Virus record (IMG/VR): IMGVR_UViG_3300024520_000047
Span: 1 to 64,000 of that record
Strand: one strand, 5' to 3'
DNA length: 64,000 bases
In this document: positions 1 to 64,000 of the stretch, one piece after another
Layout of the letters: every line of letters begins with the position of its first letter
Numbering within the stretch: position 1 is the first letter of the stretch
The notes under the pieces: generated by a model
What the model was told of the DNA's origin: nothing
The model's input: the letters and a program-made list of their open reading frames with translations, nothing else
Databases searched by the model: none
Translations under genes and position numbers: made by a program

Positions 1-64
1 TATTGTATCTTTCGGCAATATCAGACATTACTTCTCCTATATGTTTTGGTTCTCTTTTACTCAT
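1..64 (-). CDS. hypothetical protein, 5' part only (runs off window)
   Basis: ATG at 62-64 inside a perfect junction element; reads MSKREPKHIGEVMSDIAE... open to the window edge. Confidence 0.5.
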   Translation of the reverse strand, partial: MSKREPKHIGEVMSDIAERYN

Positions 65-90
65 CTTTGTTTTGGTTTAGTTAATACTAT

Positions 91-200
91 AGTAGCTATT
101 TATATAACTACTGATTACCTTTTGTTACTGGAGTAGCTATTGATTTTGTAAACATATAAGTATACTTTTTTAGTTTTTTGTAAACGTATATGTATACTTT
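91..200. repeat. short direct repeats in intergenic gap
   Basis: ttttgtaaacRtataWgtatacttt at 144-168 and 176-200 (25 nt, 2 mismatches); agtagctatt at 91-100 and 132-141. Confidence 0.7.
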
Positions 201-444
201 AGTCTTCTTTGTTTTGGTTTAATAGTTTATTAAAATCTTCTACTATATTACTATAGGCTGTTTTTATTCCACCTTTTAATAACGAATCTCCTATCTGTTT
301 TATCTTAAAAACTTCTAAACAATTAATAACCATAGGAATGTTATTGTCTATTCTATATTGTATATCACCTTTATGTATTGGATCTTGATTAGGTTCCACA
401 TACAAACTTTCAGGATATTTTAATAAAAATTTATTTAATGTCAT
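199..444 (-). CDS. hypothetical protein
   Basis: 81-aa ORF starting in a junction element and ending LNQNKED in the next. Confidence 0.7.
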   Translation of the reverse strand: MTLNKFLLKYPESLYVEPNQDPIHKGDIQYRIDNNIPMVINCLEVFKIKQIGDSLLKGGIKTAYSNIVEDFNKLLNQNKED

Positions 445-620
445 CTTTGTTTTGGTTTAATAAAATTCCACAATTTCTTAAAGAAATCAAATATACGTCT
501 AAACAATGTTCTTTTTGGTGGTGTAACTAAATCATATGATAACAACGTATAATCAGTAATGTTACCATCCTTATCAATATTACCCATACCTCTACTTGCT
601 ATGTGTATTTTCTTACTCAT
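441..620 (-). CDS. hypothetical protein (59 aa, absent from ORF track)
   Basis: Hand-translated MSKKIHIASRGMGNIDKDG...WNFIKPKQR*; starts and stops in junction elements. Confidence 0.7.
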   Translation of the reverse strand: MSKKIHIASRGMGNIDKDGNITDYTLLSYDLVTPPKRTLFRRIFDFFKKLWNFIKPKQR

Positions 621-820
621 CTTTGTTTTGGTTTAAATTCTTCTTTTGGATTTGATAAACAAATATCTGACCATCCACGTTTCAATACTCCATGGTACAA
701 ATACACTTGTCTGATAGTTATAGTTTCTAACCAATACCATCCACCATCAAATCTTTTTGGAAACCACAAGAACTTAGTCTTGTATCTATATTCTCCATCT
801 TTTGGTCTATTAATTTTCAT
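617..820 (-). CDS. hypothetical protein
   Basis: 67 aa, ends KPKQR* in junction element. Confidence 0.7.
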   Translation of the reverse strand: MKINRPKDGEYRYKTKFLWFPKRFDGGWYWLETITIRQVYLYHGVLKRGWSDICLSNPKEEFKPKQR

Positions 821-1094
821 CTTTGTTTTGGTTTATTTCTTTAATAGTTAAATTAAACTGTTCTTTTGCGTGATTTAACCCATCTAAATGTATTTGAAAC
901 TCATTCTCGTCCAGCAATTTAGGGTTTATACACTCCACTCTACTTTCACCTTTGATGGGTATAAAATAGGATAAATGTTCTTCCTTATCAGAACTCATTT
1001 TTTTTACTACTTCTTCTATAAAAGTTGGTATCTCACTGTTAATCAAATTACCAGTGTCTATATAATGTACTAAAATTAATTTATCTTTACTCAT
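810..1094 (-). CDS. hypothetical protein
   Basis: 94 aa, ends INQNKDEN through junction element. Confidence 0.7.
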   Translation of the reverse strand: MSKDKLILVHYIDTGNLINSEIPTFIEEVVKKMSSDKEEHLSYFIPIKGESRVECINPKLLDENEFQIHLDGLNHAKEQFNLTIKEINQNKDEN

Positions 1095-1181
1095 CTTTTT
1101 TTTTCTTATTCTGTCTTTTTAAAAAAATCTCAAATCTATAATCCTCATCGGTTAGATATTTCCATATGTGTTTAATTACTC

Positions 1182-1583
1182 TCATCTTATTAATGTTACT
1201 GTTCCTGATTGGGATGTTTTTTTATCTATTTTAAGTTGGTAAACATAGGTTCCAATTGGGCTCGGTTTACCCCTATACGTTCCATCCCAAACTTCATTTA
1301 AATTTGGAGCGGTGAATACTTGTTGACCCCATCGATTATAAATTTCTATTGTGATATGGTTTAACCCCCTACCTATAACTTGAAATGTATCATTTATCCC
1401 ATCATAGTCAGGTGAAAAAACGTTTGGAACAAAAATTGCGTGTTCTTGAGGTACTTTAATGGTATTTGAAATTGAATGGACATGCATTTCATTACTATGA
1501 GCCACTACTCTATAAATGTCATAGTTTTGTCCTAATAAGTTTAAAGATAATAAGGTTAATAGTAGTGTTAATTTATTTTTCAT
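1182..1583 (-). CDS. signal peptide + T9SS type-B (gliding motility-associated, CHU_C-like) C-terminal domain protein
   Basis: Sec signal MKNKLTLLLTLLSLNLLG; C-terminal VPNVFSPDYDGINDTF...IEIYNRWGQQVF...WDG...GTYVY...GTVTLIR matches type-B CTD consensus. Confidence 0.9.
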   Translation of the reverse strand: MKNKLTLLLTLLSLNLLGQNYDIYRVVAHSNEMHVHSISNTIKVPQEHAIFVPNVFSPDYDGINDTFQVIGRGLNHITIEIYNRWGQQVFTAPNLNEVWDGTYRGKPSPIGTYVYQLKIDKKTSQSGTVTLIR

Positions 1584-1589
1584 TTTTGT

Positions 1590-2657
1590 TTAATTATTTA
1601 ATGGTGCTTTAATTGTTGGGTGTGATTGATAGTTTTCTATTTCAAACTGCTCAACCTCTAAATTTTTGAAACTCTCCATTCCTAAATCATCAACTAAATG
1701 AACAGTATATTTCAATGTTGGTAACTCCATAGGTTCTCTTGTCATCTGTTCCTTAGCTTGTTCAATATGATTCTTATATAAATGAACATCACCCAAAGTA
1801 CCAATCAACTCATCAGGAACCATATTAACTTCTTTAGCTATGATTTCAAGCAGTAAACCATAAGATGCTATGTTAAATGGTAAACCTAAGAATGTATCTA
1901 CTGAACGTTGATTCCACATTAGAGAGATTGCTCTGGTTGGGATGTTATGTTTATCACAATTTTCTTTATGTTTTTCTTCGCCATATCTTTCTATTGTTTG
2001 GGGTACAATGTTTTCTTTATACCCTAACAATTTTACCCTCTCTTCCAAACTCAACTCTCTTGTATAAAACTGAAAGAAGTTATGACAAGGTGGAAGTGTC
2101 ATTTGGTCTAACTCACCTACGTTCCAAGCTGATACAATATTTCTTCTAGAATCTGGGTCTGTTTTTAGTAGATTGATTGAGTTTTGGATTTGGTCTGTTT
2201 TTTCTATCCAAACAGCTGAATTGTCTTTTTTAAGCGTTTCCCAATCCCTCCATTGTTTACCATAGATAGGACCTAAATCACCCCACTTCTTAGCGAATTC
2301 ATCATCTGTTTTGATTTTTTCAATAAATGCCTCTTCCTTTGTTATAAATGGACCCCATTCAATTTCTCCGTTATGTTTTTCATAATTCTTTATGGCATCC
2401 CCATTCCAAATATGACAATTATTATCAACAAGGTATTTGATGTTTGTGTCACCACGTAAGAACCATAACAATTCTGTTACAATTCCCTTAAAATACATTT
2501 TCTTTGTTGTTAGTAGAGGATATCCTTCTGACATATCGTGTCTGATTTGTCTTCCAAACACAGATAATGTTCCAGTACCAGTTCGGTCTTGTTTCTCTAC
2601 TCCATTGTCAAGGATATCTTGTAATAGTTCTTGATATTGTTTATCTAGATTGTTCAT
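1590..2657 (-). CDS. thyA: thymidylate synthase
   Basis: DRTGTGT, ELLWFL, LGPIYGKQWR, PDSRR, LPPCH catalytic Cys, QRSVD..LGLPFNIASY, GDVHLY. Confidence 0.98.
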   Translation of the reverse strand: MNNLDKQYQELLQDILDNGVEKQDRTGTGTLSVFGRQIRHDMSEGYPLLTTKKMYFKGIVTELLWFLRGDTNIKYLVDNNCHIWNGDAIKNYEKHNGEIEWGPFITKEEAFIEKIKTDDEFAKKWGDLGPIYGKQWRDWETLKKDNSAVWIEKTDQIQNSINLLKTDPDSRRNIVSAWNVGELDQMTLPPCHNFFQFYTRELSLEERVKLLGYKENIVPQTIERYGEEKHKENCDKHNIPTRAISLMWNQRSVDTFLGLPFNIASYGLLLEIIAKEVNMVPDELIGTLGDVHLYKNHIEQAKEQMTREPMELPTLKYTVHLVDDLGMESFKNLEVEQFEIENYQSHPTIKAPLNN

Positions 2658-2857
2658 CTTTTATTTGGTTTGAGGTTAGTTCTATAAATTTGCCATGCTA
2701 GTTGTGTTGGTTCTATCCCAAATTCTTTTAATTCTTCTTTAAAAGTTATTAAATAAAATTTTAATTCTATTAATTGCCTTTCCCCTTGGAATTGTTGGAG
2801 GATGGTTTTTATTTGGTCTTGATTTATAATTTCGTTTAACTCACTTCTATTTTCCAT
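2654..2857 (-). CDS. hypothetical protein
   Basis: 67-aa ORF; ends KPNKR* in a degenerate junction element overlapping thyA ATG. Confidence 0.65.
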   Translation of the reverse strand: MENRSELNEIINQDQIKTILQQFQGERQLIELKFYLITFKEELKEFGIEPTQLAWQIYRTNLKPNKR

Positions 2858-2859
2858 AA

Positions 2860-3417
2860 TTATACTCTTTTAGAATGTCCAACTATTTGGTAAAAATCTC
2901 TTTTACCCCCACAATAATCTTTAACTAAACATAACAATCCTTTAAACATAAAAGCCCCTGTAGTTTGTTTTTCACATTTACTAAATAATTCTATCAATGT
3001 AGTTAACATTTTAATAGAATAATAACCTGAATTATCTAATTCTCCAAACATATCTACAGCTCGTGAAACATACGTTAAAGTATATGTTTGTCTTTCTTGT
3101 TGGGTCTGGAATGGTGTTATTACATCATACATATTTAATAAATATTCCATATAACTCTGTACTAACTCTTTATCGTATTCACATTTAACTAAAAGGTCTA
3201 CTATCCAATGTGTATGTGAAGGTGTTCTTAATCGTTTTCCTGGTGTTTTATATTTTACTATAAAATCTAAATCTGGTTTTTCCCCCCTATATCCTTGATA
3301 GATAGCTACAAGAGTATCGTCCTCCATTGTCCAATAACTTAGTGGGTAACTACGACGGTCTTCGTTTTTTATTTTATATGATAAATCCATAAAAGAAATA
3401 TAATAACTTTTTATCAA
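2860..3417 (-). CDS. hypothetical protein
   Basis: 185-aa ORF, no recognised motif. Confidence 0.7.
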   Translation of the reverse strand: MIKSYYISFMDLSYKIKNEDRRSYPLSYWTMEDDTLVAIYQGYRGEKPDLDFIVKYKTPGKRLRTPSHTHWIVDLLVKCEYDKELVQSYMEYLLNMYDVITPFQTQQERQTYTLTYVSRAVDMFGELDNSGYYSIKMLTTLIELFSKCEKQTTGAFMFKGLLCLVKDYCGGKRDFYQIVGHSKRV

Positions 3418-3426
3418 TAATTCAAA

Positions 3427-3458
3427 TTTGTTTATATAAAAAATTTTTATTATCTTTG
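3427..3458 (+). promoter_or_regulatory. Bacteroidota housekeeping-sigma promoter
   Basis: TTTG (3427-3430)-N20-TATCTTTG (3451-3458) upstream of 3481. Confidence 0.75.
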
Positions 3459-3480
3459 TAATAAGATAATACCTTCAACT

Positions 3481-3801
3481 ATGAAAAAATTAAAAGGGGA
3501 AAGTTTTAAAACAACTAATATAATAATAAAAATTAGTGCACTTAAATTATTAGTATGGTCAAAAATTCCTACTAAACGTAAACCAAGTCAGGTAGATATT
3601 GGAAATAGGGTGTGGATAGCTGGTGACACTTCTACCAAAAAAACTAAACTTTTAAGAGTCCATAAAAAAGGAGAACCACAATGGCCTAGGTTTGGTGGTT
3701 ATACGGTAATAACCGAAACTGGACTAATGAGAGATTTACATCAACGAGCTGTTAGACTTCATCCTAGTAATTTTATCAAGAAAAGAAAATCTAAACGTTA
3801 A
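3481..3801 (+). CDS. basic hypothetical protein
   Basis: 106-aa ORF downstream of host-type promoter. Confidence 0.65.
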   Translation: MKKLKGESFKTTNIIIKISALKLLVWSKIPTKRKPSQVDIGNRVWIAGDTSTKKTKLLRVHKKGEPQWPRFGGYTVITETGLMRDLHQRAVRLHPSNFIKKRKSKR

Positions 3802-3988
3802 AATATTTTTTCTTGATAAAATCAAAAGTTCTTTTACTAGCAACCAATGGCCACAACATTGCACTAAAAAAAGTTTCTAACACATTATTGTATTTATTTT
3901 TAAAAAAATACACATCGGCCACTACCCACAATAGCCCTTTCACAATGTAAGCCACACATAAGAATAATACCATCATTAAGATATCCAC
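3791..3988 (-). CDS. small membrane protein
   Basis: Hydrophobic N-terminus and WPL motif. Confidence 0.55.
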   Translation of the reverse strand: MDILMMVLFLCVAYIVKGLLWVVADVYFFKNKYNNVLETFFSAMLWPLVASKRTFDFIKKKYFNV

Positions 3989-4066
3989 AATTAATCTTTA
4001 TTTATTCGTCTATTGACATACATAAGTAATAGGCCTACCCCAAACAAAACAATAATTACAATTATA

Positions 4067-4243
4067 TTAACCATTTGATTTTAATATTCTACTATAGGCT
4101 TCTTCCCATTTATCCCTAATTTCTTTATGTGAAAATTCTTTTTCACTATCTAATTGTTTTAACATATTAAAAAATTCTTCCTTTTTATCTATACTATTAA
4201 TTTGTTCTGTAATTATAAAAAAAAAATCATCCCAATGTCCCAT
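4067..4243 (-). CDS. hypothetical protein (58 aa, absent from ORF track)
   Basis: Hand-translated MGHWDDFFFIITEQINSIDK...RILKSNG*; TAATG overlap with upstream ORF. Confidence 0.55.
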   Translation of the reverse strand: MGHWDDFFFIITEQINSIDKKEEFFNMLKQLDSEKEFSHKEIRDKWEEAYSRILKSNG

Positions 4244-4485
4244 TATTTTTTTTCTTTTTCACATTTTATTTCATAAGGATTTTTTAGTGGTTCTTGGGTT
4301 GGGATTGGGATTGATAAATCATGCATTCTTTTTACTACCGCCCCATCAAAAGGCTTTTCTACTTTTTTATCAAATTTAACCGTATTAAGTGTATCTTCTA
4401 TCATATCCCACGTTTTTTTGGTGGGTATGAATTGGGTGGAGTCTACTATTCCCTTTAACCAAAAAACAAATTCATTTGCCGTCAT
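4243..4485 (-). CDS. hypothetical protein
   Basis: MTANEFVFWLKG start, a style often seen in small phage proteins. Confidence 0.7.
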   Translation of the reverse strand: MTANEFVFWLKGIVDSTQFIPTKKTWDMIEDTLNTVKFDKKVEKPFDGAVVKRMHDLSIPIPTQEPLKNPYEIKCEKEKK

Positions 4486-4649
4486 ATCTTTAATTTTTTT
4501 AATAACGGTAACCCCATTATTGATTCATATAGTAATTGTATTGTTACCTTTATTATAATAAACGGTAATGAAATTCCTACAATAACTAAACATAAAACTA
4601 TCTGGATAAAAAAAGAAATTAATTCTAGTATAGCCTTTATTATTTTCAT
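4482..4649 (-). CDS. small membrane protein (55 aa, absent from ORF track)
   Basis: MKIIKAILELISFFIQIVLCLVIVGISLPFII...; ATGA overlaps at both ends. Confidence 0.55.
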   Translation of the reverse strand: MKIIKAILELISFFIQIVLCLVIVGISLPFIIIKVTIQLLYESIMGLPLLKKLKI

Positions 4650-4861
4650 CGTGGCAATATTCTAGTCACTTCTTCATTTATTTGATTTAAAATCTTATTA
4701 TAGTAGTCTACTTTTTTTTGATTTTTACTATCATACTTTATAAGTGTTGCCGATTTGGATTGTTCCTCTAGGGATATTTGAGGTAGAGCCTTAATATGTT
4801 GGGTCACAGTGTCATGTTTTTTCATCAACCATGTATAATATTCTGCTTTAGTTTTTTTCAT
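4646..4861 (-). CDS. hypothetical protein
   Basis: 71-aa ORF in coupled run. Confidence 0.6.
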   Translation of the reverse strand: MKKTKAEYYTWLMKKHDTVTQHIKALPQISLEEQSKSATLIKYDSKNQKKVDYYNKILNQINEEVTRILPR

Positions 4862-5334
4862 TTGTTACTTTTTAATTTATTAAATGGTTTATTAATTTTT
4901 AATTCTTTTTTTAATGTTTGGTTTTTTTTATTTATTTTAGTGATATATTCTGATATCTCAAATTCTGTTTTAGTTCTTAGTCGTGAATAAACTTTTATGT
5001 GGTCTAACGGTGTAAGAGAGGTAGCTAAAAAATATAATCTATGTGTACCATCTCTAATAATATATTCACTTTCACCCCACTCATTAATATCGTGTGTCTG
5101 GATTACCCTTATCTCTCTTACAATTCCTATTCTTTTAATTCTGGATTCTAATCGTTCCCACTTATAACCTTTTTCTTTTTCTTTAATATAACGTTCTTTT
5201 AATTTTTTTTTATTAAAATTTTTAATTTGTCTTAATCTAATTTTTTTAATTTTATATTTAAAATTAAAAAACATGTAAATTTTATAAAAAAATGCCCCAA
5301 TAATTATTAAACTGTCTTTTAAATACTCTAACAT
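4858..5334 (-). CDS. hypothetical protein, possible ParB/Srx-like domain
   Basis: YIIRDGTHRLYFLA resembles ParB/Srx DGxHR motif; basic low-complexity flanks. Confidence 0.4.
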   Translation of the reverse strand: MLEYLKDSLIIIGAFFYKIYMFFNFKYKIKKIRLRQIKNFNKKKLKERYIKEKEKGYKWERLESRIKRIGIVREIRVIQTHDINEWGESEYIIRDGTHRLYFLATSLTPLDHIKVYSRLRTKTEFEISEYITKINKKNQTLKKELKINKPFNKLKSNK

Positions 5335-5365
5335 TTTCTAAATATATAGAAGAAAAGAATTTTGT

Positions 5366-8300
5366 CTACTCTTCGTCCCATTCAATTTCGTCGGATTCTC
5401 TAGGCCAACTATAAGGAATATCGGTTCCCGGTCTAATATCCTGACTCCCATAAGAATCTTGTTGTCTTTTCCATGGATGTCCGGGGTCTCTATTAATAAC
5501 GGCATTCTCTAAACCAAATAATTTAGCTAATTCCTTCATTTCATCTTTTAGGGTATTAAATCTTTCTCTCCATGAAGTTTCATAAACCTTCCCATCTGGA
5601 TTAATATAATCCGAGTCTCTTCTATTATAGTCTTCAACTGCTTCAGGATGTAACTCTGCGAAGTCTTCCTCATACCTATAAAAGTCGGGCCATTTTGCAT
5701 GGTATCCTATATCTCTCATAGGTATTTCTTCCATGGAGTAAGGGTCATCCAACTTCCCCACTATATCATTCCCCCAATCATCATACTCCTCTTTTTTCTT
5801 ATAAAACTTTAAGATGTCCTTCCAAATATTATCCGCCGTTACACTATCGTCGAGTACTGGAACATAAACATCAATGCGTGCTTCGCCTGGCATATTCCCC
5901 GGCACCGTACTTAGATAATAATCAAACCCCAAAAAATTAAATGGAGAATTCTTCACCAAATAATTGTTCAATGCGGTCACTGGTTCCTGTGGTGTCGGGT
6001 CCACATTCATAGCATAATGTTGTTTACCTCTTCTAATGGACCATGGTGGTTCACCTTTGGGGTGGTCTAGTTCTTGCTTTTTGTTGTCTCTATTAAAGGG
6101 AAAATCCTGTTCATTCAATTCTTCTCTTCTAAAGGTGGGATTATAAATCCATGTATCAGTGGGGTATATTCTTTTCTCTCTTCCCATCCATTTGTTTACT
6201 GCTGTCCCAAACCTCTTATCTTCGTCGGTGAGGCCTATAGGTTCTATTTCATAATATTTTAAATCAGCATCAGGACCTTCCCAGTTTTCGGGTTGTCGAA
6301 ATTTAATAGCCGTAACCACATAAGGTTCATATAAGTCAGGTTTTCTTCCCCCTGTCGTATATTTTCTTCTCCACCCTATACTCTCTATTACCATTATCTC
6401 ATCTCCTATCATTAATTGTGGGTTTACTTTATCTTGAGATTGTTCATTTAATTCTTCTCCTCTAGAGTCTGGTCTTAACATCCATGTGTCGTTAGGATAA
6501 AGATGTGTCAATCTCCTCCATCCTCCACCCGCCCTTAAATCGGCTTGCATTTCTTCAGGGGTCAATTCTTTACGTTCTATTTCATAATGTACGTATTTGT
6601 CGTTAAAGGTATTGTTTTTTATTGATTCTTTGATTTTCACTACTACATAAGGGACATATATTTCTGGTGGGTTGAAACTTGCTCCTTCAGGTTGGTTGTG
6701 TTGAAGTACGAGTATCTCATCTCCTATCATTAATTGGGGATTAAGTTTATCTTTAGTATGTTCTTGTAATACTTCGGGGTCTTCTACTTTTACCCATTTA
6801 TCAAAATAGGGTGCAATCACTTTATAACCTACCCTTCTCCCTTCTGTGTATCTCAATAACTCGTCCTCATCTTTCTTATCCATTAACAACCATAATAGTT
6901 GGGTACCTTCATCTATGTCGAGACCAGACCCTTCATATCCTCTAGTCCAGCCATATCTGGGACTACCTCCACCTCTTCCCTCTGTACTCCACTTCATTTC
7001 CTCATTCTCATCTATTACAGTATAAGTGTGATATAACTTGGGGAATCTTTCAGAAGTAATAATCTGCATACCATTCATAAACTCCCGTCTTTGGTCACTA
7101 TCTTCATCTACATCTATAACCTTAATTTTATCACCCGGTTTTAAAGGAGGATTAACTTCTACTTTCTTACTATCTTGTTCTTGTAAAGATGGTGGTGTGG
7201 GGGACATAATGTACCTCACTTCATTAGGATACAACCAACGAAAATCGTACCCACCTTTTTTGTGTGACTTCTTCCACTTGTTAATTTCAGATAACGGTAA
7301 AAGAAGATATCTCTTCCCTCGTTCCTCCACTCTTTTTCCGTATGCCCGTTCCCTCCCGTGTTCCTCCGTTTCTGGCGTTTTTTGTATAATCCTATAAGGG
7401 ACGAATAAGTCTGGTTGTGTAGTATGGGTTTCTATGTCATCTCGATGGTACCAACCCCTTCCTTCGTGCCACTTAAACCCCATTAACTCTGCAGTCTCTT
7501 CATAATTATGCCAATCTCCTTGCAAGGTATCTTTGACTTCCTGATTCTCCATAAATTCCTTTATTTCGTCGTCCGTCATATATTCAACATCTGGGTCTTC
7601 ATATGCCACTACCGTTATCGTATCTCCCACATTTATGTAGGGATTAACTTTTTCTTGATGTTCTTGTAAAGATTTTGGGGTGGGGGGAGAAATGATGTAT
7701 TTTTCTTCCGAAGGGTACAGCCAACGATAATCTAATCCCTTCACTCGTCCAGAGGCCCATATCTCCCTCTTTTCGTCCTCATGTTCTTCCACTTCAGGTA
7801 GTGTTAAAAGAAGATATCTCATCACATCTCCTTCTTTCCATCCTATTTCTACTTTTTGTACAATCCTATAGGGTACGAATAAGTCTGGATTCTGGTCATT
7901 TAACTCCTTTTTATGATACCATCCCTTACCTGGCCATCGTGTATAGCCCATTAACTCTGCAGTCTCTTCAAAATTATGCCAATCTCCTTCCAATGTATCT
8001 TGGAGGTCCTGATTCTCCATAAATTCCTTTATTTCGTCGTCTGTCATATATTCAACATCTGGGTCTTCATGTGCAATTACAGTTACAGTGTCCCCTACAT
8101 CAATTGGGGGATTAACTTTTTCTTCCTGTTCTTGTAATATTTCTTCTTCCTTATTTACTATTATCCATTGGTAAGGGCCTGATGCCTTTAATTCTTCCTT
8201 TCCGTCCTTTTCCCACTCTTGCCTTCTCCCCCTCTTTCTTTCTTCTCTACTTATTCCATATCCCCATATATCTCCTTTTATTTCTCCTTTCCATGGGTCT

Positions 8301-11300
8301 CCTTGTATTCTCTTTCTTCCTGTTGGTGCCTCATTATTATATACTATATCCTCCACTACATAATTTACAAATAACTCTAACAATTCACCATCATTCAACA
8401 CATATCCATCATCATCCACTATCTGTTCATTCCTATTAGTCCAATAGGGTAGGACTTCACCAGATGCAGCGTTGTCTATAAGTTTTATTACATCCCCTAC
8501 CTTTAATGTAGGTCTACTTATCGGTTGGGATTCTTCATTTAAAATTTCTTCTTCCTCTCTTTTAAAACCAGGACGGAATATCCATTCATCTCCTACTTCA
8601 TAAATAATCTTAGTAGTCATTGTCCATAACCCCTTCCTTTTCCCTTTCTCATCCCAATTCTCCACTTCCCACCTTTCTTTCTCATCGTCCCAATAGGGAA
8701 ATCTACCACTCATAGGTTCAATGTGATAACTAAGTTTCCCTTTAGTGCGAGGTTCCCTAACTCTTTTTATTACCTTATAAGGTATAAAAGTCTCTGGTTC
8801 ATTCTCATGGGTACCATCTACATGTAAAACAATAATCTCATCTCCTTCTTCTAAGTCTGGACTAGGATTTTTTTGTCTTTCTTCCTGTAGGTGAGCAATG
8901 GATGGCTCGTACTTACCTATTTTTAACCACTTATGTCCATTTACTATCATATCCTGATGTAAATTGGCATCGTTAAAGTCTACAAGTAAATCGAGCCTCA
9001 TTACTACATACCCATATACTTGTCTCTTATCCCAGCCTTTATCCCCCTCACCTGTCACTATCCATCCTTCAGCACTTCCATCGTGCCATAATGGGGTTAA
9101 CACCACATACTCATCCCATAAGTTAAGATAACTATCCTTGTCTGTCTTCTCTATTATTTTAATCATATCTCCCGGTTCCAATGGGGGACTAATCTCTCGT
9201 TCCTCTTGTTCTTGTAATACATCACCCCTCAATTTACGTTTGGCGTTGTCTTTGTACTTCGCTCTTTCTTCATCAGATAATTCTACCTTTAACCATTGGT
9301 GGTCACGGTCACGACTTAAGACTTTTAAGTGACGATGGAGGTGACCTGGTAATCCTGGTGTGTCTTGGAACTTTTCCAAATACCCACTCTGTTGTAATTT
9401 ATACAGGTCCTCTATGGTAATAACAATATAATCTCCTTCTTTTTTTGGGGTCCCATATGAAGGATGCCATACCCAATACAATGCAAATGGTGTGGGCGTA
9501 CCGAAAGGCGTTTGTTCTTTTCTTTCTGGTATATCTATAGGTCGTATGATGTCTCCAGATTTTAAAACAGGACTCACTTCTTCTTCCCTTTGTTCCCGTA
9601 ATGTTTTCTTAATATCTTTATTTGTATCAGTTTTTACAATTTCTTTGAACTTATCCAAATAAACTATTCTATCCGAATCTACATTTATTAATTGAGTATT
9701 TGGGGTTAGGTATTTATCTTTAACTTTAATATAGTATACACCATCATCCTTTATACCCAAATCACTTATGAAACCATCAATATAATTTTCATCGTCTATG
9801 CTCTGAGACAATAACCCCTTTAACCCATTCTTAGTTAATTCAGTTGATGGGTCACCTTTGTTTTCATCAGGTTTTTCTTTTGTTGCCTCATACTTCTCTA
9901 AGTATTGGTCTAGTGCTTTAGTGGGCTCTCTCCAATCGGGGTCTTCTTTACCTACTTCATTTCTACCCACTATATTATTGATGAGCATATAGATGGGTGC
10001 ATGTAAAAGTATATTATGCTTAATATTTGGAACGTACTTCAAAATATCATTAGTGACATCATCAAAAATTACCTTATTCCACTTTCCAGTCTTAAACTCT
10101 TGTGCCATATACCAAGCAGCAGCGTTTGCATTAGGACCACCAACATACTCATTTTCTTTTGGGTTTGGTGGTACATCTTCGCCAGCTTTCCTATAGAGTC
10201 CAGATGTTATTCCAAAATCATGACCCTTTGCCCAATCCCTAATACTTGGTGGGTCAAACGCTAATCTTCTTTCTTCATTTTCAGGAGTGTAACCATTGAA
10301 ATCATCTGATGCAATAATAACCCATTGATTAGGGTCTGTAGCTTTATGAAAAGGTACCGCTTTTAATTCCTTACTTACCCATGATTTACCAGCAGATGAT
10401 GTTCCATCTATTAATATAGTAGATTTATCACTTAATCCTTGTTCTCTTTGTTCCCGTAATGTTTTCTTAATATCTACCCCATGCTTAGGTCCCAATGGTG
10501 GGTCCAATAAAAACTTCTGGTTAAGATAATCTCTTAACAAATTTTCCACAAACCAATCTGGAACTGGTTCATCATCTGGTTGGGCTGCAGCAACATCTGC
10601 AACATATCGTGCAAATTTAAGTTTGTATTTATCCCTAATCATTTCCAGTAATCCATCCGAGACAAAGAAAATTTTACTCAAGGGGTCATCACCCAATGCA
10701 ACATCAGGAATGTAATCCCCTTCAGCAATGTCCATGGCTTTGAGTACTACCTTCCCCCACCATCGTTTATATCCTTTGGTATCTTTAAGTGCTGGAGTAA
10801 CAATTTTATTTAATGCTCGGGTAGCGGTAATCCCCACCGCCGCAAATAAAACCTGAGGTAAAAAGAAAGGAATAATTCTCCATAATGATTTAAAAACCCC
10901 TCTACCGATATCGCTTGCTATTCTTTTATTGGTAGCTGCTTCCACCAATGCTTTAAGTTGACCAAAGGTAATAGGTCCTTGTGCTTTACAAAATCCTTTT
11001 ACATTACAAATATTTTCGGTTACGTCTCTTGATGGTGCAACAAAGCCTGATTCTGGGTCTGTCTCACTTCCTTCATATTCGTACTCATCTTCATAATCAG
11101 TTTCTTCATCGTCATCGGGAATCTCAATTTTTGCTACGTCTTCTTCCCATTCTTCTTCAGTATCATATGGTTGTAACTCTATTGGTTCTAATAGGCCTTG
11201 ACCAAACATATCGGCTGCTTCATGGATGTACTCCTTGGGTGGGAAGTGGTCTGGTCTAGTAGCGCCCTTTACGGTTACATAATTAACCCCTATACCTGTT

Positions 11301-14300
11301 GCATTTAAAAGGTCTGTTATATTCTCCTCTAAAACCTCCACTATCTCTTGTCGTACTTCCTCTTTCAACGCTTCATCTGGTTCATCACTAACGCGATTAG
11401 CACGTGTAAGGTCATCCTCTGACTCGTCCCGTACACTTCTACGTAAACCACATGTTCTACATTCTTCTTCATAGTCACCATCTGACCACCACTGGTGGTC
11501 ATGAAAAATGTCCCACAAAGTATAAGTGTCGTGTCCACCCAAAGCTAAATTGGCCATTCCACCACCATCTACTATTACAAATACCCCTATCTCATCCTCA
11601 ACACTCCACCCTCGTTCTTTCCGGACTTTCTTTTGGTCTACATTCCATGGTAGTTCTTTCTCATCAATAGAAGTAACTACATACTTAAAATCATATCCAC
11701 CATCCCAAACCTCCTGTATTCCTTTTAATTTTTCCTGAGCGACTTCGATGGCTTTCTCTCTCCCTCCATGCCATTCAACCAACCACTCATCTATTATCTT
11801 ATAAAGTCCTCTTTCTTTACGGGTATCTAATCCTAATAATTTAAGTATATGTGGGTCATTATGTGGTCCTTTATTATCCCAATAGTTAAAAAGTGATTCC
11901 TTAAAATGTGCATATATTTTTTTTAGCTGGTTGGGCGATTTCGCTGGGTTAATATTTGGAAAATCGGAGTCTTCATTAAACAACATTTTTTTATGCTCTT
12001 CTTCCTCTAATAATCCTTTAGTCAATGTTCTTTTTTTATCTTCATCAAGTCGGTCATTTTTTCCTGACGCCGTTATCTTACCTGCGTTACGTTTTTCTCT
12101 CCAAAAATTATCTACAACTATTTGGGCTTCATGCCATGTCAAACCCGCGATGTGGGTAATACTTCGTATTGCATCCGTGAACTGTCCTTCTCCAAAAGGA
12201 TAGTATTCATTAGGAACCACCGTAGGGAATTGGGTATCTAACCACTCATAAGCATTTTTAATATGTTCTTCCTTAGATAGGATATCCTCCAACAAGAGAT
12301 TTTGTACCCACTTAATGACAGTGGAATGCAAACTCATTCTTCCAAAAGGAGAACGGTCCCAGGGAATGTACCCATCTCCAGTATAGTCCCAGACATTAGA
12401 TTGACCTGTCCATTGGGGTATCCGCCTATTACTATATAAGATAAATTGAACTTCCTTTAGGAACTGTTTAATACTCGCATCACTAACTCCTCCCACCAGT
12501 TTTTCTCCATGTTCCTTTCCTAGAGTATAGAGGTTATATAATTTTAAAAATTTATCTTTGTAGTTATCATTTAAAAATTGAGTAATCTCTTCGTCAGTAC
12601 GTCTAGAAGAAGTGGATTCGGCTAAACCTTGATAGGTAACATCACTTATCTCACTATCTATTATCTCGTGTTCCCCGTAATCATAGGTATCCACTTCACC
12701 GTTCCAATCATAAAATTCATCACGACCTCTCTCATATGCATCATCTTCATCGAACGCCATAATCTCAACACTTCCTCTTCTATATTCAGTTTGGTCCACC
12801 GTTTCCTCATAGTCGACATTATACCATTTGGGTAACTCTTTGAAGGGAGCTTTTATTTTACTATAATCCCCTAAGTCTTCCGCGAAATCCCAATTATCAG
12901 AGGCCCATTTCGCATACTTGGAGGCGTCCACTCTCTGTTCCATCCCACGTGTACCGGGGCTGGTTTTGATACCAAATAATTTCATTAGGTCTACCCATCG
13001 TTTGGCTAACTGGTTACCCCCATAAGCAAAAGTATTAGTAGAAATATGGGATAACTCATTTCTGGTAAAGGTGGATTTAAGTGTATTTAATATTTTACTC
13101 TCTACGGGAGTAAAGGCACTTCTGTCCATTCCTTCTGCTTCTTCATCGGTCCAACTATCCTTATTTCTATCTTGTTCGGTAAGGGGTTGTTCTTTAATAA
13201 GTTTCTTAATCTCTTCTGCCAATCCTTTATACTCTGCACTGGTGGTCTCATGCTCAAATCTTTCAGAATCTCCATAATCATCTACATCAGTGTTACCACC
13301 CCAATCAAAGAATTCCCTGTTTCCTTTATTCAAGGCATCGTCTTCATCAAAGGCAATTAAATCTACATCTCCGCTTTTAAATTCTACTTGACTTACCGTT
13401 TCTTCATAATTTACATTATACCATTTGGGTAAGACTTTAATTGGTTTGGTTACCTTGGAATAATCCATTTCCCCATCCTCTCCTCTAATCTCCTCATCCC
13501 AATTGTCTAATGCCCATTTTGCGTATTTGGATGCTTCAGCTTTCGGTTCCATCTCTCCCCATCCCTCAGGCATCGTATGCCCGAATAACTTCATAGCATC
13601 TTTCCACCTCTTACCTATATTACCAGAATAAGGATATAAATCCGTACTTGTAGTTATTTGAATCAAGTCCTCTTTAGTAAAATTCTTTGCCAGAAAATTT
13701 AAAATAGCAATTTCTTTTTTGGTGAAAGGACTGTATGAAATGCCTTCGTCTTCTTCTTCCCATTGGTCATCTTCATGAACCTGTTCCTGCAGGGAAGTAC
13801 TTTCTTTACGTAGACTAAATGCTGTGGGGTCGGTTAAATTAGGCTCTTGTGGTTCGGGAATTTCTACATACCCACCAAATCCAACGAAAGCATCGGGTCT
13901 GTATTGTTGTGCAATATTTTCTAACCATTCATTTAATACATAAGGAACTGGTAATAAAACAGCATCTCTATTCCATTCTTTTCTATAATCTATTAATCCC
14001 AACTTAGTTAAACGATGGTCAAACTGAGTTAACTCGTGGTCAAATCCATCATACGGTGAACCGTGAGCATAAATCTCCTCATAGTCATCAGGGTCTTCTA
14101 TTCTTCCTGCCGCAATCTCCTCTGCTATTCCTTTGTAGAAAGATTCCAACTCTTCCAGATGGTTCTTGACGAATTTCTCCACTTCCGATTTTTCATGTCG
14201 GTCTAAATAGTGAATAAAAGTTTCTACAGGTACCTCCAATGCACGGTTGTTAGGTTCTGGGTTATGTTCGGGAGAATTTCTAAAGGATTGTGAATTGGGT

Positions 14301-14485
14301 TCTCTAGTAGGGAGGAGAGGTACCATTCCCTTCATGTGTTCCTTAAGGGTTGTTTTTGTTGGAGAATAGGTACGGTGGGGAAATAAGGGACCTATACTGT
14401 CTTCATATAAATGTAACTTTTTTCTTAAGTCAGTACCCATAAGACCTTGGTCTAATGCATCTTTTATTTCACTTAGTGTCGGCAT
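5366..14485 (-). CDS. giant acidic modular polyprotein P1 (3039 aa): 2 B-repeats, P-loop (CPT-like) kinase module, 9 A-repeats, other modules; LxE linkers
   Basis: Uninterrupted ORF; repeats and linkers visible in translation; IDGTSSAGKS Walker A at ~10380-10420. Confidence 0.9.
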   Translation of the reverse strand: MPTLSEIKDALDQGLMGTDLRKKLHLYEDSIGPLFPHRTYSPTKTTLKEHMKGMVPLLPTREPNSQSFRNSPEHNPEPNNRALEVPVETFIHYLDRHEKSEVEKFVKNHLEELESFYKGIAEEIAAGRIEDPDDYEEIYAHGSPYDGFDHELTQFDHRLTKLGLIDYRKEWNRDAVLLPVPYVLNEWLENIAQQYRPDAFVGFGGYVEIPEPQEPNLTDPTAFSLRKESTSLQEQVHEDDQWEEEDEGISYSPFTKKEIAILNFLAKNFTKEDLIQITTSTDLYPYSGNIGKRWKDAMKLFGHTMPEGWGEMEPKAEASKYAKWALDNWDEEIRGEDGEMDYSKVTKPIKVLPKWYNVNYEETVSQVEFKSGDVDLIAFDEDDALNKGNREFFDWGGNTDVDDYGDSERFEHETTSAEYKGLAEEIKKLIKEQPLTEQDRNKDSWTDEEAEGMDRSAFTPVESKILNTLKSTFTRNELSHISTNTFAYGGNQLAKRWVDLMKLFGIKTSPGTRGMEQRVDASKYAKWASDNWDFAEDLGDYSKIKAPFKELPKWYNVDYEETVDQTEYRRGSVEIMAFDEDDAYERGRDEFYDWNGEVDTYDYGEHEIIDSEISDVTYQGLAESTSSRRTDEEITQFLNDNYKDKFLKLYNLYTLGKEHGEKLVGGVSDASIKQFLKEVQFILYSNRRIPQWTGQSNVWDYTGDGYIPWDRSPFGRMSLHSTVIKWVQNLLLEDILSKEEHIKNAYEWLDTQFPTVVPNEYYPFGEGQFTDAIRSITHIAGLTWHEAQIVVDNFWREKRNAGKITASGKNDRLDEDKKRTLTKGLLEEEEHKKMLFNEDSDFPNINPAKSPNQLKKIYAHFKESLFNYWDNKGPHNDPHILKLLGLDTRKERGLYKIIDEWLVEWHGGREKAIEVAQEKLKGIQEVWDGGYDFKYVVTSIDEKELPWNVDQKKVRKERGWSVEDEIGVFVIVDGGGMANLALGGHDTYTLWDIFHDHQWWSDGDYEEECRTCGLRRSVRDESEDDLTRANRVSDEPDEALKEEVRQEIVEVLEENITDLLNATGIGVNYVTVKGATRPDHFPPKEYIHEAADMFGQGLLEPIELQPYDTEEEWEEDVAKIEIPDDDEETDYEDEYEYEGSETDPESGFVAPSRDVTENICNVKGFCKAQGPITFGQLKALVEAATNKRIASDIGRGVFKSLWRIIPFFLPQVLFAAVGITATRALNKIVTPALKDTKGYKRWWGKVVLKAMDIAEGDYIPDVALGDDPLSKIFFVSDGLLEMIRDKYKLKFARYVADVAAAQPDDEPVPDWFVENLLRDYLNQKFLLDPPLGPKHGVDIKKTLREQREQGLSDKSTILIDGTSSAGKSWVSKELKAVPFHKATDPNQWVIIASDDFNGYTPENEERRLAFDPPSIRDWAKGHDFGITSGLYRKAGEDVPPNPKENEYVGGPNANAAAWYMAQEFKTGKWNKVIFDDVTNDILKYVPNIKHNILLHAPIYMLINNIVGRNEVGKEDPDWREPTKALDQYLEKYEATKEKPDENKGDPSTELTKNGLKGLLSQSIDDENYIDGFISDLGIKDDGVYYIKVKDKYLTPNTQLINVDSDRIVYLDKFKEIVKTDTNKDIKKTLREQREEEVSPVLKSGDIIRPIDIPERKEQTPFGTPTPFALYWVWHPSYGTPKKEGDYIVITIEDLYKLQQSGYLEKFQDTPGLPGHLHRHLKVLSRDRDHQWLKVELSDEERAKYKDNAKRKLRGDVLQEQEEREISPPLEPGDMIKIIEKTDKDSYLNLWDEYVVLTPLWHDGSAEGWIVTGEGDKGWDKRQVYGYVVMRLDLLVDFNDANLHQDMIVNGHKWLKIGKYEPSIAHLQEERQKNPSPDLEEGDEIIVLHVDGTHENEPETFIPYKVIKRVREPRTKGKLSYHIEPMSGRFPYWDDEKERWEVENWDEKGKRKGLWTMTTKIIYEVGDEWIFRPGFKREEEEILNEESQPISRPTLKVGDVIKLIDNAASGEVLPYWTNRNEQIVDDDGYVLNDGELLELFVNYVVEDIVYNNEAPTGRKRIQGDPWKGEIKGDIWGYGISREERKRGRRQEWEKDGKEELKASGPYQWIIVNKEEEILQEQEEKVNPPIDVGDTVTVIAHEDPDVEYMTDDEIKEFMENQDLQDTLEGDWHNFEETAELMGYTRWPGKGWYHKKELNDQNPDLFVPYRIVQKVEIGWKEGDVMRYLLLTLPEVEEHEDEKREIWASGRVKGLDYRWLYPSEEKYIISPPTPKSLQEHQEKVNPYINVGDTITVVAYEDPDVEYMTDDEIKEFMENQEVKDTLQGDWHNYEETAELMGFKWHEGRGWYHRDDIETHTTQPDLFVPYRIIQKTPETEEHGRERAYGKRVEERGKRYLLLPLSEINKWKKSHKKGGYDFRWLYPNEVRYIMSPTPPSLQEQDSKKVEVNPPLKPGDKIKVIDVDEDSDQRREFMNGMQIITSERFPKLYHTYTVIDENEEMKWSTEGRGGGSPRYGWTRGYEGSGLDIDEGTQLLWLLMDKKDEDELLRYTEGRRVGYKVIAPYFDKWVKVEDPEVLQEHTKDKLNPQLMIGDEILVLQHNQPEGASFNPPEIYVPYVVVKIKESIKNNTFNDKYVHYEIERKELTPEEMQADLRAGGGWRRLTHLYPNDTWMLRPDSRGEELNEQSQDKVNPQLMIGDEIMVIESIGWRRKYTTGGRKPDLYEPYVVTAIKFRQPENWEGPDADLKYYEIEPIGLTDEDKRFGTAVNKWMGREKRIYPTDTWIYNPTFRREELNEQDFPFNRDNKKQELDHPKGEPPWSIRRGKQHYAMNVDPTPQEPVTALNNYLVKNSPFNFLGFDYYLSTVPGNMPGEARIDVYVPVLDDSVTADNIWKDILKFYKKKEEYDDWGNDIVGKLDDPYSMEEIPMRDIGYHAKWPDFYRYEEDFAELHPEAVEDYNRRDSDYINPDGKVYETSWRERFNTLKDEMKELAKLFGLENAVINRDPGHPWKRQQDSYGSQDIRPGTDIPYSWPRESDEIEWDEE
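6395..6736. repeat. 24-bp direct repeat at starts of A-repeats 8 and 9 (encodes QLMIGDEI)
   Basis: tatctcatctcctatcattaattg at 6395-6418 and 6713-6736. Confidence 0.85.
7380..8140. repeat. recent tandem duplication of A-repeats 5 and 6
   Basis: ~7480-7620 and ~7950-8090 near-identical; both encode EDPDVEYMTDDEIKEFMENQ...DTL.GDWHN.EETAELMG. Confidence 0.9.
9588..10475. repeat. perfect 30-bp direct repeat flanking the P-loop kinase module
   Basis: ctttgttcccgtaatgttttcttaatatct at 9588-9617 and 10446-10475; both lie in DIKKTLREQRE linkers. Confidence 0.95.
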
Positions 14486-15807
14486 TAAGAAGTATATTTA
14501 TCTAATGCCTCTTGTGCTTGACGGCCTCTTTTATTTTGGTTTACTCTACTTTGATTACTGGGTCTTTCAAAATTTACCATAAAAGAAGCGCCCGCATCTG
14601 ATGCATTGGTCGTTGTTAATAAAGCATTATATGCTTTTTTCTCTTTTCCTTGGAGTTCACTCCATAAATATTCTAATTGTGCGTCGGGGTCGGTAATAGG
14701 TTTTTGTTGTTTTTTCGCAAAGTCATTTAATCTATATAGTCTAGTGTCATGCCATTGTGCGAGCCCCATAGACGTTCCTCTGTCTCCAATAGTACCCGTC
14801 TTAAAATTAGACTCAGATTTCATATTACCCGCAATTCCCGCCGCTTGTTCGGGGGTCAAACCTTTATTAATAAAAAATTTAATGACGTGATTAGAATCTA
14901 TTTGTTGATTACCGGGGTATTTTTTCCCTTTCAAAGGTAATATAAAATTAGCGTCAGGTTCTATTACACCTTTTCTTTCTAATTTTTGTACTGTAGTGGG
15001 GTCATTTATCTCGGGATTGAGATTAATTTTCTTGGGGTCTTTCATCGCTCCCAACACATCAGGGGTTATCATATCAGTAATCTTAAAACCATAATCTTTC
15101 TGAAATGCATTCACCGCTGCTAAAGTTTCGGGACCAAATTTCCCATCTATGCCAAACTTAGGTAATATATAATTTCTCGCAATTAAATCTATTTGCATTT
15201 CTTTTACCTTATCCCTAACATTCCTTCTTCCCCTTCTCATTCCATCTGATAAAGTAAGATTACCTTGTGGTATATTTTGAATTTCTATTTTTTCTTTTGG
15301 TTTTCTTCCTATTCTTTTAATAGTTACACCATCTAAGTAAGGTACAGGGTCAGTAGTAGAACTCCCTTTAGCTTTATCATACACTTCATAATGTAGATGT
15401 GCTCCAGTAGATGAACCGGGACAGTAGTCTCTTTTTCCTCCTCCAGATAATCCAATAACTTGTCCTTTACTTACCGATTCACCTTTGTTAACCCGGATAT
15501 CTTTAATGTGACAATAACGTGTTTTCAATCCTGCACCATGGTCAATGTATATATTACCACCACACGCCCCCTTGGTACATTGAGCTTTAATAATCACACC
15601 ATCTGCTGGGGATAATACTTCGGTTCCACTTTTTGCGTTAATATCTACCCCATGGTGTTGTCTCGTTTTTTTAGTAATGGGATGCACTCTTATACCATAG
15701 GGACTGCTAATTTTAAGACGGCCAGCCAATGGTGGCCCTAAACTAACTTCTACCTCTTCATTTAATAGAATTCTATTTAATTGTTTTTCAGTTATTAATA
15801 TTTTCAT
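14485..15807 (-). CDS. M23 peptidase + peptidoglycan-binding domain + phage-tail-type lysozyme
   Basis: HHGVD (HxxxD) and HLH of M23; DGKFGPETLAAVNAFQ PG-binding; AAGIAGNMKSES...GLAQW tail-lysozyme motif; leader MKILITE...ILLNEE. Confidence 0.9.
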   Translation of the reverse strand: MKILITEKQLNRILLNEEVEVSLGPPLAGRLKISSPYGIRVHPITKKTRQHHGVDINAKSGTEVLSPADGVIIKAQCTKGACGGNIYIDHGAGLKTRYCHIKDIRVNKGESVSKGQVIGLSGGGKRDYCPGSSTGAHLHYEVYDKAKGSSTTDPVPYLDGVTIKRIGRKPKEKIEIQNIPQGNLTLSDGMRRGRRNVRDKVKEMQIDLIARNYILPKFGIDGKFGPETLAAVNAFQKDYGFKITDMITPDVLGAMKDPKKINLNPEINDPTTVQKLERKGVIEPDANFILPLKGKKYPGNQQIDSNHVIKFFINKGLTPEQAAGIAGNMKSESNFKTGTIGDRGTSMGLAQWHDTRLYRLNDFAKKQQKPITDPDAQLEYLWSELQGKEKKAYNALLTTTNASDAGASFMVNFERPSNQSRVNQNKRGRQAQEALDKYTS

Positions 15808-15817
15808 CTATTTTTTT

Positions 15818-17125
15818 TTAACACTCTCGACGCCTGGGGTTATATCTGTCGTCATTATATTGAGTTCCTCTATGGTCACTCCATACTAATTTTCCGTCTA
15901 TCCTAATCTCATCCCATTCTTCATCACCTAAATAATCAGTATCCGTCGTCTCTATATATTCCGTTTCTGGGTCATATTCCCACCAATTAGTCTCTGCGTC
16001 ACATATTGCAGATTGGAAATTGGTGTCCTCTATATTTATGGTACTTACTTTTAATACCGTATCCCGTTCAGTAAAAGTTCTACTAACCTGATAGTCAATA
16101 ATAGGTGGTAAGGTTTGACCAATATATTCTTCAAAGTGTGTAGGAATATTGTTATCCCAAATAAATTGGACATATTGTTTAGCTAAGTTCTCCGCCTCTA
16201 CACCTGAGATACCAAATAGTTTTAAAATTACATCTAACTCTAGTTCATCTGGGTGTAGGTGTAACATCTCCCTAATGCTATCGGGAGAATATTCTCTGAC
16301 AATTTGTCTCATTACTCGGGCATCTAACTCAGTGAGGGTGTTGTCTTTCCCTATTTTTTTATCCACCTCACTTTCCCTTAACAACTTTTGTTCCTCTGAC
16401 ATTTTGTCACTCTCCTGTAAAAAATGAATTTGTTTTTCAATCATTTTCTTTGCTACCTCCAAAGATTTAATCTCTGACAAGTTGACAGGTATGTTAAAGG
16501 GTCCCTTATGTAACGCAGGTTTTAATACAGTTTTCTTTAATTTATTTTTGTCAGGGGAATTGTAGGTTTCTTCTTCGTCTGGACTTCTATCAGATAAATG
16601 CACATTTCCAAATTTATGTACAAGGTCAAATCCATCACCCTTGAATAGGTCAGTGGTTCCTAGATTCTCAGAGCCCGCTAAACAAAAGTATTCACCATCT
16701 TCTGGGTCTTCACAAAAAGTACGGTCTTCGTTTTCATATATTTCTCTTCTGTCATACCCAAATTTCTTTACTAATTGTCCTGCGACTGCATTTGCTTCAT
16801 CTTCAATTTCTCCCCCAATGTCTTTGGGTAAATTATTTATATCAATTCGTCCATCCTCTAACTGTTTATGATGAACTAATTCATGTGCAATACTTCTTAA
16901 AATATCAGCTACAGCTCTATTTTTTCCGTATACTTTTACTGAATTGTCTTTTAAATTATAAGATGCTAGGGTAGTGAGGTCATTTCTATTGTCCACCACT
17001 TCACAATTGGTAGGCATAGAATATCCAAGTTCTTGTTTACAAAAGTCAACAAAATCTTGGACTACTTCGTCTCTATTAATATCTTTTAATTGTTCTTGAA
17101 TAATATTTTTAAGATTAATTTCCAT
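15818..17125 (-). CDS. HExxH zincin-like module + divergent B-repeat, LxE-delimited
   Basis: IAHELVHHKQ...EDEANA; linkers IIQEQ, IYENE, FLQES, LLRES. Confidence 0.75.
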   Translation of the reverse strand: MEINLKNIIQEQLKDINRDEVVQDFVDFCKQELGYSMPTNCEVVDNRNDLTTLASYNLKDNSVKVYGKNRAVADILRSIAHELVHHKQLEDGRIDINNLPKDIGGEIEDEANAVAGQLVKKFGYDRREIYENEDRTFCEDPEDGEYFCLAGSENLGTTDLFKGDGFDLVHKFGNVHLSDRSPDEEETYNSPDKNKLKKTVLKPALHKGPFNIPVNLSEIKSLEVAKKMIEKQIHFLQESDKMSEEQKLLRESEVDKKIGKDNTLTELDARVMRQIVREYSPDSIREMLHLHPDELELDVILKLFGISGVEAENLAKQYVQFIWDNNIPTHFEEYIGQTLPPIIDYQVSRTFTERDTVLKVSTINIEDTNFQSAICDAETNWWEYDPETEYIETTDTDYLGDEEWDEIRIDGKLVWSDHRGTQYNDDRYNPRRREC

Positions 17126-17129
17126 TATA

Positions 17130-17137
17130 TATAAATA
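17130..17137 (-). promoter_or_regulatory. TATTTAT motif (candidate phage late promoter), representative copy
   Basis: TATTTAT lies ~4-20 nt before starts at 17125, 27368, 27743, 42491, 48736, 49333, 50188, 50224, 54382, 55541, 56602, 58370; reverse complement of the T4 late TATAAATA. Confidence 0.5.
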
Positions 17138-17163
17138 CTATTCAATACAAGAATAGTGAAGTG

Positions 17164-17616
17164 TCATTTAACCTTATCATGAAACACTACCCCAATTTGA
17201 TTGTTTGGGTGTAGCATCATAAATGTAATATTCTCATCCATCATTATTACTATATCACTATGAGAAAAAATAGAATTATATTCGTACCTATATATTGTAC
17301 CTAAACTATCACTAATACTTTGGTGAGGGCCCTTTAATTTAAATACCCTATAACTAGATTCGTCAAAAAACTCTTGGTGTGAACTTGAAAACAATGTTAA
17401 GATTTTATCGTCTTGAGACGATATAATTAAAATACTGTCTAATAAAGTTATATGGGATTTAACATTCCATTTTTTTAAAGATTTTCCATCTATCGAGACC
17501 AGTTCCGCTACTTTCCACGTACGTTTTATTTGTGCGTTACTATCTAACGCACATAATAACGCTAACCCCATCATTAACATATACCAACACCAGATTTGCC
17601 ATTTAGGTCGCTCCAT
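17164..17616 (-). CDS. secreted/membrane-anchored hypothetical protein
   Basis: N-terminal hydrophobic stretch ending SNA-Q. Confidence 0.65.
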   Translation of the reverse strand: MERPKWQIWCWYMLMMGLALLCALDSNAQIKRTWKVAELVSIDGKSLKKWNVKSHITLLDSILIISSQDDKILTLFSSSHQEFFDESSYRVFKLKGPHQSISDSLGTIYRYEYNSIFSHSDIVIMMDENITFMMLHPNNQIGVVFHDKVK

Positions 17617-17827
17617 CTATTTCTTGTTTTTAGGTGTTTTAGACTGTGTGTCACCACCCAATAAAATATTTAATCCTATAAGAATTAATATACTTAATAT
17701 TATAAATTTAATTATTTTCATTTTTATTTTCTTATTTTATTCATCTTTATTTTGCCATTGTCGATTAACAATTATTGTTACAGTAAATGCAATGTAACAT
17801 AATAAAGTGATTTCTATTATTTCTATA

Positions 17828-18103
17828 TTACTCATCTTCGGTCATATCTTCAATACTTGCTCCAAAATTTGGTAAATCTAAAACTTCACCTTTATCTTTG
17901 GATAGTATAGTTTTTATTTGTGTCGTTAGAGCCTTTATTTCATCTTCGTTTTGGTTTAATACCCATTCTTTTATATGAGTTCTTTTTGTTCTACAATATA
18001 TGTCTATGTGGTTATCCAATAGATACTTCTCAATAAGGTCTGTTTGTTTGTATTGTTCAACCGTAAGTTTTACTGTCAATTCACTTTTCTTTTCTTTACT
18101 CAT
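17828..18103 (-). CDS. hypothetical protein (start moved to MSKEKK)
   Basis: ATG at 18101-18103 in junction element; track extension KTKTK is the element read in frame. Confidence 0.7.
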   Translation of the reverse strand: MSKEKKSELTVKLTVEQYKQTDLIEKYLLDNHIDIYCRTKRTHIKEWVLNQNEDEIKALTTQIKTILSKDKGEVLDLPNFGASIEDMTEDE

Positions 18104-18118
18104 CTTTGTTTTGGTTTT
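17940..18118 (-). repeat. gene-junction element cluster 2
   Basis: 18096-18117 at ORF boundary; 17940-17959 (TTAAACCAAAACGAAGATGA) inside ORF 17828. Confidence 0.8.
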
Positions 18119-18626
18119 TAAATTCTTCAAACAAATATCTATCTTTAATAAAATCTTCTATATCTGTATTGTCAAACTTTTTCTTTGTCTCTTCTAATTC
18201 TTTAATCCTTTTTCTTTTAGGTGTCATACCTTCTTCATATTCATCTAACGTATTACTTTTTTCGTATTTCCACTTAATATGATTTTCTCTAAAATTAATT
18301 GTATTACTAATTGAATATATTTCATTTTCAATATTCTCTTTAATTGATTGGTAATCTTCTAACCTATGTTCTCTATGTTTCTTTAATTGTTTATTAATTA
18401 TTTCTTCAGCGTTGTCAGGTAAATTCCTATCATCTATAAGTTTAAATAATAAATCTCTAACGACACACAAATCTTCTTCCATAGATTGTACATCATCCTC
18501 CAATTCACATATAGTAATTTCGTTTTTAGATTTTCTAACGGGTGTGTGTTGTGATTCTAAGTTTCTATAATCTTCTTCTGTCATTAGTCCCACTCCAGTC
18601 CCTTTTCCGTCTGCTCTACAAGGCAT
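18096..18626 (-). CDS. coiled-coil hypothetical protein
   Basis: 176 aa, ends KNQNKDE* in junction element. Confidence 0.7.
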   Translation of the reverse strand: MPCRADGKGTGVGLMTEEDYRNLESQHTPVRKSKNEITICELEDDVQSMEEDLCVVRDLLFKLIDDRNLPDNAEEIINKQLKKHREHRLEDYQSIKENIENEIYSISNTINFRENHIKWKYEKSNTLDEYEEGMTPKRKRIKELEETKKKFDNTDIEDFIKDRYLFEEFKNQNKDE

Positions 18627-18663
18627 AATTTGTGTTTTTTTAATTTATTAATCTTTATGTTGG

Positions 18664-18876
18664 TTAACTATCTGCTATACCAAACTTGGTCTTATACCAA
18701 ATTCTCTCATGAAAATAATAAAGTACCATTTTGGTTACTAATTCTGCTAACCCTACTTTTATTCCAATCATTGGGTTTCCACTAATTAACCAGCCTAATA
18801 ACATCGTATCCATAGTGCCCACTAATCTCCATGTGAGGGTCTTTGCAATGTGTCTTTTTCTTTTTACTATTGGCAT
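18664..18876 (-). CDS. DUF2061-like membrane protein
   Basis: RHIAKTLTWRLVGT.DT...LYYFHERIW. Confidence 0.85.
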   Translation of the reverse strand: MPIVKRKRHIAKTLTWRLVGTMDTMLLGWLISGNPMIGIKVGLAELVTKMVLYYFHERIWYKTKFGIADS

Positions 18877-18901
18877 TCTTCTTTTTTAGAATTAATTTAA
18901 A

Positions 18902-18985
18902 TCTAGAGCCCCTACCTGACACAATATCAGGTAGGTTATCTAGTCAGGCCGAATAAGAATTCAGCTCCACCACCCTTTCGGGTTA
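18902..18985 (-). ncRNA. candidate structured RNA directly 3' of tRNA-Gly
   Basis: Hairpins ACCC-GAAA-GGGT, CTGAAT-TCTT-ATTCGG and a 9-bp CCTACCTGA/TCAGGTAGG; possible closing GGAGCT/GGCTCT. Confidence 0.4.
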
Positions 18986-18989
18986 ATAG

Positions 18990-19062
18990 AGCGGAAGGAT
19001 AGGATTTGAACCTCCGTCCCCATACTGGTAGTATGGTGCTTTACCAATTAAGCTACTCCCGC
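18990..19062 (-). tRNA. tRNA-Gly, anticodon ACC (atypical; one-nt bulge in T-stem; CCA not encoded)
   Basis: GCGGGAG acceptor/CTTCCGC + U73; D-arm GCTT/AAGC; anticodon arm CCATA-CTACCAG-TATGG; T-loop TTCAAAT. Confidence 0.8.
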
Positions 19063-19066
19063 TTAT

Positions 19067-19309
19067 TTAATGATGTGTGACAGTCCATGTTCTATAGGTA
19101 CTATCCTGAAAATCGGTATATGTTTTCATGGCCTGAAGAATATCCACCGCATCAATACCTAATAATTTTATAGCATCTTTCTCACTAAGTCCATACTTCT
19201 GTATAATCGAAAATTTCTTTTCTCCGATTTGAGTTCGAAGGAAATGCATCGTCTGGTCCCAATGAAGGAATGCCCCCGTGTAAACACTATCTCTATTTTC
19301 ATTTTTCAT
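19067..19309 (-). CDS. hypothetical protein
   Basis: 80 aa; ATG 4 nt after promoter -7 box. Confidence 0.65.
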   Translation of the reverse strand: MKNENRDSVYTGAFLHWDQTMHFLRTQIGEKKFSIIQKYGLSEKDAIKLLGIDAVDILQAMKTYTDFQDSTYRTWTVTHH

Positions 19310-19313
19310 AAGG

Positions 19314-19344
19314 CAAAGATAAGAAAAAAATATTAATAAACAAA
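19314..19344 (-). promoter_or_regulatory. Bacteroidota sigma promoter
   Basis: TTTG-N19-TATCTTTG. Confidence 0.75.
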
Positions 19345-19430
19345 ATTTAAATTGATAAAATATTAATGGGGTAATTTATTTATTCCCCCTAATTTTATCT
19401 TATTATAAGAGTAGATAATAGTTCTTCTTA

Positions 19431-20000
19431 ATGAATCCCAACCGTATAAAATCTATCCGCCGCACCTATATTATATTTTCTATAATAGTAGGAATTGTTG
19501 CTCCTATTTTATGCTATTGGTTAATTCCTCATTTTGACATAAAACACGACCCTTTATCTAAATTTGGTATCTCCGAACCCACTTCCCATATCTGGTTAGT
19601 CTCATTAATGTTTATTGCCATTGGATTATGGTTAAATGGGGAATATCGGATTGGGGAAATGATTAAGAAAAAAAAATGGCGTCCTTTATTGAAGTGGTTA
19701 CTGAGAATTTCTACTTTTTCATTATTATTAATGGCAGTAATAGATATGAGTTGGCACTGGACACATAAAACTTTAGCTTTACTTTTTTTCTGTGGATATA
19801 ATGTTTTTGTGTTTGCCTTTGGTATTGTGCGTTCTTTAACTTATGTTAGAAGAGGAATGTTTTCAGTAATAATGGCTACGCTTATGTTATCCACATCTTT
19901 ATTAATTCTTCCATTTCCAAGTTATGGTGTTGCTGAAATATCATATATATTTCTGATAGTGCTGTGGAACACTAAAGTCTTATTTAGGAAAAAATTATAA
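19431..20000 (+). CDS. polytopic membrane protein (DUF998-like)
   Basis: ~6 hydrophobic helices; PLSKFG and H..LALLFF motifs resemble DUF998. Confidence 0.6.
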   Translation: MNPNRIKSIRRTYIIFSIIVGIVAPILCYWLIPHFDIKHDPLSKFGISEPTSHIWLVSLMFIAIGLWLNGEYRIGEMIKKKKWRPLLKWLLRISTFSLLLMAVIDMSWHWTHKTLALLFFCGYNVFVFAFGIVRSLTYVRRGMFSVIMATLMLSTSLLILPFPSYGVAEISYIFLIVLWNTKVLFRKKL

Positions 20001-23000
20001 GGTTTCTTTCCATAAATTTATTAATCGGTTAGCAGTTGGTATTATGTTGCGTTTGGCTTCTCTAAGAGTTACTTCTTTATTTTTATTTTTAAGAGAATGG
20101 ATGGTGGTATCCCAGATAAGGTTTTTAATTTTATCACCATCTTCACTTAAGAGTCCACTATCCTTTTTTAATACAGTAGAATAGGTATCAATCCAGTCTT
20201 TTCCACCAATTAAAAAGTGGGAATAAAAATTCTCATTTGTCATCTCTTTATTTTTAACTTCACTTAAAAAATCAAAAATTAGTTTTCTTTTTTCAACTAG
20301 TTGGGCTGTGGTTACGTGTTGGGAACGTACTTTAATAAAAGCAGTTAAATCCATTTTATCAAACGACTCAAAGAACCTCCTTTTTATTAAAAAATCCTTT
20401 TGGGCTGCTTGTAAATGTCTGTTAACCTCTTCTGTCATATCTCCACGCAACTTTCCTCCCATTGTAAGGGTGTAGTCCGACTTTTTCTCAAAGTCTCTTA
20501 AATCGAAGATATTAATTGTATCTCCAATTTGAAATGGGATATTACTTAGGTTACCACTCTTTGCAATATCAACTATTTTCCCAGTTGGTGTCATATAAAG
20601 TAAAAAGGTCTGAGAGTTTTTACCCCAACCACCTTTGTATTCAAATCTTCCAATGATTAATAATCGTCTAATATAATTAGGAATGTTAGGTCTTTCTTCT
20701 TCTGGTAATTGTGGAATAATGGCTTCCGTTAACGGAGTGTTCCTGATGATAATCCATTTATCTCTCCCTCCTCCATCATCAGCATAATAATCATAGTCTT
20801 CTACTCCTTGATATAATCCCAAGTGTCCATCGTAAGTATCTATCTCGTATTTAATTCCTCCTCTAAACATATCACCTCTCGGTTCTTCGGATGCATTGCC
20901 TTCATATACATGTACCACGATTCCTACAGTAGTATTGGGTATCGTCAGTGTTGTAGTTCCGGGAGGTGCGGGGTCCATTTCTAAGTCCCAAATAAAAATT
21001 TTATCTCCTACTTTAAGTGGTGGACTTATTTCCTCTTTGGGTATTTTGGTGGTATCGATTTTTTGTTCCTTTAAAGTATTGAAATGATAGGCATCCGTAA
21101 TCTCCCAATCATCCGATTCATAATCTCCATGCTCATAGGTATGCATTTCTCCGCCCCACCCATAAAAATCTTCCCTCGATTTCTCTTCCGCATCCGTTGC
21201 TCCAAACGCGGTGACGTTTGCGCTACCCCTTTTAAATACTTGTTCCCAACCACTTTCTTCTGCCTCTACTTCATATTCGGAGGGGTATTCTTTTCTTGCA
21301 TTTTTAATTTGTCCATAATCTCCATCGTCTGCTTCGTGTCTATTCTCTAGTGCCCAGCGTGCATATTTGCTTATTATTGTCCAGATTTGAGCACTTCCCT
21401 CTCCACTGTTGGGTTCACCAAATAGTTTCATTACATCCTCATATCTAGAAGTAACTTGCCGTTGTATATCAGTTTTAAAAGTTCTGGTGGCAATTGCTTT
21501 TAATTCATCGAACGTAAATTCTCTAACAATAGTATTTAATATTTTAACTTCGAGTGCGGTAAAAGGACCATACTCTACATATAAGTCATCATCCTCTAAT
21601 CCACTCTCGGCATCTTGTTCGTTCAATCTTCTGGATGTAATATTCTTGCCACTAGCATCAATTTCTTTTTGTCGTGCCTCTATCTCTTGGGGTATATTGG
21701 ATACATGTTTTTTCACCATAATCCACTTATCGTTAGTCGTAAGGATTCTATTTCCCCTATCCCATTCAATATTTTCTCCTGTTATTGGTAACATGTTCCA
21801 ATACAAATTACGGAAGGTGGGTTCATTTCCAAAAGTTATTTGTTCTGTATTCACGGGTTCGGGAGAAGTAACATAATAAGTCTCCATGATAGTAGGAAAA
21901 GTATCTTCCCCATGTAATTCACCTCTACTTCGCGTTCTATACATGCCAGAACCTGCAGATTGTTTATATCTGGTATCTTTATCTACATCTACCACTCTAA
22001 TAACGTCTCCAATATTTAAAGATGGATTAAGTTTTTCTTTCTGTTCAGTAATCGGTTTTTTATGAACCTTAATCCATTGGTATATCCAAGGGTATAATAG
22101 TTTTGCGGTACCTCTACCTACCATATAGTCCCCATTTAAATAATCTTGATGTTTGTCTGCTGGAAGAAGTGTATATCTCCAAGGCCACTGTGCTTTGTGC
22201 CCAGCAGACTCTTTTTCTACTACTATGTATGGTGTTAATATCTCAGGTCTTTCCGCTTCTCCTCGCCCTTTCATCCTCTCCCTCTCCCTGTCTATATCTA
22301 TTACTCGTATACTATCACCCACTTCTAACTCTGGACTTAATTGGGTTTCTTTTTGTTCTCTTAAAATATATGGTGTGTCACCACCCCATATTTCTACTTC
22401 CTTGCCTACCCCTTTATCATTTCCTTCCCACTCGCCTGTCAGTGCAACCAATTCCATGTTGTCTATCCTCTCTATTATTTGACGTGCCCAAGCTTTTACA
22501 ACAGGGTTGGGGGTTAATCCTCTTAAACGATTATAAGATATGAAATCTCTTTCATCTGGTGGACCAATATTCGTAGTATCAATTAATCCTAATTTATATA
22601 AATCTTCATTGATGGTACCCCATAAATCATATAATTCCATTTGAGCCGTTTCAATTTTATCCGCCAAAAGGCCTATCTCACCTCTTCCTCCTTCTCCTCC
22701 ACCGAATCCACCGTATTTAAAATTTCTTACTCCACCTTCAGTATATGAGTCCTCATAACTGGTGAGTAAAAGTTTAGCTGCTAGAGCTAATTTCTTATAT
22801 ATTCTGAAAACCTCTTGTGTATAATTCTGGTGTAAAAACTTCTTTAGGGGTAAATTCTCACTCTGTTCTTTTATGGTTTCCCGATGTGTAGTACTTTCTA
22901 TCTCCCACCCATCAGATTCCCAATCTCCATAATCATAGGTCTCCATCTCACCACCCCAGTCGTACCAATCAGCTGTAGCCCTATCAGTCACATCCTGTGA

Positions 23001-26000
23001 ACTAAATCCGGGTATATCAACAGAACCGTGTTTGAATATTTTTTCCCATCCGCTTTCTTCCGCCTCTACTTCAAAGTAAGAGGGATAAATTTTAACTGGA
23101 GTTTTAACCTGTGCATAATCTCTTTTTTCATCGACCTCACCTGCAGCTTCACCCCAGTTATCCACCGCCCATCTTGCATATTTGCTCGCTATTACCCAAT
23201 CCTCCATGGTACGAGCGGGTATCGAAAATAATTTCATTATATCATTATATCTCTCTTCTAAGGCACGGGGTAAATTAGCGGCATCACTCTCCCCAATCAT
23301 CTCTAAGTCCTCTGAGGTAAACTCTTGGGCTAACTTATTCAATAACTTGACTTCCATGTTGGTGAAGGGAGTAAAGTCATAGTATTGGTCGTCATCATAG
23401 AATCCTTTATCTTTACCAAATTCCATTTTTTCTTCGTCTAACTGTAAACCTCCACGGTCTATCTTGCTCAATGCATCTAAATTCCCAAAGGAAGGATGGT
23501 CGGTTATCTTATCTTTTTTACTTTGTCTCATTACATCCCATACTCTAGGCTTCATCTTCATGTGATTACTCACCATATACCCTATCTCTTCTGGGTCACC
23601 ACCTAAACTCTCAATGAATTCACTATACTCATTCACTAACTGGGTGGAAACTTTTTCATGACCATGTGCGGTAGGTTGTCCTGTTTTAGGATTTACACCT
23701 AATGTGGCTAACTTACCTAGGTCATGAAAATATGCTGACAAAATTAAATTTATATTCTCAGGTTGTTCAGCAAACGCTCGGTTGGTTACCGTAATAATAT
23801 GTTTAAGTACATTTCCTTCTGGATGCCATTCAGGATTTTGTTTGGCCTTCCATTGGTCCATTAATATTTGTTGTAATGGTCTGGGTGAAGCATTGTATAA
23901 TTCTTTAAAGTTAGTCACTGATTCCCCTAATAAATCGATGTCATCATCCCACATCCCTTTATTTTTCTCCACCAGAATCCATGTATCGGTGTCGGGCATT
24001 AGATATCTCATGATTGCCTTATTTGAAAGAACACCGGGGCGGTCGGGGTAAGACACATCTTTCATGGGTCTATTAATACCATACCAATATTGGTCCCGCT
24101 TGGGTGTAGTGGTAACCCTATAAGGGACAAACAGTTCAGGAACTTGGTCGGGTATTTCTCCTTCTTTATCTTTAACATCTATTACTATTATCTCATCTCC
24201 ACTTTCTAAGGGTGGGTTTACTTTTTGTTGGTCTATGTTCTCGGTGAGACTTGCTGGGTCTGTAGGTTTTGGTGGGCCGAAATTTCCCTCATCATCTTTT
24301 GCCGATGGTTCTTTACTTTGAGGGACCAATTCATACAAGTCATCATATAAGATGTCATTAAAATATTCTTCACTAATATCTGGGTACCAATAACCATCAA
24401 AGTATTTTCCATCTACCTCTAAGTGGTCTCCCCGTTTACCCTCATTATAGTCATCTCCTCGTCCAAACTCTTCTATCATAATCTCCCCAAAAAGTTGGTC
24501 TGGAGTAAGACGTGCCATGTCTCTCATTACATCTTCCAAAGGTCGACTAGCATAATCTTCATGAAACTGAAAGAAATCTGTATTATCCCAATCGTCATCA
24601 CTTATCCACCTTTTTAAGTCACTTTCTATTATCCACGAATAACTTCCATTATTATTATCTCTTACCCATTTTCCTGTTCCGTCGAACCAGTCCTCTATCT
24701 TATCCCGAATATCGTCAAAGATGGCACGTTTGGTTGCATCTTCCTGTTCTATACTATAGGCGCGGGTAATCTTATTTCTAATTTCATCTATCTCACTCTC
24801 TTTTTCGGCAGCAATATCATCCTCAAAATCATTGTCTACATGACCCTCCAATAGTCTGCCGGCCACTTCTTTATCTTTAATCCCAAGAATTTCCATAATC
24901 ATTTTCCAACTTCCATCATCGAGATTATCTAACATCCCCTCATAAAATTCGTTATGGTCATACCATCCATCCCAATCCCATGCGTCCTCACCACACAGAT
25001 ATTTCCGTATGAGTTCTTCATGATTGTCATCATCAAATAATCGAGCTAAATCATCACAATCCCATAATGATGTTACCGGAATGGGTGCTTGAGTATTCAT
25101 TATGTATCTTTTGAGTAACATGGTGACACCATCTCCTTGGATGCCTTGCATCCCTAACAGTTTAAGGTCTTCCCAACTTACCCCATCTTGGTCCCATTTT
25201 TTATAAAGATATTTAACTGCATTTTCAGGATAATCTTTCATTATCCATTCTTTGTCTTCATCTTCCATTACTGAATCAAAAGGCCATCCTCCATGAAATA
25301 AATCTAATTGTTGTTCTTCTTTAATAACTTCTACCGAAGTAGTATCGTTGAGGGTATCTCTGTCTGGATAAAGAGCATCATTAAGGAGTTCTAAGTGATA
25401 TTCCACCTCCGCATCGTGGTCTGCCCAATTAATAACCATACCCTCTTCATCAAAATCAAAATCACCTTCTAATTGGTACTCGGTGGTATCATAATATTGA
25501 CTCATTAATTCTACTGTCTCCTCATTTGCGTTCACGGTATCAGTTAACTCATCAATGGTATTAAGATATTCCAGTTCTACAGTACTCAAATATTCTGCTT
25601 GTAACTCTTCATAATAATACTGGTCTACATATTTATCTTCCATTTGGTCACAGTCACACTTTCCTTCATCTTTTTCATCCTCCGTACATTCCCTATACTC
25701 ATCTTTTTCATCATCATAAAACTCAGTCCACTGTATACATTCACAGTCCTCCTCACTTAATTCACCATAAAAATGACCCCCACTTTGGAGACACTCTTCT
25801 AATATTTCTTCTGACTCAGCCTCTTCAGCATAAAACTCTACAGTATAGTAATAGATATTCGGTAGAGGTTCCCATAATAAATTCGTTATATTCCAATCAC
25901 TAAAGCCCCCACCTTCTTTAATTATCAACCATAAGGTCGCAGCTATCTGTTTTCCATCACTACTACTAAAAATTCCCCCCACATCTAGATATTTCCGTAA

Positions 26001-27368
26001 AGTATTGTAAAAACTATCGAAGTGGTATAAACTTTCATTTAAACGATGAGCGGTTCTTATTAGAGAAATTATCTTTGGGGTTATCTCTCCCCCATCATTG
26101 TGAAATTCGTATTCTTCCTTTAAATATCTTTTAGGTGTGGTGTCTTTGGAATAAACCCATGTATAATTGCCGGGATACAAACTTTTGGGGTCTACATTTA
26201 ATTCGTAAAGAGTATCTAAAGTTATGTCATCCCAATTTTCAATTTTAATCCTTTCCTTCCCTACATCCTCATATTCTGTGGGGGTAAGAAGAGTATAGTA
26301 GGTGTTACGGTTTTCATCGACACTTACATTAACCACCATATAAGGGGTAAGTAATTCTGGTACGTCTTGCCACTCGATATCATCATCTCTATTATACCAT
26401 CCCATCTGACCTGCGTCCCACCTATATCCAGCATTCGCAGCGAGTTCCTCTAGACCACCACCTACTACATAACCCTGTGTTTCTAATACATCAGTTAGTT
26501 CTTCATCCGACAGGTAATGACTACGAAACCCTTTACGGTCAATAACCACTATCTTATCCCCTACTTCTAGTTTAGGGTTATGTCTCCATAATTGGTGTTG
26601 GTTTCTAATATTTTCTTCCTTTAGGGTTGGTGGTAGGGGGTCATTCGTTCCTAGGTCCAATAAAGCGTAATGACCATTCTTCATTCCCAAATTACTAATT
26701 CCTATATCCAACCATCGTCTTCCAGTTGCTTCAATTTCTTTACGAATATTAACAATGTCGTCATACACTTGTCGGCATTCGGGAGACCCATCTACTGGTG
26801 GGTGAATAAGAGCTTTTCCTGTAGGGTCCGAATAAAAATCTACATAAATAGGATTGTCTTCTCTACAACAACATCTAGTGAACATCTTTTCTTCAGGTGT
26901 GGTTGGGTGGGTTAGGAGTTCTAAAACAATAATATACGCTTGACTACTATCTGATGTATAATAAGGAGTCTTAAAAGGGGCGGTAGCAAATACATTTGCT
27001 ACATATTCATTTTGTTTACCTTTTAAACTTTGTGCTTGACGGTGTTCAGCTTCATCTCCAGTAATTTTAATTACTTTATCATCATCAAGAAGTGCAGCAA
27101 TACCATTTCCACCACTAATAATATCAATAACGTCACCTAAATTATTATCAGTAATGTAATCCTTTAAAACCTTCTTAGGGTCAGCACTAAATTTAACTTT
27201 TCCGTGTTCAGCGTCTATTATATATTCTTCCGTATCCGGTACATCAATAGACTGATAAATGTCTTTACGTAACTCAGGGTCATTTCTAAAAGACTGGTCT
27301 ATCGCAACCTGTAATCCCGGGTCTAATTGTTTGGGTGATTCTTGTAATATATTAGGAGATTGTCTCAT
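19995..27368 (-). CDS. giant acidic modular polyprotein P2 (2457 aa): protein-kinase-like, HD hydrolase, 5 A-repeats, 2 B-repeats, Cys-rich module; LxE linkers
   Basis: Kinase motifs SGGNG/VIK/DIGISN/DLG; HD motifs WHPEG...HDLGK...HGHE; repeats visible in translation. Confidence 0.9.
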   Translation of the reverse strand: MRQSPNILQESPKQLDPGLQVAIDQSFRNDPELRKDIYQSIDVPDTEEYIIDAEHGKVKFSADPKKVLKDYITDNNLGDVIDIISGGNGIAALLDDDKVIKITGDEAEHRQAQSLKGKQNEYVANVFATAPFKTPYYTSDSSQAYIIVLELLTHPTTPEEKMFTRCCCREDNPIYVDFYSDPTGKALIHPPVDGSPECRQVYDDIVNIRKEIEATGRRWLDIGISNLGMKNGHYALLDLGTNDPLPPTLKEENIRNQHQLWRHNPKLEVGDKIVVIDRKGFRSHYLSDEELTDVLETQGYVVGGGLEELAANAGYRWDAGQMGWYNRDDDIEWQDVPELLTPYMVVNVSVDENRNTYYTLLTPTEYEDVGKERIKIENWDDITLDTLYELNVDPKSLYPGNYTWVYSKDTTPKRYLKEEYEFHNDGGEITPKIISLIRTAHRLNESLYHFDSFYNTLRKYLDVGGIFSSSDGKQIAATLWLIIKEGGGFSDWNITNLLWEPLPNIYYYTVEFYAEEAESEEILEECLQSGGHFYGELSEEDCECIQWTEFYDDEKDEYRECTEDEKDEGKCDCDQMEDKYVDQYYYEELQAEYLSTVELEYLNTIDELTDTVNANEETVELMSQYYDTTEYQLEGDFDFDEEGMVINWADHDAEVEYHLELLNDALYPDRDTLNDTTSVEVIKEEQQLDLFHGGWPFDSVMEDEDKEWIMKDYPENAVKYLYKKWDQDGVSWEDLKLLGMQGIQGDGVTMLLKRYIMNTQAPIPVTSLWDCDDLARLFDDDNHEELIRKYLCGEDAWDWDGWYDHNEFYEGMLDNLDDGSWKMIMEILGIKDKEVAGRLLEGHVDNDFEDDIAAEKESEIDEIRNKITRAYSIEQEDATKRAIFDDIRDKIEDWFDGTGKWVRDNNNGSYSWIIESDLKRWISDDDWDNTDFFQFHEDYASRPLEDVMRDMARLTPDQLFGEIMIEEFGRGDDYNEGKRGDHLEVDGKYFDGYWYPDISEEYFNDILYDDLYELVPQSKEPSAKDDEGNFGPPKPTDPASLTENIDQQKVNPPLESGDEIIVIDVKDKEGEIPDQVPELFVPYRVTTTPKRDQYWYGINRPMKDVSYPDRPGVLSNKAIMRYLMPDTDTWILVEKNKGMWDDDIDLLGESVTNFKELYNASPRPLQQILMDQWKAKQNPEWHPEGNVLKHIITVTNRAFAEQPENINLILSAYFHDLGKLATLGVNPKTGQPTAHGHEKVSTQLVNEYSEFIESLGGDPEEIGYMVSNHMKMKPRVWDVMRQSKKDKITDHPSFGNLDALSKIDRGGLQLDEEKMEFGKDKGFYDDDQYYDFTPFTNMEVKLLNKLAQEFTSEDLEMIGESDAANLPRALEERYNDIMKLFSIPARTMEDWVIASKYARWAVDNWGEAAGEVDEKRDYAQVKTPVKIYPSYFEVEAEESGWEKIFKHGSVDIPGFSSQDVTDRATADWYDWGGEMETYDYGDWESDGWEIESTTHRETIKEQSENLPLKKFLHQNYTQEVFRIYKKLALAAKLLLTSYEDSYTEGGVRNFKYGGFGGGEGGRGEIGLLADKIETAQMELYDLWGTINEDLYKLGLIDTTNIGPPDERDFISYNRLRGLTPNPVVKAWARQIIERIDNMELVALTGEWEGNDKGVGKEVEIWGGDTPYILREQKETQLSPELEVGDSIRVIDIDRERERMKGRGEAERPEILTPYIVVEKESAGHKAQWPWRYTLLPADKHQDYLNGDYMVGRGTAKLLYPWIYQWIKVHKKPITEQKEKLNPSLNIGDVIRVVDVDKDTRYKQSAGSGMYRTRSRGELHGEDTFPTIMETYYVTSPEPVNTEQITFGNEPTFRNLYWNMLPITGENIEWDRGNRILTTNDKWIMVKKHVSNIPQEIEARQKEIDASGKNITSRRLNEQDAESGLEDDDLYVEYGPFTALEVKILNTIVREFTFDELKAIATRTFKTDIQRQVTSRYEDVMKLFGEPNSGEGSAQIWTIISKYARWALENRHEADDGDYGQIKNARKEYPSEYEVEAEESGWEQVFKRGSANVTAFGATDAEEKSREDFYGWGGEMHTYEHGDYESDDWEITDAYHFNTLKEQKIDTTKIPKEEISPPLKVGDKIFIWDLEMDPAPPGTTTLTIPNTTVGIVVHVYEGNASEEPRGDMFRGGIKYEIDTYDGHLGLYQGVEDYDYYADDGGGRDKWIIIRNTPLTEAIIPQLPEEERPNIPNYIRRLLIIGRFEYKGGWGKNSQTFLLYMTPTGKIVDIAKSGNLSNIPFQIGDTINIFDLRDFEKKSDYTLTMGGKLRGDMTEEVNRHLQAAQKDFLIKRRFFESFDKMDLTAFIKVRSQHVTTAQLVEKRKLIFDFLSEVKNKEMTNENFYSHFLIGGKDWIDTYSTVLKKDSGLLSEDGDKIKNLIWDTTIHSLKNKNKEVTLREAKRNIIPTANRLINLWKETL

Positions 27369-27387
27369 TATCCATAAATATCTGAGA

Positions 27388-27606
27388 CTACAGAAGATTT
27401 GCTCTATGGAAAAATTGTATTATTTTGTGTTTGTCGTTTTTGTTTTGGGTTTTTAAAATCTTTTCTTCAAATACTTCCCATAGAATTTCTTTTTGTAAGT
27501 GTGCATCAGTAATTCCAAATAATTTTAAATCATTCTTGCATTTAATTTTCTGGTGTGTAATACATTCATAAATTTTATCGATAATTTTATCATCAGCATT
27601 TTTCAT
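27388..27606 (-). CDS. hypothetical protein
   Basis: 72-aa ORF. Confidence 0.55.
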   Translation of the reverse strand: MKNADDKIIDKIYECITHQKIKCKNDLKLFGITDAHLQKEILWEVFEEKILKTQNKNDKHKIIQFFHRANLL

Positions 27607-27608
27607 GA

Positions 27609-27743
27609 TTAATAATACCCCTTTCTTTCCATGGAAAAAAAATATTCATCTATTCGCATAACACGTTTTTCTCCTGAAGGAAAACAAACCAGTACTCTCC
27701 CATTTGGGAATCTTTTAGCTATACGTGGTATGTCGGTTTTCAT
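27609..27743 (-). CDS. hypothetical protein (44 aa, absent from ORF track)
   Basis: MKTDIPRIAKRFPNGRVLVCF...; TATTTAT upstream. Confidence 0.45.
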   Translation of the reverse strand: MKTDIPRIAKRFPNGRVLVCFPSGEKRVMRIDEYFFSMERKGYY

Positions 27744-27941
27744 AATAATAAATATCTAATATAATTTATTATAATACGTAGTTAATAAATTTTGTATTGT
27801 AATTGCTTCAACATTCCATTTTTTTAAAAACAAAAAAATATATTTAGAGATATATCTTACATGTTTTTTTTTATTACGTGAATGAGATAATACTTTTTCT
27901 AATTTTAATAAATCTGAAGTTATACACATCTAATTGGTGAG

Positions 27942-28496
27942 TTATTTTTCTAATCGTTGTTTAACAAAAGCCTCATTATTAAGTATGTTTTCCTTTTGCA
28001 GTTTCTTTAGGTCTTCTAGTTTACTTTTTCTATTTTCTTCTCCTTTTTTTAATTCTACAGCTTGACGTTTTTGTCGTTCAATAATTCCTTTTCTAATTTT
28101 TTCACGGTCTTGGTGTTGTAATATCTTATCAAATTGAGTTTCTAATTTATATATTTTGTCGCCTAAACTCTTTAACATAAACATACTATTCTTTATTAAC
28201 TCCACAATCTCTATTAAACTGGTTTCTTGGCTTGGGAGGGATTCAATGTATTTTATGTAATTAACCCCCTCTTCTGGACTGTTAAAGTCTCTATTAGGTA
28301 TAATATATTCTTTTCCAATAACAAAAGTGGGAAATACACCACTTCTAGTTAAAGATTTAATTATATCCCATTCTTCAGAATACTCTTTATAATCCCGTTC
28401 AATATATTGTATCTTTTCTTTATCCAGTTCTTCTTTCATTTTTTTACAATATGCACAACTAGTCATAGTGTACATTAATATTTGTTGTTTTTCCAT
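27942..28496 (-). CDS. glutaredoxin-like protein with C-terminal coiled coil
   Basis: CAYC active site, FPTFVIG cis-Pro loop. Confidence 0.8.
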   Translation of the reverse strand: MEKQQILMYTMTSCAYCKKMKEELDKEKIQYIERDYKEYSEEWDIIKSLTRSGVFPTFVIGKEYIIPNRDFNSPEEGVNYIKYIESLPSQETSLIEIVELIKNSMFMLKSLGDKIYKLETQFDKILQHQDREKIRKGIIERQKRQAVELKKGEENRKSKLEDLKKLQKENILNNEAFVKQRLEK

Positions 28497-28499
28497 AAT

Positions 28500-28925
28500 T
28501 TATTCTTTTATAATAGAAAATTTATTTCCTTGTTTTATTTTATTAATTATATCTACCCCCTCCGTTATGTGTCCAAAACATGTATGTTTACCATCCAAAT
28601 GTTTTGTGTGGTGTCTATTATAACATATAAAAAACTGTGACCCACCAGTATTTTTACCTGCATGTGCCATCGATAAGACACCGGTATTGTGGTATTGATT
28701 ATTACCATCCACCTCACAATCAATGCTATAACCTGGTCCCCCACTACCATCCCCATTAGGGCATCCACCTTGTATTACAAATTGGGGTATTACCCTATGG
28801 AATATTAAGTTAGTGTAGAACCCGTCATCCACCAATTTATTAAAATTCTTAGTGGTGCTGGGGGCACCCTCATTATACAAAGTCACATTCATTTCTCCAT
28901 GTTCAGTTATTATTTTTATTCCCAT
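28500..28925 (-). CDS. cyclophilin-type peptidyl-prolyl cis-trans isomerase
   Basis: FHRVIPQFVIQGG, LSMAHAGKNTGGSQFFI, HLDGKHTCFG. Confidence 0.95.
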   Translation of the reverse strand: MGIKIITEHGEMNVTLYNEGAPSTTKNFNKLVDDGFYTNLIFHRVIPQFVIQGGCPNGDGSGGPGYSIDCEVDGNNQYHNTGVLSMAHAGKNTGGSQFFICYNRHHTKHLDGKHTCFGHITEGVDIINKIKQGNKFSIIKE

Positions 28926-28932
28926 TATTAAC

Positions 28933-29394
28933 TTATTTAAATTTATTTACTGAATATGTGTATATTTTTTTAATAATAAATTTATACAATTTATAAAAAA
29001 TGTAAAAAATGGATATAAATAATATTCCTTGGAATATACCCATTATGAGTGGAATTACCAAATCTTTAAAATAAACAGTAGTGAAAACATTTGTATACGG
29101 TACATAGTGTTTATTTTTATAAAATTCTGCTAGTTCTTCTATAGTATCAATATACTCCGGTAAATTATTTGCCTTGACATCATCACAATTTACAAAATGT
29201 CCTCTATCCCATACGCCATACATAGTAAGTAAAGAAATAACCAATAGATATACCAAAATTAATTTACCTTTATTATTTGTAATGTAATTAACTATTCCTT
29301 TTGTCATTAATAAATTACCTAAAAATTCAGATACCCTATCTAAAGCTGAAACATATTCATCTATAATCCTATTATCTTTTGTAGATTTTGACAT
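28933..29394 (-). CDS. membrane protein
   Basis: Two hydrophobic segments. Confidence 0.6.
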   Translation of the reverse strand: MSKSTKDNRIIDEYVSALDRVSEFLGNLLMTKGIVNYITNNKGKLILVYLLVISLLTMYGVWDRGHFVNCDDVKANNLPEYIDTIEELAEFYKNKHYVPYTNVFTTVYFKDLVIPLIMGIFQGILFISIFYIFYKLYKFIIKKIYTYSVNKFK

Positions 29395-29410
29395 TAATAT
29401 ATTATTTTTT

Positions 29411-30019
29411 TTAATCTAAAATTTTATCCACCAACCCATATTCTAAACATTTTTCAGCATTCCACCATAAATCATGTTTTAAAATTTCCTCTAATTTAGA
29501 AACAGGAACTTTAGTATATTCTTTATATAACTTATTAATCATTTCCATTAACTTTTTATTATTTTCCATATCATCTACTAATTCACTATATTTTCCCCAT
29601 GACGAAGAGCTTAACTGATGTATTAACATATAGGAATGTCGATGTATCCACCTTTCCTTGCCCACTACACTAATCATTGTTCCTGCACTAGCCGCACACC
29701 CCTCAATAATTGTAATGACCTCACAAGAGGTATTTCTAATTGTGTCCAGTGTGGATAAACCCGCAAAAATACTTCCACCATATGAGTTAATGTGTAAATA
29801 AATATATGGTAATGGTATCCCCATAGAAAGAGAATGTTTTTGTAAGTGAATGTCTAACTCTCTAATTGCTTTATTAAGTTCCAACATTTTAGACCGTTCC
29901 ACTTCAGAATAAAAATATATATGGTTATCTATTGCTGTAATTTGATTGTTGTCATTATTAGAATCTAAATTATCAGATTTTGTTTTTTCTTTTGTTTTGC
30001 CCCAATATGGTTCTCTCAT
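29411..30019 (-). CDS. ClpP-family serine protease (divergent)
   Basis: INSYGGS, AASAG (Ser), LIHQ (His), HDLWW (Asp). Confidence 0.9.
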   Translation of the reverse strand: MREPYWGKTKEKTKSDNLDSNNDNNQITAIDNHIYFYSEVERSKMLELNKAIRELDIHLQKHSLSMGIPLPYIYLHINSYGGSIFAGLSTLDTIRNTSCEVITIIEGCAASAGTMISVVGKERWIHRHSYMLIHQLSSSSWGKYSELVDDMENNKKLMEMINKLYKEYTKVPVSKLEEILKHDLWWNAEKCLEYGLVDKILD

Positions 30020-30258
30020 AAATTTTCTAATTTAATTGTATATTCATTTATTGTTTGTAGCTTAACTGATGGGTAACAAACTTGCCCATAATTATAATGT
30101 GGTATTGTAATTGTTGTGGTATCATAATCTATAAAGCTATATTGTGGACATTGGTTACATGGTTTTGCTTTTTTAGTTGTAGAACACGAACCAAGTACCA
30201 TGGATAATACACACATAATAGTTCCTAAAATTAATAAAAATTTTAATAAATCTTTCAT
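30016..30258 (-). CDS. small lipoprotein
   Basis: Signal peptide with lipobox LGS-C. Confidence 0.65.
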   Translation of the reverse strand: MKDLLKFLLILGTIMCVLSMVLGSCSTTKKAKPCNQCPQYSFIDYDTTTITIPHYNYGQVCYPSVKLQTINEYTIKLENL

Positions 30259-30917
30259 TTTCTTTTTCCTATAATTTCATCTATTACACCATAGTCTAAT
30301 GCCGCTTCTGCGTCTAACCATAAATCTCTCTGGGCATCTTTCTCCACTCTTTTTGGTGTTTTACCACAACACTTTCCTAATATTTCAAAAAGAAGTTTAT
30401 TAGTTTTTTCCCATTCCTCCATAGTTATTCTAGCATCTTGTATATTTCCGATTGCCCCACCACTAGATTGGTGTAACATGGTCTGACTATACCTTAAAGA
30501 ATTTCTTTTACCCTTAGTACCTGCAGCCAATAATACGGACCCCATGGAAGCCGCCATACCGGTATTGACTGTTCTAATGTCACATTTAATATAATCCATA
30601 ACATCTATTATACCTAACCCCGCTTTAACAGAACCTCCCGGTGAATCAATATATAAAGTAATATCATCGTTATTTACAGTATCTAAAAACATAAGTTGGG
30701 ATTGTAAAACATGTCCAGTCATGGATGTAATCGGTCCAGCTACCCAAATAATTCTTTCCATCATCAATCTAGAAAAAATATCCATTTGTGTTACTCTCAA
30801 TTCTCTTTCTTCCAATATATAAGGTGTCATGCTATTTTCATACCCCTGTAAATCTCCCTTATTAACACCATAATGTTGGGTAGCATATTTCTGAAATTCT
30901 TTATAATCTATATTCAT
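30255..30917 (-). CDS. clpP: ATP-dependent Clp protease proteolytic subunit
   Basis: MDIFSRLMMERII, DSPGGSV, AASMG, MLHQ, RDLWL. Confidence 0.95.
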   Translation of the reverse strand: MNIDYKEFQKYATQHYGVNKGDLQGYENSMTPYILEERELRVTQMDIFSRLMMERIIWVAGPITSMTGHVLQSQLMFLDTVNNDDITLYIDSPGGSVKAGLGIIDVMDYIKCDIRTVNTGMAASMGSVLLAAGTKGKRNSLRYSQTMLHQSSGGAIGNIQDARITMEEWEKTNKLLFEILGKCCGKTPKRVEKDAQRDLWLDAEAALDYGVIDEIIGKRK

Positions 30918-31177
30918 CTATTTTTTTTTAATTTATTAGTAATTTTCCCCCACCAAGATATTTTTTTCTTCCCATAAGTCGTCTCGGGGACAATCGGTAA
31001 GACATCGTCTAAAAATTGTTTATACCTTTCTGGTTGTATCAAATTCATTATATAAGTATGGGTCCTCCCTAAGCTACGTAAGCTTCGATAAAAATTTCTA
31101 TTAATTTTAGTAGATGGTGAAGTTATTTTTATTTTCATTGGGGGTAAATTATGTCTACTGTAATATGGTATTTTCAC
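30914..31177 (-). CDS. basic hypothetical protein
   Basis: 87-aa ORF in coupled run. Confidence 0.55.
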   Translation of the reverse strand: MKIPYYSRHNLPPMKIKITSPSTKINRNFYRSLRSLGRTHTYIMNLIQPERYKQFLDDVLPIVPETTYGKKKISWWGKITNKLKKNR

Positions 31178-31179
31178 AA

Positions 31180-31509
31180 TTAATTATTTATATATTGTTT
31201 ATGATATTTTGTTCCTATAGTTACCAAGGAATCATGTTTTTGATAATATTCTTCTAAAGTTTCAAATCCGTAAATTTCTTTTACATCTTCTAATAAAATA
31301 CTGTCTTTGAAAGCCTTTCTTTCTGCATCTAAAATAGAATCACACGCATCATCTTCATATGTTGATTCCTTTACATGTTGTATTTCTATAACTTCTTTTT
31401 CTATTGGGGTTCCTGAGTCAAAAAAATATATATAACATATGACATATATAATTCCTACCCACCCAAAAAAATAAAATATTAACGAATCTTTACGTTGGTG
31501 TTTTTTCAT
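31180..31509 (-). CDS. membrane-anchored hypothetical protein
   Basis: Single N-terminal TM helix. Confidence 0.6.
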   Translation of the reverse strand: MKKHQRKDSLIFYFFGWVGIIYVICYIYFFDSGTPIEKEVIEIQHVKESTYEDDACDSILDAERKAFKDSILLEDVKEIYGFETLEEYYQKHDSLVTIGTKYHKQYINN

Positions 31510-31585
31510 AAATAAAAAATAAGAAAATTTAAGAAAGAAGACAAGAGTATTTTATTAAAACTATATTAATCTTAGGTAGTTAGTA

Positions 31586-32365
31586 TTACCTTGGGGTTCT
31601 CTTAGTTGGTTTGTGAAAATTTGTAGTGGTTGGTTTACTACGAGAAGGTGTGTAATTTGTTCTTACATTATTTGCTTTATAATGTGTTTGTTTTGTAGGT
31701 TTATATGAATGTGTTTTTACTGGTGGTCGTGAAACATTATTCCTAACAATCGGTTTGGGTTTAGAGTAATTGTACGTTTTAACTACGTTATTACTTGGTT
31801 TTGGTCTTTGGTATGTGGTTATTGCCTTTACGGGTTTATTACGATTTACATCTTTTTTTATGTAATCTTTTCCTTTCTCTATTGGTTTAGGTTTGATATT
31901 GATGTTTGAAGTTTGTGTAGTTTTTCTATTATTGGAGGACATACTTTTTCTATGTCCGTAATAATAGTTATTTGGGTAATAATTACTATAACAATAATAG
32001 TTTGAATAGTAACTGGGCCATGAGTACCAATAAGCGTAGTTATTATAGGGATACCCGTACCAACCATAATAACTGTTATATCCCCAATAAAATGAAAAAT
32101 TATTATAATAACTATAAGAATACCAGTAGGGATTATAATATGACCAATAAGATGCGTAATATGACCTCCTATGAAATCTATTAATTCTTGAACTATAATT
32201 AGTGTAATAATTATTAGTCACATATACCGATTTCTCTAATGTATCAGATTCTAAAGTATCTAAAAGTTCATAATCATCTACGGTATAATATACATCATCA
32301 TAATATTCTTGTGAATAAGTAGATAATGTAATTACAATAAAAAAAATCCCTAATAATTTTTTCAT
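31586..32365 (-). CDS. secreted Tyr/Asn/Ser-rich low-complexity protein with basic Pro-rich tail (start moved to MKKLLG)
   Basis: Signal peptide MKKLLGIFFIVITLSTYS, then YYDDVYY, Y/W/N/S-rich tract, K/R/P/T-rich tail. Confidence 0.75.
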   Translation of the reverse strand: MKKLLGIFFIVITLSTYSQEYYDDVYYTVDDYELLDTLESDTLEKSVYVTNNYYTNYSSRINRFHRRSYYASYWSYYNPYWYSYSYYNNFSFYWGYNSYYGWYGYPYNNYAYWYSWPSYYSNYYCYSNYYPNNYYYGHRKSMSSNNRKTTQTSNINIKPKPIEKGKDYIKKDVNRNKPVKAITTYQRPKPSNNVVKTYNYSKPKPIVRNNVSRPPVKTHSYKPTKQTHYKANNVRTNYTPSRSKPTTTNFHKPTKRTPR

Positions 32366-32396
32366 ACTATTAGGGATTATACAATAATCGTACCAC

Positions 32397-32657
32397 TTAT
32401 TCTTCGTACTCTCTTTCTCTTTCGTATTCACAAATATCTTCTTCCCATAAAGGAAGGATACTGTCACAACATTCAAAAATAAAATCAGTAATGTCTACAT
32501 CTTTTCCATCATTACAAATTAAGACTTTTTCTATCTCTATTTCAGTATGTGGGGGAGTACCACTGCCATCTGGATGATACCGCACACCCGGGTCATAGTC
32601 ATAACTATACTCTATAGTTACTGTATTGTCCCCATAATCTTTTTCTAATATTCCCAT
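32397..32657 (-). CDS. acidic hypothetical protein
   Basis: 86-aa ORF. Confidence 0.65.
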   Translation of the reverse strand: MGILEKDYGDNTVTIEYSYDYDPGVRYHPDGSGTPPHTEIEIEKVLICNDGKDVDITDFIFECCDSILPLWEEDICEYEREREYEE

Positions 32658-32660
32658 TTT

Positions 32661-33023
32661 TTATAGTTTTATATACTCATCTTTGTTTTGGTTTATATAT
32701 GTTAGATATAATTCCCATAGGCTATATCGTTCACCTTTCTTACCCATATCATATGAAAGTTCCATTAATCTACAAACATCATCTTTACCTAATAGTGGAT
32801 ATTTATTTTTTTCTTTATACAATATCTTTTTGACGTTTTCCATTTTCATCAGATGTTCATCGTACCAATTAAGTGATAACGAAGCCCATATAGTTGTAAT
32901 TACAGTTACCGATAATGGACATACTAAATTTAGGTACCAACTTTCAGATATTTCATATACACCAACACCTAAAATTACCATAAGTGGGATATAAATTAAT
33001 GTTGTTATTAAAATCTTATTCAT
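32661..33023 (-). CDS. membrane protein
   Basis: Two TM segments; starts in a junction element and reads through another as INQNKDE. Confidence 0.7.
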   Translation of the reverse strand: MNKILITTLIYIPLMVILGVGVYEISESWYLNLVCPLSVTVITTIWASLSLNWYDEHLMKMENVKKILYKEKNKYPLLGKDDVCRLMELSYDMGKKGERYSLWELYLTYINQNKDEYIKL

Positions 33024-33160
33024 CTTTGTTTTGGTTTAATAAATGGTTAAACGCAGTCTGTCTTCTGGTGTTTTCATCGGTACGACTACGTGAGTTAATC
33101 CGATGGTTTTAATTTTTCCGCACAACCATTTTTATAGCTTTATCTACTTTTTTTACCATA

Positions 33161-33319
33161 TTAAATATTCCATACATTGTTGGTCTCTTTGTCCCTACAT
33201 CTGATTCTTTTGACAGAATCTAGAATACTCAAAATGAAGTTATCCATTTCTTGTTCGGTGGCAAACTCTCGTGAGTTTAATTTACCATCTTGGTTTATAT
33301 ATGCTACTCGGTATCTCAT
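33161..33319 (-). CDS. hypothetical protein (52 aa, absent from ORF track)
   Basis: MRYRVAYINQDGKLNSREF...; ATG 4 nt after TATATTTG. Confidence 0.6.
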   Translation of the reverse strand: MRYRVAYINQDGKLNSREFATEQEMDNFILSILDSVKRIRCRDKETNNVWNI

Positions 33320-33323
33320 AATA

Positions 33324-33354
33324 CAAATATAGGTATTTTTTTTAGTTTTACAAA
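33324..33354 (-). promoter_or_regulatory. Bacteroidota sigma promoter
   Basis: TTTG-N19-TATATTTG. Confidence 0.75.
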
Positions 33355-33360
33355 ATTAAT

Positions 33361-33750
33361 TTAAATTTTTTTCCATCTACCATCGGTAAGAAGTATAAAA
33401 GTCCCAACATAAGTTTGAGTCCATTGAGTAGGTCCAATTAAACTCAGAAAAAAAGTAGTAGAAGTTCTTTCATATAAATAATAAGGTTCATTAATCAAAG
33501 GATGAAAATTATAATCTGCATTGTAAATTATTTGAGTCCAGTGATATTCTTCCAATAAAGATTCATACTCCTTTTTAAATTCCGCAAACTTCCCCTCAAA
33601 AAAATTATGTGCTTTATAACTACCTTCCCTTCCCTTTGTTAAAGGAACAAAAGGAGGGGACCCTAAAGAAGTGGGGTAAGGTTTGGTGTGGCTGTCAAAA
33701 CAGTCTTCTTTAGCATTATAAACTACATTATCTGGAATTTCTTTACCCAT
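33361..33750 (-). CDS. DUF2452-like protein
   Basis: PYPTSLGSPPF...IYNADYNFHP...YYLY...FLSLIGP.QW. Confidence 0.75.
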   Translation of the reverse strand: MGKEIPDNVVYNAKEDCFDSHTKPYPTSLGSPPFVPLTKGREGSYKAHNFFEGKFAEFKKEYESLLEEYHWTQIIYNADYNFHPLINEPYYLYERTSTTFFLSLIGPTQWTQTYVGTFILLTDGRWKKI

Positions 33751-33981
33751 TTATTCAAAAATTAATGTTAACAAATGGGTGTAGGAACTATATGGTGTTT
33801 CATCATAAAACCCATCCGAGAAATAACTTTGGGTGTGTGTTACATTTAATTCATATTTATGGTGTATGTATTGTCCAAATCTTAAATGATGTTTATCTCT
33901 TCCATTACCATATTCGTGAATCCAGAATAAATATTCCTTTTCTAACCTCTTTAATGTAAGTTTATTTTCCGCTTTACTCAT
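33751..33981 (-). CDS. hypothetical protein
   Basis: 76-aa ORF with LRFGQ motif. Confidence 0.6.
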   Translation of the reverse strand: MSKAENKLTLKRLEKEYLFWIHEYGNGRDKHHLRFGQYIHHKYELNVTHTQSYFSDGFYDETPYSSYTHLLTLIFE

Positions 33982-34264
33982 CTTTTTTTCTATTTCTTAT
34001 TATTAAATTTCCATCCATTATCACTCTAATTTGAGAATAGGGGTATTCACATTGAAGCCAATCACCACATCCGTATTCATGTTTTAAAGAAATACAAAAC
34101 CTTAATCCTCTTTCATATAAGGGTAACGCTTCTTTATATTTTCTTTGGTAGAAGAGTGTGTCTGCAACATTTATTATTCTGGTGTATTGTTTCACCTCAT
34201 CTAATGATTGTGCAGATGTATTAAATATACCCACCAAAAATAATATAAAACTAATTTTTTTCAT
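33974..34264 (-). CDS. secreted protein with TPR-like helix
   Basis: Signal peptide MKKISFILFLVGIFNTSA-Q; ADTLFYQRKYKEALPLYERG. Confidence 0.6.
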   Translation of the reverse strand: MKKISFILFLVGIFNTSAQSLDEVKQYTRIINVADTLFYQRKYKEALPLYERGLRFCISLKHEYGCGDWLQCEYPYSQIRVIMDGNLIIRNRKKDE

Positions 34265-34276
34265 CTTTGTTTTGGT

Positions 34277-34444
34277 TTAATTGAGTCTTTCTTTAGTTAT
34301 TGTTGTTATAAATCTTATAAAGTCACTAGCTAACCATAAATCTAATCTATTCTCCCCACATATCCTCATTGAAGTTTTAGTTCGTTTTAAAAACCGTTCA
34401 CCTCTAGTATTCTTTACAAATGTTTCAAATTCTTCTTTACTCAT
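34277..34444 (-). CDS. hypothetical protein (55 aa, absent from ORF track)
   Basis: MSKEEFETFVK...KERLN*; stops at the first TAA of a junction element. Confidence 0.65.
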   Translation of the reverse strand: MSKEEFETFVKNTRGERFLKRTKTSMRICGENRLDLWLASDFIRFITTITKERLN

Positions 34445-34688
34445 CTTCTTTTTGGTTTAATTCTAATTCTCTGAATCTAAATTGTTTACTTGGGTAATCA
34501 TCTAATTCTACCCAATTAAATCTACCATTAAAATACAACCATCCTTTCTTACCAATATACTGTTCATCATGTTCGGTTACATCATCGTTAATGGTTACAC
34601 GTTTTCTCATTTTGTATATTGGTTTCATCACAACATCAAGGACTTCCCATCCGTTTTGTGTTATATCACCTTTTTTGTAATTACTCAT
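34437..34688 (-). CDS. hypothetical protein
   Basis: 83 aa, ends LNQKEDE* in junction element. Confidence 0.7.
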   Translation of the reverse strand: MSNYKKGDITQNGWEVLDVVMKPIYKMRKRVTINDDVTEHDEQYIGKKGWLYFNGRFNWVELDDYPSKQFRFRELELNQKEDE

Positions 34689-34860
34689 CTTTGTTTTGGT
34701 TTAATTCTTCTACAACTTTATTATAGAATTCATTATCTGATTCTATTTTCTGTTTGAACTCATCAAATGAATGTAAGTAAGTTCCTGGTGGTGTTGCTGG
34801 TAACCAATTGAATCCCCATTTCATTAATGCCTGTTCATATAGTTTTTCTAATTTACTCAT
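34681..34860 (-). CDS. hypothetical protein (59 aa, absent from ORF track)
   Basis: MSKLEKLYEQALMKWG...EELNQNKDE*; junction elements at both ends. Confidence 0.7.
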   Translation of the reverse strand: MSKLEKLYEQALMKWGFNWLPATPPGTYLHSFDEFKQKIESDNEFYNKVVEELNQNKDE

Positions 34861-34880
34861 CTTCTTTTGGTTTTAATGGT

Positions 34881-35447
34881 TTAACATTCTAGAATATATT
34901 TAAACTTACCGAATGCGTTTTTAATGTGGGATTTAGGTACCCAAAACTCTAGTTCCCCAATTTCATCAATCTTTTCTTTAAGGTGTTTGTTGAACTCTGC
35001 GATGTCTGCTTGAGTAGTTGGTCTTTTGATTCCCATATATTTTGCACATACAGGGCCAATTCCACTGGCTTTGGAAACCCAATCAGTTAGGTCTTTACCA
35101 CAACACCTACAACATCCCACATCTGTGAATGTCATCTTACCTTTTACTTTTACTGCTCTTTGAGTCAGTCCCACCACTTGGTGGATAGTAACAGTAATAG
35201 GGGTTATCTTTTCCAACCCATACTCTTCCGAGATTCCACGTGCCACATATCTTTTTAACACCACATCTATATTAACAGTGATGGGTTTGAAGACATCTTT
35301 TTTCTTTGGGGTGAAGAATTTCTTAATGGCATCCATTTGTCTAGGAGTTAAACTTCCCCATTTAGTGTAACCTGCTTTAACAGAATTAACAAATCCGTTA
35401 GGTCCTTCGTAGGAAGTCAATTTTTGTATGGTTTGTTGGTCAGTCAT
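34881..35447 (-). CDS. DUF6011-like zinc-finger protein
   Basis: CRCCGKDLTDWVSKASGIGPVC. Confidence 0.75.
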   Translation of the reverse strand: MTDQQTIQKLTSYEGPNGFVNSVKAGYTKWGSLTPRQMDAIKKFFTPKKKDVFKPITVNIDVVLKRYVARGISEEYGLEKITPITVTIHQVVGLTQRAVKVKGKMTFTDVGCCRCCGKDLTDWVSKASGIGPVCAKYMGIKRPTTQADIAEFNKHLKEKIDEIGELEFWVPKSHIKNAFGKFKYILEC

Positions 35448-35479
35448 GATTATCTATTTTTAAGTGTTATTGTATAATA

Positions 35480-35511
35480 CAAAGATAAGTAAAAATAATT
35501 GAAACTACAAA
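35480..35511 (-). promoter_or_regulatory. Bacteroidota sigma promoter
   Basis: TTTG-N20-TATCTTTG. Confidence 0.75.
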
Positions 35512-35516
35512 CTTAA

Positions 35517-35900
35517 TTAAACATTTTTTACTTTAGAAAATGTTAACCTCTTAATAAAAATTTTCTGCTTAGAAATCCCCAATAATTTGATTTCGTGGTG
35601 TAGAATATTACGGGCGATACTCCACTTAAACTGATTCTTTTTTTTATTTTGTTCGTAAAGAGTATCGTAATGACTTCTTAACTCCTCATCTAAAGTTCTG
35701 TCATAAAATCTGCCATCCCCTACAATACTTATATTAATGTATATAGACCCCCACGTCTTAACTTGTAATGAAGTAACTTTCAAGGTAACTTTATTATCTT
35801 TAAAATGTGGCGACTCTATGTTTTCTCTCCATTCTAAGATAGTTCCTTTTCCTATCAGACTTTCTATTAATGTATTATATTTGGGATGGTCTCTATTCAT
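35517..35900 (-). CDS. hypothetical protein
   Basis: 127 aa; ATG 4 nt after -7 box. Confidence 0.65.
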   Translation of the reverse strand: MNRDHPKYNTLIESLIGKGTILEWRENIESPHFKDNKVTLKVTSLQVKTWGSIYINISIVGDGRFYDRTLDEELRSHYDTLYEQNKKKNQFKWSIARNILHHEIKLLGISKQKIFIKRLTFSKVKNV

Positions 35901-35904
35901 AATA

Positions 35905-35936
35905 CAAAGATAATAAAATTATTATTAACCACCAAA
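35905..35936 (-). promoter_or_regulatory. Bacteroidota sigma promoter
   Basis: TTTG-N20-TATCTTTG. Confidence 0.7.
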
Positions 35937-36407
35937 ATAAATTAGATTTATTAAATAATAAATCATATAAATAGAAAATACTAATTTAAGAAAAGTTCCC
36001 AAAATAAACCCTAAAAATGCACCTATAGCAATTTTCAAAGCTTTACTGTCTTCACCAACCTCAGTACGAGCACCTATAAAAGCACCTATAAAAGCACCAA
36101 GTAAAATACCTATAGGGGTAAAAAATATCCCAATTAAAATACCAACAATTGTACCTTTAATAGCCGCCTTACCACCCCCCATTTTTTTAACACCCCATAT
36201 TTGGATATAATAATCCAATAAAAATATGGTTACGGTAATACCACCCATAACCCACATATCTGTAGGTAAAAATGGTGTATCTGTCATCCAGTAAAGTACT
36301 AATGCTCCACAATATGTTAAAAGTGGACCCGGAATAATGGGTATAAGGGAACCAATTACCCCACCCAATAATAAAATAGCTGATAATATATATGCAATTT
36401 CATCCAT
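35925..36407 (-). CDS. DUF456-family membrane protein
   Basis: GSLIPIIPGPLL, KKMGGGKAAIKG, Gly-rich GAFIGAFIG helices. Confidence 0.85.
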   Translation of the reverse strand: MDEIAYILSAILLLGGVIGSLIPIIPGPLLTYCGALVLYWMTDTPFLPTDMWVMGGITVTIFLLDYYIQIWGVKKMGGGKAAIKGTIVGILIGIFFTPIGILLGAFIGAFIGARTEVGEDSKALKIAIGAFLGFILGTFLKLVFSIYMIYYLINLIYFGG

Positions 36408-36467
36408 ACCCTAATGTAAGAAATATTTATTAATAAAAAAAGTAAAGAAAAAAATATATTTTACAAT

Positions 36468-36917
36468 ATGCGAAAGTTAATCTATAATATTAAAATGTTA
36501 AAAATAATACAAGAAATGGTAGAACTAGAAGAAAAACAATATGCTGGAGTACTAATAAAAGTAAAAAATAAATTTCTATTATGTAAAAGGTCCCCAAATG
36601 CTGGAAAATACCCGAACATCTGGTCTATACCTTCAGGACATGTAGACTCAGGTGAAAGAACTAAAGAAGCCGCAATAAGAGAATTAGCGGAAGAAACCGA
36701 AATAAAAATAAAAGATTGTACACTATTAAGTATTGCAAGAGATGCTGGTAGAAAAAATGGTAAACCCGGAAATATGTTTATTTATCTGAAAGAATTGAAT
36801 AGTGAGGTGGAACCAGTAATAGACCAAGAACATAGTGAATGGGGTTACTTCACTAAAAATAACCTTCCATCACCTATGTGGGATGAAATTTCTAAATTAG
36901 TAATTAATTTAAGTTAG
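36468..36917 (+). CDS. NUDIX hydrolase
   Basis: Nudix box GHVDSGERTKEAAIRELAEETEI. Confidence 0.9.
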   Translation: MRKLIYNIKMLKIIQEMVELEEKQYAGVLIKVKNKFLLCKRSPNAGKYPNIWSIPSGHVDSGERTKEAAIRELAEETEIKIKDCTLLSIARDAGRKNGKPGNMFIYLKELNSEVEPVIDQEHSEWGYFTKNNLPSPMWDEISKLVINLS

Positions 36918-37389
36918 CGTATAAATCTATAAGTAAATTTAAAGTATGGTTATATACCCACGATTGATTGTGGTTACTGCTACTAAAACTATGTGCTGTA
37001 TCAAATCCAACTACCCAGTATTTACCACTAGGTAAGTCCCATTCATTTACCCCTAATTCATTTGCCCATTGACTGTATGTAACCCCACCCGGCACTGCAC
37101 CAGTATCACTCAACTGTATATCATTATATGGAATACCATATAAAGGATGATTGTCAGTTAAAAATACATACCCATTTCCCCACCCATGAGTATCACCCGA
37201 TGGTAACCACGTATTCTTTACTAAAGAAATGGGAAGTTCTACAATTCCTTCGGATTCAGCTTTTTTTAATATGCTTTTAATTTGAATATTATCGGTGATT
37301 CCCAATAATTTGAAATATGCGAGTCCATTAATTCCTTTCTCTTTAAGAAAAGAGAATGCTTTTTCTATTGTAGAGTTATACTTCTTCAT
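36904..37389 (-). CDS. phage hypothetical protein
   Basis: GWGNGYV...HPLYG...GGVTY...GFDTAH motif string. Confidence 0.7.
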   Translation of the reverse strand: MKKYNSTIEKAFSFLKEKGINGLAYFKLLGITDNIQIKSILKKAESEGIVELPISLVKNTWLPSGDTHGWGNGYVFLTDNHPLYGIPYNDIQLSDTGAVPGGVTYSQWANELGVNEWDLPSGKYWVVGFDTAHSFSSSNHNQSWVYNHTLNLLIDLYANLN

Positions 37390-37741
37390 TACGTGGCACT
37401 AAATAAATAGTCTTTAGTTGGAGATTTTTTCTTCCATTAATTCCCCACAGTTTTACCCATGATTCTACTTCCTGTCGAATACCTGTATTTCCTCTACGTA
37501 AAAAATTACGAATGGCACGTGGTCCGTATTCATGTAGGTCTAACCAAACCCCATCTCTAGATTGGACTTCTGATTTAACCCTAATGACTACATCATACTC
37601 TGCCATCCACCCTGCTCGTTCTCGACTTGGTGGGGTTACTCTCATTACTCTCACTTCTGTATTCCTAATAAAATTTTCTTCTCTATCTTTAGGTTTAAGG
37701 ACTCGTGCTTTTAATTTTTTATTTAGTTCTCTGTTTGTCAT
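37376..37741 (-). CDS. hypothetical protein
   Basis: 121 aa; ATG 4 nt after -7 box. Confidence 0.65.
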   Translation of the reverse strand: MTNRELNKKLKARVLKPKDREENFIRNTEVRVMRVTPPSRERAGWMAEYDVVIRVKSEVQSRDGVWLDLHEYGPRAIRNFLRRGNTGIRQEVESWVKLWGINGRKNLQLKTIYLVPRNEEV

Positions 37742-37745
37742 AGTA

Positions 37746-37777
37746 CAAAGATAATAAAAAATATTAAGTTTACCAAA
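37746..37777 (-). promoter_or_regulatory. Bacteroidota sigma promoter
   Basis: TTTG-N20-TATCTTTG. Confidence 0.75.
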
Positions 37778-38533
37778 TTATTTTTCAGCTCTTTTTGGGT
37801 AGGGTTTTATTAAATGACTAATTTGTTTCTCTAAATATTTCTTGTTAGTTTTACTTCCACGGAAATAAAAATATCTGTGTTTATTATATTGGGGTATAAA
37901 CTCCGCTTCAGGAAAAGCTTTTAAAATGTCTTCCTTTTTCTGAGACCCTAATTTACTTCTCATCGCGCGAGCACCATATATCTTCCCATTAATCTTAACA
38001 CCAAACCTGTCTTTAGGTTTACTTTTAACTTTAGGGTTGGACTCCCTCATACTACCAATATAAGTAAAATTACATGACTGGTATATTGTTCCAATCTCTC
38101 CTGCCGCTGGGTCAATTGTGGCAGTTATAACATCATAGTGGAATGGAAGTTGTTTAATGCTTTCCATAATTAATTTACTACCACTATGTGGATGTGCCCA
38201 ATGAACACAGACACCTCTACTAAGAAGTATAATTCTTCCAGTATAGTTATATTTGTCCCATTTACCCAAATTCTCAATGTAGTCTTTGGAAAATACAGTT
38301 ACTCCCGCACACACCCCATCATAAAAAATACCAAAAAAATAAAGAGAAATAGCAGGCATACAACCCAACCATTCATACTCTTCTACTATCTGAGTAGCTA
38401 ATTTTCTATCTATAGGTTTAACAATAGCATTAGAGATGTCTCTATTAATTGGTGGTATTTCCCCCTCTAATTCTTTCTGCTCCCTAATCTTTCGTTGGTG
38501 GGCTTTTCCTATGGGCAATATAATATTAGACAT
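37778..38533 (-). CDS. Mom-like GNAT-fold putative DNA-modification protein
   Basis: ILLSRGVC..., DPAAGEIGTIYQSCNFTYIG, KHRYFYF resemble Mu Mom D...G.G.VYQASNF.Y.G and HRY. Confidence 0.7.
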   Translation of the reverse strand: MSNIILPIGKAHQRKIREQKELEGEIPPINRDISNAIVKPIDRKLATQIVEEYEWLGCMPAISLYFFGIFYDGVCAGVTVFSKDYIENLGKWDKYNYTGRIILLSRGVCVHWAHPHSGSKLIMESIKQLPFHYDVITATIDPAAGEIGTIYQSCNFTYIGSMRESNPKVKSKPKDRFGVKINGKIYGARAMRSKLGSQKKEDILKAFPEAEFIPQYNKHRYFYFRGSKTNKKYLEKQISHLIKPYPKRAEK

Positions 38534-38906
38534 TGTTTTTACTGAGAACTTTTTTAAGGTACTTATGTTTACCTACAAATTTAATATAAGGAATTTTCCA
38601 TTCGTTACTAGTGTCACATCTACAAACATTTTCCCATATACTCCGCACTATACTACTCCTTCTATCATCCAACCCCCAGATATTTTTCATTTGTAATAAA
38701 TGATTCATTCCTTCTTGGTACAAATAACTCCCCCCATCTTTCCATATTACATCCTTGGATGGTTCCTTATCCTTCAGTTGGTAAAGTTTATTGGTGACAT
38801 AATTGAAAAGGATTTCATTACGGTGAAACGTATCATAGTTAGCGGTATCATATTCACCACCCTGATTAGGATAATTTTTATAGGGATTAAGGATTTTTAA
38901 TTGCAT
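38526..38906 (-). CDS. hypothetical protein
   Basis: 126-aa ORF. Confidence 0.55.
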   Translation of the reverse strand: MQLKILNPYKNYPNQGGEYDTANYDTFHRNEILFNYVTNKLYQLKDKEPSKDVIWKDGGSYLYQEGMNHLLQMKNIWGLDDRRSSIVRSIWENVCRCDTSNEWKIPYIKFVGKHKYLKKVLSKNNV

Positions 38907-38935
38907 AATACCAATTATACGAAATTTTAAGTAAT

Positions 38936-38965
38936 AAAAAAACCCCTAACCGAAATTAGGGGTTT
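38936..38965 (-). terminator. intrinsic terminator
   Basis: AAACCCCTAA-TTTCGG-TTAGGGGTTT followed by T-run on minus strand. Confidence 0.85.
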
Positions 38966-38970
38966 AAGAC

Positions 38971-39209
38971 TGGAAGGGGGTCGTTTTACATTTGATTGTT
39001 TGTATAAAGAGTGCTGTAGCCTTCCATTTTCTTTCAATATAATAAGTATCGGAATCAATGTTCCATCCTTTTATTTACTTAGAGGTGGGAACTAAGAAGT
39101 TTTTTACTAGTCCTTACGCTAGAAGTCTCTCAATTTTATTTGTTCATAAAGGTGTTTTAACTCCGTGTTTCACCTCTCTCTTTTATATAAAGAGTGCCGT
39201 AACGATTCC
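38971..39209 (-). ncRNA. two candidate stem-closed small RNAs downstream of TROVE/vWA-like gene
   Basis: Closing stems GGAATCG/TGATTCC (39051-39209) and TGGAAGG/CCTTCCA (38971-39026), each followed by TACRGCACTCTTTATA. Confidence 0.55.
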
Positions 39210-39221
39210 TTGGTTACTTAA

Positions 39222-40655
39222 TTATATTGTGATGGCTTCATATCGAGGTGAGTCGATAGTCTCCATCATTACTTCATAAGGTGTAATATTCTTACAACTT
39301 AAAATGCTCCTCATGATTGAAGGGGAGAAACCTGACACAAGTGCCGTTCCGCTCTCGTCGAAACGAGTTGGACAATTATCGTTCCTACTCTGGATATTCC
39401 AGTAAACGATATCGGGTATTGTGTACCCAGCTTTCTCATACATTCCTTTAATCATTTGTTGTGCAGTTGGGTTCCACTCAGAGACAGAGTCCCAGTGAGA
39501 GGAGGTTGCTTCGTCAAACTCCATGTCCGAAAGAATAAGAAGTTTGGTAGGCATTTCATCCACAGGAACGTCATGTTTAACTGCTTGGTCTAGAATGAGT
39601 TTAAAGGCCTTTTGAAGGTCAGTACTCATTGCCCAGTCTGCACTTTTCAGTTGACTTAACCTGTCAACTAGAGGTCCGTTTAATACCTGTAGACTAGGAT
39701 TACTGGAGAAAGTAAGGAACGTATCTTTAAATACACCTTCATTTCTTTCAGAAATATACAGTCCCAAAGAGACTGCTACATCCATACAAGTAAGATTGGG
39801 GTTGTTCCCCGCACTACATCCCATGGACCCAGATACATCTACTATAGGTAGTATACGGTCGGTTGAATCTTCCATATAATTAGGAAGAGACTCCCACTGT
39901 GCTTGTGACACAGTATTATCACCATTGAACTGAAGAGATTTAACCACATCATAAGGGTAGAGAGCTCCAGCGTTAACTGTAGTTTCTCCGTTCTCAAGAG
40001 CTAGTTTGAATTCCTCATACCTTTTGGTATCATTCTTTAAGAATGCTCGTTGGTACCTAGATGAGGCCAAGGATGGTAGTTTCGAATAATCGATACTAGA
40101 CCAATCCTTAGAACACATAGGTGTTTCCACCACATTGGTTAACCTAACCAATAACTTTCGATATTGTTTAGGTGTAACCCCTAAGTACTTACGAATGATA
40201 TTAGCTTTCACACCTTTACGTGGCATCCATTTTGCACATAACCCATCTTCGTTAAGAAGAGCGAGACGTACACATTCTAAAGCTACTTCCCAGCAGGTTG
40301 TAGACTTTGCTAATGTCAGAATATCATCCCATCTCCCATATTCACTAATTAAGTGAACATTTTTTTTCAGGGTGGTAGGATGTGTTTCTGCTAACCATGT
40401 AATGATATCCCTAAAGATTTGTCTTTCCCCGGCACCTCCACGGACATCACGTGCCCAGAAGAGAATTTTCATAGCGGTAAGACTATCTTCAGTGAAAGCC
40501 TTGGAAAACTTGGAAATTAATCTTTGTTTATCCTGTCCTCGTAATGCTCCAACTTGGAAAAACAGATTAACACACTCATTCAATGTAGTAGAATTTGTGG
40601 TCATTCCGTTCTCGGTTAGAGTATCTTGGGTTTGTATGGCTTCAACTAAATTCAT
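39222..40655 (-). CDS. DUF2828-family TROVE-like + vWA domain protein
   Basis: TENG, LFWARDVRGGAGER, EYGRWDD, AKWMPRK, MIDAS DVSGSM, LILSDMEFD, YWN. Confidence 0.9.
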   Translation of the reverse strand: MNLVEAIQTQDTLTENGMTTNSTTLNECVNLFFQVGALRGQDKQRLISKFSKAFTEDSLTAMKILFWARDVRGGAGERQIFRDIITWLAETHPTTLKKNVHLISEYGRWDDILTLAKSTTCWEVALECVRLALLNEDGLCAKWMPRKGVKANIIRKYLGVTPKQYRKLLVRLTNVVETPMCSKDWSSIDYSKLPSLASSRYQRAFLKNDTKRYEEFKLALENGETTVNAGALYPYDVVKSLQFNGDNTVSQAQWESLPNYMEDSTDRILPIVDVSGSMGCSAGNNPNLTCMDVAVSLGLYISERNEGVFKDTFLTFSSNPSLQVLNGPLVDRLSQLKSADWAMSTDLQKAFKLILDQAVKHDVPVDEMPTKLLILSDMEFDEATSSHWDSVSEWNPTAQQMIKGMYEKAGYTIPDIVYWNIQSRNDNCPTRFDESGTALVSGFSPSIMRSILSCKNITPYEVMMETIDSPRYEAITI

Positions 40656-40733
40656 AGGTAATAATATTTTTAATTTCTTTTAATTTTTAAAACGTTCTTA
40701 AAGTATACGAAAAAAAGTGGGGATGTCAACACC

Positions 40734-40967
40734 CTATACCAACTTTTTTTTATTTTGTGTTTCATAATCTCCAAAATGTGTAAAGAGATTATCTAATTTA
40801 TCTGTCGCACTTGATAATTTTTCTAGAGCGGTCATTGCTTCTTCAACCTGTTGGGGATGTTCACCTATCCCTACACTATTGGTCATATAATTATTAATTG
40901 TAAAAAGAGCTTCTGCCTTTTCTGCTTCACATTGTGTCTTCAATGCATTATACATTAATTTTTCCAT
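40734..40967 (-). CDS. phage hypothetical protein
   Basis: NSVGIGEHP motif, helical. Confidence 0.75.
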   Translation of the reverse strand: MEKLMYNALKTQCEAEKAEALFTINNYMTNSVGIGEHPQQVEEAMTALEKLSSATDKLDNLFTHFGDYETQNKKKLV

Positions 40968-40982
40968 TTTTTTTATTTTACT

Positions 40983-41342
40983 TTAGTTCGGTAAACCCAC
41001 TCTTTCCCAGTCAAATTTTTCAAATCCTTCATTACGTTTTAGTGAGACTGAATGTGCTTTAAGTTTATTTTCTTCATCGTTAATAAGAACTCTTCCAGTA
41101 TCAGCATACCCCATAAGTAAAATATCAAATGGAATACCTAGACGTGTAAGTTCCCTTTCGGTTGTCTCTCTTAAGTTTTCTCTTCGTCCTGTTATTAGAA
41201 TAATTCTACACCCCATAGTCTCCCACTTATTAAGTTTTTCGACTACTCCGGGTAATATATCATGAGAGGCGGCAACTATACCCGCGGTATCTCTTTTATA
41301 AAAAACTATAGTCCCATCTATATCACAAATTATTGTCTTCAT
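40983..41342 (-). CDS. HAD-superfamily phosphatase-like protein
   Basis: ICDIDGT (DxD), ITGR, LINDE. Confidence 0.85.
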   Translation of the reverse strand: MKTIICDIDGTIVFYKRDTAGIVAASHDILPGVVEKLNKWETMGCRIILITGRRENLRETTERELTRLGIPFDILLMGYADTGRVLINDEENKLKAHSVSLKRNEGFEKFDWERVGLPN

Positions 41343-41347
41343 ATAAT

Positions 41348-41563
41348 TTATTTAATGTATTGGGTAATTTTTTCTTTCAAGGAATTCTGCATTCGACCTG
41401 TTTTATTTAAAAATTCATATACCGGGTAAGAATATTCCTTACAAATATTCTCAGGTAAACAATTTACTTCATATATGGTTTCACCATCCTCGCTAATATA
41501 ATATTCCACAATACTCATAGGATAGTGTATGGCTGATAAAAAGGTACGAGAGTTTTTTTTCAT
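41348..41563 (-). CDS. hypothetical protein
   Basis: 71-aa ORF. Confidence 0.5.
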   Translation of the reverse strand: MKKNSRTFLSAIHYPMSIVEYYISEDGETIYEVNCLPENICKEYSYPVYEFLNKTGRMQNSLKEKITQYIK

Positions 41564-41643
41564 GTTATTTAATTTTTTTTAAGTTATTAACAAATTAATT
41601 GTAAGTAAAAAAAATTAAATAAACAATATAAATGAAAAAATAA

Positions 41644-42219
41644 TTAATGAAAAATTACCATGCCACCTTTACGTGCTTGGTTGAAGGCTTCTTTCCACTC
41701 TTGGTATTTTGCTTGGAACCACTTTAAATCCTCTACTCCATATTCTTTATCGGGGTCTATTTTTAAAAACCATTTGTCTATAGTGTCCATTACGGTGTCT
41801 TCATACTGGACAAAATCTTGATATAATTTTTCACTCACTACTGGACCAATATATCCCTCAGCGTCAGAAAAATTAATTAATTCCATAAATGGGGGGCCGT
41901 AGTGTTCACCTTCTTCCCACGCTCCTTGTGCTCCACTTAACCAACCTATGGCCATAGCCAAATCATTTCTCCACTCATTATATCCACCATAAGAACCCGC
42001 ACGAAAACCTCTAGTAGTTCCCACATCATAATACCAAGTATCTTCTTCTAAACCATCAGTATGGTTGGGCCACCACTGTTGGTGGTATACCCACCTTAGA
42101 GGGTATGGGGACTTTTCCTCCCAACGATAATAATCGTCAGTGTATCCTTTTACCCCAGAAGGCACATCTTCTATAGGCACTTTCTGTAATTCATCCGTAT
42201 AAGAAATATCTAAACCCAT
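41644..42219 (-). CDS. phage hypothetical protein
   Basis: FRAGSYGGYNEWR...FMELINFSDAEG. Confidence 0.75.
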   Translation of the reverse strand: MGLDISYTDELQKVPIEDVPSGVKGYTDDYYRWEEKSPYPLRWVYHQQWWPNHTDGLEEDTWYYDVGTTRGFRAGSYGGYNEWRNDLAMAIGWLSGAQGAWEEGEHYGPPFMELINFSDAEGYIGPVVSEKLYQDFVQYEDTVMDTIDKWFLKIDPDKEYGVEDLKWFQAKYQEWKEAFNQARKGGMVIFH

Positions 42220-42491
42220 TAGGACATTAAAATTTTAACTTTTTCTACAGCTTCCTCTATTTCATCAAAATCCGTGTCGGGCGCTAAATAAGTTTTAGTT
42301 TTATTTGTGTGGTCTACAATACATAAAGTAGGAATATATTCAGTATTTATCTCCTCACTAATCCTCTCCCATTCTTTACTATATCGGTCTATATCTCTTA
42401 CTAAATATTTTATACCACTTTTTTTCAAATCCTCCTTAATCTTAGAACACCAAGGACATCCTTCTTCGGAATATATTAGTAATGTTTTCAT
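42219..42491 (-). CDS. glutaredoxin
   Basis: CPWC, YIPTL. Confidence 0.85.
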   Translation of the reverse strand: MKTLLIYSEEGCPWCSKIKEDLKKSGIKYLVRDIDRYSKEWERISEEINTEYIPTLCIVDHTNKTKTYLAPDTDFDEIEEAVEKVKILMS

Positions 42492-42503
42492 AATTAATAA
42501 ATA

Positions 42504-42776
42504 TTATAATAAATTTTTAAGTTTTTCTAAACCTTCTGTTTCATTTTCAAAATCTCTACCAGCGGATAAAAATTTTCTAGTTTTTTCTAAATAAGATTCT
42601 ACACATAAAGTAGGTGTAAATTTAAGATTGTCTTCTTCCTTCTGAACTGTTTTCCATAATGGTGTATGTTTTATAACATCTATAACTTTATAGGTTATAT
42701 TTTCTTTATCCAAAACTTCTTTTAATTTATGACATGCTTTACAACCATCATGTGAAAATAAAGTAATTTTTTTCAT
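42504..42776 (-). CDS. glutaredoxin
   Basis: CKAC, FTPTL; paralogous to neighbour. Confidence 0.85.
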   Translation of the reverse strand: MKKITLFSHDGCKACHKLKEVLDKENITYKVIDVIKHTPLWKTVQKEEDNLKFTPTLCVESYLEKTRKFLSAGRDFENETEGLEKLKNLL

Positions 42777-42777
42777 A

Positions 42778-43854
42778 TCAAACTTCTATCGTTCTAAATT
42801 TCTTCTCCACATTAACTAAACTTTCAAATATGATGTGGGTTAATTGGTAAGGGTCTGCGTTACTGGCAGGTCTTCGGTCTTCCAAATATCCTTTCCATTC
42901 GTTAGTAACTGTCGAAACTGGTATTCTAATACTTGCACCTCTATCGGAAACACCGTAACTAAAGGTATCGATATGTTGAGTTTCATGGGCACCTGTCAAT
43001 CTTTTATTATTTCCTGAACCATAAACTTCAATATGCTTTTGATGTTTTTTACCAAAATCTTCACAAATAGAATAAAATAAATTTTTACCACCCAATTCTC
43101 TCATCAAATCACTAGAAAAATTTACATGTAACCCAGAACCGTTCCAATCTCCTTCAATGGGTTTAGGTGTCAAGTCTACAATTACATCATATCTTTCTGT
43201 TATTCTATATAATAGAAATCTAGACAACCATAATTCATCCGCTGCTTTTTTTGCTCCTTCTGCAAATAATTGATACTCCCATTGTCCAATCATTACTTCT
43301 GCATTTACACCCGTTATATTGAGGCCAGCTTCCAAGCATACTTGTAAATGTTCTTCTACTATATCTCTCCCTGACACATTTTTAGACCCTATACCACAAT
43401 AATACTCACCTTGTGGAGAGGGATAACCCTCCGTGGGGAACCCCAAAGGTGTACCTTTTGTTGTTAAAACATATTCTTGTTCTAGTCCAAACCAATATTG
43501 GTTATCATCATTTAAAAAATGTCTTTTATTTGTTTTGTGTGGAGTACCATCAGAATTTAAAACCTCACACATTACCAAAAAAGCATCTACCCTTTGCGGG
43601 TCCATTATTGCTCTTACTGGTTGTAATAAACAATCAGAATGGTTACCTTCAGCTTGTAGGGTAGAACTACCATCAAAACTCCAAATAGGTAATTCACTAG
43701 GTGTAGGAATAATTCTACCGTTAGTGGCAATCGTTCTTTTACTCTGTATAGTAGGACTTTCAAGGGGGTCATACTCCCAAATCTTAGTTTTACTACGTAG
43801 ACTCGGTTCTGGTGTTGTACCATCCAACCAAATATACTCTAATTTTACTTTCAT
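42778..43854 (-). CDS. glnII: glutamine synthetase type II
   Basis: EYIWLDG...LRSKT, WSFDGSST.QAEG..SD, FGLEQEY, NAEVMIGQWEYQ, DWNGSGLHVNFS, DRGASIRIP, YLEDRRPASNADPY. Confidence 0.92.
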   Translation of the reverse strand: MKVKLEYIWLDGTTPEPSLRSKTKIWEYDPLESPTIQSKRTIATNGRIIPTPSELPIWSFDGSSTLQAEGNHSDCLLQPVRAIMDPQRVDAFLVMCEVLNSDGTPHKTNKRHFLNDDNQYWFGLEQEYVLTTKGTPLGFPTEGYPSPQGEYYCGIGSKNVSGRDIVEEHLQVCLEAGLNITGVNAEVMIGQWEYQLFAEGAKKAADELWLSRFLLYRITERYDVIVDLTPKPIEGDWNGSGLHVNFSSDLMRELGGKNLFYSICEDFGKKHQKHIEVYGSGNNKRLTGAHETQHIDTFSYGVSDRGASIRIPVSTVTNEWKGYLEDRRPASNADPYQLTHIIFESLVNVEKKFRTIEV

Positions 43855-43909
43855 TTAAAATTTAATTTTAATATAATTTATTTAGTTGTTACAATTATAA
43901 TTACAATAA

Positions 43910-45829
43910 TTAAAAAGGTAAGTCATCTAACGCATAATTTTCTCTTTTCATTTCTTCAGACACAAACCCATTTTCTTCATTCCACACCAACTTTTCTTTT
44001 TTTCCACTAACTTTATTAGAAATATGAATAATAGGATAAGCATATGGATTATGTTCTACATATTCCATCAACCGTCTTATTAATATCTTTTGTACAGATT
44101 GCCAGTCTTCACTTGGTGGTTGGTTAAATTTCATTTGACTTTGGATGTGGACAAAGGAGTTAGAAGAAGGGGAAATAACAAAACCCAACGAAGTAGCCCC
44201 ATTTGGAGCAAATTCCGAAGTCATTCTCTCTTCCCCCTTTCTTATGGAAATAATTAAACTTTTATAACGGTCTACATAACTTCTTACACAGTGGTGTTGG
44301 TGTTGTCCTTCATCAAAATAATCTAAGTCACTTTTAAGAATTTTAACTTCGTAGTTTTGTGTGGGTTTACCCACCCTTTTCCCTATACGAATATTTTGCT
44401 CTATAGCAGTCACAAACTCTTTTTCATACTGGTACACAGTTTCCTTATTTCTTTCACAGAGATGAATAAGATTAGACCACTCTAGGTGTTCATCCTCAAA
44501 TTGTTTTAAAGTTTTGGCTTTAATTCGTTTTTTAATTCCAAACCCCCATAATTTATTTTTAATCCTAAAATGGTCATACAATTGGTTTAAAAAAGAACTA
44601 TTACTTACATGCTTTAATACTTTGATTAAATTAAGTTTTTCATAATTAGTTAAAGTATAGTCGTACATTTCCTCAACCCCCACTATAGATGACTCATATT
44701 TTATATCGATATTCGCATTGGTAGTCTTAATAAAAGATAAGGGTAGTTGTTTAACATGTCTTTCACCGAATATTTCTTCTAACTCTTTTAAGTCAGTTAA
44801 ATTTAATGTACCACACGTATTTAAGAGTTTTATATAATATTTTCCTTTTAATTTTTTTTTATGAAGAATAGTTCTAACTAAATTCATATTACACTTACGT
44901 AGATATCTAATGCCGGGATAATGAGCGATAAGGTATTGATAATAATCGTTAGGGACTTTAATTTTCCATTGTTTTATAAACCACTTCATTAATGCGTCAC
45001 CTAATCCTGTCCCAAATCCTTTTTTAAAGGATATGTTTACTTGGAGTTCTTCTTTTAATTTTTGTTGTAAGTTAATTAAGAAAAGTTTTAAATCTTCACT
45101 GAATGTATCGGGTGCCATCGTACCCCCATCAAACCACGTTAATTTATTTAAAATATTAACATCAGTCAAAGGATTTAAAGTAGAAACAATTTTTTGAAAA
45201 TCATTTTTAGTTGTAGTTGTATTCCTTTTTCTACTACCAAATTTTGAGGTAGTAATAAAAAAATTCTTAGTTTTAAAATTAAAGGTAATGTGGATATCTT
45301 TACTATGTTTAGCAAAATATCTATGACCGACCTGTCTACTTTTAGCAAATTTAAAAATAGATAATTTAAGTTTATCTTTATTTTTTTCTAATACAATAGT
45401 AGTTCTATTAACTGAAGTGCTGTTGAAGACGTTTACACCTTCTTTAAGCCACGTTTCTTCATCTACTATTTGGGGGTTTAATATATTTCTATTGGGTGTA
45501 AAATAACCAACTTCAACATGTTTAGTATTAAAATCAGTCTTAGAACTAGGAATTTTTTCTATATAAGGTGTAGCCGTTCTTCCCTCATGTTTTTTATTGT
45601 CTAACGTTAAAAAATCAAACGGGTCATTCTCTTCAGTTTCTTCTGGAAGTATTGGATTGATTTCATTATAATTATGATGCTCTTTCAGGTCAAAAACCTC
45701 CATTTTATATTTTAAAATTAGGTCCCACTCTCTTTTTTTATCACTCTTTTTCTTCTTCATACCACAAAAATAACAAAAAAATAAAATAAAAACAACTAAT
45801 TTATTGTCGTATATTGTTCTTTTTTCCAC
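43910..45829 (-). CDS. PcfJ-like domain protein (true start probably MKKKKS)
   Basis: C-terminal DYFDEGQHQHHCVRSY...ISIRKGEERMTSEF. Confidence 0.7.
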   Translation of the reverse strand: MEKRTIYDNKLVVFILFFCYFCGMKKKKSDKKREWDLILKYKMEVFDLKEHHNYNEINPILPEETEENDPFDFLTLDNKKHEGRTATPYIEKIPSSKTDFNTKHVEVGYFTPNRNILNPQIVDEETWLKEGVNVFNSTSVNRTTIVLEKNKDKLKLSIFKFAKSRQVGHRYFAKHSKDIHITFNFKTKNFFITTSKFGSRKRNTTTTKNDFQKIVSTLNPLTDVNILNKLTWFDGGTMAPDTFSEDLKLFLINLQQKLKEELQVNISFKKGFGTGLGDALMKWFIKQWKIKVPNDYYQYLIAHYPGIRYLRKCNMNLVRTILHKKKLKGKYYIKLLNTCGTLNLTDLKELEEIFGERHVKQLPLSFIKTTNANIDIKYESSIVGVEEMYDYTLTNYEKLNLIKVLKHVSNSSFLNQLYDHFRIKNKLWGFGIKKRIKAKTLKQFEDEHLEWSNLIHLCERNKETVYQYEKEFVTAIEQNIRIGKRVGKPTQNYEVKILKSDLDYFDEGQHQHHCVRSYVDRYKSLIISIRKGEERMTSEFAPNGATSLGFVISPSSNSFVHIQSQMKFNQPPSEDWQSVQKILIRRLMEYVEHNPYAYPIIHISNKVSGKKEKLVWNEENGFVSEEMKRENYALDDLPF

Positions 45830-46008
45830 CCATATTAATTTTTATTTTAATTAATATTTCAGGAATGTTAGTTTATTTCCCATAATTTTTCCCATTTTTT
45901 AAAAAAATACGATAAAAATCAAATTATAACAAAACGTTTTTTATTATTTATGTTTTCTAATTATGGTCAGTGATTTCACATCATAAACCGTTAAAAAAAA
46001 ATGAAAAT

Positions 46009-46410
46009 ATGAAAAAATTAATTTTAACATTTGCGATTTCTGTTACAACTTTACTGAGTTTTTCACAAACTAAAGGAACAACTCAATTAAGTGCCTTACA
46101 TATATCGTCATCAGATGTTTCTATCAATGTTTCTTCACCTTCAGTAACCCATTACTTTATTGACAATATGGGTCTTACTTTAGGTATTGCAAATTTTGAA
46201 GATATAAATCTAGGTGCTCGATATTATGTAAAAAATAATAATTTCGCTTACGCTGGTTATGGAACAGGTTCTGAATCTTTAGATGTTGGTCTAGGTAAGA
46301 CCTACGATTGGGGAGATTATGTACAAATAGAGCCAAGACTTAACTTCACTGATATTATTAGTGATGATAGGAACTTGGGTTTAAGTGTACATTTGAATCT
46401 TATATTTTAA
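46009..46410 (+). CDS. outer-membrane beta-barrel-like protein (start moved to MKKLIL)
   Basis: Signal peptide MKKLILTFAISVTTLLSFS-Q; alternating strands (LGARYY, IEPRLNF); C-terminal VHLNLIF. Confidence 0.75.
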   Translation: MKKLILTFAISVTTLLSFSQTKGTTQLSALHISSSDVSINVSSPSVTHYFIDNMGLTLGIANFEDINLGARYYVKNNNFAYAGYGTGSESLDVGLGKTYDWGDYVQIEPRLNFTDIISDDRNLGLSVHLNLIF

Positions 46411-46462
46411 ACTATAACTTAATTCGTACTACAGTACATAAACCATTTAAAAATAAGAAAAC

Positions 46463-46687
46463 ATGAAAGATATTTTTGGAAATATTACTAGTTTCTTTAA
46501 TGGAGTTGTCGATTTACTAATGACTTTTTTGTCAGTAGGAATTTTAGTTCAAGTACTTTTCGGAGGAGCAGTATTTGGTATGGATGTTGTAGGCAACGTA
46601 ACTTCACTTATTGAATCTTTAGGTAACTCTGGATTTGTAGGGTTGTTAGCTGTTATAGTTCTAGTAAAAATACTAGATAAAAAATAA
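46463..46687 (+). CDS. small membrane protein
   Basis: 74 aa, two hydrophobic helices, GFVGLLA. Confidence 0.75.
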   Translation: MKDIFGNITSFFNGVVDLLMTFLSVGILVQVLFGGAVFGMDVVGNVTSLIESLGNSGFVGLLAVIVLVKILDKK

Positions 46688-46701
46688 CATAGCTTAAAAA
46701 T

Positions 46702-46730
46702 AAAAACCCCGGTCAAAACCGGGGTTTTTT
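46702..46730 (+). terminator. intrinsic terminator, probably bidirectional
   Basis: AAAAACCCCGGT-CAAA-ACCGGGGTTTTTT between convergent units. Confidence 0.9.
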
Positions 46731-46884
46731 AATATGTAAGAAATACCTTAGTCCTTGAAAAGTTTCAGCTATGGGAAGTGTATCAATATTCAAGATTTTT
46801 TACAATTCCGTCATTACTCGTCTTAGTACGCCACTGTTACCTTATAAACTAAGTTAATAAATCAAATCAATGATTTAAGATATC

Positions 46885-47664
46885 TTATACATATTCTTCA
46901 GCGAGAGTCCAAAGTTTTTTATTGACATTTAATCTTTGGTCAATATTTGTAAGTTCCCTTACTGTTTGTTGTCTTCCTGAAGCTAAATTATAAGTAATCC
47001 CACCAGTTAAGATTTTCTCTTGGACAACATTGAAAACATTCCAAAGTTGATTTCCCTTATCGTCTTGACGAATAGGTGAAAGTAAGTCTTCTAAAGGAAG
47101 AAATTCTTGACCGTTTTTCCATCGAGCTAAAATAGCTTTCTTAGCAAACTCTCTCTTAGCTTCCTCACTTAAAACTGTTTTCTTAAAATCGTCTACACAC
47201 CCCATTATTGTTGGAATGGAGGTCACTACTTTGTCAGTAATCTCCTGTACATCTTTCAATTCATACCACTGATGTTTAATTTTTACTTTCTCAAAAGTTT
47301 GGTCCGCGATTACCAAACCATTAGAACACACTAAACGAAAAAGTCCCGCGTGAAGATTAAAAGCGTTTCTTCCATCATGAGAATTAGTCAATACAATCTC
47401 AGGAATAATATCATCAATCATTGCAATATCATCATTTCTAAACCTTAACATGTGTTTAGTAAATAAACCACCATCACTTCTTGAATTACGTTGTGTAGCG
47501 TCATAAACTTGCCACCCACCTTTTCCTAAATCATCCATAATTGTAGTTGTGGGGATAAAGGTATATTTGGATGAAACATTAGTTGAAGGTCTGTTGGAAT
47601 AAACAGAAGGTGCATTTAATTGGATTTCTTCTTTACTTAAGGGTTGGTTGAATACGTTTCTCAT
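46885..47664 (-). CDS. DUF932/DUF945-family protein
   Basis: KYTFIPT, TKHMLRFR, LTNSHDGRNAF...GLFRLVCSNGL, NQLWNVFNVVQE. Confidence 0.9.
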   Translation of the reverse strand: MRNVFNQPLSKEEIQLNAPSVYSNRPSTNVSSKYTFIPTTTIMDDLGKGGWQVYDATQRNSRSDGGLFTKHMLRFRNDDIAMIDDIIPEIVLTNSHDGRNAFNLHAGLFRLVCSNGLVIADQTFEKVKIKHQWYELKDVQEITDKVVTSIPTIMGCVDDFKKTVLSEEAKREFAKKAILARWKNGQEFLPLEDLLSPIRQDDKGNQLWNVFNVVQEKILTGGITYNLASGRQQTVRELTNIDQRLNVNKKLWTLAEEYV

Positions 47665-47704
47665 TATTATTTATTTTAAATGTTTTATAATTAACTTTCT
47701 AATA

Positions 47705-47735
47705 CAAATATAGAAAAAATTTTTGGTACTACAAA
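47705..47735 (-). promoter_or_regulatory. Bacteroidota sigma promoter
   Basis: TTTG-N19-TATATTTG. Confidence 0.75.
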
Positions 47736-47761
47736 GTAATTAAAGAAAAAAATTAATAAAA

Positions 47762-47986
47762 ATGGGATTTAATAAAAAATGGTTAACTAATGAGTTAATA
47801 CACACCACCTATAATAACTCGGGATTACTAGGAATTAAAAAAAATATAGAAACCGCAGACGCATTAATATGTGAAGAGGGTTTATCTTCAGAGATAATGG
47901 ACTTACTATTGGAAGATAATGACAATACCGCTCATGTGTGGGATAAAATACTACAACTTATAATAAAAGATAAAAATGGACAATAA
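47762..47986 (+). CDS. hypothetical protein
   Basis: MGFNKKWL start; coupled to next ORF. Confidence 0.65.
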   Translation: MGFNKKWLTNELIHTTYNNSGLLGIKKNIETADALICEEGLSSEIMDLLLEDNDNTAHVWDKILQLIIKDKNGQ

Positions 47987-48302
47987 AGAAATTTTACAAA
48001 ACCTACAAAATTTAATAGAAAAAAAATATGAACCTATCCTAGTGGTGCAACTATTAAGAGTGCCACCACAAAAAGAACTAACTGCATTTGCACAAAAGCT
48101 TGTTTCCGACTTTGGGTATAAAGTATTAGTATTGCCGGGAGATATAGAAACAAAAGTAGAATTAATCAGTGTAATGAAAAGTGAGGTTATAAAAATTGAT
48201 TCTTTACAAGAAAAAGTTTTCAATTTAATAAGTGAATTAGAAAAAGAACATGAAAATTCTCTCCAACCAGTAGGGATTGCGTATAGTGGTGATGAAAGTT
48301 AA
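47976..48302 (+). CDS. hypothetical protein
   Basis: 108-aa ORF. Confidence 0.65.
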   Translation: MDNKEILQNLQNLIEKKYEPILVVQLLRVPPQKELTAFAQKLVSDFGYKVLVLPGDIETKVELISVMKSEVIKIDSLQEKVFNLISELEKEHENSLQPVGIAYSGDES

Positions 48303-48711
48303 AAACCCATATAACGGTTATTACTTTATAGGTGTTATACTATATCTGGTATTATTGTCTTCTATTTATTCCCAAACCCAGCAAGAAGTATTATCAGAAC
48401 TACAAAAACAAGAAGTGTTATTTCCCGAAATTGTATTAGCTCAATCTATTTTAGAAACTGGGTGGTATAAATGTAAGAATTGTTCTATGGATAAGAATAA
48501 CTTATTCGGTCTATGGAATCATAGACAACAAACTTATTATCAATTTAAAACATGGCAACTATCAGTCACTGCCTACAAAAATTATATTCAATATAAATGG
48601 TATAAAAAAGACTATGAAGATTATTATCAGTTTTTAACTGAGATAGGATATGCCACAGATATAAATTATATTTCCAAAATAAAACAAATAGTAAATAAAA
48701 TTACCCCCTAG
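48277..48711 (+). CDS. glucosaminidase (GH73-like) peptidoglycan hydrolase
   Basis: LAQSILETGW, NNLFGL, GYATD..Y; N-terminal hydrophobic segment. Confidence 0.85.
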   Translation: MRIVVMKVKNPYNGYYFIGVILYLVLLSSIYSQTQQEVLSELQKQEVLFPEIVLAQSILETGWYKCKNCSMDKNNLFGLWNHRQQTYYQFKTWQLSVTAYKNYIQYKWYKKDYEDYYQFLTEIGYATDINYISKIKQIVNKITP

Positions 48712-48735
48712 TAGAGCCATATAATATTTATAGGT

Positions 48736-49317
48736 ATGAAATTAATGGACCAGTTATCATATCTAATAGAAGATGTTAGTGGTACGGAAGAAACTCCCAC
48801 TACCTATTCTGATAAACTTATTACTTTTTTAACTGATGATGAGGGTGTGGGTGGTGAACCACTTCTATACACCTATGATGACGGTTACTATAATGACCCC
48901 CCTATAAAATATGATAGTAGTAGATATAAAGGTGGTAAACCTAAAGGCACATTAACAATAGGTTATGGTCATACAGGTAAAGAAGCTTATGAGGGTAATG
49001 TAATTAAAAAAGAAAAAGCTTTAGAATTACTCAAAGAGGATTTAGTGTGGTTTGTGGATGGGATGAATACAATATTATCTTCCTGGTCTAAAGCAGAATT
49101 ATCGGGAGCAAAACTAAATCAATGCCAGTATGATGCATTAGTTTCATTAATGTTTAATGGTGGAAGACAAGCTTTACGTATGTCGAACTGGATTCAAGAT
49201 ATTAAATATGGAAGATTCGATAAAGCCTCTGAAAAAATTAAGTCTTGGAATTGTCCTCTAGGTGTATGTAATAGAAGAATAAGAGAATCCAATCTATTTT
49301 CTAATTGTGTATATTGA
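48736..49317 (+). CDS. GH24-type phage lysozyme with N-terminal leader
   Basis: EG...D...TIGYGH, QYDALVSLMFNGG, RRIRESNLF. Confidence 0.85.
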   Translation: MKLMDQLSYLIEDVSGTEETPTTYSDKLITFLTDDEGVGGEPLLYTYDDGYYNDPPIKYDSSRYKGGKPKGTLTIGYGHTGKEAYEGNVIKKEKALELLKEDLVWFVDGMNTILSSWSKAELSGAKLNQCQYDALVSLMFNGGRQALRMSNWIQDIKYGRFDKASEKIKSWNCPLGVCNRRIRESNLFSNCVY

Positions 49318-49332
49318 CACTATTTATATTAA

Positions 49333-49860
49333 ATGAAATTACTTAAACATTTATCTAATATTATTTCTGAATACGCTATAAGCGATACTTTGGGGGATTT
49401 AGGTGCCGCAGCAATTGGTGCTACCGGATTTGTAGGAATGCCAGCAATGGTAGCATTAATCGCGAAGAATGTAAATGAAATTACAAATGGTTCTGATATT
49501 TTACAATCTGAAATGGATAAATTTATAAATGAACCAACGATAGAAAGTTTTAAAACTATTAAAAATAATATGGATACAGTCACAACCGATTTATTAGATT
49601 TAAGTTCTCGTTTAGTTCAATTAGTTCCAGACCCGACTGCTTTATCTGATATGGGTGCTTTTGCTGGTGAACAACTTTTACAATTAGGGTTAACTGAAGA
49701 ATTACCAGCAATACTCGACAAAACACATAAGATTATTGATGCCGTTCCATTTGTGGGAAAAACTGAGGTTGTAAAAGCAATGGATATAGTTGGGTCCGCA
49801 CATGAACTACTACAGACAGTAGGTGAAGCTTTTGAAGATTTTAAAGAATCTACACAATAG
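49333..49860 (+). CDS. helical hypothetical protein with leader (MKLLKHLSNIISE)
   Basis: 175 aa; hydrophobic Gly/Ala segment after leader. Confidence 0.7.
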   Translation: MKLLKHLSNIISEYAISDTLGDLGAAAIGATGFVGMPAMVALIAKNVNEITNGSDILQSEMDKFINEPTIESFKTIKNNMDTVTTDLLDLSSRLVQLVPDPTALSDMGAFAGEQLLQLGLTEELPAILDKTHKIIDAVPFVGKTEVVKAMDIVGSAHELLQTVGEAFEDFKESTQ

Positions 49861-50188
49861 ATACTTCATCACCAATATTAAGCCCTATTCTATCTACCAT
49901 TCCACTTTTTAACTCTAATACCTTATTTCCTATACCCGTATAACGTTCACACTCACTTAAACAAGGCACAGCGTTCTTCACAATATTAGTTACTGTATTA
50001 TTTTGGATAAAAATTATATCTAAGGGAATTAAACAATTTTTCATCCAAAAAGATAGTTCCTGTACATCCGGAAATATAAATAACATGCCACCATTTAAAT
50101 TTTTTCTACCCATCATTCCTTGAGAACGTTTATTTGGGGTATCCATAACCTCCAAAGGAATTTCATGTCGTTTATATTGTAATTTCAT
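49850..50188 (-). CDS. DUF192-family protein
   Basis: RSQGMMGR, GMLFIF, FWMKNCLIPLDIIFI, VLELKSG. Confidence 0.9.
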   Translation of the reverse strand: MKLQYKRHEIPLEVMDTPNKRSQGMMGRKNLNGGMLFIFPDVQELSFWMKNCLIPLDIIFIQNNTVTNIVKNAVPCLSECERYTGIGNKVLELKSGMVDRIGLNIGDEVSIV

Positions 50189-50223
50189 ACCTATAAATAC
50201 CTTCTACATTATATTTATTATAA

Positions 50224-52431
50224 ATGACAACTCAATCTTACCTAATAAATGAAACTACCCAATATCAGGGAACTACTTCTCAGATAGTAAAAGATATCTT
50301 TAAAGTAATAAAACAAAATATTACTGAAGAGGAACAGAAAACTTACTACCTTCCTGAGGAGTTAGATTTAGATAAAATGTTTTATGATGCATCATATGGG
50401 AGTGGAGTAAGTGTGGAATTAACCATCAAACGTGATACGGAAATGACAGAACCGTTTTTAGTGGATGCCATGTATGTTCCTGAAGAAGAAATACTAGAAA
50501 TAACAATTCAACTTAATCCTTTTGAGGAACCTAAAAGTTACGCTCCTCTATACCAGTACTTAATTGAATATGTAAGACATGAATTGGAACACTTTGACCA
50601 AGAATATAAAGGAACTTTACCAGATGCAGAAGAAGGTCTTAGTACAATGGAATATTATTCCCAACCTCATGAGGTACAAGCACAAAGTGCTGGATTAAAT
50701 CTTAAGGCCAAAAAAACCAGACAAGGATATGAAAAAGTTGTGGGTGATTCCATTGAACTTACCAAACAACGATATGGTTTAAGTGATGAAGAAGGTAATG
50801 ACCTTTATAACCTAATTGTGGGAGATATAGAAGAAAGATATGGAAAGAAAGAATTAAATAAAGAGAGGAGATTTCCGGGAACATTCTTAACGGAACAGGA
50901 TGAGTCTTTTACCCCTAGGGGCCATACTATCTTCGATGATGATGAATACAAAGTATGGGCAGCCTTAGATAAGAAATCTTTTTGTGAATTTGCAAAAGGT
51001 ACTAAATGGTGTGTAGAAAAATCACATATGTGGGATAGACTGGGGTATAGTAAGGGTGGTGGGGGTGGCACCTATTACTTTGTCAAAGATAAAAAAACGG
51101 GTGACTTAAATCTAGTATCCGATTATAGTAGAATACCATTACTTAGAGACGGAGATATCCGTCAGGTATTTAATGAAGATGGGATACCAATGGACAAATT
51201 TAAGTTTTTCTCACAGAAGACCGAACTCCGAAAACTATTTGATATTAAGTATACTTTACCACAACGCATTAGGTTGGATATGCCCTTTACTCCTGAAGAA
51301 CAGGACAAGTGGTATAAAGAAAATATCACCCCTCTGAGTACAGTTGTATATGCCTTAGCCCAAGGAAAAGAGGTGGAGAAAAATATGGCCCTACTCGAGG
51401 ACCTAGTAGGGCCCGACCTTACGGTTATCGATGGGTATCGCTATCGTTCTCCCATCCGAGGGGATGATTATGGTCAGATTGAGATAATGAAGGATGGAAT
51501 TCTGGTATATCTGGAGGAAGATAAATATACTCAGGATATTCTATGTATTCATGAAGATGACATATATTATTATAATCGTGCATATGATTCTTACGGTGAC
51601 GATTACGAGGAGATGGATTCCGACGAATTAAATTACATGGCTTGTTGGTTTAGTGGTGAAGTAATGCAACGAGTGTATGGGTTAATGGAAAAATTAGATG
51701 CAGATTTTGATAAAGCAGCCTGTAGTGATTTTGATGATGGGGAGTTTACTGAATTTTTTGAAGGGCATTTCCCCCGACTGTGGGATGTTGTTACTGATGA
51801 ATTACTTAATCATCTAGGCTATGGTATAGGTGAGAGTAGACGGGTAGAGATGCGAGAATTTTTAGAGGCGGAAATTATTATTCCTTTTACTTCTGAAGGT
51901 AGTGGTGAGGTAAGTATTTTTATTCCTTATGTTCAATTACTCTTCCATGTTACTAACCATAATATGAAAACCCTTTCCCCTCTTTTATCAGATGAGACTT
52001 GTATAGGAGAAGTAGATGGGGGTCTTTCCGATATATGGTATGATGCGTGGGATTGGCCCCAACATACTCATGAAGAAATGGATTATACTATGAATGACTT
52101 TTTAGATAAGATAGACGAAGCAGATGTATCGGTAGCAGATAGAAAAGCGGGGGTGGATAAATATAAAAAAACTATGAAAGATTTAAACTTTAAACCAATA
52201 AATTCATGGGGTACACAATATGAATTTAAACAACCTTGGGAGGGTGGTAACACTATTAAAGTAAGACATTATAATGTAGAAGATGATACGGTAGACCTCT
52301 ATATTAACACTCCTGAGATGATATATAGAAATATACCAGTTCCTGGTATACCACTCGATGAGTTGGTTAAGTTTACACAACCTACATTATTTGATGATGT
52401 ATGGAAAGAAATAGGAAAAGGGTATAATTAA
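50224..52431 (+). CDS. modular acidic protein: HExxH module + GTKWC module + acidic module
   Basis: VRHELEH...HEVQA; linker FLTEQ; FCEFAKGTKWCV; leader MTTQSYLINE. Confidence 0.8.
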   Translation: MTTQSYLINETTQYQGTTSQIVKDIFKVIKQNITEEEQKTYYLPEELDLDKMFYDASYGSGVSVELTIKRDTEMTEPFLVDAMYVPEEEILEITIQLNPFEEPKSYAPLYQYLIEYVRHELEHFDQEYKGTLPDAEEGLSTMEYYSQPHEVQAQSAGLNLKAKKTRQGYEKVVGDSIELTKQRYGLSDEEGNDLYNLIVGDIEERYGKKELNKERRFPGTFLTEQDESFTPRGHTIFDDDEYKVWAALDKKSFCEFAKGTKWCVEKSHMWDRLGYSKGGGGGTYYFVKDKKTGDLNLVSDYSRIPLLRDGDIRQVFNEDGIPMDKFKFFSQKTELRKLFDIKYTLPQRIRLDMPFTPEEQDKWYKENITPLSTVVYALAQGKEVEKNMALLEDLVGPDLTVIDGYRYRSPIRGDDYGQIEIMKDGILVYLEEDKYTQDILCIHEDDIYYYNRAYDSYGDDYEEMDSDELNYMACWFSGEVMQRVYGLMEKLDADFDKAACSDFDDGEFTEFFEGHFPRLWDVVTDELLNHLGYGIGESRRVEMREFLEAEIIIPFTSEGSGEVSIFIPYVQLLFHVTNHNMKTLSPLLSDETCIGEVDGGLSDIWYDAWDWPQHTHEEMDYTMNDFLDKIDEADVSVADRKAGVDKYKKTMKDLNFKPINSWGTQYEFKQPWEGGNTIKVRHYNVEDDTVDLYINTPEMIYRNIPVPGIPLDELVKFTQPTLFDDVWKEIGKGYN

Positions 52432-52619
52432 TACTCCTCTTCATCCTTTTTTTTCTGGACGTATTCAGCTTTAAGGATTTCCTCTCTTCTTTTAACTGAT
52501 GGTTTGGTGAATTGTTTGTTGTCTCTTAATTGTTTAATAAGTTGGGTATTAATAACTTTTCTACGTAACTCTTTAATAGCACGTTCAATATTATCTTTTT
52601 TAACTTCAACTTTTAACAT
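52428..52619 (-). CDS. rpsU: 30S ribosomal protein bS21
   Basis: NIERAIKELRRKV...LRDNKQFTKPSVKRREEILKAEY. Confidence 0.9.
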   Translation of the reverse strand: MLKVEVKKDNIERAIKELRRKVINTQLIKQLRDNKQFTKPSVKRREEILKAEYVQKKKDEEEY

Positions 52620-52646
52620 TTATATTTTTATTTGTTTTTAGATAAA

Positions 52647-52677
52647 CAAAGATAAAACAATTATTTACAAAAACAAA
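52647..52677 (-). promoter_or_regulatory. Bacteroidota sigma promoter upstream of bS21
   Basis: TTTG-N19-TATCTTTG, 27 nt before ATG. Confidence 0.7.
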
Positions 52678-52688
52678 TAGATTTTCAT

Positions 52689-52913
52689 TTATGTTTCCAA
52701 CCATTCTTTAATTTCTGATGGGGAAGGAATTCCTTTAAGTGCTCCACATTCTACACAAAACCATCGTGGAAACCCATTAGAGTGGGAACTATTTTGGTCT
52801 ACAAATTTAATGCTTTTCTTTTTATGTAAACAACTATTTCTAATATCGTTTACCTCTTTTTCTAATTTTTTTATCTGAAAAAGTAGAGACTCAATACGTT
52901 TTTTTGTTTCCAT
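52689..52913 (-). CDS. small protein with possible Zn ribbon
   Basis: C.H...CVEC. Confidence 0.6.
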   Translation of the reverse strand: METKKRIESLLFQIKKLEKEVNDIRNSCLHKKKSIKFVDQNSSHSNGFPRWFCVECGALKGIPSPSEIKEWLET

Positions 52914-53101
52914 TAAACATCTCTCAGTCGTATATAAATATCGTATGGTATTCTAACTTCTACTGTTTCTCTAATTATATTTGTAGCGGGTGGTTGTGTT
53001 AAGGTATATGTAAACCCCTCTATAAGTTCCTCTTCTTCCAGAGTAAACTTATGAAAATTCTCTAAAAATTTATTTTCAATCCAAATGGTAATATACATCA
53101 A
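52913..53101 (-). CDS. hypothetical protein
   Basis: 62-aa ORF coupled to next. Confidence 0.5.
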   Translation of the reverse strand: MMYITIWIENKFLENFHKFTLEEEELIEGFTYTLTQPPATNIIRETVEVRIPYDIYIRLRDV

Positions 53102-53117
53102 TAATCTATATTTTTAA

Positions 53118-53297
53118 CTAATTGTCATCTAACCTAAACCCATCTTTTTTTGCGTTCTCAATCATTTTATCCTTATTTTCATTCCACAATTCATTCATTT
53201 CTCTTAAATATTGGTTAATTAATTTTTTATTACCTTCTTCTTGTGCATTTTTAAGATTATAGAGTATGTGGTCTAATTCTTCTAATATTTTACTCAT
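53118..53297 (-). CDS. hypothetical protein (59 aa, absent from ORF track)
   Basis: MSKILEELDHILYNLK...GFRLDDN*. Confidence 0.55.
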   Translation of the reverse strand: MSKILEELDHILYNLKNAQEEGNKKLINQYLREMNELWNENKDKMIENAKKDGFRLDDN

Positions 53298-53298
53298 A

Positions 53299-53505
53299 TT
53301 ATTCTACTATTGAGAAGCCTGTGTTATGTATAACTAAGGGTGTTTTATGTTTTATGGAAAGTGCGGTGGATACTTTAATCTTATCTTCATTATCTGAAGC
53401 TAAATGGCTCTCTAGGGGTGCTCCGGTATCATCTATTAAATTTACCAGATAAATCATCTCTCCAGTTCTTTTTTTAAATTTGTGTGTAACTATCTTCATC
53501 ATCAA
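53299..53505 (-). CDS. hypothetical protein
   Basis: 68-aa ORF. Confidence 0.5.
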   Translation of the reverse strand: MMMKIVTHKFKKRTGEMIYLVNLIDDTGAPLESHLASDNEDKIKVSTALSIKHKTPLVIHNTGFSIVE

Positions 53506-53545
53506 TTTTTTATAAATTTACAAAATTGATTACTAAGCGTAAACC

Positions 53546-54382
53546 TTATAAGGTGCTTAACATTTCCACCAATTTCGGTTGTGGTGATAAATCATATTTA
53601 TCTTTTCTCACATTAGTGTGTGTCCACACCCCCTCTGCACCAACTAAGGCTTGTTTATTAACTAAAAAGGCGTTACCATCACTATCTTCATTAAAAGAAT
53701 CTATAGCGTAATCAGTATTGCCACCAACTAGACCATCTTCTACTAATTTTTTTCCATTACTGCCTAAATAACCATGTAAATTTAACCATTGTTGTTTACC
53801 TAATGTATCTAAATTTATAGGTATCTTTAAAGATTTATTAATAATGCGTTTCATCCCTTTTGCTAAATCTATATCAAATTTTTCACCTAAACTTCTTATA
53901 AGTTGTTTAGTAGATTCTATTTGGGAGTCCGTATAAGTATGATAATAACGGTACCCTTTATATTCAAATCCTAAATCCACTACATCGGTGGAGGGTACCT
54001 TACTGTTAACATAATTGTAATAGGTGTCACCTTTCTTATGGAGAGGACCGTAATTACAAATCTCAATCCCAATACTTTCTTGATTTAATTTTTTATTGTT
54101 ACGAGCCTTTATGCCTAAATGGTGAGCCCATTTTTCAGGGGGGTGACATTCTACTACCACACCATCCCAATCAATATTACCGTCTCTGGTGGATTTACCA
54201 CCAATAATATAAGATGTAGCTATATGTCTTACACCACCCGATTTAGTTTTATCTCTGTCCCAACTCGCTACAGTCCAATCTGCACGATGACTACCAGCAG
54301 TGTGGTGAAGGTAAATTGTCTTTTTAGGTATGATGTCGTGATAGTACTCATCTTCTTCTAGGTAAATTTTTTTTAGTATCAT
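53546..54382 (-). CDS. N-acetylmuramoyl-L-alanine amidase (start moved to MILKK)
   Basis: YLHHTAG, SIGIEICN, YTDSQI, WTHTNVRKDKYDLSP; TATTTAT upstream of 54382. Confidence 0.88.
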   Translation of the reverse strand: MILKKIYLEEDEYYHDIIPKKTIYLHHTAGSHRADWTVASWDRDKTKSGGVRHIATSYIIGGKSTRDGNIDWDGVVVECHPPEKWAHHLGIKARNNKKLNQESIGIEICNYGPLHKKGDTYYNYVNSKVPSTDVVDLGFEYKGYRYYHTYTDSQIESTKQLIRSLGEKFDIDLAKGMKRIINKSLKIPINLDTLGKQQWLNLHGYLGSNGKKLVEDGLVGGNTDYAIDSFNEDSDGNAFLVNKQALVGAEGVWTHTNVRKDKYDLSPQPKLVEMLSTL

Positions 54383-54398
54383 GTTAATAGATTTTTCT

Positions 54399-55541
54399 TT
54401 ATAAATAGTCTTGAAGACGTTCATTAAATAGTTCAGTAACTTCATCATCATCGTGTGGGTATTCATCTACATTAGGACATAATGGAAAAGTAGAATCACT
54501 GTGTTTCATTATCTCAGCAAAATTACTATTGTCTATGTCACCGGTCTGGTCAATATATTGTAAGAGAGTACGTTCAGCGTGTGGGGTCACATCATAAAAA
54601 GACACTTTCACATCTATGGGTCTATATTTAGCCTCGCTTGAATTATATACGAATTTCTTTACTGTTCCCCTGCCCATAGATGTCCCCACATTCTCATAAA
54701 ACTCATCGTAATATGTGGTATAATAATTATCCATAATGCCTTGATTCCACGCATCTCCCCATGCCCACTTTATTTCATTTTTAACATCGTCTAATTCGTC
54801 TGCACTCTCCAATAGGACTGCGAGATTATATGGGTCTAGTCGTCTCACTCTCTCGGGATAAAGGAAAAAAGCATTATCATCTTCTCCAATCTGGTCTTCT
54901 TCTTTATAACCGTTGAATTCTTCTCTAAAGGTGCTTACCACTGCATTGGTATATTCATTCACCAAAAGATGTTTCAAGGCCTCTATGTTTTCCTCTGTCA
55001 TTTCATTTTCTAGAAGGTAGTCCAACTCGACATTAGTGTCATAGGGTTCCCAACTCAGTCCTTCCTCACCCCAAATCTCTTCCGCTACTGCATGACAATC
55101 TACATCATTACGGGTACTGTCATCATAAAAATCTGCTTCCTCACCGGGTTCCAAGCTCAGTATATATTTTCCATCTTTATAAGTGAGATTAGTTATTAGG
55201 TCTAGAGCCTCTGGTATTATGTACTTATGAAGTAAGTCTTTATCAGGATTATATGCCCCACCAATTGCATCTAAAACAACAGATAACGGATTCGCACTTT
55301 CATCCCAATGGGTTATAATATTAGTTAAAAATTTGTCACCAAGACCTTTATGTTCTAAAGCTTGATATAATTGTTGTAAGGAATTAAAATGGCCCTCTCC
55401 TCTATGACCCCATATATCTCCTCCTCCACCAAAGAGCTTTAAAAGGTCTGCTAAATCTTCCATGTCTTCCGAAGCCAAAGCAACTTCATACCATGGACGG
55501 CTATCTTCTACTAATATGGATAATTGGGTAATGAGTCTCAT
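54399..55541 (-). CDS. acidic protein with leader (MRLITQLSILVED)
   Basis: 380 aa, D/E/Y-rich; TATTTAT 5 nt upstream. Confidence 0.75.
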   Translation of the reverse strand: MRLITQLSILVEDSRPWYEVALASEDMEDLADLLKLFGGGGDIWGHRGEGHFNSLQQLYQALEHKGLGDKFLTNIITHWDESANPLSVVLDAIGGAYNPDKDLLHKYIIPEALDLITNLTYKDGKYILSLEPGEEADFYDDSTRNDVDCHAVAEEIWGEEGLSWEPYDTNVELDYLLENEMTEENIEALKHLLVNEYTNAVVSTFREEFNGYKEEDQIGEDDNAFFLYPERVRRLDPYNLAVLLESADELDDVKNEIKWAWGDAWNQGIMDNYYTTYYDEFYENVGTSMGRGTVKKFVYNSSEAKYRPIDVKVSFYDVTPHAERTLLQYIDQTGDIDNSNFAEIMKHSDSTFPLCPNVDEYPHDDDEVTELFNERLQDYL

Positions 55542-55554
55542 TCCCTATAAATAC

Positions 55555-55704
55555 TTACTGGGGTGTCTTTGGCGGAGTGGTTCCCTTTTGAATTTGTTCT
55601 ACGATTTTTTGACGAATAAGAGCCTGCATATCTTTACTATTAAAATCAGTAGAGGATTTTTTTTCTTTCTCTTTACTACCTTTTTTTTTACATCCACACG
55701 CCAT
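55555..55704 (-). CDS. small MACGCKK-type protein (49 aa, absent from ORF track)
   Basis: MACGCKKKGSKEKEKK...TPPKTPQ*; abuts upstream stop. Confidence 0.65.
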   Translation of the reverse strand: MACGCKKKGSKEKEKKSSTDFNSKDMQALIRQKIVEQIQKGTTPPKTPQ

Positions 55705-55926
55705 CTACTTTAAATATTTATCAAATGTGCCGGCTTTTATTTCTTCCATTAAAAGAAAAAACTGTTCTTTAGTAAATGTGGTATAACCTTCTTCTTTACC
55801 ACCTAGTACCACGTGTTCACTCTCAGTATCGATATCTACGGAAGGACATTTACAGCTTCCTTTTCCACATAAGGTAATTTCTAGATGGTTATTAGTTTCA
55901 ATAAAAGGTAAATGGGTATTAAGCAT
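55705..55926 (-). CDS. hypothetical protein
   Basis: LCGKGSCKCPSV. Confidence 0.65.
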   Translation of the reverse strand: MLNTHLPFIETNNHLEITLCGKGSCKCPSVDIDTESEHVVLGGKEEGYTTFTKEQFFLLMEEIKAGTFDKYLK

Positions 55927-55975
55927 ATTAATGTATTTTTTTATAATATAATGGTGTTCTACTAATTAATAAATA

Positions 55976-56572
55976 TTAATTTTTAGAAACTTTTGTAATA
56001 ATATATGGATATGGGTCAATTTTTTTTTCACCCACACTTATCTCATAATGTAAATGTTGGCCTGTACTGGACCCAGTATTACCTACAGTTCCAATCGCTT
56101 GCCCATCACATATGGTGTCTTCTTCTTTTACAAATACCTTATTAAGGTGCGCATAAGTACTTTGGTATTCCCATCCATGATATATCTCAATGCACCTCCC
56201 ATATCCTCCACACCATCCTGAATGTAAAACTACACCATCCCCTGTCGCGTATACCGTATCTAAGTAAGTACCCTTTAAATCTATTCCTTGATGACGTTGC
56301 CATCGTTTACTGATGGGGTTACGCCTTACTCCAAAGGGGCTACTTACCTTTACACTATCAAGAGGTGCTCCCAAAGGAATAGCTTGTAATGGATTGGTAG
56401 ATTCAAATGTTTTTACATGGAGAGTATGAAGAAGAGAATCAATATATACTTCTTTATTCTTTATCTCTTTTTGATGCCTACTATTCACTACCCCAATAAT
56501 AATAATAGATAAAATTAAGAGAAGAAAAAAATAGACTATGATAAGTTTACAGTTCTCCATAACATACTTCAT
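55976..56572 (-). CDS. membrane-anchored M23 peptidase (start moved to MKYVMENC)
   Basis: TM helix; HQGID, YAHL, STGQHLHYE. Confidence 0.9.
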   Translation of the reverse strand: MKYVMENCKLIIVYFFLLLILSIIIIGVVNSRHQKEIKNKEVYIDSLLHTLHVKTFESTNPLQAIPLGAPLDSVKVSSPFGVRRNPISKRWQRHQGIDLKGTYLDTVYATGDGVVLHSGWCGGYGRCIEIYHGWEYQSTYAHLNKVFVKEEDTICDGQAIGTVGNTGSSTGQHLHYEISVGEKKIDPYPYIITKVSKN

Positions 56573-56601
56573 CTTATAAGTATTTATTGTAAAACTAATA
56601 G

Positions 56602-58368
56602 ATGCTCTTAACAGAAGACCGAGTCTCACAAATAAAAGAAAAGTACCAAATTTCTGCCGATATCTGGCCTGAATTAATCAGTGGTAGTCAAGCTATTGCT
56701 CCTAATCATAAATACTTGGGTTGGATGGCAAACCTTATCCAGAGAATGGGTGGAAGTGAGGTGGGGTTTTCTCACGGTGCTTTAATTACCATTCTGGAAG
56801 CAGTCTCCCAGTTTGAAAAATGGAAATCTCACCTTCCTCAAAAAGACCTTTATCAATATAAGAGCTTAGAAGAGGTAGAGGAAGCGTTGGAAAATTATAA
56901 AAAAGAAAAAACTAGAAATATAAAAACCCATGACGAATCCGAAGTCGTATATGAAGATGACCGCTTTAAAGTGGTAGTTCCAAGGTCTCATGATGCTTCG
57001 TGTTATTATGGTGCAGGTACCAAATGGTGTACTGCAACTAAGGGGAATGATAATCACTTTAGTTCCTATGATAAAGAAGGGAAATTATTTTATATTTTAG
57101 ATAAGCAGACCCCCACATCTAATCCCAATTATAAGGTAGCTCTTAATAAAACCTATAAAGGGGGTGAGTCATGGTGGAATGCGTTAGACAAATCTATGTT
57201 TCCTAGTGAGGTAGGACATATTGTTAATCACCCTAAGTTACTAAAAACTATAGAAGATTATTTTCAATTTACATATGCGGAAGATATCGCAAAAATAAGT
57301 GAAGAAGAAAAACAACAAGAATTAGAAAGAATAGCCCGAGAACAGGAGTGGGCCCAACGAAGAAGAGAAGCTCTTGCACGTGCTAATGCAAGTGCAGAAG
57401 AAAGAAGAGCGGGTGATGTGTGGAATCCAGAAGATACGGATAGTGAAGGAATGGCAGCCAATGCTCTCATGGAATGGTTAAAAGATAATGGAGACTGGAA
57501 CGAGGATAGTGAAGTGGAAGAGATAGAATCCCAAATCAGCGAGATGCGTCTCGAGATGGAAGACGACCCAGAAGTAATTGATGACCCTAGTGGGGAACGT
57601 GCCCAAGAATATGGTGAAGACCTCAATGACTTAGAAGAAGAGTTAGAATTGGCACGTATGGAGGTACACGACGTGTATAATATCTTTTTAGAACCCTATG
57701 ACCATTATGGTTTATATACTTTTGCATATGACGGAGCGGAATATGCGGTAGGAGATGATGATACTGCAGACGAGGCCGCATTCGAACAAGTTAAATCTTT
57801 AATAGATGACATAGGCATTGAGGGTTTCGGTGACTGGGTAATTGAAAATAATCTAGATGGTGATGATGTTGCGGATGAGTTTAGATATAGTCTTGAGGAT
57901 GATATACGGGATTCTCCTGAATCTTATCTGGATGAAGATTATGATAAGGTATTAAGTTATGAAGGCAAACAACACCAAAATAAACTAGAAGAACAAATAG
58001 CGGACCTACAGGACCAATTAAGCGATGAAGATATGAAGGAAGAATGGGAAGATATGGAAACTCTTATCGAAGACCTAGAAAATGAACTAGAGGACATAGA
58101 AGAGGATGAAGATTGGATGGAATGGGATGAAGAAAAAATGGATGAGTGGGTAGAAGGAAGACTACAAGAAATACGTGATAATCCTTTAGAGGAATTACAA
58201 CATTGGGGCTACGAAGGGGACCAAATCCTTAGATTTGTAGATGAAGATGGGGTAGCAAATGATGTGATAGAAGCGGATGGAAGAGGTAACGGGTTATCTG
58301 GTTATGATGGAGATGAAAATGAAGTACATTTTGACGACGAATGGTGGTATATTTATAGAATAAATTAA
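56602..58368 (+). CDS. acidic protein with CYYGAGTKWC module and leader MLLTE
   Basis: KDLYQYKS, YEDDRF.VV.PRSHDASCYYGAGTKWC; very acidic C-half. Confidence 0.8.
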   Translation: MLLTEDRVSQIKEKYQISADIWPELISGSQAIAPNHKYLGWMANLIQRMGGSEVGFSHGALITILEAVSQFEKWKSHLPQKDLYQYKSLEEVEEALENYKKEKTRNIKTHDESEVVYEDDRFKVVVPRSHDASCYYGAGTKWCTATKGNDNHFSSYDKEGKLFYILDKQTPTSNPNYKVALNKTYKGGESWWNALDKSMFPSEVGHIVNHPKLLKTIEDYFQFTYAEDIAKISEEEKQQELERIAREQEWAQRRREALARANASAEERRAGDVWNPEDTDSEGMAANALMEWLKDNGDWNEDSEVEEIESQISEMRLEMEDDPEVIDDPSGERAQEYGEDLNDLEEELELARMEVHDVYNIFLEPYDHYGLYTFAYDGAEYAVGDDDTADEAAFEQVKSLIDDIGIEGFGDWVIENNLDGDDVADEFRYSLEDDIRDSPESYLDEDYDKVLSYEGKQHQNKLEEQIADLQDQLSDEDMKEEWEDMETLIEDLENELEDIEEDEDWMEWDEEKMDEWVEGRLQEIRDNPLEELQHWGYEGDQILRFVDEDGVANDVIEADGRGNGLSGYDGDENEVHFDDEWWYIYRIN

Positions 58369-58369
58369 G

Positions 58370-58549
58370 ATGAAGATAACTTATAAAAAAGGAAAGTTGA
58401 TAATCCCCATTGAAGAGGGGGATACTATGTTGGTGGGGAGATTTAAAAATAAATCTGTTAAAGTTAAAAAGATTGAATTTGATGAAATTGGTCAGCCTCT
58501 GGTAAATGGCTCTCCTATTTTAAAATGTAAGTTACCAAAAACAATGTAA
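58370..58549 (+). CDS. small beta-rich protein (59 aa, absent from ORF track)
   Basis: MKITYKKGKLIIPIEEGDTMLVGRFKNKSVKVKKI...GQPLVNG. Confidence 0.7.
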   Translation: MKITYKKGKLIIPIEEGDTMLVGRFKNKSVKVKKIEFDEIGQPLVNGSPILKCKLPKTM

Positions 58550-58554
58550 TAAGG

Positions 58555-61452
58555 ATGGAAAAGATTTTAATTGAAAGTGGCATACGAGATATAAATAAAT
58601 TAGCTGAAAGGTACCCTAAAGCTGAGATTTATTTTCATCAAGATTTAGATGGTGTTGTCTCTGCAATTGCCATGAAAGAATATCTGGAAAAGTATGGTAT
58701 TGATGTTATTGATACTCATGTGATACAATATGGTGATAAAGAATTTTCAGTTCAAAAACCCAAAGCAACGGGAGACGTAATGCCTGTATTAGTAGATTTT
58801 GCACACGGTAAACCCATTTTTACTATCCATACTGACCATCACGACACTCAAATAGGTGTGGAAGACGATACCTCTACCCAATTTAGAGGTGCGCGTTCTA
58901 ACGTGGAAACTATTTCTCAAATAGTTAGTCCTCAAGATATTTTTCCCACAGATGACATCACGATGATTTCTACGGTGGATAGTGCAGATTACGCAAAACA
59001 TGGTCTCACTCCTGATGACGTAATGAATTACATTTATAAATTTGAGAAGGACGGTTCTTTACCAGACAATAAGTGGTTGTTGGGGTTATTAACCAATAAA
59101 CTTCTTTTAGCATATAAAAATAAACCTGACTTTCTGGAAGAACTGGTTAGGTCTTCATCACCATCCCTACTTAATATCTTTCAAAATATTAACCGTATTG
59201 GGGGAGAGAGAGATTTTGCCACACCAGAACAAATGAATATCAATCAACAACGTTATGTAAAATCCCAAGAAGAAAGTGAAAATTTATATTTAGATGGGGA
59301 AATTATAGTACAGTATGGTGGTGGTAAATTATTTAAACCCGGTTCATATGACCGTTATACACCATTCAAAATATATCCAGAAGCAGATTTTTTAATAATA
59401 GCATGGCCGTTGGGGTTAGTTCAAGCGTCTTGTAATCCTTTTAAAGAAGAACGTGCACTAAAAGGGATAAATCTTGGGGATATCGCACAAGAAGTATTAT
59501 TAGAATTTAAAGAGGAATTAGAAAACTATATTGTTCCCTTTTCGGTATTAAAAAGAATTAGTGAAGCTAAGGTAAATGAAGAAAGTATTGGATTTAAATA
59601 TACAGATTTAGAAGCTTTATATGGTGATAAAATTATTAATATGCCACCACCTGAAAGTGGGTTTGGTAAAATGGTTAGAAGTATTTTAAATATTCAATGG
59701 CCTAAATTAAGTGAGAAACAAAAAGCAATATTAGACAAATTAGGTGTTAGTGCGTGGGATGTGATTATCTCAAATTCTGGAGGACATAAATGTATTACTA
59801 ATATTTCAGGTTTAAATTTCTATAAAAGAGGAAAACGTGACCCCCAAAGAAGAACATATGGTGGAAATAATGGAGATACACCATATGTAGATTTAATAAA
59901 AAGAATTCAAGCGGCTTTTGTTAAAAAATTAAAAGAAAAAATTAATAGTGGGTCATCATTACAAGAAACCTATCTCGTAGAAGCGATGGTGGATGATTTA
60001 ATCCAAAAATACCCCACTGAAGAAAATATTATTCAAACCTTAAATGATGAATCTCAAAATATTGCAGGGTCTAACAAATATCTACCGTGGATGGTCAAAC
60101 AATGGATGGATGCTCACGCTGATGAGCGTGCAGAAGATGTCTTGGAAGAGATTATTAACGCCACCAGTTCTTTTCATCAAGCCCTACCTAGAATAAATAG
60201 AGAAAGTGTAACAGAACTAATTGGGGTTAATGACTTCCCTAGTGTGAGTACCTACACCCGAATTGTTAATTCACCTAAAGATATCCATTCCTACCCTAAC
60301 GCGGAGATACTGCGAGATATATCCATGCAAATATTAAGTGAACTCTCACGGGGAGATAAAGAAAAGTTTGCAAAGAGTGGAGCCGAAAAATTATACGAAG
60401 ACGATAGATGGTTTTTAGTTAAACCTAAAACTCAAGAAGCCTCCTGTTATTATGGTGCAGGCACTCAGTGGTGTACTTCTGCAACCAAAAGTAATGCGTT
60501 TGGTCACTATAATAAAAATGGTAATTTATATTATCTAATTGATAAAAGTAGGCAGTTAGGTCCATATTATAAACTTGCTATCTATAGAAGTTATAATGGT
60601 AATACTGATAGTATCCATACTGAACGAGATAGGGCTCTCTCTCTAGAACAAACAGACCTCCTACGTAATATTCTTCCTCCACAAATATTTGCTTTAATTA
60701 AGGAGGATATGACTGTTCCAGCTCCACCACCCCAATATTATGAACTACCGGAATTTACAAAAAAATTAACTGACTATGTAGCAACTCTCACTCGTCCTCG
60801 TCAATTTGGTTCGGATAGTGGTACGTGGACTTTAAGAATAGAAGATGAGTATGGTTGGGTTCTGGAGAGTAAAGAATCAGGCATCATTCTACAAGCTAAC
60901 CCATTCTTTGAGGGTCAGTATTATATTCCTGTAGATAGTTGGGAGATTGAAGAAAAACTTAATAAGGCTTGGCATATGGAGGTTGGCTCTCCACCGCTTC
61001 CTCCTTATGGAGACTTTAGGGAAAGCTATATGGAAATGGAAGATGATGAAAATTTATTTAACCGTAAATTAGGGTGGGTACTCAATCTCTATCAACGGAT
61101 TATGCAACACCAAGTATTAAATGATGAGACTATAAAGAAAGTAGTGGGGATAGATTTTACCACATGGTCAGCTAATAGATGGCAAAATACAATGACATTT
61201 AAATATCCCCCTAAAGAGGGGTCTCTTACCCAACGATTTGTAGATTTTGTTAAAAAGAATCCGGGTAAAACTAGAAAAGAATTCTATGACTCTATCGGTA
61301 GGGAATACGCTCCTGGTCATAATAGTAGTTTCTTTGCTGCTATAAAAGATGCTGGAATTGTAGAGTTAACACGTAAGGGAAGACAATTTGTCTATACTAT
61401 TGGCCCTAACCATCAGGCATGGATTGACGGAAGATTAAAATTAATTAAATAA
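58555..61452 (+). CDS. DHH phosphoesterase + CYYGAGTQWC module + C-terminal winged-helix-like domain, LxE-delimited
   Basis: HQDLDG, VDF, TDHH; linker SLQETYLVEA; leader MEKILIE. Confidence 0.85.
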   Translation: MEKILIESGIRDINKLAERYPKAEIYFHQDLDGVVSAIAMKEYLEKYGIDVIDTHVIQYGDKEFSVQKPKATGDVMPVLVDFAHGKPIFTIHTDHHDTQIGVEDDTSTQFRGARSNVETISQIVSPQDIFPTDDITMISTVDSADYAKHGLTPDDVMNYIYKFEKDGSLPDNKWLLGLLTNKLLLAYKNKPDFLEELVRSSSPSLLNIFQNINRIGGERDFATPEQMNINQQRYVKSQEESENLYLDGEIIVQYGGGKLFKPGSYDRYTPFKIYPEADFLIIAWPLGLVQASCNPFKEERALKGINLGDIAQEVLLEFKEELENYIVPFSVLKRISEAKVNEESIGFKYTDLEALYGDKIINMPPPESGFGKMVRSILNIQWPKLSEKQKAILDKLGVSAWDVIISNSGGHKCITNISGLNFYKRGKRDPQRRTYGGNNGDTPYVDLIKRIQAAFVKKLKEKINSGSSLQETYLVEAMVDDLIQKYPTEENIIQTLNDESQNIAGSNKYLPWMVKQWMDAHADERAEDVLEEIINATSSFHQALPRINRESVTELIGVNDFPSVSTYTRIVNSPKDIHSYPNAEILRDISMQILSELSRGDKEKFAKSGAEKLYEDDRWFLVKPKTQEASCYYGAGTQWCTSATKSNAFGHYNKNGNLYYLIDKSRQLGPYYKLAIYRSYNGNTDSIHTERDRALSLEQTDLLRNILPPQIFALIKEDMTVPAPPPQYYELPEFTKKLTDYVATLTRPRQFGSDSGTWTLRIEDEYGWVLESKESGIILQANPFFEGQYYIPVDSWEIEEKLNKAWHMEVGSPPLPPYGDFRESYMEMEDDENLFNRKLGWVLNLYQRIMQHQVLNDETIKKVVGIDFTTWSANRWQNTMTFKYPPKEGSLTQRFVDFVKKNPGKTRKEFYDSIGREYAPGHNSSFFAAIKDAGIVELTRKGRQFVYTIGPNHQAWIDGRLKLIK

Positions 61453-63953
61453 TGGCACACGGTTGTCCCCCAGGAAGTTATTGTTATCAAGCTAAACAGC
61501 TTAGCAAAAAATACGCTAAACAAGGACTACTGGATGGTCAACAATACTTAGATTGTATTGACCCCGTTTACCTCCCTTCTAGTATTGTTTGTAGTGCGAT
61601 AACCCAATGTTTAAGTGGTAGTGGCAGTATCAATACTTTTGTAACAGGAACAACTTTCACCAGTAATCAATTTACTACAACAAGAAATGATGGTGTAGAC
61701 GTATTAAAATTTAGTGGGGGGACTAATGTAACACTATCCAACCCATCTTCAAATCAAATTAAAATAGATGCAGAACAATCAATTGATACTGGAAATGTTC
61801 TTTGGGTTGATAACATATTTGGAAATGACAGTACCGCTTTAGTAGATAGGCAAGACAAACCTTGGGCTAGTATCGCAACGGCTATTGGTAATGCGGTTAC
61901 AAATGATACCATTATGGTTAGACCTGGTGAGTATGTAGAACCTGATTTTACCTTAGTACCAAGTACTTCATTAATAAGTCAAGGTGGGGCTAAAGTAACA
62001 TTTATTAGTGCATCCACACCAACAGGAAATTTTATAACAGTATCAGGTTCTTCTTATATGGAAGGATTTACAGTTTATACACCAACAGATGATTCAGCGG
62101 CATTATATTTTAATGACTCAACTGCGGGAATTGTAACATCATTTCACAATGTACACTTTAAAGGTTCTAGCGTTTCTGGTGGTACTGGTGTTACATTAGG
62201 GAAAGGACTTGTGATGGACAGTGGATTAGGTAGTGGACCACCTCCAGCTAAAATTATTTATACTGAATTAAGATATGGTGGTGGTAATTTAGATAGGTTA
62301 GTTGAGGTTAATAAGGGGATTTTTGCATTAGATGGAATGCACGTACCAGGTGGTGGTACAATTAATAAGGGAATTCAAGTAAATGGTGGTAGAGCACAAA
62401 TGATTAATGTAAATATTGGTAACCCTGGTTGTGGTATAGCATTAAGTGTTAGTGGTACATCTTCAAACAAACCAACAGTTGCTGGATTTGGTTTTAATAT
62501 ATTTAATGTCCCAACAGGGATAGAAATAACATCAGATGATTATGATGTTGAGGTTCAACAAGGTAGATTAGATGCTGGAACTACAAACATATTAGTGTCA
62601 AGTGGTGTAACGGGGTCAAATGGTAAATTAAATCTAACTGCGTTTTCAATGGATTCAACAAAGTTGTCTATTCCATATGGTTGGGTTAATTCACCACATA
62701 CATTTCAATTTTCAGATATTGGTGAGTCACAAAATTTATCACCAATATTACGAAGTTGGTCAAACTTTGAAGTTGGACACGCAAATAAGGGGTTTGAAAC
62801 TAATCTTGGTCGTGGTTCTGAATATCAGAATGGGGTGCATGTTATAACAAGTGGTGCTAGTGGTCCCGTGGTTGTTACCACAACAGCAAAAACAGAAGGT
62901 GATTTATTTTCATTCCAATCATTAACTGCTGGAGAACAAATATATTTGGGTAGTTCTCAAAGGTATCCTAGTGGTGATTATCTTAATTTTAATGGTTTTG
63001 AGGTTGAGTATACGGGGTCAACTGGTGGAACATATACAATAGAGTATTATTCTGGTGGTACATGGGTAGATATAAAATATCAAGTTGTACACCATAATTT
63101 AGGGTATAATTATGCAAACACATTATTTTCAAGAAATGTTGGTACTTTGGAGGATATTAGATTTGGTGTAGAGGAAAATAATGGTTGGTCGACCACTACA
63201 ATTGATGGTCAAGAGGGTAAATGGATTAGAATAACAATGGTTACACCACCCGCATCTTTACCACAAATTGATTTAGTGTGGTTGGAACCATCACATACAG
63301 AAGTTAATGATAATGGTATATTAAATTTTTATGGTAACGCACTTTATAAAGATAGTTTAATTTCTGCAGGTAATATATTTGGGGAGTCTGGTGGGGTAGT
63401 AACGGGACTATTCGATGTTGGTACTCCTATACCTAGTACAACTGGGTGGGAACATACAGCAAAAAACTCTGAATTAAATCAAAGTGGAGATGCAATATAC
63501 ATGCAAGCAATATTACCCAGAGGGCTCTGTACAGCATATCCACTAACCATAAAACCTTATTATATTTTAGAAGGGAGTGCTCCCATCAATACTACACCAA
63601 CACTAATAACCTCTTTTATAACACGTGAAGTGTCCAGTGTAAAAATTACTGACCCAACGGGAGGAATTATTAATACACCCCGAACAGTAGCGAATACCCA
63701 TACATTAACATCTAATGCCGCCGTCGCAATAACTTCTGACTTAGTTAGTGGTGTACCAACTAGTGATTATTCAGATAAAGCTCACACCCTCAATAATATA
63801 TCATTTGATATTGATGAATACTACGAAGGGGATGCAATATTCATTAGATTAGAATTAGATGATGATGGTCAACCAAATCAAAATGTTATTATTTATGCAG
63901 TAGAAGTAGAAGTAGTAAAATGGGCATTAGGTGAAAGAATTAGAGTTGAATAA
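61452..63953 (+). CDS. probable virion structural/tail protein with beta-helix-like region
   Basis: G/T/S/N-rich; GNDSTA...KPWASIATAI...DTIMVRPGEY typical of beta-helix N-cap. Confidence 0.7.
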   Translation: MAHGCPPGSYCYQAKQLSKKYAKQGLLDGQQYLDCIDPVYLPSSIVCSAITQCLSGSGSINTFVTGTTFTSNQFTTTRNDGVDVLKFSGGTNVTLSNPSSNQIKIDAEQSIDTGNVLWVDNIFGNDSTALVDRQDKPWASIATAIGNAVTNDTIMVRPGEYVEPDFTLVPSTSLISQGGAKVTFISASTPTGNFITVSGSSYMEGFTVYTPTDDSAALYFNDSTAGIVTSFHNVHFKGSSVSGGTGVTLGKGLVMDSGLGSGPPPAKIIYTELRYGGGNLDRLVEVNKGIFALDGMHVPGGGTINKGIQVNGGRAQMINVNIGNPGCGIALSVSGTSSNKPTVAGFGFNIFNVPTGIEITSDDYDVEVQQGRLDAGTTNILVSSGVTGSNGKLNLTAFSMDSTKLSIPYGWVNSPHTFQFSDIGESQNLSPILRSWSNFEVGHANKGFETNLGRGSEYQNGVHVITSGASGPVVVTTTAKTEGDLFSFQSLTAGEQIYLGSSQRYPSGDYLNFNGFEVEYTGSTGGTYTIEYYSGGTWVDIKYQVVHHNLGYNYANTLFSRNVGTLEDIRFGVEENNGWSTTTIDGQEGKWIRITMVTPPASLPQIDLVWLEPSHTEVNDNGILNFYGNALYKDSLISAGNIFGESGGVVTGLFDVGTPIPSTTGWEHTAKNSELNQSGDAIYMQAILPRGLCTAYPLTIKPYYILEGSAPINTTPTLITSFITREVSSVKITDPTGGIINTPRTVANTHTLTSNAAVAITSDLVSGVPTSDYSDKAHTLNNISFDIDEYYEGDAIFIRLELDDDGQPNQNVIIYAVEVEVVKWALGERIRVE

Positions 63954-63964
63954 CATTATAAAAA

Positions 63965-64000
63965 ATGGCAGTAGCAAACTTATTATTATACGAAACAGGA
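63965..64000 (+). CDS. start of next gene (partial)
   Basis: ATG at 63965, MAVANLLLYETG open to window edge. Confidence 0.45.
   Translation, partial: MAVANLLLYETG

What the first reader, a model, noticed from the sequence alone, without database searches (positions are those of the whole stretch)
14485..58580. Shared N-terminal leader ending in [L/I/V]xE plus upstream TATTTAT marks a probable head-targeted gene set
Seen: leaders MPTLSE (14485), MKILITE..ILLNEE (15807), MEINLKNIIQEQ (17125), MRQSPNILQES (27368), MKLMDQLSYLIED (48736), MKLLKHLSNIISE (49333), MTTQSYLINE (50224), MRLITQLSILVED (55541), MLLTED (56602), MEKILIES (58555). Seven of these have TATTTAT 4-14 nt upstream; the other three lie downstream in coupled runs. 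Accessory genes under TAnnTTTG promoters lack such leaders. Known: T4 internal proteins use a ~10-aa capsid-targeting sequence (MKTYQEFIAE) removed at IAE. Inference: a late promoter plus capsid-targeting leader defines a programmable packaging address. TATTTAT is frequent in AT-rich DNA, so enrichment needs testing.
Basis: partly seen in the sequence, partly recalled or inferred. Interest (0 to 1): 0.75.

Follow-up and report, generated by a model that had tools for sequence, protein, structure and literature searches.

The report
T4-style capsid-targeting leaders, marine jumbo phage
An uncultured marine jumbo phage with a T4-type head protease carries short N-terminal leaders ending hydrophobic-[L/I]-x-Glu on a set of enzyme-rich proteins. 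They are most likely T4-like tags that load these proteins into the capsid and are then cut off, whereas the TATTTAT motif is a general phage promoter, not a head-specific mark.

Summary

**TATTTAT is a real promoter-like signal, but not head-specific.**
- It is the most enriched 7-mer before genes: 50 of 249 ORFs against 10.0±3.0 in shuffles.
- It sits mostly 4-5 nt or 13-18 nt before the ATG.
- It precedes head and tail genes, but also a DnaB helicase, a glutaredoxin-like gene and a DruA-like gene.

[L/I/V]xE in the first 14 residues occurs in 54 of 249 proteins, about the 19% background.

**A stricter T4-derived motif, hydrophobic-[L/I]-x-E, is enriched.**
- It occurs in 6 of 16 genes with TATTTAT 4-5 nt upstream against 22 of 233 others (Fisher 0.004; background 4.1%).
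- It recovers six known gp21 substrates among 63 T4 proteins.

**The genome has a T4-type head module:** Gp23 capsid protein, Portal_T4, and a Peptidase_S77 protease that keeps the catalytic His and Ser.

**Relatives treat the leaders as a separate module.** They are kept through synonymous changes, swapped on one protein body, shared by different proteins, and T4-like (MISKYNQFINE) in 634-642 kb phages.

Verdict: a probable T4-type capsid-targeting and cleavage system with polyvalent, enzyme-rich cargo. Cleavage and packaging are untested, and the 2457-aa giant is equivocal.

The parts
15818..17125 (-). 435-aa protein. Leader MEINLKNIIQE|Q, followed from residue ~17 by a widespread HExxH (AHELVHH...EDEANA) zincin-like domain.
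   Evidence: The five nearest homologues keep [I/L]xE at positions 9-12, while many others start directly at the domain. In homologues the domain is fused to M23, SLT, Zeta/AAA_33 kinase, PAP2, Acb1, NUDIX and other domains.
17131..17137 (-). TATTTAT, 5 nt before the ATG of the operon 17125>15818>14485>5366.
14485..15807 (-). 440-aa Peptidase_M23 + PG_binding_1 + Phage_lysozyme2 protein. Leader MKILITE|KQLNRILLNE|E.
   Evidence: In the relative L025 the same 18-23-residue leader also heads a different 307-aa protein, where PG_binding starts at residue 28.
5366..14485 (-). 3039-aa giant protein. MPTLSE|I is a weak leader (loose motif only). Translationally coupled to the gene before it.
   Evidence: Shares repeated domains with the 2457-aa giant. 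The orthologue in L025 starts MATLVE|I, so L-x-E is kept while P2 changes. No family hit.
19995..27368 (-). 2457-aa giant protein with a weak HD/HDIG domain hit. Leader MRQSPNILQE|S.
   Evidence: Homologues carry PPK2, PG_binding or DUF192 domains, and two of the three at 48-49% identity lack the motif: equivocal.
27374..27380 (-). TATTTAT, 5 nt before the ATG at 27368.
42219..42491 (-). 90-aa glutaredoxin/thioredoxin-like ORF (CPWC) with TATTTAT 5 nt upstream and no leader. A counter-example to 'TATTTAT marks head cargo'.
48725..49317 (+). TATTTAT (48725-48731) followed by a 193-aa Phage_lysozyme protein (48736-49317). Leader MKLMDQLSYLIE|D.
   Evidence: Its leader resembles that of 54399-55541 without any body homology.
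49321..49860 (+). TATTTAT (49321-49327) followed by a 175-aa protein (49333-49860). Leader MKLLKHLSNIISE|Y, then one transmembrane-like segment (residues 25-43).
   Evidence: The orthologue in L017 starts MKLLHQLNTIINE|S, with L, I and E kept through synonymous codon changes.
49850..50199 (-). 112-aa DUF192 protein (49850-50188) with TATTTAT 4 nt upstream (50193-50199) and no leader.
50212..52431 (+). TATTTAT (50212-50218) followed by a 735-aa protein (50224-52431). Leader MTTQSYLINE|T. Contains an HELEH motif.
   Evidence: Orthologues start MTTKTQLIKE|T and MKTKSHLIKE|T, with synonymous changes. The ending resembles HLINE60|A of the capsid protein.
53546..54466 (-). 306-aa Amidase_2-like peptidoglycan amidase ORF. 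It overlaps the end of 54399-55541 and has no leader.
54399..55553 (-). 380-aa protein (54399-55541) with leader MRLITQLSILVE|D, and TATTTAT at 55547-55553.
   Evidence: The leader is nearly invariant in 12 homologues down to 59% identity. The promoter and the first 8 codons are invariant at DNA level.
55976..56572 (-). 198-aa M23 peptidase with an N-terminal membrane anchor (no leader).
56581..58368 (+). TATTTAT (56581-56587), 14 nt before a 588-aa protein (56602-58368) that starts MLLTE|D.
   Evidence: Shares a domain with 58555-61452 and with genome 66844-68169. The N-terminus is kept in four relatives.
58350..58549 (+). TATTTAT (58350-58356) followed by a 59-aa ORF (58370-58549), which precedes the coupled gene at 58555.
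58555..61452 (+). 965-aa protein. Leader MEKILIE|S, then a DHH/DHHA1 phosphoesterase domain (~13-420), then a variable C-terminal part.
   Evidence: More than 1000 homologues at about 60-92% identity carry swapped C-termini: SET, M23+PG_binding, GH19. Most of the 120 listed start MK..[ILV][IL]xE|[ST]G. E7 is invariant and the DHH motifs are intact. Residues 1-11 are disordered in the model. All top PDB matches are DHH-family enzymes.

Best explanation
The window is the first 64 kb of a 246-kb record, estimated 77% complete, of an uncultured marine jumbo phage. Its promoters are of the Bacteroidota type and its head module is of the T4 type.

Promoter. TATTTAT, preceded by a non-T base, usually followed by A or T, and with no -35 partner, is a phage-specific promoter element for about 50-57 genes. 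One of the phage's own sigma factors probably reads it. At 16 genes it lies 4-5 nt before the ATG, so these transcripts should start at or next to the start codon (leaderless mRNA). This step is inferred.

Leaders. A subset of these genes, and genes coupled behind them, encode proteins whose first 5-18 residues end in hydrophobic-[L/I]-x-Glu. By homology with T4, I propose that these leaders dock the proteins onto the scaffolding core of the prohead. The gp21-family protease then cuts after the Glu, leaving the mature protein inside the capsid to be ejected with the DNA.

Cargo. It is enzyme-rich and polymorphic:
- an M23/lysozyme peptidoglycan hydrolase;
- a lysozyme;
- two HExxH proteins;
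- a DHH phosphoesterase fusion;
- a small protein with one transmembrane segment;
- possibly the two giant proteins.

Shown: the motifs, their enrichment, the protease with its catalytic residues, and leader conservation and exchange in relatives. Inferred: the transcription start, targeting, cleavage and ejection.
For: Head module. Gp23 capsid protein (1e-74), Peptidase_S77 (3.5e-23) and Portal_T4 (8e-80) are present. The gene order is portal, small proteins, protease, acidic 560-aa protein, capsid protein, as in T4 genes 20-67/68-21-22-23. The equivalents of T4 His85 and Ser140 are conserved.

Other proteins of the module carry matching sites.
- The protease has GILIE16|Y near its N-terminus, as T4 gp21 has LLIE9.
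- The capsid protein has HLINE60|ATT.
- Loose [L/I]xE sites are densest, of 249 proteins, in the scaffold-position protein (rank 1) and in the protein at the gp67/68 position (rank 3).

T4 control. T4 sites read from its own DNA are FIAE, LLRE, LIAE, LLIE, LIPE and FLTE65. In 63 T4 CDS the strict motif flags 9, of which 6 are known gp21 substrates and one is the head protein Inh.

Enrichment here. 6 of 16 against 22 of 233, Fisher 0.004, background 4.1%.

Leader as a module.
- The 380-aa family keeps MRLITQLSILLED down to 59% identity.
- The 175-aa and 735-aa families keep L, I and E through synonymous changes.
- The DHH family has an invariant Glu7 and leaders of variable length or swapped: MEKILIE, MKLLRE, MKNKRILKE.
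- Homologues at 37-38% identity in 634-642 kb phages start MISKYNQFINE and MLRKYGQFINE, close to T4 MKTYQEFIAE. Those phages have weak Peptidase_S77 matches.
- One 18-23-residue leader heads two different proteins in L025.
- Many homologues of the 435-aa protein start directly at the domain, without a leader.
- Leader residues are disordered in the structure model.

Promoter.

Literature. The T4 capsid-targeting sequence is 10-19 residues; residues 4 and 7 target and residues 8 and 10 direct processing (PMC9026906). T-even internal proteins are diverse and share only that sequence (PMC3012670). Polyvalent proteins are predicted capsid cargo (PMC5512222).
Against: - No proteomic, N-terminal or transcript evidence exists. 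The phage is uncultured, and metatranscriptome contigs did not cover the region.
- The loose motif is at background. The strict motif was fixed after seeing the data and also hits the large terminase, which is probably a false positive.
- Ten of the 16 genes with TATTTAT 4-5 nt upstream have no leader.
- The 2457-aa giant's motif is missing in two of its three closest (48-49%-identical) homologues, and MPTLSE of the 3039-aa giant fits only the loose form.
- In the alignment with T4 gp23, the T4 cut (FLTE65) falls opposite GSFET, 11-12 residues after LINE60. The capsid protein's own site is therefore not fixed by homology.
- Residues after the predicted cut (D, Y, Q, E, S, T) differ from T4's A, S and T.
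- No gp22, gp55 or gp45 homologue was found by single-sequence search in this incomplete record.
- The lysozyme could simply be an endolysin.
Confidence: 0.6

Rival explanations
1. Mostly chance. TATTTAT is a real promoter, but the 'leaders' are ordinary N-termini of an AT-rich, Leu/Ile/Glu/Lys-rich proteome. Only a few proteins (48736, 49333, 55541) share an N-terminal helix, for some unrelated reason such as oligomerisation.
For: [L/I/V]xE within 14 residues occurs in 54 of 249 proteins, equal to the 19% background. The strict motif is also found on the large terminase and on small early ORFs. The giant's motif is not conserved. Ten of the 16 genes with TATTTAT 4-5 nt upstream lack a leader.
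Against: The strict motif is enriched nine-fold over background in the 4-5 nt class. The T4 control shows the motif is informative. Glu7 is invariant across the aligned homologues, with leaders that are swapped or vary in length. Synonymous changes preserve L, I and E. The same leader heads two different proteins. T4-like leaders occur in distant huge phages.
Confidence: 0.15
2. The leaders are real gp21-type propeptides, but they do not target the head interior. They could keep hydrolases and peptidases inactive until assembly, or mark proteins for another virion site (tail or baseplate-associated lysins). The peptidoglycan hydrolases would then act from the tail tip, and the lysozyme from within at lysis.
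For: The cargo is dominated by peptidoglycan hydrolases, which in many phages are tail-associated. PHROG hits include tape-measure and endolysin families. In T4, processing and targeting determinants are separable (PMC9026906).
Against: A gp21-type protease acts inside the prohead, so its substrates must be there. Non-lytic cargo (DHH phosphoesterase, HExxH proteins, a transmembrane protein like SPN3US gp47) fits ejection proteins. Separate membrane-anchored hydrolases (48292-48711, 55976-56572) are better endolysin candidates.
Confidence: 0.15
3. The conserved 5' coding sequence is an RNA-level requirement of leaderless mRNAs (ribosome loading on a 5' AUG), or a recombination handle for cassette exchange, rather than a peptide signal.
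For: In the 380-aa family, TATTTATAGGGA plus the first 8 codons are identical at DNA level even in a 59%-identical relative. Relatives carry different cassettes at the same places.
Against: In the 175-aa, 735-aa and DHH families the amino acids are kept while the codons change. Leaders on coupled genes without a promoter of their own (14485, 15807, 58555) cannot be leaderless-mRNA signals. The three similar leaders in this genome use different codons.
Confidence: 0.1

Closest known systems
Phage T4 capsid-targeting sequences of internal proteins IPI-III, Alt and gp24, cut by the prohead protease gp21
   Same: The protease is of the same family (Peptidase_S77, catalytic His and Ser kept), with a Gp23 capsid protein and a T4 portal in the same gene order. 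The leaders are short (5-18 residues), often start MK, and end hydrophobic-[L/I]-x-Glu. Diverse, exchangeable cargo sits behind a conserved leader, as in the T-even internal-protein loci (PMC3012670, PMC9026906).
   Different: - The leader sequences differ here (M[KR]L..QLS.[LI][IV].E, MK.[IL][IL].E).
- The residues after the cut differ.
- The cargo is not small basic proteins. It is peptidoglycan hydrolases, HExxH proteins, a DHH phosphoesterase fusion and possibly 2457- and 3039-aa giants.
- The promoter is TATTTAT instead of TATAAATA and often abuts the ATG.
- The host is probably Bacteroidota.
- Nothing has been tested biochemically.
Processed ejection and inner-body proteins of phiKZ, 201phi2-1 and SPN3US
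   Same: These are jumbo phages with diverged gp21-like proteases that cut after Glu. They have many head-internal ejection proteins, conserved N-termini among diverged paralogues, and one ejection protein with a transmembrane segment after its propeptide (PMC5694885).
   Different: Their motif is [S/A/G]-x-E or A-x-E, and their propeptides are mostly longer than 100 residues. Here the motif and the lengths are T4-like.
Polyvalent proteins (Iyer, Burroughs, Anand, de Souza and Aravind 2017)
   Same: Large multi-domain, enzyme-rich proteins of phages, predicted to be packaged and injected. A zincin-like HExxH module is combined with many effector domains.
   Different: That work defines them by domain architecture and context, not by an N-terminal address. 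The families here gave no Pfam match to its named domains.
T4 late promoters (TATAAATA, gp55/gp33/gp45)
   Same: A single AT-rich -10-type element without a -35 element, standing before head and tail genes.
   Different: The sequence is different (TATTTAT[A/T]). It also precedes a helicase and other non-virion genes. No gp55 or gp45 homologue was found by direct search. The only candidates are a sigma-70-family gene (79688-80482) and a weak region-2-only protein (202805-203479).

Membership tests
T4-type capsid-targeting sequence / gp21 propeptide system | The genome encodes a gp21-family (Peptidase_S77) prohead protease with catalytic His and Ser. | tested here: met
   PF03420 3.5e-23, phrog_207 1.5e-43. 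H90 and S153 align with T4 H85 and S140.
T4-type capsid-targeting sequence / gp21 propeptide system | T4-type head shell and portal (Gp23, Portal_T4) in T4 gene order, with a scaffold between protease and capsid protein. | tested here: inconclusive
   Gp23 1e-74 and Portal_T4 8e-80, and the order matches T4. The 560-aa acidic protein in the gp22 position has no detectable homology; it is only richest in [L/I]xE sites.
T4-type capsid-targeting sequence / gp21 propeptide system | N-terminal propeptide of about 10-19 residues ending [L/I]-x-Glu on otherwise unrelated proteins. | tested here: met
   Met for 15807, 17125, 48736, 49333, 50224, 55541, 56602 and 58555. The bodies are unrelated. The leaders are conserved or swapped in relatives. 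Weak for 14485, equivocal for 27368.
T4-type capsid-targeting sequence / gp21 propeptide system | The propeptide is removed after the Glu during head maturation. | not testable with these tools
   The phage is uncultured and no proteome is available.
T4-type capsid-targeting sequence / gp21 propeptide system | The leader is necessary and sufficient for incorporation into the prohead. | not testable with these tools
   Needs a reporter-fusion experiment.
T4-type late promoter system (gp55/gp33/gp45) | A single -10-type AT-rich element without a -35 element, before late genes. | tested here: met
   TATTTAT with no upstream conserved positions, before the protease, terminase, scaffold-capsid operon, sheath and adaptor genes.
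T4-type late promoter system (gp55/gp33/gp45) | The consensus is TATAAATA and the element is restricted to late genes. | tested here: not met
   The consensus is TATTTAT[A/T]. It also precedes a DnaB-like helicase, a glutaredoxin-like gene, and DruA-like and kinase-like genes.
T4-type late promoter system (gp55/gp33/gp45) | gp55 and gp45 homologues are encoded. | tested here: inconclusive
   Direct searches found nothing, but the record is 77% complete and the queries were single sequences. The protein at 202805-203479 has a weak Sigma70_r2 hit (8e-4) and a weak gp55 similarity (E 0.016).
DHH/DHHA1 phosphoesterases (N-terminal domain of 58555-61452) | DHH motifs (DxD, D, DHH, D) and a GGGH-type DHHA1 motif; DHH fold. 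| tested here: met
   H28, D30, D32, D81, H84, D94-H95-H96-D97 and D142-D145 are invariant in 28 sequences. All significant PDB matches are RecJ, NrnA, PggH, GdpP or DhhP, though TM-scores are low, 0.14-0.37. The Pfam DHH hit is below cut-off.
Polyvalent proteins | Several unrelated enzymatic domains in one polypeptide, in a phage, within a virion or late-gene context. | tested here: inconclusive
   Homologue families combine an HExxH module or the DHH domain with M23, SLT, GH19, SET, kinase, Acb1, NUDIX, PPK2 and other domains. In this genome's own giants only a weak HD hit was found.

The most novel reading that the evidence does not exclude
The T4 capsid-targeting sequence is an ancient, sequence-readable address shared by all phages with a gp21-family protease, from T4 to marine Bacteroidota jumbo phages and 630-kb huge phages (MISKYNQFINE against MKTYQEFIAE). 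In this marine lineage it loads a polymorphic arsenal into the capsid for delivery with the DNA: DHH phosphoesterase fused to interchangeable peptidoglycan hydrolase or SET domains, HExxH polyvalent modules, and 2.5-3-thousand-residue giants. Capsid cargo of uncultured phages could then be predicted from sequence alone.
Probability: 0.35. Interest if true: 0.7.

Novelty: new member of a known kind. Interest (0 to 1): 0.5.

Why it matters
Proteins that phages inject with their DNA decide the first minutes of infection: counter-defence, host takeover and cell-wall passage. They are almost impossible to recognise in uncultured phages. If the hydrophobic-[L/I]-x-Glu leader is a reliable mark wherever a gp21-family protease is present, it gives a simple sequence rule for listing capsid cargo in metagenomic jumbo phages. 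Here that rule points to an abundant marine family (more than 1000 homologues) of DHH phosphoesterase carriers with swappable enzymatic ends. It would also extend T4's leader-based protein-packaging principle to Bacteroidota phages.

Tried and rejected
- Near-identical DNA search in the phage collection: no match.
- Related loci for the 380-aa, 735-aa and 440-aa proteins in viral contigs: none.
- RNA evidence: metatranscriptome runs hold only up to 14% of the capsid-gene words, and nothing useful lay on 48600-54599. There is therefore no transcription-start evidence.
- T4 gp55 and gp45 searched directly in the genome: nothing, which is inconclusive.
- PHROG, Pfam and NCBIfam scans on the two giants and on the 380-, 735-, 175- and 588-aa proteins: essentially nothing.
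- Profile search of the DHH alignment against PDB sequences: none; the fold search was needed.
- Names for the NCBI-sourced homologues: none given, so no cultured relative with a virion proteome could be found.
- Tape-measure reading of the 3039-aa protein: set aside. It shares repeated globular-type domains with the 2457-aa giant and lies away from the tail genes at 84-184 kb. It was not excluded.
- SAR-endolysin reading of the lysozyme leader: rejected, because it has no hydrophobic segment.
Full report
**What the window is.** The window is the first 64 kb of a single 245,874-bp record with 33% G+C. It is classed as a linear virus record, about 77% complete. The same sequence lies on a 293,317-bp metagenome contig. 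It is found in seawater metagenomes only and has no close relative among 50,697 deposited phage genomes.

Outside the window it carries a T4-type head module:
- a Gp23 capsid protein (209848-211644, PF07068 1e-74);
- a Peptidase_S77 prohead protease (213471-214181, PF03420 3.5e-23);
- a Portal_T4 portal (215749-217557, 8e-80);
- a large terminase.

The gene order is portal, small proteins, protease, a 560-aa acidic protein, capsid protein, which mirrors T4 genes 20-67/68-21-22-23. The protease aligns with T4 gp21 at 34% identity and keeps T4's His85 and Ser140 (H90, S153). The nearest capsid proteins in the phage collection are about 41% identical: uncultured huge phages, a Microcystis phage, Flavobacterium phage immuto and Rhodothermus RM378. 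TAnnTTTG, the Bacteroidota -7 promoter element (my own knowledge), lies exactly 4 nt before the ATG of 8 genes. The genome also encodes a ribosomal protein bS21 homologue.

**The observation.** The genes at 14485 and 15807 follow 17125 in one coupled run. The gene at 58555 follows 56602 and a 59-aa ORF.

**TATTTAT.** Genome-wide the word is not over-represented: 207 sites against 218-244 expected from Markov models. Its placement is far from random, however.
- It is the most enriched of all 7-mers in the 40 nt before my 249 ORFs: 50 genes against 3.6 expected from genome frequency, and against 10.0±3.0 (maximum 18) in dinucleotide shuffles of the same upstream regions. The antisense count is 20.
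- The base before it is rarely T, the base after it is A or T, and nothing is conserved further upstream. It is therefore a lone -10-type element, like a T4 late promoter in architecture but not in sequence. T4 TATAAATA is seen before genes 22 and 24.
- The distance to the ATG is bimodal: 4-5 nt (16 genes) and 13-18 nt.
- With 5 nt of spacing, a start about 6 nt after the element would fall on the A of the ATG. This is inferred from the usual spacing of such elements. The same geometry applies to TAnnTTTG at 4 nt. I therefore infer leaderless mRNAs for both classes; no read data could test this.
- The element precedes the protease, the terminase, the scaffold-capsid operon, the sheath and a head-tail adaptor. 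It also precedes a DnaB-like helicase, a glutaredoxin-like ORF, a DruA-like protein and a Zeta/AAA_33-like kinase.
- It is therefore a phage promoter class (middle or late), not a mark of head cargo.
- Candidate readers are a sigma-70-family protein (79688-80482, regions 2 and 4) and a 224-aa protein next to the baseplate genes. The latter has only a weak region-2 hit and a weak similarity to T4 gp55. Direct searches for gp55 and gp45 found nothing in this incomplete record.

**The leader: chance or not.**
- As written, [L/I/V]xE near the N-terminus is no finding. It occurs in 54 of 249 proteins within the first 14 residues, against 19% of internal 14-residue windows. It is not significantly linked to TATTTAT.
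- I then used the form that T4's own sites show. Reading T4 from its DNA gives IPII/IPIII MKTYQEFIAE|A, gp24 MAKINELLRE|S, gp22 MLKEQLIAE|A, gp21 MNEPQLLIE|T, gp68 MLLIPE|T and gp23 ...GSFLTE65|AEIGG. The common form is hydrophobic-[L/I]-x-Glu.
- As a control, this strict motif within 14 residues flags 9 of 63 annotated T4 proteins. Six are known gp21 substrates and one is the head protein Inh.
- In the present genome its internal background is 4.1%. It is found at 28 of 249 N-termini, and at 6 of the 16 genes with TATTTAT 4-5 nt upstream against 22 of 233 others (Fisher 0.004).
- The motif was fixed after I had seen the data, so this p-value is soft. The large terminase is among the hits, which shows that false positives occur.

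**Independent support from relatives.**
1. The 380-aa protein (55541) has 12 metagenomic homologues down to 59% identity. In them M1, L3-S8, L10 and E12 are invariant, against a mean column identity of 64%.
2. In the 175-aa and 735-aa families the Leu, Ile and Glu of the leader are kept through synonymous codon changes: TTA/CTG, CTT/TTA, ATT/ATC, GAA/GAG, CTA/CTC. The peptide is therefore translated and under selection. The three similar leaders inside this genome (48736, 49333, 55541) also use different codons and have unrelated bodies.
3. The N-terminal 420 residues of the 965-aa protein (58555) form a DHH/DHHA1 phosphoesterase.
   - All DHH motifs are invariant, and every significant PDB match belongs to the RecJ/NrnA/PggH/GdpP family.
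   - More than 1000 marine homologues, about 60-92% identical among the 120 best, carry interchangeable C-terminal ends: SET, M23+PG_binding, GH19.
   - Most of the 120 listed begin MK[KRT][ILV][IL]xE|[ST]G[IL][RQ]. N-terminal extensions vary in length, but the Glu is invariant.
   - One relative carries the same body behind a different leader, MKLLRE against MEKILIE.
   - In the structure model, residues 1-11 are disordered and the fold starts at about residue 13.
4. Homologues of that domain at 37-38% identity, in two uncultured phages of 634 and 642 kb, start MISKYNQFINE|EVG and MLRKYGQFINE|EVG. This is strikingly close to T4's MKTYQEFIAE. Both genomes have weak Peptidase_S77 matches.
5. 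The 435-aa protein (17125) carries an HExxH zincin-like domain from residue ~17, with 1463 relatives. Many relatives start directly at the domain, while its five nearest homologues keep [I/L]xE at positions 9-12.
6. In a 91%-identical relative, the leader MKILITEKQL.RILLNEE heads two adjacent proteins with different architectures: leader-PG_binding-X, and leader-M23-PG_binding-lysozyme.
7. Relatives carry different cassettes at the same positions, again with such leaders: MKNRGDSKLITE, MNYTSDILTE and MTERHDILTE. This recalls the T-even internal-protein loci (PMC3012670).

**Weak points.**
- The 2457-aa giant's NILQE is absent from two of its three closest (48-49%-identical) homologues. Other homologues have a motif at other positions, or none.
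- MPTLSE of the 3039-aa giant fits only the loose form, although its orthologue keeps L-x-E (MATLVE).
- In the capsid protein the site resembling the leaders (HLINE60|ATT) lies 11-12 residues before the position aligned with T4's cut.
- Loose [L/I]xE sites are densest in the scaffold-position protein and in the gp67/68-position protein (ranks 1 and 3 of 249). The p-values are only about 1e-3, and the first of these proteins is very acidic.

**What the cargo is.** The region is rich in peptidoglycan hydrolases:
- M23 + PG_binding + Phage_lysozyme2 (15807);
- lysozyme (48736);
- Amidase_2 (53546-54466);
- a membrane-anchored M23 peptidase (55976-56572);
- a signal-anchored glucosaminidase-like ORF (48292-48711).

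The membrane-anchored ones lack leaders and are the better endolysin candidates.

The remaining leader-bearing proteins are:
- two HExxH proteins (17125, 50224);
- the DHH fusion;
- a 175-aa protein with one transmembrane segment after its leader, which recalls SPN3US gp47 (PMC5694885);
- the 380-aa and 588-aa proteins of unknown function.

Homologue families combine these modules with kinases, PAP2, Acb1, NUDIX, SLT, PPK2 and others. That is the pattern described for polyvalent proteins, which are predicted to be packaged and injected (PMC5512222). The two giants share repeated domains.

**Mechanism proposed.**
1. A phage sigma factor reads TATTTAT.
2. Many of the resulting transcripts begin at the AUG.
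3. The leader-bearing products bind the scaffolding core through their N-terminal 5-18 residues.
4. The gp21-family protease cuts after the Glu.
5. The mature enzymes stay in the head and leave with the DNA.

Steps 1-2 rest on motif statistics and geometry. Steps 3-5 rest on homology with T4 (PMC9026906, PMC3012670) and on the comparative behaviour of the leaders. None has been observed directly.

**Verdict.**
- Its promoter is real but general.
- Its leader criterion is too loose, but a core set of about eight proteins very probably carries T4-type targeting and cleavage leaders.
- This is a new member of a known kind of system, with unusual cargo, and it suggests a useful rule for reading capsid cargo from sequence.

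Noticed in passing
window 65-78, 207-220, 445-458, 621-634, 821-834, 18104-18117, 32681-32694, 33024-33037, 34265-34278, 34689-34702 (all minus strand): An exact 14-nt word, AAACCAAAACAAAG, occurs ten times. Nine copies directly abut the ATG of a small early-type ORF, mostly in coupled runs. It looks like a conserved translation-initiation or coupling element for a host that lacks Shine-Dalgarno use.
   Followed up: partly
window 52428-52619 (-): A 63-aa ORF whose orthologues in relatives hit Ribosomal_S21 (PF01165). It has a TAnnTTTG element upstream: a phage-encoded bS21.
   Followed up: no
genome 68546-69712 (-) = L001:4593-5759: A 388-aa protein matches the Druantia defence protein DruA (PF14236, 3.4e-26), inside a phage genome and under TATTTAT 5 nt upstream. 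It is conserved in relative L015, but without the motif there.
   Followed up: no
window 58555-61452 and homologues P0014-P0133: The DHH/DHHA1 carrier domain is very abundant in marine metagenomes: more than 1000 proteins, about 60-92% identical among the 120 best. Its C-terminal ends are interchangeable (SET, M23+PG_binding_1, GH19 chitinase-like, PF01085-like), so this is a polymorphic fusion family.
   Followed up: partly
window 5366-14485 and 19995-27368: The two giant proteins share several repeated domains at 33-40% identity over about 200 residues. Examples are residues 194-635 of the first against 1304-1509 and 1877-2088 of the second. Homologues of the second carry PPK2, PG_binding or DUF192 domains.
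   Followed up: partly
genome 234010-234855, 237189-238133, 238136-238435 (L010): Three neighbouring proteins share another N-terminal motif: [FL]TESEL[IV]..IE or LSETELISII. It also contains [L/I/V]xE sites and resembles MKILITEKQL.RILLNEE of 15807. It may be a second leader type.
   Followed up: no
genome 79688-80482 (L001:15735-16529) and 202805-203479 (L008:11586-12260): A full sigma-70-family factor (regions 2 and 4), and a 224-aa protein with only a weak region-2 hit and a weak similarity to T4 gp55. The latter lies just before baseplate-like genes.
   Followed up: partly
window 42778-43854 (-); genome 225736-227601 and 69884-70849: Host-like genes in the phage: a 358-aa glutamine-synthetase-like protein (Gln-synt domains in the orthologue), a DnaK-like N-terminus, and a DnaJ homologue.
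   Followed up: no
L024 / contig Ga0255048_10000001: The window's sequence also sits on a 293,317-bp metagenome contig, where window 14485-15807 maps at about 39-42 kb. The 245,874-bp record is therefore truncated, and genes such as gp55 or gp45 may lie in the missing part.
   Followed up: no
window 54399-55553 and L011, L015, L017, L018: In the 380-aa family the stretch TATTTATAGGGA plus the first eight codons is identical at DNA level in all relatives. Yet the sequence just upstream is diverged, and the proteins fall to 59% identity. This is unexplained nucleotide-level constraint, or a recombination handle.
   Followed up: partly

What the first reader, a model, noticed from the sequence alone, without database searches (positions are those of the whole stretch)
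18990..19062. tRNA-Gly with the very rare ACC anticodon
Seen: bacterial GlyRS identity elements are intact (G1-C72, C2-G71, G3-C70, U73, C35, C36), but position 34 is A. C32-G38 and U33-A37 can pair, collapsing the loop to three nt; the T-stem has an extra A; CCA is not encoded. Known: A34 tRNA-Gly is essentially absent from cells, and bacterial TadA mainly edits tRNA-Arg(ACG). Inference: it may be a GGU-biased or four-way decoder, an anticodon variant that evades host anticodon nucleases, a non-translational Gly donor, or a decaying pseudogene.
Basis: partly seen in the sequence, partly recalled or inferred. Interest (0 to 1): 0.65.

Follow-up and report, generated by a model that had tools for sequence, protein, structure and literature searches.

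The report
Phage glycine tRNA tied to Mom
The odd glycine tRNA with an ACC anticodon is real and conserved, and it belongs to a family of misshapen phage tRNA-like genes that travel with Mom enzymes (which use glycyl-tRNA to modify phage DNA), so it is most likely a private glycine carrier for DNA modification and not an ordinary decoder.

Summary
On the minus strand at 18990-19062 lies a cloverleaf RNA with the bacterial glycine identity set, anticodon ACC, a C32-G38 pair, an extra A in the T stem and no encoded CCA.

It is neither an error nor a decaying pseudogene. Five assemblies, two relatives at about 83% protein identity, and contigs from RNA-type libraries all keep it unchanged while the flanking coding DNA diverges.

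It belongs to a family found in uncultured phages that ARAGORN mostly misses. All members keep G1-C72, C2-G71, U73 (and G3-C70, one exception), C35 C36, the C:G-closed loop and the bulged A. Positions 33 and 34 vary freely (UA, AU, GA, GU, UU), and position 34 does not follow codon usage.

The family is linked to Mom-family genes (Pfam PF25680). Members sit directly at the Mom gene in at least ten small-phage contigs, including 6 of 7 sampled Mom-first. This phage has two Mom genes, one of them in the window at 37778-38533.

Mu Mom was recently shown to transfer glycine from Gly-tRNAGly onto adenine in DNA. The best reading is therefore a dedicated, poorly decoding glycyl carrier for Mom. This is inferred, not shown; a GGU decoder is not excluded.

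A conserved 3' RNA module that follows the tRNA remains unexplained.

The parts
18990..19062 (-). Non-canonical glycine-type tRNA (anticodon ACC). It has a C32-G38 closing pair and an unpaired A in the 3' strand of the T stem. U73 is followed by CUA, so no CCA is encoded.
   Evidence: ARAGORN; Rfam 42.4 bits; parsed cloverleaf and compensatory changes; conserved in relatives.
18966..18989 (-). First hairpin of the conserved 3' module. The trailer C74-U-A-U-U-A, together with U73, pairs with the invariant UGGUGGA. This encloses CCC-GAAA-GGG and abuts the acceptor stem.
   Evidence: RNAfold; the 17-nt core CCCGAAAGGGTGGTGGA is identical in clade B and in GOLLD-carrying phages; in L034 a 115-nt insertion sits inside the 5' strand and leaves the flanks intact.
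18948..18965 (-). Second hairpin of the 3' module (GCUGAAU-UCUU-AUUCGGC).
   Evidence: Folds; in other loci the stem is closed by CCGA..UCGG and shows A-U to C-G and U-A to A-U exchanges.
18892..18947 (-). Terminal long hairpin and the end of the conserved non-coding block. It is a true hairpin-plus-U-tract terminator in clade B, but has only a weak U-tract here.
   Evidence: Alignment A1 is conserved to column 228, which is window 18892; fold; the terminator scan finds none here; contigs from RNA-type libraries end at 18898-18910.
19067..19309 (-). 80-aa ORF of unknown function whose stop codon lies 4 nt before the tRNA. It is present only in clade A relatives and is probably co-transcribed.
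   Evidence: ORF list; gene calls in L003, L005-L008; no Pfam or PHROG match; RNA-library contigs run 37-42 nt into it.
37778..38533 (-). Mom-family GNAT gene (copy 1 of 2 in this phage), the proposed user of the glycyl-tRNA. Copy 2 lies outside the window at G000:150152-150727 (+).
   Evidence: Pfam PF25680: 80.7 bits for copy 1 and 96.8 bits for copy 2; a profile that includes both copies matches the Mu Mom crystal structure 8BV8, E 4e-20.

Best explanation
The gene encodes a dedicated glycine carrier for DNA modification. It is a tRNA-shaped RNA that the host glycyl-tRNA synthetase can still charge but that is poorly suited to translation. It supplies Gly to the phage's two Mom-family enzymes, which would put glycine on the N6 of adenines in phage DNA; the glycyl group then rearranges to N6-carbamoylmethyl-adenine and protects the DNA from restriction.

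Shown here:
- The RNA gene, its conservation and its cloverleaf.
- The invariant features of the family.
- Free variation at positions 33 and 34.
- The gene linkage with Mom.

Taken from the literature:
- Mu Mom uses Gly-tRNAGly.
- Three T-stem pairs set EF-Tu affinity.
- Staphylococci keep separate non-proteogenic tRNAGly for cell-wall synthesis.

Inferred:
- Transcription and processing by RNase P and a 3' nuclease, with CCA added by the host.
- Charging by GlyRS.
- Exclusion from EF-Tu and the ribosome by the T-stem bulge and the closed anticodon loop.
- Use by Mom.
For: 1. Conservation. The tRNA is kept unchanged where the neighbouring ORF diverges, and all four stems show compensatory changes.

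2. What is and is not conserved in the family. The family includes clade B L009/L034/L081/L082 and others, L092, L109-L112, L117, L204, L205 and L226-L231. All members keep C35, C36, the C32:G38 closing pair and the unpaired A in the T stem, and all but the L205/L206 copy (G3-U70) keep G1-C72, C2-G71, G3-C70 and U73. Positions 33/34 read UA, AU, GA, GU, UU. Some loops have 6 nt. G18G19 is lost in several members. So the GlyRS identity set is kept and the decoding features are not.

3. CCA. Several small-phage members encode CCA directly after U73 (L110, L111, L112, L117, L228-L231). This points to an aminoacylatable 3' end.

4. Linkage, starting from the tRNA. All 12 true family hits of a DNA-pattern scan lie in contigs with a Mom gene. 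In L109, L110, L111, L112/L115 and L117 (and in L092 from the metagenome scan) the Mom gene is directly adjacent.

5. Linkage, starting from Mom. Of 7 diverse Mom homologues fetched without regard to RNA, 6 have a family member at or overlapping the Mom 3' end.

6. This phage has two Mom genes.

7. One Mom-carrying phage (G015) has a normal tRNA-Gly(UCC) in its tRNA cluster and, separately, a bulged family member.

8. Position 34 does not follow codon usage. Clade B ('UCC') phages use GGU for 50-63% of Gly codons; high-GC members use GGC for 46-51%.

9. Literature. Mom transfers glycine from Gly-tRNAGly to dA and rejects Gly-tRNAAla (PMC13219725). Three T-stem pairs govern EF-Tu binding (PMC3239215). 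The staphylococcal non-proteogenic tRNAGly precedent is in PMC7826273.
Against: - Nothing here shows charging, CCA addition, EF-Tu exclusion or use by Mom.
- In this phage the tRNA is 19 kb from one Mom gene and about 131 kb from the other. None of 80 loci of the jumbo-type Mom clade has a family member within 4 kb.
- The jumbo phages are one lineage, so their co-occurrence with Mom counts as roughly one event.
- Mu itself, and Roseobacter phage CRP-212 in the 50 of its 54.7 kb searched (closest cultured relative of Mom copy 2), lack such an RNA, so it is not required for Mom.
- This copy has U33, a formally normal 7-nt loop and G18G19. Its anticodon matches the phage's commonest Gly codon (GGU, 44%), just as the other phage tRNA (Arg-UCU) matches AGA at 60%.
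- An engineered tRNAGly(ACC) is active in elongation (Boren 1993, cited in PMC4928997).
- In some high-GC contigs the Mom ORF runs through the RNA, so some of the conservation there could be due to coding.
Confidence: 0.55

Rival explanations
1. It is a working elongator tRNA-Gly that reads GGU (or, with unmodified A34, all four GGN codons) and supplements the host tRNA pool for an AT-rich phage. On this reading the odd features are tolerated or serve to tune a strong CC anticodon.
For: - GGU is the phage's commonest Gly codon (44%), and the only other phage tRNA (Arg-UCU) matches the commonest Arg codon (AGA, 60%).
- This copy has U33, a 7-nt loop and G18G19, and both ARAGORN and Rfam call it a tRNA.
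- tRNAGly(ACC) can be charged and is active in elongation (PMC4928997, citing Boren 1993).
Against: - Homologues have A33 or G33, 6-nt loops, or no G18G19, and ARAGORN rejects almost all of them.
- Position 34 does not follow Gly codon usage.
- The invariant unpaired A sits among the three T-stem pairs that set EF-Tu affinity (PMC3239215).
- A34 destabilises the tRNAGly anticodon loop (PMC4928997).
- G015 carries a normal tRNA-Gly as well as a family member.
- This reading does not explain the linkage with Mom.
Confidence: 0.22
2. It is mainly a structural or processing element. A tRNA-shaped handle would recruit RNase P and 3' nucleases to cut the transcript and release or stabilise the conserved 3' module RNA. 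Alternatively, it acts together with the module as one regulatory RNA, for example a T-box-like unit in which UGGA pairs with the U73 end.
For: - The tRNA and module form one conserved block of about 170 nt with sharp borders.
- The trailer pairs from U73 onward with the invariant UGGUGGA.
- Contigs from RNA-type libraries span the tRNA-module junction.
- The module's layout, GGG - UGGN-containing bulge - hairpin - CCC, recalls the T-box antiterminator (PMC7583486).
Against: - Many family members have no module (L092, L106-type, L109-L117, L226-L231), and several of them encode CCA.
- The module occurs alone in GOLLD-carrying phages.
- A mere processing handle would not need an invariant C35 C36 and the full Gly acceptor identity.
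- There is no Rfam T-box hit, no Stem I, and the terminator does not overlap the candidate antiterminator.
Confidence: 0.1
3. It is a decoy or nuclease-resistant variant. It would protect glycine decoding against, or soak up, a host tRNA-targeting defence such as an anticodon nuclease or an acetyltransferase toxin acting on Gly-tRNA.
For: - Phage tRNAs with altered anticodon loops that escape host nucleases are known (from memory, not checked here).
- The closed, variable loop would change nuclease recognition.
Against: - No defence or counter-defence gene context was found.
- This does not explain why the RNA sits at the 3' end of Mom genes in many unrelated phages, nor the invariant T-stem bulge.
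Confidence: 0.05
4. It is a decaying pseudogene or an assembly or sequencing error.
For: - The Rfam score is low (42 bits), the T stem is irregular, and A34 is unusual.
Against: - The sequence is identical in five assemblies from different samples. It is nearly unchanged at about 83% protein identity and in RNA-library contigs, while the flanks diverge.
- There are compensatory changes across the family.
Confidence: 0.01

Closest known systems
Non-proteogenic tRNAGly isoacceptors of Staphylococcus aureus (glycine donors for FmhB/FemA/FemB in cell-wall synthesis; PMC7826273)
   Same: - An extra tRNAGly that keeps the GlyRS identity set (G1-C72, C2-G71, U73, C35, C36).
- D and T arms that deviate so that EF-Tu binds weakly, reserving a pool of Gly-tRNA for a GNAT-fold aminoacyl transferase outside the ribosome.
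   Different: - This one is encoded by phages, not by the cell.
- The partner gene is Mom, which acts on DNA, not a Fem transferase. No Fem family gene is present.
- The deviation is an unpaired A in the T stem plus a C:G-closed anticodon loop, not base substitutions.
- Low EF-Tu affinity is inferred here, not measured.
- The two lineages are not related.
Host Gly-tRNAGly as co-substrate of phage Mu Mom (Silva et al. 2026, PMC13219725; preprint 10.1101/2023.03.24.534169)
   Same: - Same enzyme family. Pfam Mom scores of 80-97 bits for the two copies in this phage, and a profile match to structure 8BV8.
- Same amino acid identity of the tRNA.
   Different: - Mu uses any of the three host isoacceptors and encodes no tRNA.
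- The paper describes harvesting a host resource. Term searches of the paper and the preprint, and a reading of the paper's Discussion, found no mention of a phage-encoded partner RNA.
- Here the phage, and many uncultured phages, carry their own non-canonical Gly-type RNA, often fused to the 3' end of the Mom gene.
Ordinary phage-encoded tRNAs that match phage codon usage
   Same: - A tRNA gene in a large phage genome.
- Its anticodon is complementary to the phage's commonest Gly codon.
   Different: - A34 with CC.
- A bulged T stem and a closed loop.
- A score about 27 bits below that of the phage's own tRNA-Arg.
- Homologues that lack U33.
T-box riboswitch discriminator domain (compared with the 3' module only; PMC7583486)
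   Same: - The order of elements: GGG, then a bulge beginning UGGN, then a hairpin, then CCC.
- UGGA could pair with a U73-CCA end, and here it pairs with U73-CUA in cis.
   Different: - No Stem I or specifier.
- No ACC in the bulge.
- No G-U at the base of the hairpin.
- The terminator is a separate hairpin.
- No Rfam T-box hit.
- It is a resemblance only.
GOLLD RNA loci of marine phages (Rfam RF02032)
   Same: - The same 3' module, with its 17-nt core identical, lies 1.2-1.9 kb downstream of GOLLD in six viral contigs.
- GOLLD is known to lie near phage tRNAs (10.1101/2024.12.08.627333).
   Different: - This phage has no GOLLD or ROOL hit.
- The module-only record that was tested has no Mom gene.

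Membership tests
Canonical bacterial-type elongator tRNA-Gly | Cloverleaf with four helices | tested here: met
   Rfam 42.4 bits. Across 13 homologues, 94% of cells are paired, with compensatory changes in all four stems.
Canonical bacterial-type elongator tRNA-Gly | GlyRS identity set: G1-C72, C2-G71, G3-C70, U73, C35, C36 | tested here: met
   Read directly from the sequence. Invariant in the 13 aligned members (A6) and in L226-L231; the L205/L206 copy has G3-U70 instead.
Canonical bacterial-type elongator tRNA-Gly | Open 7-nt anticodon loop with conserved U33 and G, U or C at position 34 | tested here: not met
   This copy has U33 but A34, and C32-G38 plus U33-A37 close the loop in the minimum-energy fold. 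Homologues have A33 or G33, or 6-nt loops.
Canonical bacterial-type elongator tRNA-Gly | Regular 5-bp T stem (pairs 49-65, 50-64, 51-63 contact EF-Tu) | tested here: not met
   An invariant unpaired A lies between pairs 51-63 and 50-64. It is also present in L204 and L205, which were found by the covariance model and not by the DNA pattern.
Canonical bacterial-type elongator tRNA-Gly | Anticodon follows codon usage or decoding need | tested here: inconclusive
   It matches GGU here. Across the family there is no relation between position 34 and Gly codon usage.
Dedicated co-substrate of a Mom-family DNA glycyl transferase (proposed class) | Mom gene in the same genome or adjacent | tested here: met
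   Two Mom genes in G000. Adjacent in L092, L109-L112, L115, L117 and L226-L231. Present in all four clade B records tested.
Dedicated co-substrate of a Mom-family DNA glycyl transferase (proposed class) | 3' CCA end carrying glycine | not testable with these tools
   CCA is not encoded here. It is encoded in L110, L111, L112, L117 and L228-L231. No CCA-adding enzyme is found in the phage record. Charging cannot be tested here.
Dedicated co-substrate of a Mom-family DNA glycyl transferase (proposed class) | Phage DNA carries N6-carbamoylmethyl-adenine made from this RNA | not testable with these tools
   This needs nucleoside mass spectrometry or SMRT kinetics on phage DNA, plus enzyme assays.
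Staphylococcal non-proteogenic tRNAGly | Partner Fem-family transferase and membership of the staphylococcal lineage | tested here: not met
   No FemAB or Acetyltransf_6 match in G000, and blastn of the tRNA against GenBank phages finds no close relative; similarity to staphylococcal tRNAGly sequences was not tested. It is an analogue, not a member.
T-box riboswitch (3' module) | Stem I with specifier, a T-box bulge UGGNACC, and a terminator that overlaps the antiterminator | tested here: not met
   No Rfam T-box hit at E up to 1-5. No Stem I. The terminator is a separate hairpin.
tRNA pseudogene | Neutral decay relative to its flanks | tested here: not met
   About 170 nt with 2 substitutions against roughly 15% divergence in the adjacent ORF end.

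The most novel reading that the evidence does not exclude
Many uncultured phages, this jumbo phage included, carry a private 'orthogonal' glycyl-carrier RNA. It is charged by the host GlyRS but kept out of translation, and its job is to feed Mom-type enzymes that hypermodify phage DNA. That would be a non-proteinogenic tRNA dedicated to DNA modification. In the marine jumbo phages it is additionally fused to a T-box-like 3' domain (UGGA opposite the U73 end) that may hold or sense its acceptor end.
Probability: 0.45. Interest if true: 0.85.

Novelty: new variant of a known kind. Interest (0 to 1): 0.78.

Why it matters
Mom was the long-standing puzzle of phage Mu DNA modification. Its use of Gly-tRNAGly was published only in 2023-2026, and that work describes the phage as harvesting host tRNA.

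A phage-encoded, structurally deviant Gly carrier that sits at the 3' end of Mom genes in many unrelated phages would show three things:
- Phages can insulate DNA hypermodification from translation with their own tRNA-like cofactor.
- There would be a second natural case, after the staphylococcal cell-wall tRNAs, of tRNAs evolved for a non-ribosomal transferase.
- The tRNA features that Mom and GlyRS need, and that EF-Tu and the ribosome do not, would be defined by nature. In the most reduced members these are the acceptor stem, the CC loop and the bulged T arm.

It also matters for annotation. Standard tRNA finders miss almost all members or call them by a meaningless anticodon.

The idea is directly testable with in vitro transcripts, GlyRS, EF-Tu and recombinant Mom.

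Tried and rejected
- Direct DNA and protein searches for close relatives found nothing: IMG/VR with a neighbouring protein and with an exact tRNA pattern, and blastn of the region and of the tRNA against GenBank phages. Relatives came instead from the 2457-aa neighbour.
- The first 17-mer scan for the module was swamped by a coding match in a family of ~40-kb phages and by type II tRNA variable arms. A stricter pattern fixed this.
- The module is absent from prokaryote genomes. The only two hits are chance coding matches.
- The cell-wall donor idea (Fem-type) is rejected: no FemAB or Acetyltransf_6 in the phage.
- No phage CCA-adding enzyme was found.
- No GOLLD or ROOL in this phage.
- The Y-RNA/Ro idea, prompted by the DUF2828+DUF7788 protein at 39222-40655, was not pursued. 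The RNA has closed acceptor ends and lies 20 kb away.
- The lambda nut idea (boxA CGCUCUUA plus a boxB-like CCCGAAAGGG) was dropped, because module-only loci lack the boxA-like part.
- Reading GGUGGUGGA as a small ORF was dropped, because the frames are not conserved across indels.
- Adjacency of the RNA to the jumbo-type Mom clade was tested and not found: 80 loci, only ordinary tRNAs.
- Roseobacter phage CRP-212, the closest cultured relative of Mom copy 2, has no family member in its first 50 kb. No GenBank phage matches the L112-type RNA.
- The profile alignment of six Mom proteins was too diverse for the search for related loci; a three-sequence alignment worked.
- The reads tool returned only Logan contigs. 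These can show presence in RNA-type libraries but not RNA ends, strand, CCA or charging.
- An ARAGORN 'tRNA-Gly(acc)' of 85 nt in L216 is a poor prediction and was ignored.

Full report
**What is at the coordinates**

The window is the first 64 kb of a 245,874-bp IMG/VR virus record (33% G+C, CheckV 77% complete) from an uncultured jumbo phage. A 293-kb version and three other assemblies carry the same region.

ARAGORN finds one tRNA in the window, tRNA-Gly(acc), at 18991-19063 on the minus strand. Rfam's tRNA model matches 18991-19062 at 42.4 bits. The whole phage record has only one other tRNA, a canonical tRNA-Arg(TCT) at 69 bits.

Read on the minus strand, the RNA has:
- G1-C72, C2-G71, G3-C70 and U73.
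- Anticodon loop C32-U33-A34-C35-C36-A37-G38.
- A T stem GGAGG/CCU-A-UC with one unpaired A.
- CUA after U73, so no encoded CCA.

The minimum-energy fold closes C32-G38 and U33-A37 into a 7-bp stem with an ACC triloop. Only the strand was left unstated.

**It is conserved, not decaying**

The 2457-aa neighbouring protein led to independent assemblies (L004-L006) and to relatives at about 83% protein identity (L007, L008/L084, L095). All carry the same tRNA with ACC.

In alignment A1 the 3' end of the upstream 80-aa ORF differs at about 15% of sites. A block of about 170 nt, covering the tRNA plus roughly 100 nt downstream (window 18892-19062), has two substitutions.

Short contigs from three marine and sediment RNA-type libraries lie only on 18891-19104. 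They span the junction between the tRNA and the downstream block, end just after the last hairpin, and show no change in the anticodon. These are Logan contigs and the conserved block biases which runs are found, so this is only weak evidence of transcription.

**A family of non-canonical Gly-type tRNA-like genes**

A syntenic relative at about 40% protein identity (L009) has a homologous RNA at the same place that neither ARAGORN nor Rfam's gathering threshold calls.

DNA patterns built on the bulged T arm and the acceptor strand retrieved more members from viral and metagenome contigs. A covariance model (R1) retrieved still more.

Members fall into these groups:
- Clade A: this phage, with loop C-UACCA-G.
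- Clade B: many jumbo-phage fragments, with loop C-AUCCA-G.
- Diverse smaller or higher-G+C phages, with loops C-GACCA-G, C-GUCCU-G, C-AUUCCA-G, C-UUCCA-G, C-AUCCU-G and others.

Invariant across the family:
- G1-C72, C2-G71 and U73, and G3-C70 in all but the L205/L206 copy (G3-U70).
- C35 and C36.
- The C32:G38 closing pair.
- The unpaired A in the 3' strand of the T stem.

Variable across the family:
- Positions 33 and 34.
- Loop length (5 or 6 nt inside the C:G pair).
- G18G19.
- In the most reduced members, the whole D arm.

The cloverleaf is supported by compensatory changes in all four stems: 94% of cells paired against 39-52% when partners are slid, 12 of 22 pairs changed on both sides, and 0 of 500 shuffles as high. 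Several small-phage members encode CCA right after U73.

In short, what the glycyl-tRNA synthetase reads is kept, and what the ribosome and EF-Tu read is not.

**The link to Mom**

Clustering the ORFs next to family members showed that in the small phages the RNA lies directly after, or in one case directly before, a gene of the Mom family. The contigs and Pfam PF25680 scores are L110 2.7e-23, L112 1.4e-36 and L092 1.3e-12; L109 and L111 retain only the Mom C-terminal end, assigned by BLAST clustering with L092, and L117's Mom by tblastn (E 4e-7). Often the Mom ORF runs into the RNA.

This phage has two Mom genes. One is in the window at 37778-38533 (minus strand, 80.7 bits). The other is at G000:150152-150727 (96.8 bits). 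A profile of six of these proteins, both own copies included, matches the crystal structure of phage Mu Mom (8BV8) at E 4e-20 over nearly its whole length.

All four clade B records tested carry Mom, even fragments only 20% complete. A record that has the 3' module but no tRNA-like gene does not.

As a reverse test I took seven diverse homologues of the small-phage Mom (37-70% identity), fetched 1.5 kb on each side, and searched with R1 with filters off. Six of the seven have a family member at or overlapping the Mom 3' end, with scores of 63, 59, 46, 38, 30 and 24.5 bits, and all six show the family hallmarks.

Mom is otherwise rare.

The link has limits:
- The jumbo-type Mom clade has no family member within 4 kb in 80 loci.
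- In this phage the distances are 19 kb and about 131 kb.
- Mu, and Roseobacter phage CRP-212 in the 50 of its 54.7 kb searched, have no such RNA.

**Why this points to a mechanism**

Silva et al. (Nat Commun 2026, PMC13219725; preprint 2023) showed the following:
- Mu Mom transfers glycine from Gly-tRNAGly to the N6 of adenine in double-stranded DNA.
- The glycyl group then rearranges to N6-carbamoylmethyl-dA.
- All three E. coli tRNAGly isoacceptors work, but Gly-tRNAAla does not.

They describe this as harvesting a host resource. They note possible costs to translation. Term searches of the paper and the preprint, and a reading of the paper's Discussion, found no mention of a phage-encoded tRNA.

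Three T-stem base pairs (49-65, 50-64, 51-63) are primarily responsible for EF-Tu's sequence-specific binding (PMC3239215). The family's invariant unpaired A sits between the second and third of them.

Staphylococcus aureus offers a precedent. Its separate 'non-proteogenic' tRNAGly keep the GlyRS identity set, bind EF-Tu weakly, and serve the GNAT-fold transferase FmhB (PMC7826273).

Together with the gene linkage, the simplest reading is that this RNA is a private glycyl carrier for the phage's Mom enzymes, charged by the host GlyRS but largely kept out of translation. One Mom-carrying phage (G015) has both a normal tRNA-Gly(UCC) in its tRNA cluster and a separate bulged family member, which fits a division of labour.

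**The decoder alternative**

For this particular phage a decoding role cannot be excluded:
- U33 and G18G19 are present.
- GGU is the commonest Gly codon (44%).
- The other phage tRNA matches the commonest Arg codon (AGA, 60%).
- An engineered tRNAGly(ACC) can be charged and is active in elongation, although A34 destabilises the tRNAGly anticodon loop and tRNAGly(ACC) is absent from eukaryotes and almost all cells (PMC4928997).

Against it:
- Position 34 does not follow codon usage in the family. Clade B phages with 'UCC' use GGU for 50-63% of glycine codons, and high-G+C members use GGC for 46-51%.
- U33 is not conserved.
- The T-stem bulge is invariant.

I put the Mom-carrier reading at about 0.55 and a mainly decoding role at about 0.22. 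A dual role is possible.

**The 3' module**

Right after U73 the trailer pairs with an invariant UGGUGGA. This encloses a CCC-GAAA-GGG hairpin. Then come a second hairpin and a long terminal hairpin. In clade B the terminal hairpin is a clear intrinsic terminator.

The 17-nt core is identical in clade B. It is also identical in six marine viral contigs that have no tRNA-like gene but carry a GOLLD RNA 1.2-1.9 kb upstream on the same strand. In those contigs the module has its own promoter-like site and a different 5' hairpin.

The module is absent from 185,579 prokaryote genomes, matches no Rfam family, and is not tied to Mom. Some clade B members have a structured 115-nt insertion between the tRNA and the module.

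Its layout (GGG, a bulge starting UGGN, a hairpin, CCC) and the pairing of UGGA with the U73 end recall the T-box discriminator (PMC7583486). The defining T-box features are missing, however. I leave it unexplained.

**Verdict**

The finding is real and more interesting than a rare anticodon. The ACC is one state of an unconstrained position in a conserved phage RNA family that tRNA finders mostly miss and that travels with Mom genes.

Noticed in passing
window 18892-18989 (-); L020, L022, L024, L044, L047, L069, L076: The conserved 3' RNA module (core CCCGAAAGGGTGGTGGA, a second hairpin closed by CCGA..UCGG, then a terminator) also occurs without any tRNA-like gene. In six marine viral contigs it lies 1.2-1.9 kb downstream of a GOLLD RNA (Rfam 255-319 bits) and just before an M23 peptidase gene. 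It matches no Rfam family and is absent from prokaryote genomes.
   Followed up: partly
L034:11107-11227, also L086 and L089: A structured insertion of about 115 nt sits between the tRNA-like gene and the 3' module in some clade B phages. It lies inside the 5' strand of the first module hairpin and keeps the flanks intact.
   Followed up: no
L009:13225-13395 and L081:1-133: In clade B the tRNA-like gene is preceded by a near-consensus promoter (TTGACA, 17 nt, TATATT). A conserved leader of about 110 nt follows, containing a Shine-Dalgarno-like AAGGAG and a 6-codon ORF (MISGTT).
   Followed up: no
L205/L206 with L217/L218 (records G007, G008): Two tandem tRNA-like genes with loop C-AUCCU-G. The first has a bulged A, an unusual T loop (UGAAAAU), and G3-U70 in place of G3-C70.
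   Followed up: no
L204 and L215 (record G015): One Mom-carrying phage of about 196 kb has a canonical tRNA-Gly(UCC) with encoded CCA inside a tRNA cluster. It also has a separate bulged, C:G-closed family member elsewhere in the genome.
   Followed up: partly
L228:1193-1259 and L229:2129-2195: Reduced family members of 67 nt at the 3' end of Mom genes have lost a regular D arm. They keep the Gly acceptor stem, U73-CCA, the NNCCA hairpin and the bulged T arm.
   Followed up: no
window 39222-40655 (-): A 477-aa protein with DUF2828 and DUF7788 domains. From memory these are related to the TROVE/vWA architecture of Ro60-like RNA-binding proteins, whose bacterial partners are Y RNAs with tRNA-like domains. 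No link to the tRNA was tested.
   Followed up: no
window 5366-14485 (-), 19995-27368 (-), 14485-15807 (-): Giant ORFs of 3039 and 2457 aa flank the locus, together with an M23 peptidase/PG-binding/tail-lysozyme protein. Relatives of the giant proteins carry PPK2 and PAP2 domain hits. The tRNA-like gene is syntenic within this cluster across clades A and B.
   Followed up: partly
window 42778-43854 (-), 1590-2657 (-), 29411-30917 (-), 43910-45829 (-): Auxiliary genes: a glutamine synthetase-like protein, thymidylate synthase, two ClpP-family proteases with a PPIase and a glutaredoxin nearby, and a PcfJ-like protein.
   Followed up: no
G000:233317-233391 (+), outside the window: The phage's only other tRNA is a canonical tRNA-Arg(TCT) (69 bits). 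It matches AGA, which makes up 60% of the phage's Arg codons.
   Followed up: yes
L224 (Roseobacter phage CRP-212, MZ892988.1) 10357-11274: The closest cultured relative of Mom copy 2 (52% identity) lies in and just upstream of a gene annotated only as a MazG pyrophosphohydrolase, so it looks like an unannotated Mom-MazG fusion.
   Followed up: no
window 18964-18972 (-): UGGUGGAGC in the module is the exact complement of GCUCCACCA, which from memory is the 3' end of tRNA-Ala and tmRNA. GGU-GGU-GGA also reads as three glycine codons. Both may be coincidence.
   Followed up: no

What the first reader, a model, noticed from the sequence alone, without database searches (positions are those of the whole stretch)
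26640..27140. Ser/Thr-kinase-like domain as first payload of P2
Seen: Gly loop ISGGNGIA, VIK lysine, helix-C Glu (EAEHRQA), catalytic loop DIGISN (D-x4-N) and DFG-like DLG, ending at linker TLKEE. Known: phage T7 gp0.7 kinase phosphorylates host proteins. Inference: an ejected kinase could modify host defence or translation proteins before any phage transcription.
Basis: partly seen in the sequence, partly recalled or inferred. Interest (0 to 1): 0.6.

Follow-up and report, generated by a model that had tools for sequence, protein, structure and literature searches.

The report
Minimal kinase heading giant phage protein
The flagged stretch encodes a stripped-down kinase with every catalytic residue intact. 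It is a distant cousin of the phage T7 kinase, sits at the front of a 2,457-residue multi-enzyme protein of a marine jumbo phage, and may be cut out and delivered into the host with the DNA, which is not shown.

Summary
Observation confirmed. Window 26640-27140 (- strand) encodes residues 77-243 of a 2,457-aa ORF (19995-27368). Two AlphaFold models (pLDDT 76 and 82) have the protein-kinase-like fold; every listed top PDB match is a kinase-fold chain, nearly all protein kinases (best PKR, Z 10.5). The fold stops about 10 residues after the DLG motif, so the usual C-terminal lobe is missing.

No Pfam, NCBIfam or PHROG model detects the domain. A profile search still finds 641 cluster representatives. 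They are stand-alone proteins of 185-290 aa or modules at the N-terminal, internal or C-terminal position of giant proteins. The family profile matches the T7 gp0.7 kinase family (hhalign probability 94.8%, E 5e-8). The closest described kind is the C-lobe-less kinase of phage "polyvalent proteins" (Iyer 2017), but that Pfam model does not match.

"Ejected" is only inferred. The supports are a T4 gp21-type prohead protease in the genome, (L/I)xE motifs in disordered segments flanking the folded module (L8-Q9-E10 and L249-K250-E251), and the same motif recurring at module boundaries in both giant proteins. Substrate and packaging are untested. I rate it a new variant of a known kind.

The parts
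19995..27368 (-). Giant ORF 'P2', 2,457 aa (P0001). It is a multi-module ('polyvalent'-type) protein.
   Evidence: Blocks are shuffled among homologues P0002, P0003, P0008, P0013, P0015, P0018 and P0019.
27339..27368 (-). Residues 1-10, ending I-L-Q-E10. Predicted disordered. Candidate T4-type N-terminal propeptide or capsid-targeting peptide (inferred).
   Evidence: pLDDT below 50 for residues 1-12. 16 of 18 relatives have [LIMV]xE just upstream of the module. T4 Alt is processed at ITE-6 and T4 targeting peptides are 10-20 aa (PMC5694885).
27144..27332 (-). Residues 13-75: conserved N-terminal subdomain (helices 17-26, 31-40 and 64-74), specific to the close subfamily.
   Evidence: D24 and P64 are invariant; D16, R28 and P31 are at least 90% conserved. 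pLDDT is 68-84.
26634..27143 (-). Residues 76-245: kinase core. It comprises the N-lobe strands b1-b5, helix aC, helices aD and aE, the catalytic loop, b7-b8 and the DLG motif. No canonical C-lobe follows.
   Evidence: secondary-structure order, pLDDT 85-96; listed top matches are kinase-fold chains; the aligned model range is about 62-250.
27096..27113 (-). Gly-rich loop G86-G-N-G-I-A91.
   Evidence: It aligns to the T7 kinase L-G-N-G-H-F-S-A-A loop.
27066..27068 (-). K101, the equivalent of the ATP-anchoring lysine (VAIK motif).
   Evidence: The only fully invariant residue in the distant set. It aligns to T7 K93.
27045..27047 (-). E108, the helix-C glutamate.
   Evidence: helix 106-115.
26775..26873 (-). 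Insert between aD and aE carrying invariant C166-C167-C168 and C198. This Cys cluster is subfamily-specific and its role is unknown.
   Evidence: It is absent from the wider family.
26691..26708 (-). Catalytic loop D221-x4-N226, preceded by W219 where kinases usually have His.
   Evidence: It aligns with the TTK H-S-D-L-K-P-A-N loop and with T7 D195-N200. Invariant.
26649..26657 (-). D238-L-G240, the equivalent of the DFG motif.
   Evidence: It aligns with TTK D-F-G and T7 D213. D238 and G240 are invariant.
26613..26627 (-). Boundary motif T248-L-K-E251-E252, with E251 invariant. The disordered linker starts here. Candidate protease site after E251 (inferred).
   Evidence: pLDDT falls below 50 from residue 249. 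E251 is invariant in 19 sequences. The motif [TSPI][LI]xE[EQN] occurs 6 times in P2 and 7 times in P1, against about 1.5-1.8 expected.
26538..26579 (-). First copy of a small recurrent module (N-P-x-L-x-x-G-D-x-I-x-V-I-D), residues 264-277. It recurs 5 times in P2 and occurs in P1 and P0008.
23436..23843 (-). HD-domain phosphohydrolase module, residues 1176-1311, a later module of the same protein.
   Evidence: Pfam HD E 4.8e-4, just under its cut-off. phrog_6931 E 2e-6. tblastn hit to a gene annotated as tRNA nucleotidyltransferase, 36% identity.
5366..14485 (-). Second giant ORF 'P1', 3,039 aa. It shares the ~200-aa repeat, the small modules and the boundary motif with P2. It starts M-P-T-L-S-E6.
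14485..15807 (-). 440-aa protein next to P1 with an M23 peptidase domain. Its C-terminal domain matches tape-measure, minor-head and endolysin PHROGs, as a virion-associated cell-wall hydrolase would.
27942..30917 (-). Upstream gene set conserved with a homologous locus: two ClpP-like proteases (29411-30019 and 30255-30917), small ORFs, and a thioredoxin-like gene (27942-28496).
   Evidence: The same order (two ClpP genes, a peptidyl-prolyl isomerase (PPIase), a glutaredoxin, then the giant gene) is seen in L010.

Best explanation
Residues 13-248 of the giant protein form a self-contained minimal enzyme of the protein-kinase-like superfamily. It has an N-lobe with a Gly-rich loop, the ATP-anchoring K101 paired with the helix-C residue E108, a catalytic loop D221-x4-N226 and a Mg-binding D238-L-G. 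The fold ends right after that motif, so the activation segment and the C-lobe helices aF-aI are missing. A conserved 60-residue N-terminal subdomain is added. The module belongs to a large family found almost only in phages. No Pfam, NCBIfam or PHROG model covers it, and it is remotely homologous to the T7 gp0.7 kinase. The most likely activity is ATP-dependent phosphorylation of proteins with loose substrate specificity, as reported for T7K. The likely mode of use is inferred, not shown. In this model the giant protein is a capsid-packaged polyprotein. The phage's T4 gp21-type prohead protease cuts it after Glu in (L/I)xE motifs, at E10 and E251 for the kinase. This would release a kinase of about 27 kDa (S11-E251) that is ejected with the DNA and acts before any phage gene is expressed. 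Shown here: the fold, the catalytic residues, the family, modularity, the boundary motif, and the presence of the protease gene. Inferred: catalysis, protein substrates, cleavage, packaging and ejection.
For: Fold. Model 1 has pLDDT 76.4 and model 2 has pLDDT 82.0 and pTM 0.76, with the core at 85-96. Foldseek against PDB gives 148 matches at E<=1e-3, and the listed ones are protein kinases apart from two aminoglycoside phosphotransferase rows. The exhaustive VIA-align search gives ULK4 Z 9.3, BRAF 9.2 and PKR 9.0 at the top. The second look gives PKR Z 10.5, rmsd 3.9 A, 146 residues aligned, with model 64-247 on PKR 257-441, that is, up to the DFG motif. BFVD gives 83 matches at E<=1e-3, including T7-like 'protein kinase' entries. 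In the ESM Atlas the nearest shapes are viral clusters carrying Pkinase or Phage_T7_kinase.

Sequence. The catalytic residues are invariant. The family profile aligns D221, N226 and D238 to the TTK H-S-D-L-K-P-A-N and D-F-G motifs. hhalign against the T7 gp0.7 family gives probability 94.8%, E 5.4e-8 and 143 columns, with all four motifs in register.

Family. 641 representatives match at E<=1e-3. A stand-alone 288-aa version occurs on 12 contigs. The kinase module sits at the N-terminal, internal or C-terminal position of giant proteins. Its partners include PPK2 with a peptidoglycan-binding domain, HD, DUF192, GNAT and 2H/Acb1-like domains.

Processing and packaging. The genome encodes a Peptidase_S77 (T4 gp21) protease at 82 bits, over the cut-off, with T4-like and cyanophage relatives. 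The disordered stretches 1-12 and 249-275 carry L-Q-E10 and L-K-E251. The boundary motif is enriched in P1 and P2 and flanks the module in most relatives. T4 Alt, an ejected enzyme, is cut at ITE-6 and LTE-619 (PMC5694885). T7K disarms host defences by promiscuous phosphorylation (PMC13645617). Kinases lacking the C-lobe were already predicted in injected polyvalent proteins (PMC5512222).
Against: No curated HMM recognises the domain: Pfam, NCBIfam and PHROGs were tried, and PF00069 and PF18762 find nothing in the genome at E<=10. Without a C-lobe the way a protein substrate would bind is unknown. Aminoglycoside phosphotransferases (Z 8.1) and the tRNA kinase ArkI (Z 8.2) score close to protein kinases, and distant family members touch the APH and ABC1 models.

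The packaging evidence is indirect. No MuF, portal or other virion-anchor domain was found. The gene lies among non-structural genes (ClpP, thioredoxin, thymidylate synthase) and about 186 kb from the protease gene. The loose N-terminal (L/I)xE pattern occurs in 43 of 233 ORFs. In the subgroup with a C-terminal kinase the invariant Glu sits in T-L-E or N-L-E rather than L-x-E, so E251 could instead be a structural remnant of the activation segment. P1' would be E, Q or N, not the small residues that I recall follow the cut in T4 substrates (from memory; not checked here). No cultured relative exists, so there is no virion proteomics, and no RNA data were found.
Confidence: 0.6

Rival explanations
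1. The module is an active kinase but is never packaged. The giant protein is made after infection and works in the cytoplasm, whole or processed by the adjacent ClpP-like proteases, as an expressed multi-enzyme counter-defence or host-takeover factor like T7 gp0.7.
For: T7K is an expressed early protein, not a virion protein. The gene sits in a long minus-strand block with ClpP-like, thioredoxin and thymidylate-synthase genes. The order ClpP, ClpP, PPIase, Grx, giant gene is conserved in L010. No virion-anchor domain was detected. A stand-alone version lies among small non-structural genes.
Against: The recurrent (L/I)xE[EQN] boundary motif fits the specificity of the gp21-type protease that the genome encodes. 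A peptidoglycan-binding domain inside homologue P0003 and the M23 wall hydrolase beside P1 make most sense for proteins that cross the envelope at entry. Both giants start with a short peptide ending in LxE.
Confidence: 0.3
2. The module phosphorylates something other than protein, such as a nucleotide or second messenger, RNA or tRNA, or a small molecule. The other modules of these giants (HD, PPK2, 2H phosphoesterase) point towards nucleotide or RNA chemistry.
For: The substrate-binding C-lobe is absent. ArkI tRNA kinase (Z 8.2), APH(4) (Z 8.1) and Rio2 (Z 7.4) are within about 1 Z unit of the best protein kinases. Distant relatives touch the APH and ABC1 models. Neighbouring modules are HD, PPK2 and 2H/Acb1-like.
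Against: The only sequence-level links are to protein kinases: TTK, CDKL5, RSK and others, Pkinase at 1.8e-5 for one member, and the T7K family at 94.8% probability. The top Foldseek matches are eukaryotic-type protein kinases.
Confidence: 0.15
3. The module is a pseudokinase that binds nucleotide or serves as a structural or targeting scaffold for the giant protein, without catalysis.
For: The unusual W219 replaces the His or Tyr of the H/Y-R-D motif. There is no activation segment. The module is often at a terminus of the giant proteins.
Against: All five catalytic positions (K101, E108, D221, N226, D238) are invariant or at least 90% conserved, down to 19-30% identity in the stand-alone set of 26 drawn from a family of 641 cluster representatives. 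Pseudokinases typically lose at least one of them. Stand-alone versions exist.
Confidence: 0.05

Closest known systems
Phage T7 protein kinase gp0.7 (T7K; Pfam PF27024 Phage_T7_kinase)
   Same: It is a phage-specific compact kinase. The family profiles align at hhalign probability 94.8%, E 5.4e-8, over the Gly loop, V-I-K, D-x4-N and the DFG-equivalent Asp. In that alignment the core ends a few residues after the DFG-equivalent Asp in both families. T7-like kinases are among the best viral fold matches. T7K is a promiscuous dual-specificity kinase that disarms host defences (PMC13645617), which is the function proposed here.
   Different: A single T7 sequence shows no detectable similarity, and the precomputed Pfam column for the homologues lacks PF27024. 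The motif here is D-L-G, not T7K's D-P-V. There is no C-terminal shut-off or DNA-binding domain. This module has an extra N-terminal subdomain and a CCC...C insert. It is fused to the front of a 2,457-aa protein in a T4-like jumbo phage, rather than being an early gene of a 40-kb podovirus.
Kinase-PolyVal (Pfam PF18762), the kinase of phage and plasmid polyvalent proteins (Iyer et al. 2017, PMC5512222)
   Same: The concept and anatomy match: a Ser/Thr/Tyr-type kinase that has lost the whole C-terminal subdomain but keeps the active site. It is embedded in giant multi-domain phage proteins predicted to be injected, with stand-alone versions in Bacteroidetes phages. The architecture and domain shuffling seen here fit that description.
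   Different: The PF18762 model does not match this protein or genome, and only one distant relative touches it, at E 0.018. The listed hallmarks are a Glu before strand 2, a Gln in the last N-lobe strand and an insert between the catalytic His and Asp. None is seen: the sequence reads G-G-N-G-I-A, then L-E-L-L, then W-L-D with no insert.
T4 Alt and the internal proteins IPI-III (capsid-packaged, gp21-processed, ejected proteins)
   Same: These are host-modifying enzymes or proteins carried in a T4-type head. They are targeted by a 6-20-residue N-terminal peptide and trimmed by gp21 after Glu in I/L-x-E; Alt is cut at ITE-6 and LTE-619. This phage has a gp21-type protease. P2 and P1 begin with peptides ending L-Q-E10 and L-S-E6.
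   Different: There is no sequence or fold relation. Alt is an ADP-ribosyltransferase. Here many modules would be released from one polyprotein of 2,457 aa (P1: 3,039 aa). Packaging is unproven.
Eukaryotic-type protein kinases, with PKR, TTK/Mps1 and ULK4 as the best structural matches
   Same: The N-lobe, helix C, catalytic loop and DFG region superpose (PKR Z 10.5, 146 residues, rmsd 3.9 A). The catalytic residues are in register.
   Different: Only about the first 185 residues of the roughly 260-290-residue kinase chains listed in the fold searches are matched. The activation segment, P+1 loop and helices aF-aI are absent. Sequence identity is 11-19%.

Membership tests
Protein-kinase-like (PKL) fold superfamily | Five-stranded N-lobe sheet with helix C, followed by helix E, the catalytic loop, strands b7-b8 and the metal-binding loop. 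| tested here: met
   The order of secondary-structure elements matches. Every listed match is a kinase-fold chain (protein kinases, a few pseudokinases, aminoglycoside phosphotransferases, Rio2). Best match Z 10.5.
Protein-kinase-like (PKL) fold superfamily | Catalytic residues: Gly-rich loop, b3 Lys, helix-C Glu, D-x4-N and the DFG Asp. | tested here: met
   G86-A91, K101, E108, D221, N226 and D238 are conserved. They align in register with TTK and T7K.
Protein-kinase-like (PKL) fold superfamily | Phosphotransfer activity. | not testable with these tools
   This needs a biochemical assay.
Pfam Pkinase (PF00069), canonical Hanks-type kinases | HMM match above the gathering score, and a complete C-lobe (activation segment, APE motif, aF-aI). 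| tested here: not met
   There is no match at E<=1 for residues 1-260 or at E<=10 in the genome. The fold ends at residue 248. One distant relative reaches 1.8e-5.
Kinase-PolyVal (PF18762) | HMM match. | tested here: not met
   searches find no match. Only one distant relative reaches E 0.018.
Kinase-PolyVal (PF18762) | [quoted passage not shown] | tested here: met
   the definition is taken from PMC5512222.
Kinase-PolyVal (PF18762) | Clade hallmarks: a Glu before strand 2, a Gln in the last N-lobe strand, and an insert between the catalytic His and Asp. | tested here: not met
   By inspection of the sequence and of alignment A7, none is present. The authors' own alignment was not available, so the positional mapping is approximate.
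Phage_T7_kinase (PF27024) | HMM match. | not testable with these tools
   The model is not in the local Pfam copy. Indirectly, the precomputed Pfam column shows PF27024 for T7 relatives but not for P0002-P0012.
Phage_T7_kinase (PF27024) | Profile-level homology of the kinase core. | tested here: met
   hhalign of A5 against A6 gives probability 94.8%, E 5.4e-8 and 143 columns.
Phage_T7_kinase (PF27024) | D-P-V motif in place of DFG, and a C-terminal shut-off or DNA-binding domain. | tested here: not met
   The motif is D-L-G. The hhalign match ends at T7 residue 219, and what follows here is a different module.
Polyvalent protein (Iyer 2017) | Two to fifteen unrelated conflict-type domains in one phage polypeptide, with combinatorial shuffling among relatives. 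| tested here: met
   P2 carries kinase and HD modules plus repeats. Homologues carry PPK2, a peptidoglycan-binding domain, DUF192, GNAT and 2H/Acb1-like domains.
Polyvalent protein (Iyer 2017) | Link to the virion or injection apparatus (a virion-anchor domain such as MuF, or proteomic detection). | tested here: inconclusive
   No such domain was found. The only hints are indirect: the peptidoglycan-binding domain in P0003, the M23 hydrolase neighbour and the LxE motifs.
T4-type packaged and ejected head protein (Alt/IP-like) | A gp21-family prohead protease is encoded by the phage. | tested here: met
   PF03420 scores 82.4 bits at G000:C1:213609-214082. tblastn links it to T4-like and cyanophage proteases.
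T4-type packaged and ejected head protein (Alt/IP-like) | A short N-terminal targeting peptide ending in (L/I)xE, and processing after Glu. | tested here: inconclusive
   The sequence fits (I-L-Q-E10; pLDDT below 50 for residues 1-12). The loose pattern is common, however (43 of 233 ORFs), and cleavage cannot be tested here.
T4-type packaged and ejected head protein (Alt/IP-like) | Presence in purified virions and entry into the host. | not testable with these tools
   No cultured relative exists.

The most novel reading that the evidence does not exclude
The two giant proteins of this marine jumbo phage are capsid-loaded polyproteins. The T4-type prohead protease cuts them at T-L-x-E-[EQ] boundaries into a set of ready-made enzymes. 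The first of these is a T7K-like promiscuous mini-kinase that enters the cell with the DNA and phosphorylates host defence and nucleic-acid-binding proteins before any phage gene is transcribed. That would be a pre-packaged version of the anti-defence strategy recently shown for the expressed T7 kinase.
Probability: 0.3. Interest if true: 0.75.

Novelty: new variant of a known kind. Interest (0 to 1): 0.55.

Why it matters
Promiscuous phosphorylation by the T7 kinase was recently shown to be a broad anti-defence weapon (PMC13645617). This work finds a much larger, unannotated family of related mini-kinases: 641 clusters at 50% identity, whose nearest ESM Atlas neighbours are viral clusters. 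Members are stand-alone or built into giant modular proteins of uncultured marine jumbo phages. If the module is cut out and ejected with the DNA, it would act before transcription. That closes the window in which an expressed kinase is still absent, and it would give the first concrete, testable example of an injected kinase of the kind predicted for polyvalent proteins in 2017. The domain is also a natural minimal kinase (about 170-residue core, no C-lobe), which makes it useful for asking what the smallest active kinase is. If it is only a cytoplasmic domain, it remains a useful annotation for several hundred protein clusters that carry no family annotation.

Tried and rejected
- **Family scans of residues 1-262.** Pfam, NCBIfam and PHROGs gave nothing usable. 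The best was phrog_4301 at E 0.019 and Vps16_N at E 0.27, which I treat as noise.
- **PDB sequence search with the narrow profile A2.** Only chance hits at E above 0.6. The wider profile A5 was needed.
- **hhalign of A2 against the single T7 gp0.7 sequence.** Probability 1%. This was superseded by the family-against-family comparison.
- **Searches against cultured phages.** Megablast of the gene and tblastn of the kinase found no match. tblastn of the whole protein found only the HD module.
- **Direct membership tests.** PF00069 and PF18762 found nothing in the genome. PF27024 is not in the library.
- **Timing of expression.** The sigma-70 and terminator scan upstream of the gene was at background, with the two terminator-like hits on the strand opposite the gene. 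The T4 late-promoter word TATAAATA occurs 17 times against 16 expected. Nothing can be said about early or late transcription.
- **Sequencing runs.** Only DNA holders were found (seawater and marine), with no RNA runs.
- **The conserved block at residues 400-1050.** The ESM Atlas feature search (680-1030) and the PDB sequence search (400-1050) both returned nothing.
- **P0010 (366 aa)** was rejected as a stand-alone form. It comes from a low-coverage long-read contig whose genes are fragmented.
- **Genetic code.** Only the standard bacterial code was used. The ORF is open under it.


Full report
**1. What is at the coordinates**

Window 26640-27140 lies on the minus strand inside a single ORF, 19995..27368, of 2,457 aa (P0001). 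The flagged range is residues 77-243. The window is the first 64 kb of a 245,874-bp IMG/VR virus record, estimated 77% complete. The same protein is also seen on a 293-kb contig. The DNA occurs in seawater and marine metagenomes from several independent studies. No RNA run holds it.

- I84-S-G-G-N-G-I-A91
- V99-I-K101
- E106-A-E108
- D221-I-G-I-S-N226
- D238-L-G240
- T248-L-K-E-E252 (coordinates)

**2. Is it more than chance?**

Yes. A word search with residues 1-260 found eight giant proteins (1,425-2,340 aa) at 37-49% identity. The isolated domain found three shorter ones. One of these, P0012 (288 aa, 63% identity), is a complete stand-alone gene on 12 contigs, flanked by unrelated small genes.

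In a 19-sequence alignment (30-70% identity), G86, G87, K101, D221, N226, D238 and G240 are invariant. N88, G89, A91, V99 and E108 are at least 90% conserved.

A profile search of 1.84 billion representatives gave 641 proteins at E<=1e-3 and 138 at E<=1e-10. In 26 stand-alone members at only 19-30% identity to the query, the lysine is the single invariant residue. The Gly loop, E108, D221, N226 and D238 are at least 90% conserved.

**3. Fold**

The first AlphaFold2 model used 8 sequences and has pLDDT 76.4. The second used 19 sequences and has pLDDT 82.0 and pTM 0.76. Both show the same order of elements: b1 - Gly loop - b2 - b3 (K101) - helix C (E108) - b4 - b5 - aD - insert - aE - catalytic loop - b7 - b8 - DLG.

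| Search | Main result |
|---|---|
| Foldseek, PDB | 148 matches at E<=1e-3; listed rows are protein kinases (AAK1, BMPR2, JNK3, PERK, PKR) plus two APH(2'') rows |
| VIA-align, 48,161 representative chains | ULK4 Z 9.3, BRAF 9.2, PKR 9.0 |
| VIA-align second look, better model | PKR Z 10.5, rmsd 3.9 A, 146 residues; model 64-247 on PKR 257-441 |
| Foldseek, BFVD | 83 matches at E<=1e-3; small uncharacterised phage proteins and T7-like 'protein kinase' entries |
| ESM Atlas, by shape | nearest are viral clusters carrying Pkinase or PF27024 Phage_T7_kinase |

The PKR alignment covers only the N-lobe through the DFG region. Confident structure ends at residue 248, and residues 1-12 and 249-275 have pLDDT below 50. 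The canonical activation segment and helices aF-aI are therefore missing. The stand-alone homologue confirms this, since it ends about 30 residues after DLG.

**4. Sequence-level links**

No curated model sees the domain. Pfam, NCBIfam and PHROGs found nothing. PF00069 and PF18762 found nothing in the whole genome at E<=10.

The wider family profile A5 hits PDB sequences that are almost all protein kinases, though weakly (TTK at E 0.0045 and upward). That alignment places the family's catalytic loop and D-L-G on TTK H-S-D-L-K-P-A-N and D-F-G. One member reaches Pkinase at 1.8e-5 and one touches Kinase-PolyVal at 0.018. Distant giant relatives touch the APH, ABC1 and Pkinase models at the catalytic loop.

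Against a 12-sequence alignment of the T7 gp0.7 family, hhalign gives probability 94.8%, E 5.4e-8 and 143 columns. It aligns:
- the Gly loops
- V-I-K with T7 K93
- D221..N226 with T7 D195..N200
- D238 with T7 D213

It is not family membership. The motif here is D-L-G rather than D-P-V, there is no shut-off domain, and the precomputed Pfam column for the homologues lacks PF27024.

**5. Context: a modular giant protein**

P2 also carries an HD module at residues 1176-1311. It has two copies of a repeat of about 200 aa and five copies of a small G-D-x-I-x-V-I-D module. Both are shared with the neighbouring 3,039-aa ORF P1.

Homologous giants reuse the same blocks in different orders. They place the kinase module at the N-terminus, after a 200-aa leader, or at the C-terminus. 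They combine it with PPK2 plus a peptidoglycan-binding domain, HD, DUF192, GNAT or 2H/Acb1-like modules.

This is the 'polyvalent protein' architecture of Iyer et al. 2017. They described a kinase clade in such proteins that 'lost the entire C-terminal subdomain' while keeping the active site, with stand-alone versions in Bacteroidetes phages (PMC5512222). The present family is the same kind of thing. It fails that clade's HMM and lacks the hallmarks listed for it, so I treat it as a separate, T7K-related lineage.

**6. Is it a 'payload' that is cut out and ejected?**

The indirect evidence is as follows.
- The genome encodes a T4 gp21-type prohead protease: PF03420 at 82 bits, with T4-like and cyanophage relatives at up to 48% identity.
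- In T4, gp21 cuts after Glu in I/L-x-E. Packaged proteins carry targeting propeptides of 10-20 residues, and the ejected enzyme Alt is cut at ITE-6 and LTE-619 (PMC5694885).
- The folded kinase module (13-248) is bracketed by disordered segments carrying L8-Q9-E10 and L249-K250-E251. E251 is invariant in all 19 relatives, although the spacer before it varies from 8 to 20 residues.
- The motif [TSPI][LI]xE[EQN] occurs 6 times in P2 (1.5 expected; 3 of 500 shuffles reach it) and 7 times in P1 (1.8 expected; 1 of 500). In most cases it sits 8-20 residues before a recurrent module.
- 16 of 18 relatives have [LIMV]xE directly upstream of the module, wherever the module sits in the protein.
- P1 begins M-P-T-L-S-E6. 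The gene next to P1 encodes an M23 peptidase fused to a domain that matches tape-measure and minor-head PHROGs.

There are counter-arguments.
- No virion-anchor domain was found.
- The neighbouring genes are non-structural.
- The loose N-terminal pattern is common (43 of 233 ORFs).
- In the subgroup with a C-terminal kinase, the invariant Glu sits in T-L-E or N-L-E and is followed by a conserved 17-residue tail. E251 could therefore be a structural remnant of the activation segment.
- The two ClpP-like genes upstream, in synteny with a homologous locus, are an alternative source of processing.

I put packaging and ejection at roughly 40-50%.

**7. Mechanism proposed**

The module is an ATP-dependent phosphotransferase. 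K101 and E108 would position ATP, D238 would bind Mg, and D221 and N226 would carry out catalysis. With no activation loop it would be constitutively 'on', and with no peptide-binding lobe it would probably have low substrate selectivity. T7K behaves this way: it is reported as hyperpromiscuous, dual-specificity and able to disarm retron, DarTG and other defences (PMC13645617).

The N-terminal subdomain (13-75) and the invariant C166-C167-C168/C198 insert are unique to the close subfamily, and I cannot explain them. Non-protein substrates remain possible, because ArkI tRNA kinase (Z 8.2) and APH(4) (Z 8.1) score close to protein kinases.

**8. Verdict**

Fold, catalytic set, modularity and the T7K relationship hold. 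Ser/Thr specificity, ejection and targets are not shown.
- Novelty: a new variant of a known kind. It is a large, unannotated phage mini-kinase family, set in giant modular proteins of marine T4-like jumbo phages, with a conserved Glu-containing boundary motif.

Noticed in passing
window 5366-14485 (-) and 19995-27368 (-): The two giant ORFs (3,039 and 2,457 aa) share a repeat of about 200 aa (P2 1331-1530 and 1908-2093; P1 251-435 and 454-656). They also share several copies of a small module, N-P-x-L-x-x-G-D-x-I-x-V-I-D, each preceded by T-L-x-E-[EQ]. The folds of these modules are unknown.
   Followed up: partly
window 27942-30917 (-); L010 1345-4056: Two ClpP-like protease genes, small ORFs and a thioredoxin/glutaredoxin-like gene lie directly upstream of the giant gene. 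The homologous locus of P0003 has the same order (two ClpP genes, a peptidyl-prolyl isomerase (PPIase), a glutaredoxin, then the giant gene). This may be a proteostasis or processing set dedicated to the giant protein.
   Followed up: partly
window 48736-49317 (+), 49333-49860 (+), 54399-55541 (-); genome 184852-185214 (+): Four otherwise unannotated proteins share an N-terminal leader, M-[KR]-L-x3-L-[SH]-x-[LI]-[IVL]-x-E. It resembles a T4-type capsid-targeting propeptide ending in a Glu cleavage site.
   Followed up: no
window 26775-26873 (-): The invariant triple cysteine C166-C167-C168 plus C198 sits in the aD-aE insert of the close kinase subfamily and is absent from the wider family. It could be a metal site or a redox switch. 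A thioredoxin-like gene lies two genes upstream.
   Followed up: no
window 23436-23843 (-): The HD phosphohydrolase module inside P2 (residues 1176-1311) has its best cultured-phage hit in a gene annotated as tRNA nucleotidyltransferase of a 309-kb Tunturiibacter phage (36% identity). It is 72% identical to the HD block of P0002.
   Followed up: partly
window 18991-19063 (-): A tRNA-Gly gene lies between the two giant genes. ARAGORN reports the anticodon as ACC, which I believe is unusual for Gly.
   Followed up: no
homologues P0003, P0027, P0024 and P0030 (not in the window): Relatives of the giant protein combine the kinase with PPK2 (polyphosphate kinase 2) plus a peptidoglycan-binding domain, with GNAT plus a 2H/Acb1-like (anti-CBASS-type) phosphoesterase, or with several matched kinase stretches in one chain (3-6 per chain).
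   Followed up: partly
L009 1660-5067: A 1,135-aa gene with a Por_Secre_tail (type IX secretion sorting) domain lies near the homologous giant gene on a 230-kb contig. This hints at a Bacteroidota host for this phage group.
   Followed up: no
genome G000:C1:134924-141454 (-): A third giant ORF (2,176 aa) lies outside the window. It was not examined.
   Followed up: no
window 1590-2657 (-) and 39222-40655 (-): A thymidylate synthase gene (phrog_160, E 1e-111) and a 477-aa protein matching phrog_850 'RNA-binding protein' (E 2e-149) lie in the same minus-strand block. These are ordinary jumbo-phage metabolic and RNA genes.
   Followed up: no
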